Source: Eledone cirrhosa | Lineage: Eukaryota | Assembly: GCA_964016885.1 (NCBI GenBank) | Contig: OZ024742.1 | Coordinates: 284,580,001 to 284,644,000 of the forward strand | Direction of reading: 5' to 3' | Length of the DNA stretch: 64,000 nucleotides | Shown: positions 1-64,000 of the stretch, piece by piece | How positions within the stretch are numbered: position 1 is the stretch's first letter | How the letters are laid out: each line of letters starts with the position of its first letter | Made by a program: the position numbers and the translations under genes | Notes under the pieces: generated by a model | Told to the model about the DNA's origin: nothing | The model's database searches: none | The model's input: the letters and a program-made list of their open reading frames with translations, nothing else

Positions 1-11271: not shown

Positions 11272-13342
11272 GTTTTTTTTGTTTTGTATATTTAAGATAA
11301 AAATCTATTTTTGCATTTTATTTTCTTGTTTATTTTACGTACCCCTCCCCCCATTTCTCAACCTCCCCTCCTCCTGGTATTTCTCATGCCTCCCTCTCAC
11401 CACTCCCTCTCTCTCTCTGTTTCTCTTCATCTGTCTATGTACACACTCCAAAATTTTACACACACACACACACACACACGAACTTACATGTGTGTGTGTA
11501 TCTAATCTCTTTATATATGTGTGTGCTCTTTTTCAAATCCCTTCTTCTTCTTCTTTTTCTTCTCGGCGTTTTTTTTTTATTCCAATCTTTCTTTCTCTCT
11601 ATCTTTCTTTCTCTCTATCTTTCTTTCTCTCTATCTTTCTTTCTCTCCTTCCTCACGCGAAGCTTGGGTGGTCTGTTTCTGTTTCCTATCTGAAACAACA
11701 TATCACGGTTCTTCACACTCTTGTTAAACTACAATAACAACAGTATATACCGCCATTTTACCCCGGTATTTCGTCGTCTTCGTCGTCATCGTCTGCTCTA
11801 TCAGTTGGCAACTAAAGCTCAAAAATAGATTGCACATTTCCAACGAAAAACAAACCGGTCACTGTGTAAATTTACGAAGAAAGCGAAGGAAAGCAATGGT
11901 TATTAAATAATGATAAGGGCCACTTAACCTTTTTGTGTGTATATGTGTATGTGCGTTTCCGATAGTTACTGTAGGAAGAAACAAACGAAAGGACTATCTG
12001 CACTACGATATATCATAATATTTTGAAGGCTCGTGACTTAGAGGTTAAGGGTGTTCGGTTCCCGATCCTGAATTCGTTTACTGGCGTCCAAGGCTAGTTT
12101 AACCATTATGCAAAATAAGTATATGCTTAGTGTATCGAGGGAAGAGGTGACATCATTTTATTCAAATTAAATGTATTTGTCATTACAGGAAAAAAATTGT
12201 ACTGACTTTATATATGGGGTGCACCATTATCTTTTGAGTGTTTATGATCTCAAAGGGAGTTAATCCAGCCCAGTCCATTGTATCCTCGAGCTCAGGTCTG
12301 TATTATTCATAAAGCTGACCACGCTCAATCCTAGGGGCTCCGCTAGGTTTAGGAGCCAATCTTTTATTTATTTATTTATTTATTTATTTATTTGCTAGAG
12401 AAACTGTTACCAGATTGAAATTCTAGAGGGGGCTCGGAACATCTAAAAGCCTAGGAGTCTGGTCATGGATTGATACGGCACTCTATTTCACGTTGCTCTA
12501 ATCTAGCCAAGTGGAGAACCTGAGTTGTATCTGTAATTTTAAGGGGCCAGCCTAGTCACATAGTGTCATACTGCATCTCACCGAGAACGTTAAGAGTACA
12601 CGTATCTGCGAAATACTCAGCAATTTGCTCATTCATTTCACCAGTAATCTGTTCCATTGATCAAACAATTGGTTTACTCGTCTTCGAAACCACACACAAT
12701 TTTCCAAATTGCAGATGATAGTAAAATAAATTAAGTAAATAAATAAATAAAATAAATTCTGAAAAATTCTAAGGAGAAATTTATGAAATTACACTATTTC
12801 CGAATTATAATTAAATATAAACGATATACAAATATAGATAATGAATTTACTTCAAAGGAGTCTAAATAAAATGTCTAGTTTTCAGCAACTTATCTTGAAT
12901 AAGATCCAGTTTCTTTTACTAAACTCCTCTTCCTGCCATCTCATTCCCTCTTTCTTTCTCTCTCCCTTTATCTATCTATCTATCACTTCCTTTTTTTCGC
13001 CCTTCGTTTTGACTTTCCTTCTCTTTGTACCTTGTCCGTTCTTCCTCCTCTACCTCTTCTCTCTGTTGTCTCAGTGCCTTTGTCAAAATGTTTCTTTTTT
13101 TCCCCTTTGTCTCGTTCTCTCTCCCTTTCTCTTTGTCTCTCTCTTTTTTTCTAATCCTCCTCCCTTTCTATCTTTCTCTCCTTTTCTCTTTCTCACTGAT
13201 TATTTTTCAATTCCCTATCATGATCTCTCTCCCCTTCCTCAACAAGAACCGCTCTCTTTCTCTCTCTTTTTAGATTAGCTGTCATAAAGATACCAGCCTC
13301 TATGTTTTCAGAACTATATTACATTTAATTATTCACTCTAGC

Positions 13343-13393
<51 letters not shown>

Positions 13394-13624
13394 CACCCCC
13401 TCCTCACTCTGTCGCTTTCACATCACTCCTTCTTCCCCATCTCTCTTCCTCTGTCATTCAGTTTAACTGATATAGATATTCGCCAACTATTGGATTCCAG
13501 AATTAGAAGTCTTGACTCTATGATTCCAGGTTACTAACCACCACACACACATACACGCACACACACACACACACATATCCATACAATATGTGAGAAGGCT
13601 AGACCTTTGAAGTACAAGGACAAT

Positions 13625-13783
13625 CCATCGGGCGGCTTCGGCACAGTTTCCGTCTCCTCACAAGGCTTGTGTCGACGTAAAGTTATGGTAAAAGACACTT
13701 GCCCAAGCTGCCACGCTGTAGGATCGAACCTGAGACCTCACTATTGCAAAGCAAACTTGTTAACCACTCAGCCACGCCTGCGT
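13625..13783 (-). mobile_element. Second tRNA-derived SINE family (another copy at ~52370-52530)
   Basis: The minus strand begins GCAGGCGTGGCTGAGTGGTTAA (A box) and carries GGTTCGATCC (B box); GACACTTGCCC core shared with 52441. Confidence 0.65.
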
Positions 13784-14047
13784 CTTTAATATACAACCAC
13801 CAAGAAAGACTTCACACAGAAAGACGACTTCTTGACATGGACATACCAGCATGTCGCCTTATCTCAAAGTTTGGCAATTAACGACACGAGTTGGGAGTTC
13901 CCAATAAGGTTATCATGTCGGTCTTCTTTGCTCTAGTAATATGTCACCATAGCTTCTTCACTCGTGGCCACCCGAAACGAACAATTTCAATTTCGTATAG
14001 AACGAACCTCCGTCAGTTTCGACGAATGATGATGATGATGGCGGTGG

Positions 14048-14083
<36 letters not shown>

Positions 14084-14142
14084 GGATGATGAGGAGGAGG
14101 AGGAGGAGGATGAGGAGGAGGAGCAGCAGGTGGTGGCGGTGG

Positions 14143-14183
<41 letters not shown>

Positions 14184-14244
14184 GTGATGATGGTGATGAT
14201 GGTGATGATGGTGATGATGGTGATGGTGATGGTGGTGGTGGTGG

Positions 14245-14276
<32 letters not shown>

Positions 14277-14919
14277 TTTAGCTACGGTGAATACTGAGTG
14301 AACAAATTATGACCTACTGCTGAGGTTGTGTACGTAGGTAAGGTCCCAGCATACGCAATGCTGAGATTGTGTATGCAGAGATCCCAATATATTGCATTGC
14401 CTATAGTACTGTTAAGATGGTACAGAATGGTGGTGGTCGTGGTGGTGATAACGGCGGGTTTTTTTTAAAGTACATTATCTAATGTGTCATTAGGGTGGTG
14501 GATTAGCAGAATCGTTAGAGTGTCGGATAAAATGCTTTGTGGCATCTACTCCTGCTTTTTACATTCTGAGTTCAAATCCCGCCGAAACCAACTTTGCATT
14601 TCATCCCTTAGGGATCGATAAAATAAAATATCAGTCAAATTCTGGGGTCGATGTATTGGGGTCATGTTTTGAGCCTAGATTAAAGTACGTTATCTGATGT
14701 CCCAATTCCTTGTTTAAAGACGGCTGGGGGTGTGATTTATGGGAGATTTGGTGGCTATTTATAGCAAGTCGCGTGATCGTATATTGTCCGTATTTGGTTC
14801 GACTTTCAGAATGTTAGGTGGCGCTGTGATCTGTCTATAAATTCCATTGGGTTTTCGCGTTGGAATTCTCCAAGTTCAATGAAACTTAGGAGTAGATAAG
14901 AAAAACAGGGCGGGATGAG

Positions 14920-15490
14920 AATGGAAGAGAAAGAGATAAAGCATGATAAGAGAGACAGAGAGAGAAAGAGAAGTAAGATGAGAGAGGGAGGTAAGAAAAG
15001 AAGAGAGAGAGAGGGGGTAAGAAAAGAAGAGAGAGAAGGAAGTATGATGAGAGAGAGAGAGGTGAGAAAAGTAGAGAGAGAGAGAGAGCGAGAGAGAAGT
15101 ATGATGAGGGAGATAGGTGAGAAAAGAAGAGAGAGAGAGAAGTATGATGAGAGAGAGAGGTAAAAAAGAAGAGAGAGAGAGAGAAAGAGAGAAGTATAAT
15201 GAGGGAGAGGTAAGAAAAGAAGAGAGAGAGAGAGAGAAGTATGATGAGAGAGAGGTAAGAAAAGAAGAGAGAGAGAAGTATGATGAGAGAGAGAGGTAAG
15301 AAAAGAAGAGAGAGAGAGAGAAGTATGATGAGGGAGAGAGGTGAGAAAAGAAGAGAGAGAGAGAGGTAAGAAAAGAAGAGAGAGAGAGAGGTAAGAAAAG
15401 AAGAGAGAGAGAGAGAAGTATGATGAGGGAGAGAGGTAAGAAAAGAAGAGAGAGAGAGAGAAATATGATGAGAGAAAGAGAGCGCGAGAG
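14920..15490. repeat. GA-rich minisatellite
   Basis: Recurring AAGTATGATGAG..GGTAAGAAAAGAAGAGAG units. Confidence 0.85.
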
Positions 15491-15889
15491 ATTGAAGGGA
15501 GAAATAATAAATATAACTAAACTGAGGAAAAGTGTTCAACTATAGACATACACACGTGTGTGTGTGATTAGGTGTGTGTAAGAGAGAGAGAGGGGGTAGG
15601 GGGGAGAGAGAGAGGGAGAAAGAGAGAGAGAGAGAGGGGGAGAGAGAGGGGGGTGAAAGGGGAATAAATATAACTGAAATGAGAAAAAGAGAAGTGTTCA
15701 ACCATAAGCATGCACGTGTGTGTGGGGGAGGGGGGTTAGGTGTGTGTAAGAGAGGGAAATAGAGAGAGAGAAAATGAGAGAGATAGAAAGAGACAATGAG
15801 AGAGATAGAAAGAGAAAATAAGAGAGATAGAGAGAGAGAAAGAGAGAAAGTGGGCGAGAGAGAGAGAAAGTGAGGGAGAGAGGGGGAGG

Positions 15890-15935
<46 letters not shown>

Positions 15936-16906
15936 ACCGAACTTGTATCCTTCATGTCATGATAGAATAGTTTAGTTTGTATCATTTTCCTGAGAAGAGA
16001 AGTTTAGGGCTCAACCTAAAACAACGAATTCTGTTAAAGTTTAGAATTCTGAATATTTATGAAAAGGGTTTCCTTTTTCTTTTTCTTTTTCTTTTTCTTT
16101 TTCCTCCCGCCATCTGTATTAGTCTTCAATGTATACAAATAATTACATCTTAAAGAAGATGCCTCGGTGAACATAGCCTTGGCTAGGAGGTAATGATGTC
16201 ATCAGACGGTGTCCAACGTTCAGTGGGTGTTTCAACCCTTAACCATAACACCCTCTCGTGATGTTTTCTTTCAAATTTAGCGGGGTATTCCGGGAGCCGT
16301 GGAGGTTCCGGTGACTACAGACACAAGAAAGAAACGGTCGCGCTAAGCTCGATCATCTATCGTTCCTCTTTAAAAAATGCATCAATTAAGCATTTAACAA
16401 TTGAATTATGCTATCAAATAACACCTTTTTAAAAAATATAATTCAGTCTTTTAGCTAGAAGTGTAAACAAAGCGGCTGACTTAAGAAACATTGGAAAGAT
16501 TTGAAATTTGATATGTGTGCATCCTAATCCATATAACTGTAATAATAATCGATCATTTAAAAATAAATGAGGAAATCGGTTAAAGTAGCCCTGGAGACGT
16601 TTTGTAAACACGTCTAACTACAAGTAGGTGTTTGTTCATTAGTATCCACCGTAGTTCTGCCGCGACTAAACAAGGAAGTATTATACGGTAGTAGTAAATT
16701 CTCCTGTGCCATCACGTGACCTCGATCAAAAAAGGAAAATCATTCGGCCGAATTTGTGGTTAACGCATTCGCCCTGCATCCTCACAAGGTCCTCTGTACT
16801 TTACCCGATTTTCTCAACTATTATGCCGTCGAGGTTAACTTTGCCTTTCATGTATGTAAGTATGTATATATGAATCATATATACATACTTACATACACAC
16901 ACACAT

Positions 16907-17018
<112 letters not shown>

Positions 17019-17559
17019 CTATGCATACGCAAATAAAACCGTTATTGCACCTATTAGTCTACGCGCCCTCAGCAAATACCTTAAACTGAACGACAACGTG
17101 TAACCCCCAGACTCGGCTTACACAACCAGACCTCGATAGCTCCCCAATGAGGAAGACAAACGTTATGATGCTGCAGCTGTCATATTATGTAGTTTCTATA
17201 CAATAAAGCCAAAGCTATTATTATCTGCAGAGACTACAACCCCATTACGTAATAAACCTTGCCTCACCCTCTCCCGTATAACCTTGACCTTAAATCCCGA
17301 AATTATTCATTAAGATGACATGATGTCGCGCTTCGGGAAGCCTAGTTCTCACGACATAACACAAACACCAAATTAGCAATCAGGAAAATACCCAAGCTAT
17401 TAAAGAAATAAGTGAAAGGAATACAAGATGAAGAACACAAGAAGTCTGATTCTTACAACACATCATAAAAAACAACAACAAAATAATAATAATCAAGAAA
17501 ATACTCAATTTATGCTTTCTACATATATCCAACTCCATTCTTATACACACTCACGCACA

Positions 17560-17607
<48 letters not shown>

Positions 17608-17786
17608 TAAAAGAGAAAACACAGGTAAGCATTAAGAAAAGGATTTTATCCAGGTATTTACGACCGTTTCATTGGTAAGTGCAACCTTATATTGCTATAC
17701 TGCAAATAGCAGCCACTCAATGATAATTGTTGTTCACGTCCAAATTTTCAAAATAACTATATATATATAATATATATATATATATA

Positions 17787-17878
<92 letters not shown>

Positions 17879-18143
17879 TATATATATATATATATTATAT
17901 TATATTATGTCGGACGCCATGCTTTGCAGCACAGTTACGTCCCTTTACGGACTGAGTTCAAATCCCTCCGAGGTTAACTTTGCCTTTCATCCTTACGGGG
18001 TCGATAAAATAAAGTACCAGTAATACACTGTGTAATTGCTGGCCTTGTGCCAAAAGTAGAAACAATTATATTATATATACACCACTATATCTCTTGGAGA
18101 GAAAGAACAAGAGAGTGAGATTGAAAGAAAGAAAGAGAAAGAT

Positions 18144-18255
<112 letters not shown>

Positions 18256-18460
18256 AGAGAGAGAGAGAGAGAGAGAGTTGAATCAGAAGAAGAGTAAAGG
18301 CGTTGACAGACTATGAAAAACTTTTGCTTAGTGAATGGCGCCACACACTGTCAGAAGAAAAAGTTGTATATATCTGATATGGCTCACCTCAAGCTGACCA
18401 CACGCAACATAGACTACCTTAATATTTACATTACTTAACTCACTCTCTCTCTCTCTCCCC

Positions 18461-18530
<70 letters not shown>

Positions 18531-18607
18531 CTCCTCTGGCTTACTCACTCCCCCTCTCTCTCTCTCAGTATCTAACTGTTTAGCACAAACAATTACCATT
18601 TGTAAAC

Positions 18608-18667
<60 letters not shown>

Positions 18668-18771
18668 GTATATACATATATATATATATGTAAAAGTTCT
18701 ATTTAAATTGTTGGGATACTACAAGTAAATATTTTTATAACTGATATAAAGCACTCGACAAGTATTTGGAG

Positions 18772-19136
18772 TAAATATACGATATTAACAAATGGAAACT
18801 ATATTTATAAAACCATATCTATTCTATTATACATATTTCAAGGATACCATGTTAAATTATGGTATGCTTTCATCAGACAAAATACAATATATACCAGTTT
18901 TATAAATAAATATTGACATACCCTTACACAATGCAACGGTTACTTTTGGAAGACATCGGGATAGACTATCCCGATGTCTTCCAAAAGTAACGGTATGTCA
19001 ATATTTATTTATAAAACTGGTATATATTGTATTTTGTCTGATGAAAGCATACCATAATTTAACATGGTATCCTTGAAATATGTATAATAGAATAGATATG
19101 GTTTTATAAATATAGTTTCTATTTGTTAATATCGTA

Positions 19137-19142
<6 letters not shown>
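18772..19142. repeat. Long palindrome centred at ~18965
   Basis: Centre GGGATAG-A-CTATCCC. Arms match apart from a ~15-nt extra segment in the left arm and a single substitution. Confidence 0.95.
19030..19094 (+). ncRNA. Minimal type-I hammerhead fold (mirror copy at 18820-18884, minus strand)
   Basis: TATTTTGT-CTGATGA-AAGCATACCAT/ATGGTATCCTT-GAAA-TATGTA-TA-ATAGAATA. Confidence 0.72.
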
Positions 19143-19170
<28 letters not shown>

Positions 19171-19173
<3 letters not shown>

Positions 19174-19267
19174 CGTGTCCCAAAAAGTGTCTATACGCTT
19201 CAACAGTATTCTAATAAATATTGCCTGTACAGGTAATCAAAGGGTGTATACATTTTTTGGGACACCC

Positions 19268-19269
<2 letters not shown>
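19171..19269. mobile_element. ~100-bp Tc1/mariner-like MITE in a TA tract
   Basis: Imperfect TIRs GTGTCCCAAAAAGTGT / ACATTTTTTGGGACAC. Confidence 0.6.
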
Positions 19270-19359
<90 letters not shown>

Positions 19360-19703
19360 GGTGTGCGTATTGGCGCACACACACACGCACATGAATTTAG
19401 AAGAAGGATTACTCCGAGCTTATGACATGACGAGTGAGAGGATGTGAGGTCTGGTATTGAAACAGTGGCAACAAGTTTGAAATATAATCTGAAATGAGAA
19501 ACGCTAAGCAAACACTTAATCACTAAAAAGTTACCACAATTGCACTTTGTAAAACATTTGATCCTTAAAGAATGTCGTTTTTATCATTTTTCGAATATAA
19601 TATATTCTAGGGACTGACTCTCGGAGGAGCAACATCAAATTCGTCCGTCTCCTTGTCGATAGCCTGTATAGAATTAGAAATATTACATGTGTTTTTAATA
19701 ATG

Positions 19704-19807
<104 letters not shown>

Positions 19808-20385
19808 ATGAGAGACATACATACACACACGCACACAGATGTATATGTGTATGTATATATATATACATGTATATATATATATATGTGTGTGTTTCAGAAG
19901 ATCCCGTTTAGGGTGAAAGCAGCGATTCTTTGCTTAAACTTTAATCTGTTATTTTAATAAATATATATTTTTGAGACAGTGTGAGATTTTCTTTAGAACT
20001 GCTGGACTAACAACCTAACAGCTCCCTCAAGCACTGATGGTGATTATCGCTAAATATTGATGTTGATTTGGTTATCAATACTAATATTATTGGGAACCCA
20101 CTGAAGAATTATAAGAGCCCACTTGAATAAGTATCTGTTGATCTTATACAAGCTTCTACATAAATTGGTATAATTTCACCCAACTTGTAGAAATCTTATA
20201 ATGAAACGAGTCGTCTGGGAAGAGATATATTTGATATATCTCATATGAAATAATACAGCCAATTTTCCACAAAATACAATTAGTTAGCACCCCGAACGTT
20301 TAAGTAGGAATATACTCAGGTATTTCCTAATGTTTGTTGAGTGAGTTGGAATTTGGCCGGAGTATCGCTATTAGCTTTCTCCGAT

Positions 20386-20422
<37 letters not shown>

Positions 20423-21321
20423 GGATTGGTACTCTGAAATAGCGATATATACATGAATGTATGTATAGTATAATTGGCAATATCCCATATGTTTAATTAA
20501 AAACATTTAGAAGATCATACGCTATCGGTTTTAAAGTAGTGACTATGTCACTTACTTCTTTTCGGCGAAAGAAGGGAGAAAAGCTAACAGTCTGTTTCAC
20601 GCTGTTTGGCGATCCTCAGAGCCACGCACTCCCTGCTTCCGCCGAAAATTATAGAAGCTGGATTCTTATAGAATTCCAGTAATAATCAGGACATGATTTT
20701 ACAAAGCGATTGCCGGTCCAGCGTATCGTCTTCTAAATGTTTTTAATTAAACATACGGTATATAATATTTTTATTTAATTTTTTTGAGGCTATGAAAATC
20801 TCTTTGTTCACACCTTGAATTTACCCACCTAAAGTTCGGACGAATGATTTTCCTCTTTTTAGCGATGTCACGTGATGGCACAGGAGAATTTACTACTACC
20901 GTATAATGATTCCCTGTTTAATCACGGCAGAAGTACGACGGATACTAATGAACAAACACCTGCCGAGGAAAGGATCCCCAGGTCCATCGCTAAACAATAA
21001 CTAAGGAGATTTACGACTTGCAAATGCATTGTGCAACTTGAAATGCATCTTCCCGTAGTCTCAGAAAACCCATCGAAGATTTTTATCGATTTCTATCGAT
21101 TCTCATCTATTCTAGGTGGTCGAAGTTAGTCTCCTACCTGTTTGTATTTATCGTTGTTGTGGCTATAAATTAGGCCACAAACACCTGGTCATTTTATTCA
21201 TGGTGTCACACTTTATTAACTTTTCGCACTATCGAGTGTTTTGTGACCGTCTCAAACATTTTGTATGTAAACTTACATGCAAAATGACTCAAAGAGATGA
21301 AAACGTTTCTTGTATGTTTTA

Positions 21322-21415
21322 TTAATTCTGATGAATCCAATCATTTGTTCATATTATTAATTAACTTATAATTAATTATATATTTTGTGAGATGGAAGAA
21401 ACATGCGTTAATTAA
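21322..21415 (+). ncRNA. Degenerate type-I hammerhead fold with a long stem II
   Basis: TTAATT-CTGATGA-ATCCA...TGGAA-GAAA-CATGCG-TT-AATTAA. Confidence 0.45.
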
Positions 21416-21595
21416 AATATAATATAATTAAGTCTTTGGTCTTCTTTTCAATGTAATATTTGCTCTATGAGTGTACTTAAACATCTGAAAAAAGGAGTTC
21501 ATACAAATAAAATTGTGTGTAGCCTTCTGAGTAGTTTACTGTAATATAATATTATACTCTTTTACCCTTTTACCTGTTCCAGCCATCCGGCTAAG

Positions 21596-21655
<60 letters not shown>

Positions 21656-22522
21656 AAGCGAGAGAGAAAGAGAGAGAGAGAGAGAGATTGGGGGGGGGGG
21701 GGGAAATCTCATTGACAGAAGCAAAGAGCATCGAATGGAATGCTTTGTGGTATATAAACAGGCTCCGGTGTCAACTTTGTGTTTCATCCTTCCAAAGTTT
21801 ATAAATAAAGTTCCAGGCTTTATCGGTAGGCGGGCGGAATGGTGGGGTGTCGAATTAGGTTCTTGTGGCTTTTGTTCCGAACCTTCTTATTCTTCTTCGC
21901 CCACTTATTCCTGAGAGTGTTGTGGGGCATAGTCTTCAAACACTCCTTCCAGTGGGTCTTATCAGAACCTTTGAATTTTAATTAGAAATAGTACCAAGGC
22001 CTACTTTGGTAGTTGACTTAATCCGTTACCCAGATGAACGCCACCACCTGACGTTTGAGCAGCTGAGGGTTAAAGAGAGTGGTGGTGACTTGGGTTACAG
22101 CCAGGGGCCCCAAAGTTTATTTTATTTATTTATTCTTTATTTTGTTACCATAAATAATACACAAAGAGCTCCAACCACCCATTCCCGCCAGTCTCGGTGG
22201 TCGTAAAAAGGGTGATTATAGCTGATAACTAAGCAATAAAAGGGAAACATTTTTTTTTTAAAGAATTGTGATAGAAACAGCTTCACCTACATCTAGGAAA
22301 TAGCTATAATATAGATGGTTCCGTCTATAGCGAGGGACTAACCTAGGTAGGATTGTGATACGGAGAGAAGTGTGTTACCTAGAGCAGTGAAAATGAAGTG
22401 ATACATATATATGTATAGAAATTTCGTATTTCTAAAGAAATACGGTTTTAGGAAGCCGTAGCTATGCAAACACCGGGGGGATAACGCCCTCTGGTGGTGT
22501 CCAGCAGGCGCAAGGGGGACAA

Positions 22523-22564
22523 CCATCTATGCATTTCAGGCTTGACTGGCCTTCGTCAGGACGG
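22523..22564 (-). ncRNA. Minimal type-I hammerhead ribozyme fold
   Basis: Minus strand: CCGTC-CTGACGA-AGGC cagtcaa GCCT-GAAA-TGCA-TA-GATGG. Confidence 0.8.
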
Positions 22565-22679
22565 TCTCTCCCACCGCTTGCTACTGCTGGACTTGAAAAC
22601 AGTCGAGAATATATAGTTTTCTCGTCTGTGTAAATGAGGTGATTACTCTCATTTGCGTATGAAGCTGGCCTTAATAAAA

Positions 22680-23157
<478 letters not shown>

Positions 23158-23802
23158 AATAATGATGGCTGCGCGTTGCAAATGGTGGTGCATATGAAAA
23201 AGTAAGTCCTTCATCAGTGACCCTCCAACCGTCCCAGGCATTTCATCGCTTTAAGGGCCATATGCCTCAGGTTGGTGCGAACAACGGCTAAAAAAAGTCG
23301 TTGGGACACGTAAATAAAGGGGACGTTAGGGTAACAAACAAAATGGTTTAAGCAACGGAAAGTGAGAAGAAATAGACAAGTCCCAGATCTCTATGAATAT
23401 AAACTCGGTGAAATCGTGAACAAGAGAAAAGACCATCAAACCTGGTTGAAATGTGAGCAAGGAAGGAATTTCGCACAGGTCTAACGGGGGAAGAAAAAGA
23501 AGAAGAAGAAGAAGAAGAAGAAGAAGAAGAAGAAGAGAAGAAGAAGAAGAAGAAGAAGAAGAAGAAGAAGAAGAAGAAGAAGAAGAAGAAGAAGAAGAAG
23601 AAGAAGAAGAAGAAGGGGTCTGGTCTACGAATTCGGTAAACATAAGTTTTGTGAAGTCGCAGACGAAAGAGAGAGAGAGAAAAAAAATTCCATACCAGCT
23701 TGACCAAGACCGCGCGAGAAAAGAATTACACACAGGTCAAACTTGAAGGAGGAGGAGGATATATATATATATATATATATATAGTAATAATAATAAATTT
23801 TA

Positions 23803-23838
<36 letters not shown>

Positions 23839-24202
23839 TTTCACACTCACATACTCACACACACACGCACATACACACATACACGCACACACATATATAT
23901 AAGGGTTTTATTCAAAGTACTGACAATTGTTTCGTTGATCAGGTGACTCTAGAGTTCGCTAATCGCTTGAAGTTGCGTCACTCGATCTCCAATACATTAG
24001 TTTGTATAGCTACGGCTTCCTAAAACCGTATTTCTTTAGAAATACGAAATTTCTATACATATTGTATAAAGCTATGTATGCTTAAAGCGAAATCTTATTT
24101 CTTTTCTATTATAAGTTGAGCCAACTTATGCAGCTTCATATGCAGGGTACTCACAACCTCTAACTGGATTACCTATAACGATAACTTGTTATCCCATATA
24201 TA

Positions 24203-24244
<42 letters not shown>

Positions 24245-24512
24245 AGAAGATACCAGAGAGGGTCAGTGATGTTGGGTAGAAAGTAAAGATGTAACAGGGA
24301 TGTCTATAAAAACAGCTTGGGTGTTAGCTGGGTGGCTAGTAGGGTGTGTAATTCAAATACAAACATTGCAGATTGCTATCTGTTTTTTTTTTGTTTTTTT
24401 TTTCTCTGATTTCTTTTTTTTTTAGTTTTTTTTATATTCCGAAAGACTTTCACTTGGACTGAATTAATACCAGATGTCTTCAGGAAACTCGAGATTCTCG
24501 GATATATATATG

Positions 24513-24579
<67 letters not shown>

Positions 24580-24615
24580 TTTCACACTCACATACTCACA
24601 CACACATACACACAT

Positions 24616-24655
<40 letters not shown>

Positions 24656-24706
24656 ACACACATATATGTGTGTGTGCATATATATCTGTGTGTATATATA
24701 TATATA

Positions 24707-25585
24707 TGTTCATAGCCCTATCTTGTTTATTATCGTACTATAACAGAGGAGTTTAAGACCGACTGCCCATGGAAACTCCTGTACATGGATGATCTTACAC
24801 TCATAGCGGAATCTATGGTGGAACTAGAGAAGAAATTCCAAACATGGAAGCAGCGCCTAGAAAGGAAGGGTCTTAAAGTCAACATGACAAAGACTAAAGT
24901 CCTAGTAGGTAGAAGAGAAAACAGAACTCTGATCCCCTCAGGGAAATGGCCTTGCTCAGTATGTAGGAAAGGTGTAGGCAGAAATACCATCCTCGGCTCC
25001 AAATGCAAACTATGGGTACACAAGAGATGCAGTGGGATCTCAGTAAGTTTAGCTAAGAATGTAGGCTTTGCATGCAGCAGTTGCACCGGGACAGTAAGCA
25101 GCAAACGACTGGGAGAGCTCGGTAGAAACAGTAGACAGCTTCTGTTACCTGGGAGACCAAATTAGCTGTATAAAAAAGTGCAGAACGCTCAAAGTCGATG
25201 GAAGACTGAGAGTGGGGAGACCACTCCCACGAGGACAGGCTGAAGTAAACATCCAGTGAAACCTCCAGCCCACACTGTAAAGTGGTCCTGATGGCGACAC
25301 GGCAAAAAGCGCCTAATCCACACTGTAACGTGGTCGTGTAGGTGTCACGAGGAAAAGCATCCAGCCGACACTGTAAAGTGGTTGTGTAAGTGTCACACCA
25401 AAAAACACCGAGTACTCACTGTAAATGAGGTTGGCATTAGGAAAGGCATCCAGCTGTAGAAACAAGCCAAAATCAGTTCTGTATGAGCTAGACATGGCCC
25501 CCCTGACCTAGCATTGCTCACAATAGGATAACTCGTCTAACCCATGCAAGTGTGGAAAAATGAACGTTAAACGGTGATGATGATA
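24707..25585 (+). mobile_element. RTE-clade LINE remnant (RT C-terminal part with Cys/His PHD-like insert, 3' UTR, GAT tail)
   Basis: [28 protein letters not shown] and CSVC..KCKLWVHKRC. The 3' UTR has four CACTGTAAAGTGG-type repeats and ends CGTTAAACGGTGATGATGAT; the copy is internally deleted. Confidence 0.8.
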
Positions 25586-25814
25586 TATATACATACACAT
25601 AGGGACTGTCGCCAGCAGATGGAGTTGTAGAAACTAATATATTAGTCCGGATCAGGGAATTAAATTCTCTACCCACATCTCACTATTTAACGTATTAGTG
25701 TGCACTCTGCATTCCTTTTGGTTGGGGTCTTAATTAAAACATTGAGTAATGGCAAAATGACCGAATGTGTATCGGTCCTATTCGATGACTTCGTTTCAGT
25801 ATTATTATTATGTA

Positions 25815-26010
25815 GTAATAATAATAATAATTGTTTCTACTTTTGGCACAAGGCCAGCAATTATCCAGTGTATTACTGGTACTTTATTTTATCGACCCCG
25901 TAAGGATTAAAGGCAAAGTTAACCTCGGCGGGATTTGAACTCAGACCATAAAGGGCCGTAACTCTTTGCTGCAAAGCATGGCGTCGACCCTCTACCGATA
26001 CTGCCAATCC
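25815..26010 (-). mobile_element. tRNA-derived SINE, same family, with (ATT)n tail
   Basis: Reverse complement of 11085-11271; tail AATAATAATAATAAT at 25816-25831. Confidence 0.85.
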
Positions 26011-26069
26011 ATAATAATAATGATGATGATTTCATTTATTGGCCACAAGGACAACAATAATAATAATAC

Positions 26070-26298
26070 TGGCGGTGGTTTGGAAGTATCGGTAGAGCGT
26101 CAGACACCATGCTTTGCAGCATAGAGTAACGGCCCTTTATGATCTGAGTTCAAATCCCGCCGAGGTTAACTTTGCCTTTCATCCTTACGGGGTCGATAAA
26201 ATAAAGCACCAGTCACGCACTGGGGTCGATTTAATCGACCCCCCCCCCCCCGCCCCATCATTGGCCTTGTGCCTATACTAAAAATCATTATTATTATT
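26070..26298 (+). mobile_element. tRNA-derived SINE, same family
   Basis: B-box GTTCAAATCCC at 26148, conserved body and ATT tail. Confidence 0.8.
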
Positions 26299-26525
26299 TT
26301 ATATATATATATGCATATGCGCAAGTTCCTACAAAATCTGGAAATATATGCAGATAAACAGACAATGTATAACAATTCTGCTTTTCTTTCCCCCTCTCAT
26401 GTCTTGCCTTGAAACCTTTAAGGTGATGATTTGGCTTATTTCATTTCTAGACTTATTATTATTATTATTATTATTGTTTATATATATATATATATGTTTC
26501 TATGTCCTTTTTTTTCTTTTATATA

Positions 26526-28425
26526 AATAATGATTTCTTTATTGGCCACAAGGGCTGACATCAAGAAAAACATCACAGACGGTACAGGACGCTACGATGT
26601 GGGTTTTGTGCGTGTAAATATTTTTATTATTTATATAAGAAAAGAAAAAAAACATAAAACATATATATATATATAAACAATAAAATGAAAATTGAAACAA
26701 TGAAAAATTCCCCAATAGGGGGCAAACCTCCGAGGGTTACTCGTGGCGAAAACCACACAAAAGACCACGGCCACCCTGACTACCAGGGCAAGCGCCCTCT
26801 CTCAATTTTTCCATCTCTCAAACTACAGACGTATATTCAGAGTGGGCCCGTTCACTCGGACCATTCTCGCTACATTCATCCACCTTTCAACAAACTTGCT
26901 AGAAAGCAGCACTTGCCTCTCCACCCTGATTTTCCTCTTCAAGTGAAACTTGAAAAAGTTAATCAGGGATTCGCCGAAGAGGAAAGTGTCTGTCTTTAAT
27001 CCTTTTAACCTTGTCCACCACACAATCTCTTTCGCCATGGCCACCAGGCAGATGAAAACCGCCTGCCCTTCCTCCTCAAAGGAAGACGGCGAGACCATCT
27101 GCACAATGGACTCAGTCGATAACCGGATCAGTCCCACACGTGACAGCAACTGTTCGACATAGCTCCACAAGTCAGCAATGCTCGGGCACTGAACGAGTGC
27201 GTGCACAACGGTTTCGTCGCTATGCGCGCATCTCGGACAGGCTCGGCTGACGGCACTTCCGTGCCTATAGAGCTTATCTCGAACCGGCAGCGCTCCCCGG
27301 TAGCACTGCCAGGCCAGGGATTTTTGGAAGTTATCCATAAGCCCCGGGCTGAAAGTTCTCTGGAAGAGAGCAAGCAGCTGATCTTCTTCGACGCCCAGGA
27401 TCTCTCCGAGAACGTCGTCGCTCTTCCCCTCCACTAGTCCTCTATAGAACGCCGAGGTGGATGTTCCACCGATACTGGTGCCCAACTGGGAGAGGGCAGT
27501 GAGCGCCTGGAGACATTCCAGTTTCCAAGCGCTATCCCTCGGTCTTTTTCTGACCCAGGACTGCAGCCTCGTCAAGGAGACGAGCTGTGGGAAAATGTGT
27601 CTGGCGAACGGTGACCACACCCGTTCACCATCAAGGAAGCACCAGAGATGTCGCAGCCTCAGCGCATGTTTACGCATCATCAGCCATGGCATGCCCAGTC
27701 CTCCACGCAACGGGTGTTGACAGCAGATGGATCGTCTGACCATGGGAGCGCGTCCCTTCCACAAAAGGCGGAAGAGGAGGCGCTCCATTTTGGTGAGAGT
27801 TGGGCTGGAGCAAGGGACGACGGTGAGGCGGTAGCAGATGACGGATGCGATGTACGCATTCGCCACTTCCGCCCGGCCTTTCAGGGACAGCTTCCTCTCA
27901 GCCCATTTCTGGGTGAGGGAGGCCACTCTGCTCGTCACCTCGTTCCAGTTTTTCTCCATCTGGAGATCCGGTCCGAACCAGACCCCGAGCAATTTAATCG
28001 GTCCGTCCGTCCAACGCCCCCACGACGCTGTCGGACGGCATGGACTTGCCTCTCCAGGTGCCTAGCTGCAAGTCCACCGATTTTTCCTGGTTTATCTTTG
28101 CTCCTGTCACCGTTCCGTATTCCTTGAGAGCGGTGCCAAGCATCTGGACATGTCTGGTGCTCGACACCACCACGGTGACGTTGTCAGCGTAAGCCGACTC
28201 GCATTTCCCGCATCCTAGTTCGCGTGGGACGCTCCTCATCGCCCCCAGTTTGTGCAGTAACGGCTCGAGAGCCAATACGTACAAGAGGGACGAGAGGAGA
28301 CAACCCTGGCGGACTGAGCGCATGATGCTGAACGGCTGCGACAGGTGACCGTTCACCCTCACAACTGAGCAGATGTCGCTGTACATTGCTGCGATCCAAC
28401 GCCTGAAAACGGGCCCGAAACCTGC
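26526..28425 (-). mobile_element. 5'-truncated Tx1 copy (lineage A), RT C-terminal half + 3' UTR
   Basis: ORFs 27994-28467 and 26823-27992 closely match ORF2 of the 28566 element (RQGCLLS, YADN, CPRC). The 3' end reads CCCTTGTGGCCAATAAAGAAATCATTATT on the minus strand. Confidence 0.93.
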
Positions 28426-28565
28426 TTTTCTTATATAAATAAAAGTATTTACACGCACAAAACCCACATCGTACCGTCCTGTACCGTCCTGTGCCGTCTG
28501 TAATGTTTTTCTTGATGTCAGCCCTTGTGGCCAATAAAGAAATCATTATTATTATTATTATTATT
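28425..28565 (+). mobile_element. Tx1 3' UTR terminal fragment (~120 bp + ATT tail), inverted relative to the adjacent copy
   Basis: Reverse complement of 26530-26645 with a few substitutions and one extra 10-mer repeat; ends AATAAAGAAATC(ATT)n. Confidence 0.9.
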
Positions 28566-28779
28566 GAATGCCATGGTTGACGGAGGCTCGGCTCTGTAAG
28601 GTATAGTAATTTTTAACCGTTAAAACAATTGTAAATTGTTTAAAACTTGAACCAAATTGTTGATAAAGACACCCTCCTCCTCGTGAGAGGGGTCTTTCTG
28701 TCCGTTATTTGGCCCTTCGGGGTTAAATAACCAGTTATTGGGGTTTTGTACCCAATATTCATTTTAAACAAAAAACAAC

Positions 28780-30883
28780 ATGGCTACGAAAAAGAAATTT
28801 CATACGTCACTCCCACTCATTCCGTCTTCTTCTTCCTCAATCATCACTACAGCAGAGAGAAGATTGTCTCTCTCCCTCCCTTCTTTAAATGTGTCTCTCT
28901 CCCTCCCTTCTCTTTCGCAAGTGACGAAAGAAAAGAAAAGTCTCGTGCAAAGCGTGCAAGGTTTCTCCACGACGACGACGACAGCGACGAAACAGGTGTG
29001 CGGGAAATACGAAAACCCAGTTCATTCGTCTGACGTCAGGAATAATAGCAGTAGCAGCCGTAATAACAACAGCAACAGTGACAATGAAAACAACAGTAGC
29101 AGCCGCAACAGCATCACCAGCAGCATAAACAACAACAGCATTAGCAGCAGCAACACCAACAACAACCACAGCAACAGCGGCGGAGGCAGTAGTCGTAGTA
29201 CCTGCAGCAACAACAAAAGTACCAGCAGCTCTGACGACAACAACAACAGCAGAGAAAAACCAATCTCATTTGCAGGTATTGCGAAAAACTTGGAAACAAT
29301 CCTCATAACAAATGAGGAATTAGAGGAAGCGAAGAAGATGGTGACAAAGAACGGACACCGAGCAATCTGCAAGGCAGCGGAAAAATTTTTCGAAACCCAA
29401 GAGCACTGTACGGTCACGTACCGTACAGTAAGTACAAAATCCCGTAGGGTGGAAAGAGCCACAGAGGCCCAAATACAAAAAGCCTTGGGGTCTGTGTGGC
29501 AGCGGAAAACGCACATCACCCGAGGCAAAAAATATGCCACCGTAGACGTACTTTTTGCCACACCCCAGGAGGCAAAGGCCCAATCAGTAGTGACCCTAAG
29601 GAGCGAGGAAATGGTGTTGGTGCCCTCCTACTGCGGGCAAAAAATTGTGAGGGTCAAACTGACCCACGCCCCCCCCCCCCCCCCGGAATGACCCCTTCTT
29701 GGCTGGGCGCGTCTGTCCTCGTCGGAATCGAGGACAAAACAACTGTACTGCAAGTACAGAAAAAAGTAAGAGAAGATTGGGTCGGCTCCTCCATTGAGAT
29801 GCTAATCCAAACCAACCAGGAGTGCATCGAAGCTATCCCGGATGTGATAGACTTCGATAACGGCACTCAACTGCCCATAAGTGTTGAGGGCAAACGCCCG
29901 AAATGCTTTCGCTGTGGATCGAAGACTCACCTCAGGGCCTTCTGCAACGAGAAGACCCTGAGAAAGGAGAAACCCCCCTCCTTCCGAATCCGGCTCCACG
30001 GCTACCAGCAACAGGACAAGCGGCAACCAGGAACGATAGGTCCGTGACACCCATACCCACTCCACGGAAATCAAAAACAGCAGCAGCAGTGGAAATATTA
30101 ACAACAACAACAGTAATACCAAATGCAGCTGCAACAGAGACTCCAGTGCAAACATCACCAACAACAACAAGTGAAAGAGTGGAGCTGGTACCCCTCCCCG
30201 ACCTCACAGAATCAGACATGGAGTGTGAGGTGGGAGAGGGATGGCAAAAGGTCGCAAGAAGGCACAAACGCAGAAGCAGCGCATCGTCGCCTTTGAAAAG
30301 GGAGGAAAGAAATGAGAAAAGGGTAAAGTCTACTGCAAAGAGACCCACAGCAGCAACACCACCAACACCATTACCACCCACACCAGCACCACCATCACCA
30401 CCGGCGACAACCCCACCGCCAACAACACCTTCAACACCACCACCACAAGCACCAACATCGCAAACACAACAACAAAACACACACACCCAGCAACAACGAC
30501 AAGAAAATAGCAGAACCACACCCCACCCCCAGAAAAACAAATGCACGGCAATAAACACACACAACAAGAAACTAATGACTTACATAATTGAACACACAGA
30601 CATTTCACAACAGGACTACATAATACCAGCACCAATCAAAACGCCAACTAACATAAGACTGCTAAAAATAGCACAGAAACAATACACAAATATTAAAACG
30701 AAATTCCCCAACGCAGTTGGTGATTTCAGGGACCTAGGAGGAACCATCAATCGAAGAGTATACTCAGACATTCTCTTAGAAGAGCCGACGACCAGCCGAA
30801 GGGACGATTCAACGGTCCCTTCACCAGACGATCAAGTGAAAAGGGATGTAAAAACCATCCCTCCTCTACCAAAAGTACGGTAA
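28780..30883 (+). pseudogene. Tx1 ORF1 (gag-like, CCHC zinc knuckle) with two frameshifts in C-runs
   Basis: Three overlapping ORF-track frames (28780-29691, 29496-30047, 29903-30883) join at the C16 run 29669-29684 and the C-run near 29973. Contains the knuckle CFRCGSKTHLRAFC, an Asn/Ser-rich N-terminus and a Pro/Thr-rich C-terminus. Confidence 0.85.
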
Positions 30884-30918
30884 GTGGTCTTTCCCATCTT
30901 TTCCACTCTATTTTATAC

Positions 30919-33900
30919 ATGACCTCACTCAGAATAGGCAGCATAAATGCGCGTGGCTTGGGGTCGTCATGGAAGCAGGGTCACCTGCTCAACGACCTCA
31001 GGTCACTAAACATAGATGTAGTGGCCATCAGCGAGACCAGAATCTCCGAAGCACGGGCCTTCGCACCGATCTTCGGCGGCTACGATGTGTACGCATCTCC
31101 CAGCCGTCCTGGATCGGGTGGAGGAGTTGCTGTGCTTTTTCGGAGAGGTTTGGATCTCGCCATACGGGCCGTCTTCCTGGACCCAGAGGGTAAGCTGGTG
31201 GTGCTGGACGTGACCAGCGGAGACGGGCAAGCTTTCAGGCTAGTGGCCGTCTATGCCCCGACAGGAGCAGGGCGGCCTGATTTCTTCCGGCGTCTGGAGA
31301 CCTTTCTTGGAACCTCCCGCTCTTTAGTGTTAGTGGGCGACTGGAAAGGGATCTTAGATGCACGCTGGGACTGTGTGGGATTAGCGGATAGGGGTGGAGG
31401 TGCAAGAGCCTCACCAACCTGCTCAGGCGTTTTGAACTGTCTGACAGGTACCGATTGGATTTCCCGAATGTGCCAATGTGGACTTGGACAAACCGCATAG
31501 GGTCATCCAGATCATATCTAGATAGAGTATTTTGTAGGGAAATAGATAGGTCTAGCATAGGCTGTCCACAATTCAAGATAGTCAGCTACACGGACCACAA
31601 ATTCGTGACCTGTGTGCTTGACTTAGATAGGCTTCATAGACGAGGACCCGGCTACTGGAAGCTAAACGCGTCCTTACCAGCGCGCAAGGCCTACAGAGAC
31701 CGGATTAGCGAACTAATTAAGCGGGCGTTGACGGGGGCCATCGTCGACAACAAGTGGTGGTTTGCTCTGAAAAGAGCGATTAGAATAGAATCGATTAGGT
31801 TTAGTAAGGCTTTAGCAATAGAGAAAAATAGAGCAGAGGGAGAACTAGTTAGAAAATTAGACGAGGCGCTTAGCAAAGGCATTGCGACCGACGTGCTTGC
31901 GGCGAAATTGGCCCTTGACCAATTCTTCAATGCAAAGCACGAAGGCTGCGTTGTCAGAGCTAGGGAGCGTGCTCTCAGACACGAGGGGACGAAAGCCGTT
32001 CAATGGGCCCGAGTGGCGGAGGCGCGTCGTGGCAACAAAGCCACGATCCGGTCTTTGGTGGACCACGACGGGCGCATGCTACTCGATCCCGGGCAAATGT
32101 GTGAAGCTTTTCAGCGACACTTCGCTCAGCTGTTCGGGGGCAGCGGTGGGCCGGGTCGAGGGATGGACTTTAGTGTCTACCTCGACGGACTGCCGCGGCT
32201 CTCGGCCACTGAGGCGAAGTGTTGCGAAAAGCCGATAACAGCCGCTGAAGTAAGGGAGGCAATGACTGGCTGCACAAGGGGTAAATCGCCTGGTTTGGAT
32301 GGTCTGCCCTATGAACTTTACGTACAGATGCCAGACTTGTTCGGAGGCCTCTTGGCGGACGTCTACTGCAACTGGCAACAGAACGGGAGAATTCCCAGTT
32401 CTGTGAGCCGAGGAGCGGTGGCACTGCTGAGAAAGGATCCGAACAAGGGGGATAACATAGACAATTTCCGGCCCATAACTCTGCTAAACACAGAGTTCAA
32501 GATTTTGGCCAAGGTGCTAGCAAAGAGGTTGGCGCTTGTCGTTAGTGGTCTGGTGGGAGAGGCGCAGACATGCGCCATTCCCGACAGATCCATCCACGAC
32601 AACCTCCACCTCATGCGATACATCATAGAGAGGGTAGCTAAGGAACCTGGCACGGGTGGGTCCTTGATCAATTTAGATCAGTCGAAAGCTTTCGATAGGG
32701 TCGACCATCGTTACCTAGCGGCAGTCCTGAGGGTGGCTGGCTTTGGGCCCGTCTTCAGAGGCTGGATCGCTGCCATGCACAGCGACATCTGCTCTGTGGT
32801 GAGAGTGAACGGTCACCTGTCGGAACCGTTCAACATCATGCGCTCGGTTCGCCAAGGATGTCCCCTCTCGTCCCTCTTGTACGTATTGACTCTCGAGCCA
32901 TTACTGCACAAACTGGAGACGTTGAGGGGAGTCCCGCGCGAACTAGGATGCGGAAGATCCGTGTCAGCATATGCGGACGATGTCACCGTAGTGGTGTCGA
33001 ACGCCAAACACATCGAGGCGATCGGCACTACACTAAGAGAATACGAAGCGGTGACAGGAGCAATGATCAACCAGGAAAAGTCAGTGGGCCTGCAGCTCGG
33101 CACCTGGAGAGGCAGGTCCATGCCGTCCAACAGCGTCGTCGGGCGCTGGACGGACGGACCGGTTAAATTGCTAGGGGTCTGGTTCGGTCCGGACCTCCAG
33201 ACGGACAAAAACTGGGACGAGGTGACGAGCAGGGTGGCTTCTCTCACCCAGAAATGGGCGGAGAGGAAGCTATCCCTGAAAGGTCGAGCGGAGGTGGCTA
33301 ACGCGTACATCGCGTCTGTCATCTGCTACCGCCTAACCGTCGTACCTTGTCCTAAGCCTCGCCTGACTGCGCTGGAGCGTTTGCTCTTTCGCTTTTTGTG
33401 GAAGGGACGTGCTCCGATGGTCAGGCGGTCCATCTGTTGTCAACACCCGCTACGTGGAGGGCTGGGCATGCCGTGGCTGATGATGCGCAGGCACGCGCTC
33501 AGGCTACGACATCTCCACCTCTTCCTCGACGGTGATCAGGTGTGGTCGCCGTTTGCTAGACGCGTTTTTCCCCAGCTCGTTTCCTTGGCGGAGCTGCAGT
33601 CCTGGGTCAAGCGAAGACCGAGAGGGAGCGCCTGGAGACTGGAATGTCTTCAGGCGCTCACAGCCCTCGACCAATCGGGCAATGTGATCGGTGGAAACTC
33701 CACCTCGGCGTTCTATAGAGGATTAGTGGAGGGGAAGAGCGACGACGTACTTGGGGAAACTCTAGGCGTCGACGAAAATCAACTAGCCAATCTCTTCGGA
33801 AGAACTTTCGGGCCGGGGCCTATGGACAACTTCCAGAAATCTCTGGCCTGGCAGTGCTACCGAGGAGCCTTGCCAGTTCGGGATAAACTCTACAGGCATG

Positions 33901-34337
33901 GAGGTGCCGTCAGCCGGGCATGTCCGAGATGCGCGCAGGGCGACGAAACCGTCCTGCACGCACTCGTCCAGTGTCCGAAAATTGCTGACTTGTGGGTTTA
34001 TGTCGAACACCTGCAGTCGCGTTTAGGAGGGATCCGGCTATCATCTGAGTCCATCGTGAGGATTGCCCCGCCCTCCTCCTTTAGCCGGGAAGGGCAGGCA
34101 GTTTTTATCTGCCTGGTGGCCATGGTGAAAGAGATAGTATGGTGGACACGTTTGAAAGGGCTGAAGACGAGCACTTACCTCTTCGGTGATGCTCTGATTG
34201 ACTTTTTCAAATTTCATTTGAGAAGGAAAATCAGAGTAGAGAGGGAAGTGCTCTCTTCCCAGCATTTTGTTGAAAGATGGGTGAGAGAAGCAAGAATGGC
34301 CCGAGTGAATGGGCCTACTCTGAGTATATATCTGTAA
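30919..34337 (+). CDS. Tx1 ORF2: APE endonuclease + reverse transcriptase + C-terminal zinc finger, with one frameshift near 31395
   Basis: EN motifs SINARGL, ISET, VGDW, SYLDRV, YTDH. RT motifs KSPGLDGLP, NFRPITLLN, LDQSKAFDRV, RQGCPLS, YADD. C-terminal CPRC..ETVLHALVQC. Frames 30919-31500 and 31455-34337 join in the G-rich patch 31391-31400. Confidence 0.93.
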
Positions 34338-34582
34338 ATTAAAGGTGGAAAACTGGGAGAGGGCACTTGCCTTGGTGGTCAGGGTCATTGTGGCTTTTTA
34401 CTGGGCTTTCTCCACAAATGTCCCTCCGAAGTCTGCCCCCTATTGGGGAATTTTTCATTGTTATTTTTTGTTACATCCTGTTTTTGTTTTTTACACGCAG
34501 AAATGCCATTTGTACCGTCCTGCATTGTCCTGCACTGTCCTTAATGTCTACTTTATGTAAACCCTTGTGGTTAATAAAGAAA

Positions 34583-34629
<47 letters not shown>

Positions 34630-35496
34630 GTCCACTTCGATGATGATGATGATATTTATGTGTAATACGCATACATACATACATACATACATACATACAT
34701 ACATACATACATACATACAATAGTACGTAGTATTAAATGCCTCGGTTTTTGTTCCGGCTCTTTGTGCTCTGAGTTCAAATCGGACCGAGATCAACTTTTT
34801 TGTTCATCTTTTCGGGGTCGATAAATATACAGAACCAATCAAGATGGCGAGGAATTGACAGCATTTCTAGAGTCAGACAGAATGTTTTACAGTGATCCGC
34901 CTCTGTGTGTTCTGATTTCAAATACTACCACCTCCTCCTACACCTATTAGGAGGTGCGAACAGCAAATAGTATCTGCAATGAAAAACCAATGGAAAAAGT
35001 TTCCTTGGTCAGATCTAACGATTGACTCCTTTCCTATCCTTTAATTATTAATGCGCGGCCGCAACCAAACAACCTTCTAACATTACGTAAATTTCGTTAT
35101 GCTTATCATAATTTTGTTCATAATTTTTTGTCAGATTTCTTTAAAAAGCTATCGGGTCGTCAATTATGAAATTATGAAATTTGTAGAAATTTGTAGAAAA
35201 AAAGAAATTTTTTTACAAATTTCAAACTTGACGACCCAATAAATGATTCTACACTTTGGCAGATGAAAGGTGAAACAAGTGTTCCCCAATGAGATTTTAA
35301 TGAAATATGAAACTAGTCCATATGATACACAAATCAGGGTGCTGATGCTCGTATGATTTACCCACGAGATCAGTTTCACAGCGAGACAAAATGTATGTTT
35401 ATGGCTTCCAGATAAATATGTATTCACAGCCACCGTGTATTGGTACGGTAGTTAAAAAATGTATGTATGTATGTATGTATGTATGTATGTATGTAT

Positions 35497-38390
35497 GTTC
35501 TTCTGGTTTTATAATTTCACAAATTTTTACCAATAGAGAGAGAGTCGGTTTCTAACATAGACACAAGACTCTCTCATTGGAATTTACACATCAACTAGGT
35601 AGATTATGTATGCATGTCTGCATGTGTAGATATGGATGTTATTGTATTTGTGGATGTGTATGTTTTGAGTTGTATGTGTGCATGTGTATATGCAGTTATT
35701 AGATGCAAAATTTTTGGAATGTTTTACATATTTTTACTATTCCATTAATGGATTGTACTTGTAATTTCCCAACTAGTTGTGTTCTTTCTGTTCCTGTGAA
35801 GCCTAGCTTCTCAAGATTTGTACTGAGGCAGTTACTAACATATCCCAGCGCCCCAATAATCTGAAAGTGTAATCAGGGTGGAGTATCTGCAGATTTCTCA
35901 TCAGTTCTGCATAAATATTCTCCTTTTCGCTAATCTTTGATATTATATTGGCATCTGCTGGGCAGCTAATTTCCACTACTGTGCATGCTTTCTTCTCCCT
36001 GTCCCATATCATAATATCTGGTCTGTTATGCCTGCATTTTATTGGGGTTTTTAATGGAACATACCACCAGTACTCTTTCCTATTATGTACATGGATATCT
36101 TCCCCATTGCTGTAGCTTTTAATGTGTTTATTATCGGGGCTATCTTTTTTACGAACTGCATTGTACAGTGTTTTGCCCACTACATCATGCCTCATAGGTA
36201 GATAGTACCGCGATGACATCTTTGGACAGCTGCTGATGACATGGGTGATATCCTCGATGATAGTTCTTCAGAGCCTGCACTTGTTATCACATCTAGGTGT
36301 TTTGCCTGCATCTCTATCTCTTTTGTGAATCAGGTATTTCGTGTTAATCTCCTGTTCTTGGATTACAAAAGCGTATCCTTCAAAGTGGGAGCCAATATAG
36401 CGGTTGTTGGTCCAAGATAGACTACTTTCCTTATCTATATTACTCTCACTCTGGAGCGTCCTGGCAACATATCCATGCATGATTTTTTGCTGATAAGCAT
36501 GAAACTTTTCATCCATGGATTCACTGCGATACTGCTGAGCGACATCCCTGGGTGTGAGTTTTTTGATTATCACACAGAGAATATCTCTCGAGGAGTTCCT
36601 TCCCAACTCTGATGATCTTATCTGTTTCATGCAGATAAACTTGCTCAAGAAACAGGCTCCTACGCTTCGAGGTTCGTAGATGTTGTCGGAGAGATATGAT
36701 GCAACATTCAAATGTTGTCTGGACTGATGTAAGGCCTCTGCCTCCCTGCTTACGTTTCAAGTAAAAGCGGTCTATGTCACTGTTGATGTGGAAGTTTCCG
36801 GTGTTGTTTAGTATTTTTCGAGTTCCAACATCAACTGCTCGGATTTCGTCTATCGTCCAATTGAGTATTCCAAACGTTGGTGTTAGGACAGGCACAGCAA
36901 ACACATTGTGAGCCACTGTTTTGTTTTGCGCAGAGAGTTCCGATGACCAGATCTTTCTTAATCGGGTGTAGTATTCCCTGGTTACGCGTTCTTTATTACA
37001 GATACCATTATAGGATGTTCTCATCTATCCCAAGGTATCTTTAGCAGTCCTCATCAGATATCGGTGAAACAGTTACGCCATTGATGACAATGTTCCTAGA
37101 TTGGGTTGTTGTTTTTCCCGCTTTACAATCATGTATGAGCATTTATCTTGGCCAAACTCCATTCCTATATCCTTTGAGAACGTTGTAACCAGGTGAAGAT
37201 TGTTCTTCATCCCATCCATGTTCTTGGCATAGCGTTTCAGATCGTCCACAAAGAAATTATGGGTTAGGTTCGTATTTCTGTCCTCCTGTGAGCCAATGAT
37301 GTATCCCTCATATTTCTTGAGCAGAAAGGACAAGGGGTTTAATGACAAGATGAATAATATCACAGAGAGACTGTCCTCCTGAAATATACCCCTGCAATAT
37401 TTTATTTTATCAGTGAAAATAGAGTCCTCCCACTCTATCTTTAACCTTAGGATAGTAGCCCAAGAAGAAGACAGCCTCTCTATGGCTCTGACAATAATGT
37501 CTGGGACTTTAGCAAGTTGGAGGGCCTCTATCATCCAAGAGTGGGGAACAGAATCGAAAGCTTTCCTGTAGTCCAGCCAGACTGTATTCATATTCCTCCT
37601 AAGTTGTCGCACCTCCGACATCGCAGTTTTGTTGATTAGGAGTTGTTCAGCACATCCCCAAACCCCTTTCTTTCCAGCTGCTTGTTCATCTGTGATGATG
37701 TTATTATTTTCACAGTGATCTTGGAGGAATAGGTTCAGGCAGGCTGTATACATCTTATACATCAGGTTCTGGCATGTAATGGGTCGGTAGTTTTTTGCCA
37801 AGTGGGTGTCTTTGTTCTTGGGGACCAGTAATGTTTGTGCTAATGTCAACCATTCTGGTATAAGTGTATCTCCCTTAAGAACTTGTTGGTAGAGGTCAGT
37901 AAGATACCTCCGATAGAATATCAGTTTTTTGTACCAGTAGCCGACAATCATGTCTCTTCCTGGTGTTTTCTTATCTTGGAGTTTTCCTATCACAGTCTCA
38001 AGGGTACCCTCACTTATTTCGTATGTTTTTGTTGTAGTGTAGGAGTAATAGTTCTTTCGGATTTCTTTTAGCCACACTGCATCTTGGTTGAAATTCTTCT
38101 TTTCACTCCATATTTTTCTCCAAAAGGAATCTGTCTTTCTGGGATGGGGCCTCAGTGACACTTATTATTTTGTTCTTCATATCTCTATAGACTGATGTTT
38201 GGTTTCCTCTGAATCTTTTATTAAGCACTTTTCTCTCATCTACCATCTTCAGGTATCGGCGTTTTTCGCTAACAGTTCTCAATTCTTGTTTGAGGGTGAT
38301 CAGCTTATATTGAAGAGTTCTGGTTCTACTGTTACCAAACAGCGTCTCTATTTTATTTATCACTCTTTGTTGGTGAGGAGTGAGGTTTTT
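35497..38390 (-). mobile_element. 5'-truncated R4/Dong-like RLE non-LTR retrotransposon (family 1) in (CATA)n
   Basis: RT in 37073-38161 (KTPGRD, NYRPITC, WLDYRKAFDSV, GIFQEDSLS, FVDD). C-terminal CRL..ITHVISSC, RHD and NRPDIMIWD..VEISC form a restriction-like endonuclease. Frameshifted; (TATG)n lies on both sides on the + strand. Confidence 0.9.
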
Positions 38391-38567
38391 TGTATGTATG
38401 TATGTATGTATGTATGTATGTATGTATGTATGTATGTATGTATGTATGTATGTATGTATGTATGCGTGTATGTGTGTATGTATGTATGTATGTATGCATG
38501 TATGTATGCATGTATGTGTATGTATGTACGTGTGTATGTATGTTTGTATGTTTGTGTGTTTGTATGT

Positions 38568-38831
38568 ATGTAAAACATTCCAAAAATTCTGCATTTAATA
38601 ACTGCATATACACTTATACAGATACAAAGCATATGCACATGCACACATACAACTCAAAATATACACATCCACATAATAACATCCATACCTGCACAGGCAT
38701 GCATGCATGCTTATATGCATACATATCTACGTAGTTGAAGTGTAAATTCCAATGAGAGAGTCTTGTATCTAAGTTAGAAACCGACTCTATCTCTATTGGC
38801 AAAATTTGTGAAATTATAAAACTAGAAGAAC
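38568..38831 (+). mobile_element. R4/Dong-like family 1, 3'-end fragment
   Basis: CKTFQKFCI* plus a 3' UTR matching the reverse complement of 35497-35730; followed by degenerate (CATA)n. Confidence 0.85.
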
Positions 38832-38976
38832 TTGCATATATACATATATACATACACACATAATACATACATACAGACATATATACACACATACATACAT
38901 ACGTAAATACATACATGCATGCATACATACACAGATACATACGTACATACATACATACATTCATACATATATACAT

Positions 38977-40326
38977 AGGAGAGAACCAGAACTGAATACC
39001 TCAGAAGAGTAAAGAAAATATGGTCATCAGAACTGTCAGCGTACAACAAATACATTGCCCACAATACTTATGCTGTGCCAATTCTAACGCCAACATTTGG
39101 CCTGCTGAACTGGTCATTGCAAGAACTAAGTGAGATATGGATGTTAGAACTCGCAAACTTCTCAGTGTTATTGGGAACTTTAACATCAATGGTGATGTCA
39201 ATAGGCTATACTTCACATGCAAGGAAGGTGGCCGGGGTCTAAAATCCATATTAACATCATATGAGACCCGGATAGTAACACTGAAGCCACATCTGCAACA
39301 GAGGAAAAAGGTTGGCAACCATCTTGCCCAGGTTTATGAGCATGAAAAAAAAATATTAGAATAGCCACTGATCTGGAGGAGAGATATGGAATAAAGCCTG
39401 ATATAAATCTCTCACCCAGAGAAATCGGAAGATTCTATTCAATGTTCAAACAAGATGAAAAAATTGACCAATTTACAGAAAATGTTGTGTATGGATACTT
39501 GAGACGTAAAACACAGACCATAGAGGGGATAAACCACTCAAAAAGCCTGGCATGGAGTTCCGACAAGTTTATGACATCACACCTTGAGGGATATCTCTAT
39601 GCAATACAGGAACAAGAACTCCCTACCAAATATCTGCTGCACAAAAAGGGAGGGTCATCAGCTGACATAAATGTAGGCTATGTAAAACAAAGATCGAGGA
39701 TGTAAGCCACATTGTTGCCAGCTGCGAAAGAATGTCATTTCGCTATTACCTCCCCATGAGACACGATGGGATAGCTAGAACCGTCTGGAACGCACTTCGG
39801 AAAACAAAATTAACAACAAACGAGGAAGAATATATTGAGACAGATGGCACTAAGGAATACTGGTGGAACCTGAAAATAAAAACTGCCACCAAATTAAAGA
39901 ACAACCGGCCTGATATTGGTGTTTGGGACCACACATTGAAAACGTGTTCTGTTGTGGAGATCAGCTGCACACTTGATGTAAACGTTGGCAGAAAAATACA
40001 GGAGAAGGAGGACATCTACGGACCATTGATGAGGAGTTTACAAATCCAGTATCCAAGATACACCTTTAGCTTCATACCCATCATTATTGGAGCTACGGGT
40101 TATATACCAACCCGCTTGGAGCAAAGTATGACTGAACTTGGATTTGCGGACAAAGAGCGCAGCTCCCTAATTCATAGTCTACAAATGGCTGCGATAGCTG
40201 GCACCTTCAAAATTTGCAAAACATTCTTGCGATTCAAGGGATGACAATTTCTTTTCTTTTACAACCTTGCCACCAGGAAGGTGGCCGGTCAAAAAAATAT
40301 ACTCGAAATGAAGAGAAAAAGATAGC
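38977..40326 (+). mobile_element. 5'-truncated R4/Dong-like RLE retrotransposon (family 2) in (CATA)n
   Basis: EGGRGL, AIQEQEL, RHD, EYWWN, NRPDIGVWD..VEISC and PIIIGATG motifs. The 3' UTR differs from family 1; CATA repeats lie on both sides. Confidence 0.88.
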
Positions 40327-41632
40327 ATACATGCATGCATACCTACATGCATGCATACATGCATACGTACATACGTACATACATACATACTTACATTCAT
40401 ATATGCACACATACATACATACATACATACATACATACATACATACATACATACATACATACATACATACATACATACATCATATAATTAACCACTGACA
40501 GTAACAGATTGTCATCTTATTTAGATAGGGTTACAATTTAAAAAGAATTTTATCCTGCATAAAGAATAGAGTGATCAGTTTATCTTTACTTGCCTGTCTA
40601 TACCTAAATGAGGGAATGTATGTATGTATGTATGTATGTATGTATGTATGTATGTATGTATGTATGTATGTATGTATGTATGTATGTATGTATGTATGTA
40701 CGTATGTATGCATGTATGTATGTATGTATGTATTATGTATGTATGTGTGTATGTGAGAGAGTATGTATAAATGTAAGATTCTATGTAAATATGCATGCAT
40801 GTATGTGTGTATGTGAGTAAGATTACATGTAAATATGCATGTATGTGTGCATGTTTGAATGTATGTATGTACATTTACGTATGAGTGCATATTGTAAAAA
40901 TGCATACATGTGCATTACGTGAATGTTGGTAGTGTATGTATATATGTATCTGTGTATATGTGTGTGTGTGAGTGAATGTAAATGTATGTACATATGTATG
41001 AGTGCGTCTATGTTATTAATGCAATAACTACTACTACAACTACAACTACAACCACTAATACCACCATTATCATCACTACTATTACTACTATATGTATGTA
41101 TGCATGTATGTATTTATGTACGTACGTATGTATGTATGTATGTATGTATGTATGTATGTATGTCTGTATGTATGTATGTATTTATGTATGTATGCATGTA
41201 TGTATTTATGTACGTAAGTATGTATGTATGTACGTATGTACGTATGTATGCATGTATATATGTATGCATGTTTGTATGTATGTATGTATGTTTGTATGTA
41301 TGTATTATGTATGTATGTATGTATGTTTGTATGCATGTATGTGTGTCAGTTTCTTATCAACAGAATGTAGGATAGGATAAGTGTGTTTCTGTAGCAGCTT
41401 GACTGACCACACACATTTAATGTTTTGACTACAGCCATTTGGGGCATTGCCTGCAAAGGTTTATTTGTTGATCGTATTCGACACTATTCGGCGGCGAATT
41501 GGCAGATTCGTTAAGACGTTAAGACGTTGGATAGAATGCTTTACGGCAGGCATGTCAAACATGCGGCCCTTTACAAGAACACCTGCGGCCCGCACGAAAT
41601 TTTTACAGCGCGAGCTTGTTTTATCTTCGTAA

Positions 41633-42979
41633 TCTCTATCTCTATATATATAAAACGGAAGATGTCTGTCTGTGTGTGTGTATGATTTTTATGCATTTCC
41701 ACATTTCTCTACCGATGTTGATGATTTTTTTTCCAATGTGCTCCAAATTTACCAACGATGGTCAACGCGTAATAAACTTTGCCAAAGATTTCCTGCTTCT
41801 ATGAAAAAAATCGATAAAACTAAATACATGCTGTAACCCTCTCTCTTACACGCTTATTGACTCTCTCTACTACCCAACAGCGACAAAACTTCGTTCAGGA
41901 ACGCGACATAAACTTTGAAAACTAAGCAACACATCATTTTATACAACAACAAACATAGTCATAATGCTCTCTCCGTCGCTCTTCCCTCTCTCTATAATAG
42001 ATTATTCCCCCTCTATAATTTAACTGCTTTATTCTCTCTGTCGCTCTTCACTCTCTATATGACAACACTGTTTTACACACCTTCCTATAGTTTCTTAGCT
42101 TTACTCTCTCCATCGCTCTTCCCTCTCTCTATAATAGATTATTCCCCCTCTCTATAATTTAACTGCTGGGGGAGTCATTGGAGTTCCGTATTGACATACG
42201 GCTTTTCTGGGGCATTTTAAATCGGCTTATTGCAAATAACAACTAGCAAAATAACACTTCATATAACAGATTAATGCTATAGACATATGAATCGGAATGT
42301 TTAAATTATTTATTTTTTACGACTTTCATTGGTTAAATATTAATATGACAACACCCAGTGTTGTACTTCTGGCAATTCTGCCGAATACACTGCCAAGGAT
42401 GAACCTTTTCCCCTCGGCGTCAGATATCCTGTTCGATTTCCGGCGATCCCAATTCCCGGTGAGACCATGTTTTGCCATGTCCATTAACAAGTCACAAGGG
42501 TAAACATTGTCGGTGGCGGGCATCCATTTGGGGGAGCCATGCTTCTCCCATGGCCAACTTGATGTTGCTTGTTCCCGCGTAGGGAGCAGGAATGGACTTT
42601 TTACTTACACTCCTCAAGGGATGACACGCAATATCGTCTACAAAGAGGTGCTATAGATGTTGGTGCAGGTGTTGGAGGTGTTGGAGTTATGCCGTCTAGA
42701 AAACTATGTCCTGGTGGGGTCACCCATGGCGGACAGATCTGACACCCAGCGGCATCAGGGCCACCATCTTGCAACTTTGGTCTGCAAAATTCGTTATTGG
42801 AAGATTATTAACCCGTCATTGATTGTCCAAAATGCTAATTGGTTCGTAACTTTTAATAACATGTTCAACTGCTTTATGCACTTAATTGATAAGCTTATTC
42901 GCTTTCAAGCCACGTTTACCTGTATGTAACTTTTCATAGTAAATGAACAAACCCGAGCAACGCCGGGCTAAACTGCTAG
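41633..42979 (+). mobile_element. Non-autonomous Helitron
   Basis: 5' TC after A; 3' hairpin CCCGAGCAACGCCGGG (42952-42967) then CTAG before T. Contains a Pif1-like helicase remnant. Confidence 0.85.
42388..42655 (+). pseudogene. Helitron RepHel Pif1-like helicase C-terminal remnant
   Basis: LPRM..RRSQFPVRPCFAMSINKSQG*TL..CFSHGQLDVACSRV..TRNIVYKEVL*. Confidence 0.85.
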
Positions 42980-43249
42980 TATAAAATAAAAAATATTAGA
43001 TGTAATATGCGCAATTAGTAGTGGCCCTCAGACAACACATATGAGACCCATGTGGCCCTCGGGGGACCCTCAGTTTGACATGCCTGCTTTACGGTATTCG
43101 TCCCACCTCATTGCACGTTCTGAGTTCAAATCCCGCTGTGATCAACTTTGCCTTTCATCCTTTCGAGGTCTATAAAAATAGTACCAGTACAGTACTGAAG
43201 TCGATTCTTCCTCTATGGAAAAAATCAGCTGTGTTCAGACCTGGAGAGG

Positions 43250-44965
43250 TCACAATCACCCTCACCGTCACGATCACCATCACCACCATCACACCACAAC
43301 ACCACTACACTACCACCACACGACTACAACTACACCATCACACCACTAATCCACTACTCCACTACACCACTACCACTACGCCACTACACCAGCACCACAC
43401 TACCACCATCATCAAGCAACCACAATCATCACTCCGGACGCTACACCCCCGAGCATCCATCACACCAAGCACACCATCGCACCACCACATCACCACACCA
43501 CCACCACCACGACTACCATACCACCACCACGCCACCACCACCCCACAACACCATCACAAAACCACACCACGACACCACCATCACACCACCACAACACCAC
43601 ACTCCCACCACACCACCACACCACATTTCCACTACCATCACACCGTCACACCACACCACCACCATCACAACACCACCACACCAACACACCACAACACCAC
43701 ACTCCCACCACCACACCACTACACCATCACAACACCACACAACCATACCACCACACAACCACACCACCACACCACCACAACACCACAACACCACCACACC
43801 ACTACACCACCACACCACTACACCACCACACCACTACACCACCACACTCCCACACCACCACACCACCACACAACCACACCACCACCACACAATCACAGCA
43901 CCACGCCACCACACCACCACACCACCACACAACCACACCACTACAACACCACAACACCACACCGCCACACCACCACACCACCACATCACCACACAACAAC
44001 ACCACCACACAATCACACCACCACACCACCACACCACCACACCACCACCACACAACCACACCACCACACAATCACACCACCACACCACCACCACACCACC
44101 ACACCACCACACCACCACACCACCACCACACCACCACACCATCACACCACCACACAACCACACCACCACACCACCACACCACCACACCACCACACCACCA
44201 CCACACCACCACACCACCACACCACCACACCAACACACCACCACACCACCACACCACCACACAATCACACCACCACACCACCACCACACCACCACACCAC
44301 CACACCACCACACCACCACCACACCACCACACCATCACACCACCACACAACCACACCACCATACCACCACACCACCACACCACCACACCACCACACCACC
44401 ACCACACCACCACACCACCACACCAACACACCACCACACCACCACACCACCACCACACCACCACACCACCACACCACCACACAACCCCACCAACACCCCA
44501 CCACACCATCACACCACCACACAACCACACCACCACACCACCACACCACCACACCACCACACCACCACCACACCACCACACCACCACCACACCGCACCAT
44601 CACACCACCACCACAACACCACCACAGCAACACCACTCCACCACCACCACCACACCACCACACCACCACACCACCACACAACCACACCACCACACCACCA
44701 CACCACCACACAACCACACCACCACACCACCACACAACCACACCACCACACAACCACACCACCACACAACCACACCAACACCCCACCACACCATCACACC
44801 ACCACACCACCACACCACCACACAACCACACCACCACACAACCACACCAACACCCCACCACACCATCACCCCACCACACCATCACACCACCACACAACCA
44901 CACCACCACACCACCACACCACCACACCACCACATAACCACACCACCACAGCAACACCACGCCAC
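43250..44965. repeat. CAC/ACC-rich low-complexity satellite
   Basis: Iterated CACACCAC-type units on the + strand. Confidence 0.9.
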
Positions 44966-45618
44966 CATTTTTCATCTCTGCTGAGTGTCTTTCACGTATT
45001 TGTAAGACCAATGTTATCTTTATGGCGATTTATGATCGCATCTGGAGCTTCTCACTCGGCTGTCGCGGGCGTCTGTGTATGTATGTGTATATGTGTATAT
45101 CTGTGTATGTGTGTATGTGTGTATGTGTGTATGTGTGTATGTGTGTGTGTGTGTATATCTATGTATGTGTGTGTGTGTATATCTATGCATGTGTGTGCGT
45201 ATATCTATGTATGTGTGTATGTGTATATCTATGTAAGTGTGTGTGTGTATCTGTGTATGTATGTGTGTATATCTGTGTATGTGTGTTTGTATGTATGTGT
45301 ATTTGTGTATGTATATCTATGTATGTGTGTATGTGTATATCTATGTATGTGTGTGTGTATCTGTATATGTATGTGTGTATATCTGTGTATGTGTGTGTGT
45401 GTGTATGTGCATGTATGTGTATGTGTGTGTATGTGCATGTATGTGTATATGCTTGATGTGTATGTAGCAGGATGGTTGTTTGTGTGTATGTGTATGTGTA
45501 TGTGTATATGTATGTGTATGTGAGTGTTTGTGTATATGCTTGATGTGTATGTGAGTATATATTTACGTGTATATAGAAGGATGGTTGTTTGTATATGTGT
45601 GTGCATGTCTGTGTATGT

Positions 45619-45656
<38 letters not shown>

Positions 45657-45775
45657 ATGTATGCCTATATCTGTGTGTATGTATATGATTGATGTGTATG
45701 CGAATATGTATTTACGTGTATATAGAAAAATGGTTGTTTGTATGTATGTGTGTGTGTGTCTATGTATGTGTATAT

Positions 45776-46086
45776 GAACATTTGTCCTGGCCCAAACCCA
45801 TTCCTATACCCTTGAGAACGTCGTAACTAGGTCTAGATTTATCGTCATTCCATATATGTTCATCCACAAAAAAGTTATGGGTTAGGTTTGCATTTCTGTC
45901 CTCCTGTGAGTCAATTATTCATCCTTCACGTTTCTAGAGCAGAAAGGACAAGGAGTTTAATGACAGAATAAATAGTAGCACAGAGAGACTGTCTCCTTGA
46001 AATATACCTCTGTGATATTCTATTTTATCGGTGAAAATAGAGTCTCCCTTCACTGTTTTTTTTTACTTTAGGATAGCGCAAGAAGA

Positions 46087-46087
<1 letters not shown>
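45776..46087 (-). mobile_element. R4/Dong-like family 1, internal RT fragment
   Basis: Colinear with 37140-37470 (GIFQGDSL, NLTHNFFVD region); abuts (TATG)n at 46089-46159. Confidence 0.8.
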
Positions 46088-46117
<30 letters not shown>

Positions 46118-47971
46118 TGTATGTATGTATGTATGTATGTATGTATGTATGTATGTATGTCAAAGGGCAAAGGAGCTCTTAAGAGTCAATGGCCATCCAA
46201 AATCACCGGGAGAGATGACCCCTTAGCCTTTGTCAAGGCAGAATTCTAGGAGAAGGAAAACTCTGATATAACACCTGCAACCCTGATGGTATCCAATGAT
46301 GTTGACTTGTTCTTCTTTTTGGTAAATATCATCTTGGTTAAGAGAGTGGGACTGGCTTTGTGCAGTGCCTTTGCTCACTATAAAAGCTTCACGGCACAGG
46401 CATTGCTTTATATCTGGAGATCTCTCTGCACTTGTCGTCACATGGTACTATGGGCCTAGCACTATGTGTCAATAATTGTCACAAGTGTAGTGTTTGTACC
46501 AGAGTTTTCAAGTCGCTGGCTGGACTAAAAAGTCACACTCGTTCAGCGCATCGGTAGGGGTTCTCCTACATGGATATAAAGTAGTGGCCGTACTCGAAAA
46601 CGAGTTGGCAGCCACCATGTATCCTAAACGGACGGTAGTCCGTTTAGTAATATTGTTGTGGTCGTGTTTTCGTTGGCAATCGTCTGTTTACGACAGTACA
46701 GCGCGGCTCTACTTTATTTAACTGAGATAAAACTTATATGAGCATGAACAGTAGATCATTACGCATCTTTTGGCTTAAAAATCTAGAAATTTGGTCCAGC
46801 GGGAAAAAGTTTATAATCAAAGTTTGCTGATAAATCTTGTGTTCAAGTGATTGAGTAGTAAGCGTGACGCTAGGGGAGGTAATCCAGAAATGACGTAGCT
46901 TTGTCATTAAGCCAGTTGCCTCAACTAGATTGCAATTATACTCAAAAGAACTTTAAACTGTCAATCACTTGTCAGTAATTCACTATGATCATTTACTTAT
47001 TAGATAGTTGTTGCTTGCATTGCCTTACAATAGAAAAATGCGTACAGCAAAAAAAAGTAATATTGTTGGAATATAAACCTTTAAAAATACAGGACAAGAA
47101 ACTAAAATAAAACTTTAAAAGAATAGGACAAGAAACTAAGATAAAACTTTAAAAGAATAGGACAAGAAACTATGATAAAACTTTAAAGAATTGGACAAGA
47201 AATAAAAAATTTTACAATAATATTAGTGGCAAAATTTTTTTATTCGTTTCCTGTGCTATGCCCCAGTATCTTCTTGATTAGTGCATAATAATTGTCATGC
47301 TCTCATTGTGCGTTGCCCCTGAGCGGTTGGTTCTGGTTGGGGTTGGTTGGCTGAGCAGTTCTGCTCCGTCAGAATAACCATTGCAAGAAGAATTGGCCGA
47401 TGCAGCTGCAGGTCTCCTCCAAGAATGCACTTCTGGTCCCGCAACACCAGACGAAGATGGAGAAGACGACCGGGACAAGATGTCGACTCTGACCACCGAC
47501 TACGGCACCTCGCTCAACCACCGGTCCTCCTTCCCTCTGTCCCGTCATCCCTCCACTCCTCCTGCTCCCCCTTCCTATACCAGAAAGCTGTGGCACGCAT
47601 TCATCTGGACTGCCGGACTTGAACTCAAGGACAAGATGCAAGGAGAAGATGGACGGGTTGGTCAAGATCAAGGATGAGCGGGACGACAAGACCGTCTGCT
47701 GCTGCTCAAGATCTGTGCTCATGGGCCCATGGGTCCATTCACATTATGCATGATACATGAGGCGTGTCGCCGAATGATGAAATAGGGGTATGGTTATGGC
47801 CCAATTGGTGTTCAAACCAGGATCAAATGATCCCCCCGGTCTGACGACGACCTCTGAATGTGGAACCCAGAGCCTATGAATGTACTTTTAAAGGTTTATA
47901 TTCCAACAATATGTATTTTTTTTGCTGTACGCATTTTTCTATATCTGATGTATGTATACACATTGGTGTAT

Positions 47972-48213
47972 GTTCTTCTGGTTTTATAATTTCACAAAGT
48001 TTTACCAATAGAGAGAGAGTCGGTTTCTAACATAGACACAAGACTCTCTCATTGGAATTTATACAACATCAACTAGGTAAATACGTATGCATGTGTAGAT
48101 ATGGATGTTATTGTATGTGTGGATGTGTATGTTTTGAGTTGTATGTGTGCATGTGTATATATATGCTTTGTATCTGTACATGTGTATATGCAGTTATTAG
48201 ATGCAACATTTTT
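47972..48213 (-). mobile_element. R4/Dong-like family 1, 3' UTR fragment
   Basis: Near-identical to 35497-35715. Confidence 0.85.
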
Positions 48214-48232
48214 TATGTATGTATGTACATAC

Positions 48233-50179
48233 TACAAGACAATCTAGCAACATTGTCATTAATGGTCTAACTGTTTCACTGATATCTGACGAAGACTACT
48301 ACAGATACCTGGGGATAGATGAGAACATATCCTACAATGGTATCTGTAACAAGGAACGTGTAACCGGGAATATTACACCCGGTTAAGAAAAATATGGTCA
48401 TCCGAACTCTCTGCGTACAATAAAACAATGACTCCCAATGTGTTTGCTGTGCCTGTCCTAACACCAACGTTTGGAATAGTCGATTCGACGATAGACGAAA
48501 TCCGAGTTATTGATGTTAAAAGCCCCCAAATCCTAAATAACACCATCTTCCACATCAACAATGGCATAGGCCACCTCAACTTGAAACGTAAACAGGCAGG
48601 CGGAGGCCTAACATCAGTCCAGACGGCATTTGAGTGTCGCATCATATCCCTCCGACAACATCTACGAACCACCAAGCGCATGACCCCATCTATTGTGCAA
48701 GTCTGTCTACATACTCATGAGAGTTGGGAAGGAACTCCTTGAAAAATACTCCCTGCATGATAATCAGAAACACACCCACACCCAGGGAAATTGCCCAACA
48801 ATACCGCAGTGAATCCATGGATGAAAAACTACATGCTTATCAACAAAAAAATCATACATGGATATGTTGCCAGGAGGCTCCAGAGTGAAAGTAATATGGA
48901 TAAGCAAAGTAGTCTATCTTGGACCAACAACCGCTATATTGGCACCCACTTTAAAGATATGCTTTTGCAACCTAAGCACATAAAATAACAACGAAATACC
49001 TTATGCCCAAAAGAGATAGGGATACAGTCAAAACACCTAGATGTGACAACAAATGCAGACTGCGGAATTAACATCGAAGATTTCACCCATGATGTCATCA
49101 CGGTACTATCTATCTATGAGGCATGATGTAGTGGCCAAAACACTGTACAATGCAATCCGTAGAAAAGATAACTCCGACAATAAGCATATTAAAAGTTACA
49201 ACAATGTGGAAGACATATACATACATAATATGAAAGAGTACTGGTGGAATGTTCCAGTCAAAACTCCAATAAAATGCAAATATAACAGACCAGATATAAT
49301 GATATGGGACAGGGAAAATAAGGCATGCACAGTAGTGGAAGTCGGCTGCCCAACAGATGCCAATATAATATCAAAGATTAGCGAAAAGGAGAATATGTAT
49401 GCAGAACTAATGAGGAATCTACAGATACTCCACCCTGAATACCTGTGATTATTGGGGCACTGGGATATGTTAGTAACTGCCTCAGTACAAAACTTGAGAA
49501 GCTGGGCTTCTCAAAACTAGAAAGAATTTTAGTTAGGAATAGTTAGGAATTTACAAGTACAAATATGTAAAACATTCCAAATATTCTGCATGAAATAACT
49601 GCATATACACATGTACAGATACAAAACATATACACGTGTACACATAACACAAGCATACAGGTCCACATATACAATAACATCTATACCTGCACACACACGC
49701 GCATGTAGGCTTGCATACATATTTACCTAGGTGATATTGTCTAAATTCCAATTAAAGTGTCTTGTGTCTATGTTAGAAACCAGCTCTTACTCTAATGGTA
49801 AAAATATATAAAATAATTGTTTCTATTTTAGGCACAAGGCCAGCAATTACCCAGTACATTACTGGTACTTTATTTTATCGACCCCGTAAGGATGAAAGGC
49901 AAAGTTAACCTCGGTGGCTTAACTTTGCCTTTCATCCTTACGGGGTCGATAAAATAAAGTACCAGTAATGTACTGGGTAATTGCTGGCCTTGTGCCTAAA
50001 ATAGAAACAATTATTTTATATATTTTTACCATTAGAATAAGAGCTGGTTTCTAACATAGACACAAGACACTTTAATTGGAATTTAGACAATATCACCTAG
50101 GTAAATATGTATGCAAGCCTACATGCGCGTGTGTGTGCAGGTATAGATGTTATTGTATATAAAATAATTAAACCAGAAC
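48233..50179 (+). mobile_element. 5'-truncated, decayed R4/Dong-like family 1 copy; its 3' UTR is interrupted by a SINE fold-back insertion
   Basis: YRYLGIDE, FAVPVLTPTFG, RHD and NRPDIMIWD motifs. The terminal AAACCAGAAC + (CATA)n resumes at 50170 after the palindrome. Confidence 0.85.
49667..50160. repeat. Palindrome, 242-bp arms, 10-nt spacer
   Basis: 49667-49908 versus 49919-50160, one mismatch seen. Confidence 0.95.
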
Positions 50180-50470
50180 ATGCATACATACATACATACA
50201 TACATACATACATACATACATACATACATACATACATACATACATACATACATGATGGCTGCCAACTCGTTTTCGAGTATGGCCACTACTTTATATCCAT
50301 GTAGGAGAACCCCTACCGATGCGCCGAACGAGTGTGACTTTTTAGTCTAGCCAGCAACTTGAAAACTCTGGTACAAACACTACACTTGTGACAATTATTG
50401 ACACATAATGCTGGGCCCATGGTACCATGTGATGACAAAATGCATACATACATACATACATACACATCTA

Positions 50471-50719
50471 GTTAGAAAATTACAATTACAATCCATTAAT
50501 AGAACACTAAAAATATGTAAAACATTCCAAAAACTTTGCATCTAATAACTGCATATGCATTTGTACAGATACAAAGCATATGCACATGCACACATACACA
50601 TCCACACATACAATAACATCCATACCTGCACACACATGCATGTATGCAGACATGCAGACATATCTACCTAGTTGGTGTTGTGTAAATTCGAATGAGAGAG
50701 TCTTGTAACTATGTTAGAT

Positions 50720-50784
<65 letters not shown>

Positions 50785-50827
50785 TGGCAAAAATTTGTGA
50801 AATTATAAAACCAGAAGGACATACATA
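50471..50827 (+). mobile_element. R4/Dong-like family 1, 3'-end fragment with an expanded (TC)n tract
   Basis: KICKTFQ-encoding end and the same 3' UTR; starts after (CATA)n and ends GAAGGACATACATA. Confidence 0.85.
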
Positions 50828-51418
50828 TATTTGTGTTTTTCCATGTATAATTATATGGATTATTGTAGTGAAAGCTTCTTTTAATAAGGTGTAGGGTGTC
50901 AAATATGTATATGTTGTGTATTTGTGTACTTGTGTGTGTGTGAGTGTGTATATGTGTGTATTTATGTATGTATTAATTATATAGGTTGTTGTATTTAACC
51001 CATATTAAGATGGATTATGATATATGTATTGTTAAATGTGTATGTGCTATTTATTTGTATGTGCATATTTATGTGTATATTATTTTGTTTAACTTATTAT
51101 ATTTAACCGTATTTGGGTACAGTGTAATATGTGTATGGACATGAGACCGATTTAGTCTGGGCCTGTATGCATCCATGCTGAGAGGATATGTGAACGTATG
51201 TGTGGGCATCTTCTATATATCTCATTCTTTGTGTTTAGGTATTTATCAGATTCCAAACCCCGAAGTATCCTTCATTTATCATTTAGGCAAAGGGAACACT
51301 TTTAGTTTCTTTAATATATATACGGGTTACCTTGTGCCAATCCTCTGCGAAACGCGTGTAACAGGTCGATACACAATAAATATTTTTCATATGTAAACGA
51401 AACTTCCTCTTTTTTTTC

Positions 51419-51482
<64 letters not shown>

Positions 51483-51974
51483 AAGGTAAAACTATATATA
51501 CAAAGTTCAAATGTATGTAGAGTATTATATATAATAGTATATAATTGCCACGTCGTTTCAGAACTCAGAACTAGCTCAATATTACTCGTTATGTCAATTG
51601 ATAGAGTTGAGATGTTCTCCGTCCTATCTAAGGTAGGAAGTTAATTTCGGATATATTCTGCTTCAATTTGATATGTTTTTTTTTTTTTATTCCTCCGAAG
51701 ATGGAGAAGTACAAACAATATCTTTATATCATTGTGTATGTATAGATCTTGATTATACGAATTTTCACCTAACATAATTCGAATAATTTAATGTACAACT
51801 CTCTTGAAACATGTCTAAGGAATTCAAAATGATTGAAAAGCTAATTTTTCCATCTATATATTTGATTGTTTATATGTATGTTTATATATATGTGTGTTTG
51901 ATTGACTTGTATACACATTTGCTCATTCTGAAAAAATGAGGTACTAATTTTTTTTGCATATAATTAGTACACTT

Positions 51975-52079
<105 letters not shown>

Positions 52080-52847
52080 AAGTGCAATAATTATATGCAA
52101 ATTAGTACCTCCATTTCAGAATGAGCGAATATGTATACAAGTTCATCAAACACGTGTTGCCTCTTGGTTTTTCAGATGATACACAAATCTTCTCATGAAA
52201 ACCCAACTAGGTCCGGAAATCGATTAAAGACTTTTATCATTTTTTTTTTTATTATTTACTTGGAAATTCTTATTTCTGTCATGTTTACTTATATACACAT
52301 TGGCGCAGTCTCGGTTACCCACTCTCTATATATACAGATATAACTTTATATATATATATCAGTAATACAACAGGCTTCTGCAGTTTCCATCTACCTAATA
52401 CCACTCATAAAGCGCTGGCCAACTCAAAGCTATAGTGGAAAACACTTGCCCGGGGTGCTACGCAGCTGAACTGAACAAAGAATCACGTGGATGCAAAGCG
52501 ATCTCTTTAACCACATATCCATACCAACGTATGCTTAAAGATTAATTAACAATATGTATGAACGTCATTTTCTGTTGCTTCAGTTCACTCAACCGAAAAT
52601 GTGTACCAGCGGCAGTCGACGGACTGGCTTCTCGCCCAAGGAAGAGTCGCTTAGTGCCGATGAAACTGAGATAAATTCCAGGCTTCATCCAATTCGTAAA
52701 ACGGTAATTCTGAGATGAGGTAATGTAATCCTCGATGGAGGGTCTATAAAAGATGGCTCTACTGGTACGTCGGTCCGAGGGCCGGAGAACCAATGCTGGG
52801 TCCGTGAGTAATAATACATGTATTTGGGCCTTAAATTTTCAATTCAG

Positions 52848-53917
52848 TTGTTATTTATGCTGTTGTTGCTGTTAATGTAGTTGTTGATGTTGTTATTGTT
52901 GTTATTGTTGTTGATGATGATGATGATGCTTGTTTTGTTGTTGCCAACGACGACGGTGATGATGATGATGTTATTATCATTGTTATTGTTGGTGATGATG
53001 ATGAGAAGGATGACGACAATGATGATGATGTTGATAAAAATGACGATCTTGTTCTTATTGTTGTTACTGTTGTTGATGTTATTGTCCTTATTATTGTTGT
53101 TGTTATCGTTGTTGTTGTGATTGATGATGATGATGACGACGATGATGATGATGATGATGACATTGTTGTTGTTACTGTTGTTACCGCTGTTGTTATTGCT
53201 ACTGTTGATATTGTTGTTGATGCTGACATCCCTGTTGTTGTTATTGTTATTGTTGCTTTTGTTGTTAGTGTCGTTGTTGTTATTGTTGTTATTTTTGTTG
53301 TTGCTGATGATGCCATTGCTGCGTTGTTGTCCTTTCTTGGTGTCGATGTTATTACAGGTAAAATTCAGTTATAACGAATACCATTATAACGAATTTTTTT
53401 TTAATCCCCGAGTTAATAATAAACAAACCTTCAATTTATTTCGGTCGATCTCGTTAAAAAAATGTTTTCGTTACAACGAATTTTTTTATACCTCGTCAAT
53501 TTCGTTACAGGTAAAATCCCGTTATAACGAAAACCATTATAACGAATTTTTCAGTATAACGAAATTTTCTTCCATCCCCGGCCACATGCTCGATGTGTTA
53601 CGGTCGATCTCGTTGTAAACAATTTTTCGTTACAACGAATTTTTTTAATACTCTGTGAATTTCGTTATAACGGAATTTCACTGTATTACTATTGTTGTTG
53701 TAGGCGTTATTGTTGTCCCTTGACGTTGTTGTTGTTTTCCTTCTTATTCTTGTTCTTGTTGCTGCTGCAACCACTGTTGTTGTTGTCTATGTTGTTGTCA
53801 TTGTTATCCCTCGTTGCTATTATTGTTGTTATTGTTGTTGTTGTTTTGTATTGTTGTTGCTGTTGCTATTGCTGTGAATGCTTGTTATTGTTGTTGATGT
53901 AGTGTTGTTGTTGTCGC

Positions 53918-53948
<31 letters not shown>

Positions 53949-54045
53949 GATGCAGTGTTGTTGCCGCTGTTGTTGTTGTTGATGTTGATGTTGTTATTAC
54001 TGTTGATGCAGTGTTGTTGTTGTTGTCCGATGTTGGTGTTGGGTG
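52848..54045. repeat. Degenerate (GTT)/(GAT) trinucleotide tract
   Basis: Runs of GTT/GAT/ATT triplets interrupted by a MITE. Confidence 0.85.
53355..53683. mobile_element. Tc1/pogo-like MITE with a duplicated left half
   Basis: TA-flanked imperfect TIRs CAGGTAAAATTCAGTTATAACGAA / TTCGTTATAACGGAATTTCACTG; a second left end starts at ~53509. Confidence 0.7.
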
Positions 54046-54718
54046 TTTGTTAATGATATGTTGGTGAGAGGCGAGGTGCGAGGGGCGGGAGAGAGAGAGA
54101 AAGAGAAGCGAGGCAACCTGGAATTCTTGGTGAAGGCCACACATGTTGAAAACATCCCTAACCTCCTCAACATTAATAACATCAGTAACATCAGTAAGTT
54201 CGTTGGTTGGTTTAGAAGAGGGAAGAAGGAATGTGTTGTTGTTGTTGTTGTTGATGTTGTTGATGTTTGCTATATACTAAATCTCAAGCCTAGCAGAGAT
54301 GAGGAGGGGAGGGATGATGGTGGATTACGGGAGCTGTGGGGGGTGGGGAACAGGAGAGACCAAAAGATGGAGTGATTAGTGAATATATATATATTGGGAG
54401 AGAGAGAAGAGAGAAAGAGAGATAGAGAAGAAAGAGATTGATAAAGAGATGGTTAAATAGATAGATAGATAGATAGATATGTTTCTTTATTAGCCACAGG
54501 GGCACAAAAGAAGGGGACAAATACAAAGCGGGAAGTTTACATACAATAAAAACGTGTAAAATATTATCACAAATGCAATTTAAAAATTAGTCGATTTTCC
54601 CCAATAGGGGAGACAGTTCATAGGGTAACAACACATACCCCCGAAAAAATGTGCAACCCTCATCTCCAGGAGTACGGAGAGTTTGTACTCCTTTCCTCTC
54701 CTCCTCCTTTTCCTCAAC

Positions 54719-57700
54719 CTACAGGCTGATATAGAGAGAAGGCCCATTCACTCGGGCCATTCTCGCCACTTTCACCCACCTTTCATAAAACTTGCTGGGG
54801 TACAGCACCTCTCTCTCCATCCTGATTCTTCTTCCAAAGTGGTATTTGAGTGAAAAAAAGAATCAGTTGTTGGCCGGAGAGAAAGGTGTCTGACCTCAGC
54901 CCTTTCAACCTTGTCCACCATACAACCTCTTTCGCCATAGCTATCACACAAAGGAAAACCGCCTCTCCTTCGTTTTTGAAGGAGGGTGGCGGTTTGATCA
55001 TGACAATGGACTCGATGGTCAACCGGATTGGTCCCACCCGCGACAATAGTCGTTCTACATAGCGCCACAGGTCGGGCAGTGTATGAATGCGTGCGCGACG
55101 GTTTCTTCGTCTCGCACGCACCTCGGACAGATCTTTTTTGCAGGGTCCCTGCCCGGGCGCCCATGTCTGTAGAGCTTGTCTCGAACTGGTAGAGGTCCTC
55201 GGTAGCGCTGCCAGGCTAGGGACTTTTGGAAGTTGTCCATCGGTCCCGGGCGGAAGGTCCTACCGAACAGACTGGCCAGTTCATCTTCCTCTACGCCTAG
55301 AGTTTCACCGAGCGCGTTGTCGCACTTGCTGCGGATCATCCCTCTGTAGAATGACGTAGTGGAGTCTCCACTGATCGCCGGGTCCGCCTGCCAGAGGGCT
55401 GTGAGCGCCTGAGCACATTCGATGTGCCAGTCGCCCATTTTCCTCGGTCTTTGCTTGACCCAGGACTGCAGCTCGGTCAGCGAGATGAGTCGTGGGAAGG
55501 CTCGCCTCACGAACGGGGCCCACACCGGTTGTCCGCTGAGGAATACGTAGATATGCCGCAGCCTGAGCACGTGTTTGCGCATTTTCAGCCACGGCATCCC
55601 CCAGCCCTCCGTTGGAAGGGTGTTGGCAGCAGATGGATCTTCTCACCAAAGGAGCCCGCCTCTTCCAAAGGAATTGGAAGAGCGCGCGCTCCATTTTGGT
55701 GAGCGTTTTGGCTGAGCAAGGCACGACGGTCAAGCGGTAGTAGATGGCGGACGCTATAAAAGTGTTCGCCACCTCCGGCCGACCTTTCAAGGATAGTTTT
55801 CACTCTGCCCACTTCTGGGTGAGTGCAAACACCTTGGCCGTCACCTCGTTCCAGTTCTTCTCCACCTGGAGGTCCGGACCAAACCAGACCCCGAGCAGCT
55901 TTACCGGTCCTTCCGTCCAGCATCCGACGACGCCATCGGAAGGAATCGGTTTTCCTCTCCACGATCCGAGTTGCAAACCGATGGACTTGTCCCAGTTCAG
56001 CTTCGCTCCTGTGAAACTTTCGTATTCCTTCAGTAAGGTGCCGACTTCCTCAATTTGCGAGGCGCTCGACACCATTACTGTCACGTCGTCGGCGTAGGCC
56101 GACGCCGCTTTCCGCAGTCCCGGTTCCAGAGGGATGCCCTGCAATAGCTCCAACTTCCGCAGTAGTGGCTCGCGCGTCAGTACGTACAGAAGGGAGGAGA
56201 GAGGGCATCCCTGTCGAATGGATCGCGTGATATGGAACGACTCCGAGAGGTAGCCGTTCACCTTGACCCTTGAGCAGATGTTGCTGTTGTGCATTGCAGC
56301 AATCCAGCCCCTGGACACGGGTCTGAAGCCTGCCGCCTCGAGCACCACATCCAGGTAACGATGGTCAACCCTATCGAAAGCCTTAGACTGATCCAAGTTG
56401 ATCAGGGCCCTACCGAAGCCAGGTTTACACCCTACCCTCTCTATGATGTATCGCACGAGGTGGAGGTTGTCCTGTATGGACCTGGTCGGGATTGCGCATG
56501 TCTGCGCTTCTCCCACCAGGTTCTCGACGACAAGCGCCAGCCTCTTTGCCAACACCTTGGCCAAAATCTGTAACTCTGTGTTTAGCAGAGTTATGGGCCG
56601 GAAGTTGCCTATGTCATCCCCCTTATTCTCGTCCTTCCTGACTAGTGTGACTACGCCCCCGGTCACAGAACTGGGAATATTCCCGTTCTGTTGCCAGTTG
56701 CAGTAGACCGCTTCCAGGAGACCGGAGAATAAGTTCGGCATTGCTACGTAAAATTCGTAGGGTAGACCGTCGAGACCTGGAGATTTGCGTTTGCCGCATT
56801 GGCTCAGTGCGTCCCCTATCTCAGCGTCTGAAATCGGCTTTTCGCAGAACTTTGTCTCGCTGTCCGAGAGTCGCGGTAGGCCGTCGAGGTATGGACCGAA
56901 ATCCATAGACCCTCCCGGCGCGCCGCCCTGCCCGAACAGTTGAGCAAAGTGCCGCTGAAAGGCCGCACACATCTGCTTCGGCTCACGTATCACGCGTCCG
57001 TTTTGGTCCTTCAAAGACCGAATCGTGGACTTGTTGCCACTTTTTGCCTCCGTCACTCGGGCCCAGCTAACAGCTTTGGCTCCCTCGTTATCCAGAGCAC
57101 GTATTTTGCTTCTGACAACGCAGCCCTCGTGCTTTGCGTCAAAGAACTGGTCCAAGGCCGTTCTCGTTGCTAGCACACTAGCTACGTTGCCACTTCTAAT
57201 TGCCTCTTCTACTTTATCTACCAGTTCCTTCTCGGTTCTATTTCTATCTAACGCTAATTCTTTACTAAAAACTAACGAGTCTAATCTAACTGCCCTCTTG
57301 AGAGAGTACCACCATCTGTTGTTGACAATAGCCCCTATCAAGTGCTGTTTAACTAAAGTGCTAATCCATCTACTGTAGGCTTTGCATGTCGTTAACGACA
57401 AGTTCAGCTTCCAGTAGCCGGGTCCTTGTCTATGGGTTCTATCAAGGTTGGCCATGCAGGTCACTAGTTTGTGATCTGAATAGGCAACCATGAACATTTG
57501 TGGACAGCTTAACATGTCCCTATCCTTATTTCTAACTAGAACCCTATCTAGGTACGATCTAGATGTTCCGCTACGATTACTCCACGTCCACAGTGGCGCA
57601 GTCGGAAAATCTAGTCGATATCTATCGGTCGATTGACTGTTTGAGGCTGTTACACCCCCCTTTATCGGAACATGCTCCCACATAGTCCCAACGTGCATCT

Positions 57701-58136
57701 AGGATTCCATCCCAGTCCCCCACTAAAAGCAAGGAGCGGGACGTTCCCAGAAAAGTCTCTAGACGTTTGAAGAAGTCTGGCCGCGGTGTCCCGGATGGGG
57801 CATATGCAGCCACCAGCCTGAAGCTCCACCTTCACTACCGTCAACGTCTAGGACCACCAGTCGACCCTCCGGGTCCAGATGTACCGTCTGTGTTACGAGG
57901 CCCAGGTGTTTTCGCAGCAAAACGGCAACCCCGCCCCCATACCCCGGCCGACAGAGAGATGCGTAGATCTCAAAATCATCGAAGATGGGGGCTAGCTGTC
58001 GCTCGCTGTGGATCCTGGACTCGCAAATGGCTACTACATCCATACTGTGCGACCTGAGGTCGTCTAAGAGTTTGCCCTGTTTCTAGGGCATCCCCAGGCC
58101 GCGTACGTTCACACATCCAACTCTTATATTGGCCAG
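54719..58136 (-). pseudogene. Tx1 lineage B ORF2 (EN-RT-zinc finger) with several frameshifts
   Basis: Pieces 57759-58043, 57622-57813, 55800-57698, 55305-55790, 55055-55597 and 54783-55121 tile the EN (ICES, VGDW, SYLDRV, YSDH), RT (YADD) and CPRC regions. The expected start position reads CTG. Confidence 0.9.
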
Positions 58137-58978
58137 GTTGGTGCTGAAAAGTTAAAAGAGGAAAATAAATCACTCACCCTTCGTTTCCTGGGGACCAGGC
58201 TGCACGATTTCCATGGGGGTGTTGGAGGGGTTGTCTGGATGGGTGGTGGTTTCCGGCGGGTGGGGACGGAGATGTTTGGTGGGGTGGGGTCTGGTGGGAT
58301 GGGGGTGTCTGGGGAGGGGAGACATTTGAGAAGGACGCGGTTAAATGGTTTCACGCAGGAATTCCCCACATCCTTTTCAAATGTTTCTTTTAGGGACCTA
58401 TAAGGGACCCTAATCAGTTTTAGGTTCAGTTTTTTGTTATTTTTAATAGAGTGGGCGAAAGTTTTGCCAACATCTGTTCAAGGGTCAAGGTGAACGGCTA
58501 CCTCTCGGAGCCGTTCCATATTACGCGATCCATTCGACAGGGATGCCCTCTCTCCTCCCTTCTGTACGTACTGACTCTCGAGCCACTACTGCGGAAGCGT
58601 AGTGGCTCGTTCGTGATGGTCTCCATTAGTGTTTTGTTTTCAGTGTTTATGTAAGTGTAAGTGTAATTTTCTTGTGTTGTGTTTGATTTTGTCTGTAGTT
58701 CTTGTGTGTGCTTTCGTTTTGTTGTAGATATTTTGTTTTCAGGAGGTGGGGGTTTTGTTTGTGATATTTTTGTTGTTTGTGTTGGTGGTTGTATGTTTGT
58801 GGTAGTGTTTGCTGGTTTTTTGCTTTTGTGATGTCTTTTCTTTCTTTTCGAGCGATGGGGTTCTCCCTCGTCTTCACTGGGTGATGGAGAGATAGCCTCA
58901 TCTGTTGTATCGTCTGTGTGATTGGGGAGGGGTATGTCTTGGGGAGCTGTTGTGTCTGTATGTGATTTTGCAGTGGTT

Positions 58979-60184
58979 TTAGGTGGAGTGGGGTTGGGTG
59001 GGACTGTGTTTGTTGTGGTTATTTTTGTGTGTTGGTGTTGTTGTTGCTGTGGTGGTGTTGGTGGTTGTGTTGTTTTGATGGGTGTCGGCAGAAGAGCCTT
59101 TTTTTTGGTTCATTAGTTTAGGACAGGAAGCCCTCAGGTGACCCCTGCTAAAGCAATGGTAACATGAAGGCCGCCTACCCTCAACCGAAAGGTTTATGTA
59201 GGTGAGTCCGTCCAGGAGTACACGCTGTGGGATCATAGCTATTCGCTCTGGGCTCATTTGCACCAGAACTTCAATGCTAGTCCCATTGAATACATCTCTG
59301 GGGGACTTTCCTACTGACAGTATTCTGTCTTCATCAAAATTGATGAAGCCGCACAGTATCCACCATATGTTCACCTTTGGTGTGACACTTGTGATTCTGA
59401 TCTTTTGTGTCCTTTTTCCCATGTATGTAGGGAAAAAGGTGTACAGGTTGGATACAATTGGCGACACAGAGTAATTTTGGGCCGTCAATTGATCCTTCAT
59501 GAGTACCGAAATACTCCCAAAAAGTTTGCTTCTTTGAATGAATGCAATATCATTCATTGAATTTTTGAAAACCAGTTCAATTGCTTTCTGTGACAATTGG
59601 ACTGGTTTTCGGGTAGAATTGGAAACTGTCCTAAAAACTATCGTTTTGAGAGCAGTTTCCTTGCGAATTTCTACCGGAGAATTGATGCTGAAAGCACCAT
59701 TTTTATCGAAAGTGACATATCTCTTAGCGTCCTTTAAAAGTTGTTCAGCATTTGTTATGTTGAGATATATCAATTCTTTCTTTTGAACTTTCTCTGCAAA
59801 GGAGATTTTTGGTTTCTTTGTGGAATCCGTATTGGTGGTGTTGTCATTATTGTTGTTATTCTTGTTGTTATTCTTGTTGTCACCGATGTTGGTATCATCC
59901 GTATTTTCCTTGGTGTTGTTGTTGTCTTTGATGCTGGTGTTGTCTTTATTTTTTTCTTTGTTGTTGTTATCATTGTTGCTTTTATCATCATTATTGGTTT
60001 TGCTGTTATTTTTGTTGTCATTGAACTGTTTGGTGTCATTTGTGTTGTTTGGATATGAATTCGTTTTTTTATTTTCATTTTGTCTTTCCATCTCTATAGT
60101 ATCTAGTGAAGAAGACGTTGTTGACTGCGAGCTTTGTAGTCTTACCGCCTCTCCACCACCATTATCGTTGGACGCAGCGTTCAT
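58979..60184 (-). CDS. Tx1 lineage B ORF1, N-terminal 401 aa (continues frameshifted toward ~58150)
   Basis: Asn/Asp/Lys-rich N-terminus and the knuckle CYHCFSRGHLRASC. Blocks ISFA, FRTVS, FPTYMG and SVEGRRP align with lineage A ORF1. Confidence 0.85.
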   Translation of the reverse strand: MNAASNDNGGGEAVRLQSSQSTTSSSLDTIEMERQNENKKTNSYPNNTNDTKQFNDNKNNSKTNNDDKSNNDNNNKEKNKDNTSIKDNNNTKENTDDTNIGDNKNNNKNNNNNDNTTNTDSTKKPKISFAEKVQKKELIYLNITNAEQLLKDAKRYVTFDKNGAFSINSPVEIRKETALKTIVFRTVSNSTRKPVQLSQKAIELVFKNSMNDIAFIQRSKLFGSISVLMKDQLTAQNYSVSPIVSNLYTFFPTYMGKRTQKIRITSVTPKVNIWWILCGFINFDEDRILSVGKSPRDVFNGTSIEVLVQMSPERIAMIPQRVLLDGLTYINLSVEGRRPSCYHCFSRGHLRASCPKLMNQKKGSSADTHQNNTTTNTTTATTTPTHKNNHNKHSPTQPHST

Positions 60185-60402
60185 AACGTAATCAAAATTT
60201 TACAATATTTTTTTCCAAGATTCGATGGAGAAAAATTTTTTAAATGGATATTCCGCCCCTGTAGGGGCGAAAATGAGTTGACCCACCACCTGAAGGTCCA
60301 GACGGGTGGTCAAGTTACACAATGATATAAAATTTAACTAAAAACTCACGTTTTTTTCTTACATAAATTAACGGAAACTTCTCCGCGAAGTGACACACGT
60401 CT

Positions 60403-62959
60403 GATAGAGAGATAGATAGATTTCTTTATTAGCCACAAGGGCGCAACAAGAAAGGGGACAATACAAAGACATGCCGGGGATTTTACATACAGTCGTGTAA
60501 AAAATATAAAAACAAACAATTTCAACAATCGAAATCCCCAATAGCGGGGAGGCGCCACAAATGGGTTGTTTAATACCCCGTCGATAGAACAACCCTCAAC
60601 TCAAGGAGCGTGTTGTGCAAGTGCTCCTTTCTTCCTTTTGCTCTCTTCCTCAACCTACAGGCTTATAAACAGAGAAGGCCCAATCACTCGGGCCATTTTC
60701 GCTTCATTCACCCACCTTTCAGTAAATTTACTGGGGTGCAGTGCCTCTCTCTCCACCCTGATTCTCCTTCTAAAGTGATACTTAAAGAATGGAATCAATT
60801 GTTGTCCGGAGAGAAAGGCATCTGTCCTCAGTCCTCTCAACCTCGTCCACCATATAACTTCTTTCACCATAGCCACCGTACAGAGGAAAACCGCCTCTCT
60901 TTCGTTTTTGAAAGAGTCTGGCGGTTTGATCCTTACTATGGACTCGGCAGTCAACTGTATTTGTCCCATATGCGACAGCAGTTGTTCTGCATAGTTCCAC
61001 AGGTCGCTTACGCCCGGGCAGTGTACAATTGCGTGCAGAACTGTTTCAATGTCCTGCGCACATCTTGGACACGTCCTCTTGGAAGGATCCCTGCCAGGGC
61101 GTCCGTGCCTGTAGATCTTGTCACGAACCGGTAGAGCTCCTCGGTAGCACTGCCAGGCCAGGGACCTCTGGAAGTTGTCCATAGGTCCCGGGCGGAAAGT
61201 CCTACCAAACATACTGGTGAGCTCATCGTCTTCGACGCCCAGAGTCTCTCCGAGCACGTCGTCGCCCTTGTAACGTACAATCCCTCTATAGAATGTCGAA
61301 GTGGAGTCTCCACTGATTGCTGCGCCCGCTTGCCAGAGGACTGTGAGCGCCTGAGCGCATTCAATGTGCCAGGCGCCCATCGTTTTCGGTCTTTTCTTCA
61401 CCCAGGACTGCAGCTCCGTTAGCGAGACGAGCTGTGGGAAAGCCTGTCTCACAAACGGTGCCCACACCGGTTGGGGGTCGGTGAGGAATACCTGGAGATG
61501 CCGCAGCCTCAGCGCATGTTTGCGCATCATCAGCCACGGCATTCCCAGCCCTCCGTTGGAAGGGTGCTGACAGCAGACGGATCTCCTCACCAGCGGAGCC
61601 TGCTTCTTCCACAGAAACTGGAAGAGCATGCGTTCCATCTTGGCGAGGTGTTCACGGGGACAAGGCACGACAGTCAAGCGGTAGTAGATGACGGACGCTA
61701 TGAAAGTGTTCGCCACCTCCGCTCGACCTTTCAAGGACAGTTTGCACTCTGCCCACTTCTGAGTGAGTGCAAACACCTTGGCCGTGACCTCGTTCCAGTT
61801 TTTCTCCACCTGGAGGTCTGGACCGAACCAGACCCCGAGCAATTTCACCGGTCCGTCCGTCCAGCGTCCAACGACGCTGTCGGATGTCATCGGTTTGCCT
61901 CTCCACGTACCGAGTTGCAAACCGACAGACTTGTCTGGGTTTAGTTTTGCTCCCGTCAGCGTTTCGTATTCTTTCAGTATGTTGCCGATCACCCCGATTT
62001 CCGAGGTGCTCGACACCATTACTGTCACGTCGTCGGCATAAGCCGACGCCGCTTTGCGCAGTCCCGGTTCTAGGGGGATGCCCTGCAACAGCTCCAATTT
62101 CCGCAGTAGTGGCTCTAGAGTCAATATGTACAGAATGGAGGAGAGAGGGCATCCCTGTCGAATGGAACGCGTGATTGCGAACGGCTCCGATAGGTAGCCG
62201 TTCACCTTGACCCTCGAGCAGATGCTGGTGTGCATCGCCTCGATCCATCCTCTGAACACGGGACCGAAACCGGCCGCCTTGAGAACCGCTTCCAAGTATC
62301 GATGGTCGACCCTATCGAATGCCTTAGACTGATCCAAGTTGATCAGAGCCCCACCGAAGCCGGGTTTACTACCCACCCTCTCTATGATGTATCGCATGAG
62401 GTGGAGGTTGTCGTGTATGGACCTGGTCGGGATTGCACACGTTTGCGCTTTCCCTACCAGGTTCTCGACGACAAGCGCTAACCTCGTCGCTAGCACCTTG
62501 GCCAAAATCTTTAACTCTGTGTTGAGCAGAGTTATGGGCCTGAAGTTGTTAATTTCGTCCCCCTTGTTCTCGTCTTTCCTGATCAGCGTTACTACGCCCT
62601 TGCCTGCAGAACTGGGAATTCTCCCGTTCTGCTGCCAATTGCAGTAGACGGCTTCGAGGACGCCAGAGAACAAGTCCGGCATGCCTATGTAAAATTCGTA
62701 GGGTAGACCATCTAGACCGGGTGACTTGCGTTTCCCGCAGCGACCCAGAGCGTCCCGTATCTCAGTGTCCGTGATCGGTCTTTCGCAGAACTCGGCGTCC
62801 GTGTTCGAGAGACGCGGCAGGCCGTCGAGGTATGAACTAAAGTCCATTGCCCCGTTTGGCTCACCGTCGTTCTGCTCAAACAGTCGCGCAAAGTGCCGCT
62901 GAAAGGCCGCGCACATTTGCTTGGGGTCAAGTAGCACGCGTCCGTTTTGGTCTTTCAAA
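60403..62959 (-). mobile_element. 5'-truncated Tx1 lineage B copy with an uninterrupted 767-aa RT/zinc-finger frame (60655-62958)
   Basis: Complete RT motifs without stops. The 3' end is GCGCCCTTGTGGCTAATAAAGAAATC(TATC)n, and the 5' break abuts GATA repeats. Confidence 0.93.
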
Positions 62960-63260
62960 GAGAGATAGATAGATATATTTCTTTATTAGCCACAGGGGCA
63001 CAAAAGAAGGGGACAAATACAAAGGGGGAAGTTTACATACAATAAAAACGTGTAAAATGTTATCACAGATGGAATTTAAAAGTTAGTCGATTTTCCCCAA
63101 TAGAGGGAGACAGTTTATATGGGTAACACAGACCCCCGAAAAAAATGTGCAACCCTCATCTCCAGGAGTACGAAGAGCTTGTACTCCTTTCCTCTCCTCC
63201 TCCTTTTCCTCAACCTACAGGCTGATATAGAGAGAAGGCCCATTCACTCGGGCCATTCTC
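62960..63260 (-). mobile_element. Short 5'-truncated Tx1 lineage B copy (3' UTR + last ORF2 codons)
   Basis: Nearly identical to 54480-54765; GATA repeats on both sides. Confidence 0.9.
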
Positions 63261-64000
63261 GAGATAGATAGATAGATAGATATATTTCTTTATTTACCAT
63301 AAAGGCATAAAAAGAAGGGACAAATACAAAGGGGGAGTTTACATACAATCGAGTAAAAAGGGTGTAACATGAAAATAATCGAAAATAACCTCAAAAGGGA
63401 GGGAACGTGATGGGGGTTGCACCCCCCCCCCTCCCGAAAAAGTGTGCAATGCTTTGCCCGGGGAGCACATGGAGAAGGTGCTCCCCTCTCCTTTACTTCT
63501 TTACCTACAGGATGGTATACAGAGAAGGCCCATTTACACGAGCCATTCTCGACACTATCACCCACCTTTCATAAAACTGCCTGTGGCCAAGCACCTCTCT
63601 CTCCATTCTTATCCTTCTTCCGAAGTGATATCGGAAGAAGTAGACCAGACTATGGCCAGAGAGGAAGTTGCCTGACCTCAGACCTTTCAATCGTGTCCAC
63701 CAAACAACCTCTTTCAACATGGCTATTACGCACAGAAAAACCGCCTTTGCTTCCTTTGTGAAGAGGGGAGGCGGTTTAATTGTCATCACGGACTCGGCGG
63801 TCAATTGAATCGGCGCCACCCGCGACAGCAGTCGTTCGGCGTAGCCCCACAGATCAGCCACGCCCGGACATTGCACCAATGCGTGCGCAACGGTTTCTTC
63901 GTGACGCACGCATCTAGGGCAAATCTTTTTTGAGGGATCCCTGCCCGGGCGCCCGTGTCTGTAGAGCCTCTCTCGAACGGGTAGAGCCCCTCGGTAGCAC
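63261..64000 (-). mobile_element. 3' part of a further Tx1 lineage B subfamily copy, running off the window
   Basis: ORF 63505-63909 (ETVAHALVQC...WWTRLKG...VNGPSL), a distinct 3' UTR and a (TATC)n tail at 63261-63284. Confidence 0.9.

Follow-up and report, generated by a model that had tools for sequence, protein, structure and literature searches.

Related groups of L1/Tx1-like LINEs with (ATT)n and (TATC)n microsatellite targets in the genome of Eledone cirrhosa

Introduction

A 64,000-nt stretch of the Eledone cirrhosa genome (hereafter the window) carries two related groups of APE-type LINEs, one ending in (ATT)n (group A) and the other in (TATC)n (group B), which raises the question of how a LINE comes to use a different target. 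According to a review, the mechanism by which APE-type LINEs target microsatellites is not well understood (PMC3812793). The original prediction viewed the pair as a natural target switch, driven either by a few residues of the endonuclease (EN) or by pairing of the RNA tail with the target.

Elements in the window

The ATT group is represented by a full-length copy of subfamily A0a (6.02 kb, 28566–34584, plus strand), which was 98% identical to other full-length copies. It is preceded by (ATT)7 (28545–28565), at once the tail of an upstream short A2 copy and the target and leader of the A0a copy, and is followed by an (ATT)15 tail (34585–34629). Its ORF1 (28780–30883) contains one CX2CX4HX4C knuckle and is broken, with frame changes at a C16 run (29669–29684) and near 30047. 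Its ORF2 (30919–34337), which encodes APE endonuclease, reverse transcriptase and zf-RVT domains, has one frameshift near 31400. The EN hairpin loop and the catalytic D lie at 31479–31529; the loop is the equivalent of the L1 bB6-bB5 hairpin, as had been supposed, and its tip residue, I194, aligns to P197 of L1. The 3' end common to both groups (34560–34582) consists of a 3–4 bp stem, a CYTGT loop and then AATAAAGAAA.

Further upstream, the 3' UTR of the short A2 copy is interrupted at an ATTATTT site by a 1.9-kb 5'-truncated A2 copy in antisense orientation (26532–28425, minus strand). The host of this insertion (26453–28544, plus strand) comprises an (ATT)7 flank (26453–26475) and the split 3' UTR copy (~26476–26533 and 28430–28544). 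A candidate RNA-derived base at this junction (26531, E067) was rejected, as the A2 3' UTR itself supplies the base. The 3' part of an old, diverged relative with an ATT tail (1887–2691, minus strand) was 64–69% identical to A and B, and matching EN/RT fragments were found at 7513–9159. The ATT tails at 26526 and 1887 are both on the minus strand.

Between 64000 and 54457, the TATC group forms a head-to-tail series of four minus-strand copies, all of which terminate in TATC. The full-length copy (subfamily B1, 5.92 kb, 54480–60402) has its ORF1 from 60184 and its ORF2 at 58136–54722, both broken, an EN hairpin loop with S at the tip (57540–57590) and a (TATC)n tail (54457–54479). An imperfect TATC run at 60403–60420 is both the tail of the adjoining B4 copy and a recurrent 5' leader of B1 copies. 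This B4 copy (60419–62961) is 5'-truncated and keeps a 775-codon open frame; beyond it, at higher coordinates, lie a 284-bp 5'-truncated B1 copy flanked on both sides by TATC (62976–63261) and the 3' part of another group B copy ended by the window edge (63282–64000). All A and B elements and tails named in the original prediction were thus found, and the end motif common to both groups, like the EN loop string of each, reads exactly as quoted there. In the full-length A and B copies alike, both ORFs are disrupted by frameshifts or stops, and intact relatives are present elsewhere in the genome.

Classification and related systems

By their sequences, the elements are LINEs of the L1/Tx1 type, a known kind of element, and putative members of the Tx1 clade. 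An intact ORF2 of 1,139 aa matched PF03372, PF00078 and PF13966, and its best PDB match was L1 ORF2 (E = 2e-52 over residues 5–850, compared to 1e-20 for R2). A separate upstream ORF1 with one gag-like CX2CX4HX4C knuckle is present in both window elements; the knuckle was absent in the A0b ORF1 frame tested, and no Pfam family matched ORF1 above the cut-off. The elements include 5'-truncated copies, are flanked by target-site duplications and have no LTRs, and they show the sequence-specific insertion into multicopy targets expected of the Tx1 clade. Look-ups in a protein atlas and in clusters returned no family name for the proteins and no named Tx1 sequence. Circumstantially, a Tx1 affiliation is in keeping with the 13 recently active L1-Tx1 families tabulated for Octopus vulgaris (PMC13282606).

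Tx1 sister families on different microsatellites have already been published. Kibi and Koshi of teleost fish, on (TC)n and (TTC)n (PMC4494074), and the Tx1 families of crocodilians, on (TTCC)n and (TTTC)n (PMC4494074; PMC3812793), are likewise APE-type two-ORF LINEs whose related families differ in their microsatellites. Likened to Kibi and Koshi by the description of their targets, the elements here differ in using (ATT)n and (TATC)n and in having a cephalopod host. A (TC)n or (TTC)n target of the Kibi/Koshi type was not found here, as even copies with a TC or CTT tail have TATC or ATT in their 5' flanks.

SART1, TRAS1 and R1Bm of the silkworm are also repeat-specific APE-type LINEs (PMC7265360), but they belong to the R1 clade and use telomeric or rDNA targets, and SART1 copies carry poly(A), unlike the elements here. 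Human L1 ORF2 is the closest solved structure by sequence, and the loop bounded by its T192 and S202 anchors is as long as the hairpin loop here; however, L1 prefers TTTT/AA only weakly and ends in poly(A), whereas the elements here show strict repeat choice, a conserved 3' hairpin and no poly(A). RTE LINEs and their partner SINEs have microsatellite-like 3' ends, and the base with which the target duplication begins is correlated with the 3' repeat (PMC6007223), but RTE elements have one ORF, microhomology of 1–2 bases and no strict repeat targeting. Dong/R4 elements use (TAA)n, the same microsatellite on the opposite strand, but have only one ORF, whose endonuclease is C-terminal and restriction-like. 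A Dong/R4-like element adjoins many A tails in this genome.

Association of the two groups with their repeats

The end motif had 22,969 exact matches genome-wide and its reversed control none, so that its abundance is not due to chance. In the 3-Gb genome we counted at least 9,503 A-type and at least 9,119 B-type ends, and at least 2,618 full-length 5' ends of the A0a type. Four cross-type junction searches, run in both phases of the repeat, yielded at most a handful of exceptions, with a single shifted-phase case among the at least 9,503 A ends and another among the at least 9,119 B ends. The claim that related groups use different microsatellites as targets was supported throughout the genome.

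Full-length copies of both groups carry a repeat leader at the 5' end, and their 5' flanks were therefore dropped as independent evidence. Restricted to 5'-truncated copies, which are without a leader, the count on the 5' side was 12 ATT and 0 TATC for group A, and 40 TATC and 0 ATT for group B. Tail type tracked lineage genome-wide, and equal insertion of both lineages into both repeats was not seen; either contrary outcome would have spoken against the original prediction. Own-type 5' repeats also occur at sites without an upstream element, and some duplications of unique sequence begin with ATTA or TAT.

Target duplications were 8–20 bp long and started at the element end, which means that the "tail" is mostly target DNA. 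Three copies (E024, E055, L180) were inserted with only 3–4 matching bases, and one (L172) without any repeat match at the junction. Two copies (E055, L176) have an extra repeat unit that is not present in the target. No poly(A) or A-run followed AATAAA at the 200 junctions listed. Full-length B1 copies carry inherited repeat leaders: among the 100 B1 starts listed, 33 share one imperfect leader, 20 end in TACC, and one odd 18-mer is common to two distant loci (counted by eye).

Some copies have altered tails. None of the 37 CTT-tailed A copies examined had CTT on the 5' side, and 28 had ATT; 19 of the 30 TC-tailed B copies had TATC on the 5' side, and the TC runs ended in TA or TATC in 22/30. 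It is probable that many of the altered tails date from after insertion, and copies with altered tails may never have acted as donors. The CTT-tailed copies were often full-length, 94–99% intact, and not sisters of one another.

Divergence of ORF2 and the endonuclease

The two lineages had been described as having very similar ORF2s with long identical stretches, which proved overstated. The window ORF2s were 72.0% identical over 3,416 nt, with a longest identical run of 32 nt, and the ORF2 proteins of the A and B subfamilies were 67–68% identical, with longest identical runs of 19–29 aa. Nor do the ENs differ only slightly: the A and B domains were 57–65% identical and 53 of 235 positions were disjoint between the groups. 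The hairpin loops of the two groups are one fixed residue apart. The tip residue was I in 26/27 ATT-group and S in 24/24 TATC-group EN copies, although divergence among the subfamilies of one group reaches 31%. A structure of EN predicted from a single sequence was set aside (pLDDT 36).

A downstream end was present for 48 of the 51 EN copies, and among these the split in the EN tree coincided exactly with tail type. The tree contained a single change of target, in agreement with a natural switch. The best tree placed the TATC group inside the ATT group, without significant preference (AU p = 0.40). The branch between the groups accounted for 0.27 of internal tree length in EN, compared to 0.16 in the rest of ORF2, and the EN share exceeded all 100 random column draws (maximum 0.23). 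As only one independent switch is available, every group-fixed residue correlates with the target. With 53 of 235 EN positions disjoint, the "few residues" proposed as drivers of the switch cannot be singled out; comparison across the three ATT and four TATC subfamilies narrows the EN candidates to ~16.

The common 3' hairpin and a look-alike SINE

New here are the 3' hairpin common to both groups and a 121,000-copy SINE with an ATT signature. The SINE has the LINE 3' hairpin, yet TATC was found in none of the 100 SINE tails listed. ARAGORN detected no tRNA in the SINE head. The SINE is likely a passenger of the LINEs. The base preceding its duplication was a pyrimidine in 21/23 cases, a base with which the RNA cannot pair. 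Where the first tail base was G, the target had G in 7/13 cases, compared to 0/23 for A-type copies. This match is predicted by RNA guidance, and also by a nick at that base.

Proposed mechanism and alternatives

We favour, with moderate confidence, a two-key mechanism in which the site is chosen and nicked by EN, and reverse transcription is primed by a few matching repeat bases at the RNA end that pair with the nicked strand. ORF2 would bind the 3' hairpin common to both groups, on an RNA that would extend slightly beyond the element end into the repeat. As every new copy takes its tail from the target it enters, tail and target would be matched automatically. The duplication would result from second-strand cleavage ~10–20 bp downstream, and in full-length copies the 5' leader would anneal to the upstream repeat. 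The duplicated repeat could then serve as a target again, so that head-to-tail arrays are built. For a target switch, an EN change would likely be needed first, with the tail following.

The role of EN is supported by the EN tree that follows tail type, the tip residue, the branch share, the altered tails without a new target, the low-match insertions and the pyrimidine before the SINE duplication. The RNA key is supported by the extra units of E055 and L176, AATAAA without an A-run, and the SINE without TATC tails. In SART1 and TRAS1, an EN swap changes the target, priming improves when short RNA repeats anneal, and tail replacement does not abolish insertion (PMC7265360). In L1-EN loop grafts, specificity was not transplanted modularly, and point mutants left nicking unchanged (PMC1950540). 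Against the two-key reading stand this graft result, the single switch with its group-fixed residues and high branch share in the C-terminal part as well as in EN, the chance that altered-tail copies were never donors, and the SINE G variant. On the primer side of the nick, genome data cannot tell whether the target is read by EN or by pairing of the RNA.

That EN acts alone seems unlikely. The element would then stop at its last two bases and the entire tail would be target duplication, formed with no pairing. Nearly all clear duplications indeed begin exactly two bases past GAAA, and the L172 junction fits; against this stand the extra units missing from the targets of E055 and L176, AATAAA present without poly(A), and the inherited 5' leaders.

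Guidance by RNA, in which both ENs nick a shared loose site (AT beside a purine on the cut strand in both targets), the RNA repeat picks the target by pairing, and a tail swap would retarget the element, is to be regarded as improbable. It accords with the hairpin loops that are one fixed residue apart, the near absence of cross-type junctions even in shifted phase, the repeat at both RNA ends and the SINE G variant that follows a target G, and with two off-type copies that have an identical repeat on both sides (L184, ATC; L220, GTT); RNA-directed site choice was also put forward for RTE LINEs and the SINEs that accompany them (PMC6007223). However, CTT and TC tails founded no new target lineage although such arrays exist (3 CTT and 28 TC, compared to 8 ATT and 4 TATC, in the window) and CTT-tailed copies are often near-intact; change in EN is concentrated where the two groups separate on the tree; and the SINE G variant is about equally frequent on both motif variants and is not one subfamily. 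Retargeting through the RNA tail alone, the second driver originally proposed, is thus weakly disfavoured, and we consider tail-only reprogramming rather unlikely. It is similarly doubtful that the ENs are shared in effect, with the RNA-end repeats a built-in guide, the target rewritable via tail and leader, and the hairpin a protein handle used by the SINE.

Specificity residing mainly outside EN, in an RT thumb or a zinc region at the C terminus by which the primer duplex is held, is very improbable. The C-terminal part does hold 11 of the 29 group-fixed differences in ORF2 (EN holds 12), and among 100-aa windows the branch share at 751–850 (0.35) was as large as those of the best EN windows (0.32 and 0.30); among 235-aa windows, however, EN had the highest share (0.27, compared to a non-overlapping maximum of 0.21), and EN swaps retarget related elements (PMC7265360). 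The absence of any targeting, with a microsatellite tail made by each lineage itself and with 5' repeats that are leaders or neighbours' tails, deserves hardly any credence: full-length copies do carry leaders and many copies stand in tandem, but the leaderless truncated copies have own-type 5' repeats (none crossed), such repeats also occur without an upstream element, and unique-sequence duplications start with ATTA or TAT.

Significance

The two groups are a clean pair, with the same 3' hairpin, 67% identical ORF2s, many young intact A ORF2s and intact B ORF2s. Together with the likely SINE passenger for assays in trans, they make the contributions of EN and RNA tail directly testable, and they are well suited to the study of target change. 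It would be a new kind of system only if a tail swap works. With ~23,000 ends by one exact motif, the LINE family, together with the SINE, represents a large and likely recent force on octopod microsatellites.

Elements in the window and in the genome

A full-length element of the A group (L1/Tx1-type LINEs at (ATT)n) lies at 28566-34584 on the forward strand, flanked by (ATT)7 and (ATT)15. Four related copies of the B group (LINEs at (TATC)n) are arrayed head to tail on the reverse strand from 64000 to 54457, with TATC at the end of each and every copy inserted in the tail of the preceding one. ORF2 contains APE endonuclease (EN), reverse transcriptase (RT) and zf-RVT domains; its closest solved structure was human L1 ORF2, and its nearest named relative was an Argonauta hians protein (69%). 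The full-length A and B copies in the window were both broken. At 26453-28565, a short copy of the A2 subfamily carries a second A2 copy antisense (head to head) in its 3' UTR, inserted at an ATTATTT site.

The shared 3'-end motif had 22,969 exact matches in the 3.0-Gb genome (control, 0). Of the 24,086 candidates for a 78-aa EN piece of A, the 150 that were scored all matched at 100% identity; many lay in open frames of 1,195-1,204 codons with ~6.05 kb spacing. One intact ORF2 frame (1,167 codons) was found in the B group.

Several structural features were also observed. At 58467-58596, close to where the ORF1 region of the B element ends, a 130-bp piece of its own RT region is inserted in reverse (96% identity to 56154-56283). 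GTAAG-like splice donors occur 20-35 bases from the start in several unrelated 5' UTRs (window 28566-28600 and 60402-60360; loci L063 and L076), where a 5' UTR intron is possible. Within subfamily A0, a 96% identical ORF2 and 3' UTR is joined to either of two unrelated 5' UTR/ORF1 types (L034, L051, L070 and others), the ORF1 of A0a being nearer to A2. The 5' ends of B subfamilies differ too, with 3' UTR swaps among them (L057, L087); no A/B chimera was seen among the compared copies. Long degenerate CA-rich and TG-rich tandem arrays at 43045-45800 contain open frames of 500-770 codons.

Tail type follows lineage

We sampled 9-kb regions around 60 of the 61 ends listed first; together with the window these contained 74 ends, which formed 17 3'-UTR clusters. 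A-group ends, three of them singletons assigned by motif only, continued with NN-ATT in 33 of 35 cases and with TATC in none, while B-group ends continued with NN-TAT in 37 of 39 and with ATT in none. Genome-wide there were at least 9,503 A-type and at least 9,119 B-type ends. The A-type motif preceded NN-TATM 69 times, and inspection of 20 such ends assigned every one to B by its 3' UTR, the motif being altered at a single base; the B-type motif never preceded NN-ATTA. One cross-type end of each kind occurred in shifted phase, both in own-type context. Tail type thus tracks lineage across the genome, as originally predicted, and the target difference between A and B is real and strict.

The repeats are insertion targets

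ATT repeats preceded all 100 of the full-length A0a starts listed (2,618 matches) and none of the 100 B1 starts listed (374 matches). Imperfect leaders recur at a fixed distance in the listed B1 starts (by eye, one variant in 33 of 100, a TACC end in 20 and an odd 18-mer common to two distant loci), so the element carries some of the 5' repeat with it, and we therefore restricted the 5'-flank count to truncated copies (the first sample and 39 further loci picked for imperfect tails, excluding six locus-edge copies). Truncated A copies had 12 ATT, 0 TATC and 17 other flanks, and truncated B copies had 40 TATC, 0 ATT and 23 others (Fisher p = 5e-12, 52 informative copies). The two lineages do not insert into both repeats equally, and ATT and TATC are targets, not only tails. 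One old A copy (L189) had a TATC-like 5' flank.

Our duplication rule flagged 21 of 91 truncated copies, about half representing neighbouring tails only. Clear target duplications of 8-20 bp (E013, L180, E024, E049, E052, E065, L156, L166, L172, L176) began two bases after GAAA, except in L176, so the tail is mostly duplicated target. One extra repeat unit without counterpart in the target was found in L176 and, by eye, in E055. No A-run followed AATAAAGAAA in 200 ends among the matches listed. In a separate cluster at G000:C1:211.9-213.0 Mb, B1 starts directly follow a two-unit tail at spacings of 2.7 or 5.7 kb, which likely reflects tandem amplification, not separate insertions.

Endonuclease divergence and the target switch

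The lineages are further apart than the original prediction held. ORF2, described there as very similar, is 72.0% identical in DNA between the window copies, with A and B proteins at 67-68%. EN, whose loop was said to differ only slightly, is 57-65% identical between groups and 69-93% within them, with 53 of 235 positions disjoint by majority residue and 17 fixed (one an edge artefact). The 51 EN copies sort into A0, A2 and A3 (ATT) and B1/3, B4, B5 and B6 (TATC), the tree splitting by tail; the subfamily names A0-A3 and B1-B6 were assigned in this analysis. The EN loop singled out in that prediction was indeed the equivalent of the known target-choice hairpin, with a gap-free alignment to the L1 hairpin bounded by T192 and S202 (anchors from PMC1950540). 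At the tip of the loop (L1 P197), 26 of 27 ATT copies have I and all 24 of the TATC copies have S. Differences also cluster at 152-159, with C/Y152 aligned to L1 R155.

A tree built from entire ORF2s (14 copies, 9 database proteins) recovered the TATC group as a single clade (SH-aLRT 100), A3 being its sister (98). This position of A3 suggests that ATT is the ancestral target, but an alternative tree with an ATT clade was not rejected (AU p = 0.40). As a share of internal tree length, the between-group branch came to 0.27 for EN, 0.13 for RT and 0.16 for all columns outside EN, with at most 0.23 in 100 random column draws. EN had the highest share among 235-aa windows of ORF2. These values are suggestive of EN change concentrated on the switch branch, and they rest on one switch.

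A shared 3' hairpin and a likely SINE partner

The shared end motif is a small hairpin with loop CYTGT and stems AACC/GGTT in A0, GCC/GGC in A2 and B, and TGGC/GCCA or GGC/GCC in a SINE. Across 354 fetched ends the first three pairs were kept in 334, 331 and 321 and the fifth in 15, a conservation partly forced by the search patterns; the stem variants of A0, B and the SINE are the informative changes. Four Tx1 ends folded into the hairpin (z -0.5, -0.6, -2.5 and -3.2), and the one SINE end folded did not form it.

This ~190-bp SINE, which we take to be possibly one of the octopus OK/OR SINEs, ends in the LINE hairpin with a swapped stem and occurs in the window at 1545-1885, 10119-10265, 11093-11277, 17914-18074, 25820-26298 and 49812-50015. 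Its end had at least 120,988 matches genome-wide, with TATC tails in 0 of 100 among the matches listed. Among 76 fetched A-tail ends, 23 had clear duplications of 9-20 bp, all beginning ATTA and 21 with a pyrimidine just before. These insertions bear the ATT-group signature, and the SINE is likely a passenger moved by an ATT-group element. A G-tail variant (5,265 ends) had clear duplications in 13 of 33, with target G in 7, A in 5 and one unclear, a pattern compatible with RNA guidance and also with nicking at that base followed by mutation. In two A0 copies (L260, L274), a SINE sits at one shared internal position and has an identical duplication, the copies having been either copied together or segmentally duplicated.

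Altered tails and the mechanism of target choice

We consider it fairly probable that targeting uses two keys, in which EN would set the nick and a short RNA repeat would prime; the data are compatible with more than one exact nick position. That EN alone picks the target is unlikely. Slightly less likely again is selection by an RNA guide, which the G targets of the G-tail SINE would fit. Guidance by the tail would predict that copies followed by a different repeat give rise to new targets. CTT or GTT runs followed ATT at 51 A ends (39 CTT, scattered across subfamilies). On the 5' side, the 37 CTT-tailed copies examined had ATT in 28, CTT in 0, neither in 6 and no boundary in 3, and none of the 24 with a full-length start had a CTT run beyond ATT. 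(TC)6 followed 120 B ends, and 19 of the 30 examined kept TATC (one with TC adjoining the junction), the other 11 having neither; both results weakly disfavour RNA guidance. ATC/ATG tails numbered 15, mainly in old copies, and the same repeat stood on both sides in one ATC and one GTT case. Altered-tail copies may not have acted as donors, however, and many altered tails likely arose after insertion. Specificity set by another ORF2 region is improbable, although it is favoured by a 100-aa window at 751-850 whose branch share is above that of the EN windows, and by the C-terminal position of 11 of 29 strictly fixed between-group residues. An absence of targeting is scarcely credible given the own-type flanks of truncated copies.

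A (TC)n(TA)n pattern is common among B tails. Decay of TATC arrays through slippage by two bases would produce it, and B elements may indicate where compound microsatellites originate.

Relation to known systems

Earlier papers cited in the literature include Kojima and Fujiwara (2004) and Takahashi and Fujiwara (2002). By motif, we presume that fragments of another RT element at 35803-38594 (reverse strand; 362-codon frame at 37073-38161) are R4/Dong-like; BLAST gave no match between them and L049 (G000:C1:11275530-11280550), a 5-kb single-ORF R4/Dong-like element with a C-terminal restriction-like endonuclease. The latter type lies antisense in the same ATT arrays as A, with ATT on both sides (L049; flanks of many A tails), so that two unrelated LINEs use a single microsatellite from opposite strands.

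Published Tx1 families associated with microsatellites, among which relatives occupy different repeat units, include Kibi, Koshi and crocodilian Tx1 (PMC4494074, PMC3812793). EN swaps and RNA annealing (PMC7265360), loop grafts (PMC1950540) and the RNA repeat in RTE site choice (PMC6007223) have been described, and R2 retargeting requires Cas9 fusion (PMC13580325). Octopus L1-Tx1 and Dong-R4 are active, target analysis being absent from the accessible text (PMC13282606, PMC8967140); octopus SINEs are cited in PMC4758252. Our searches of the open literature yielded no paper on cephalopod Tx1 targets; Repbase, subscription journals and supplements may contain some. The A/B pair is a known kind of element with new targets and a new host, the SINE is likely its partner, and the two lineages make a useful test pair for target choice.
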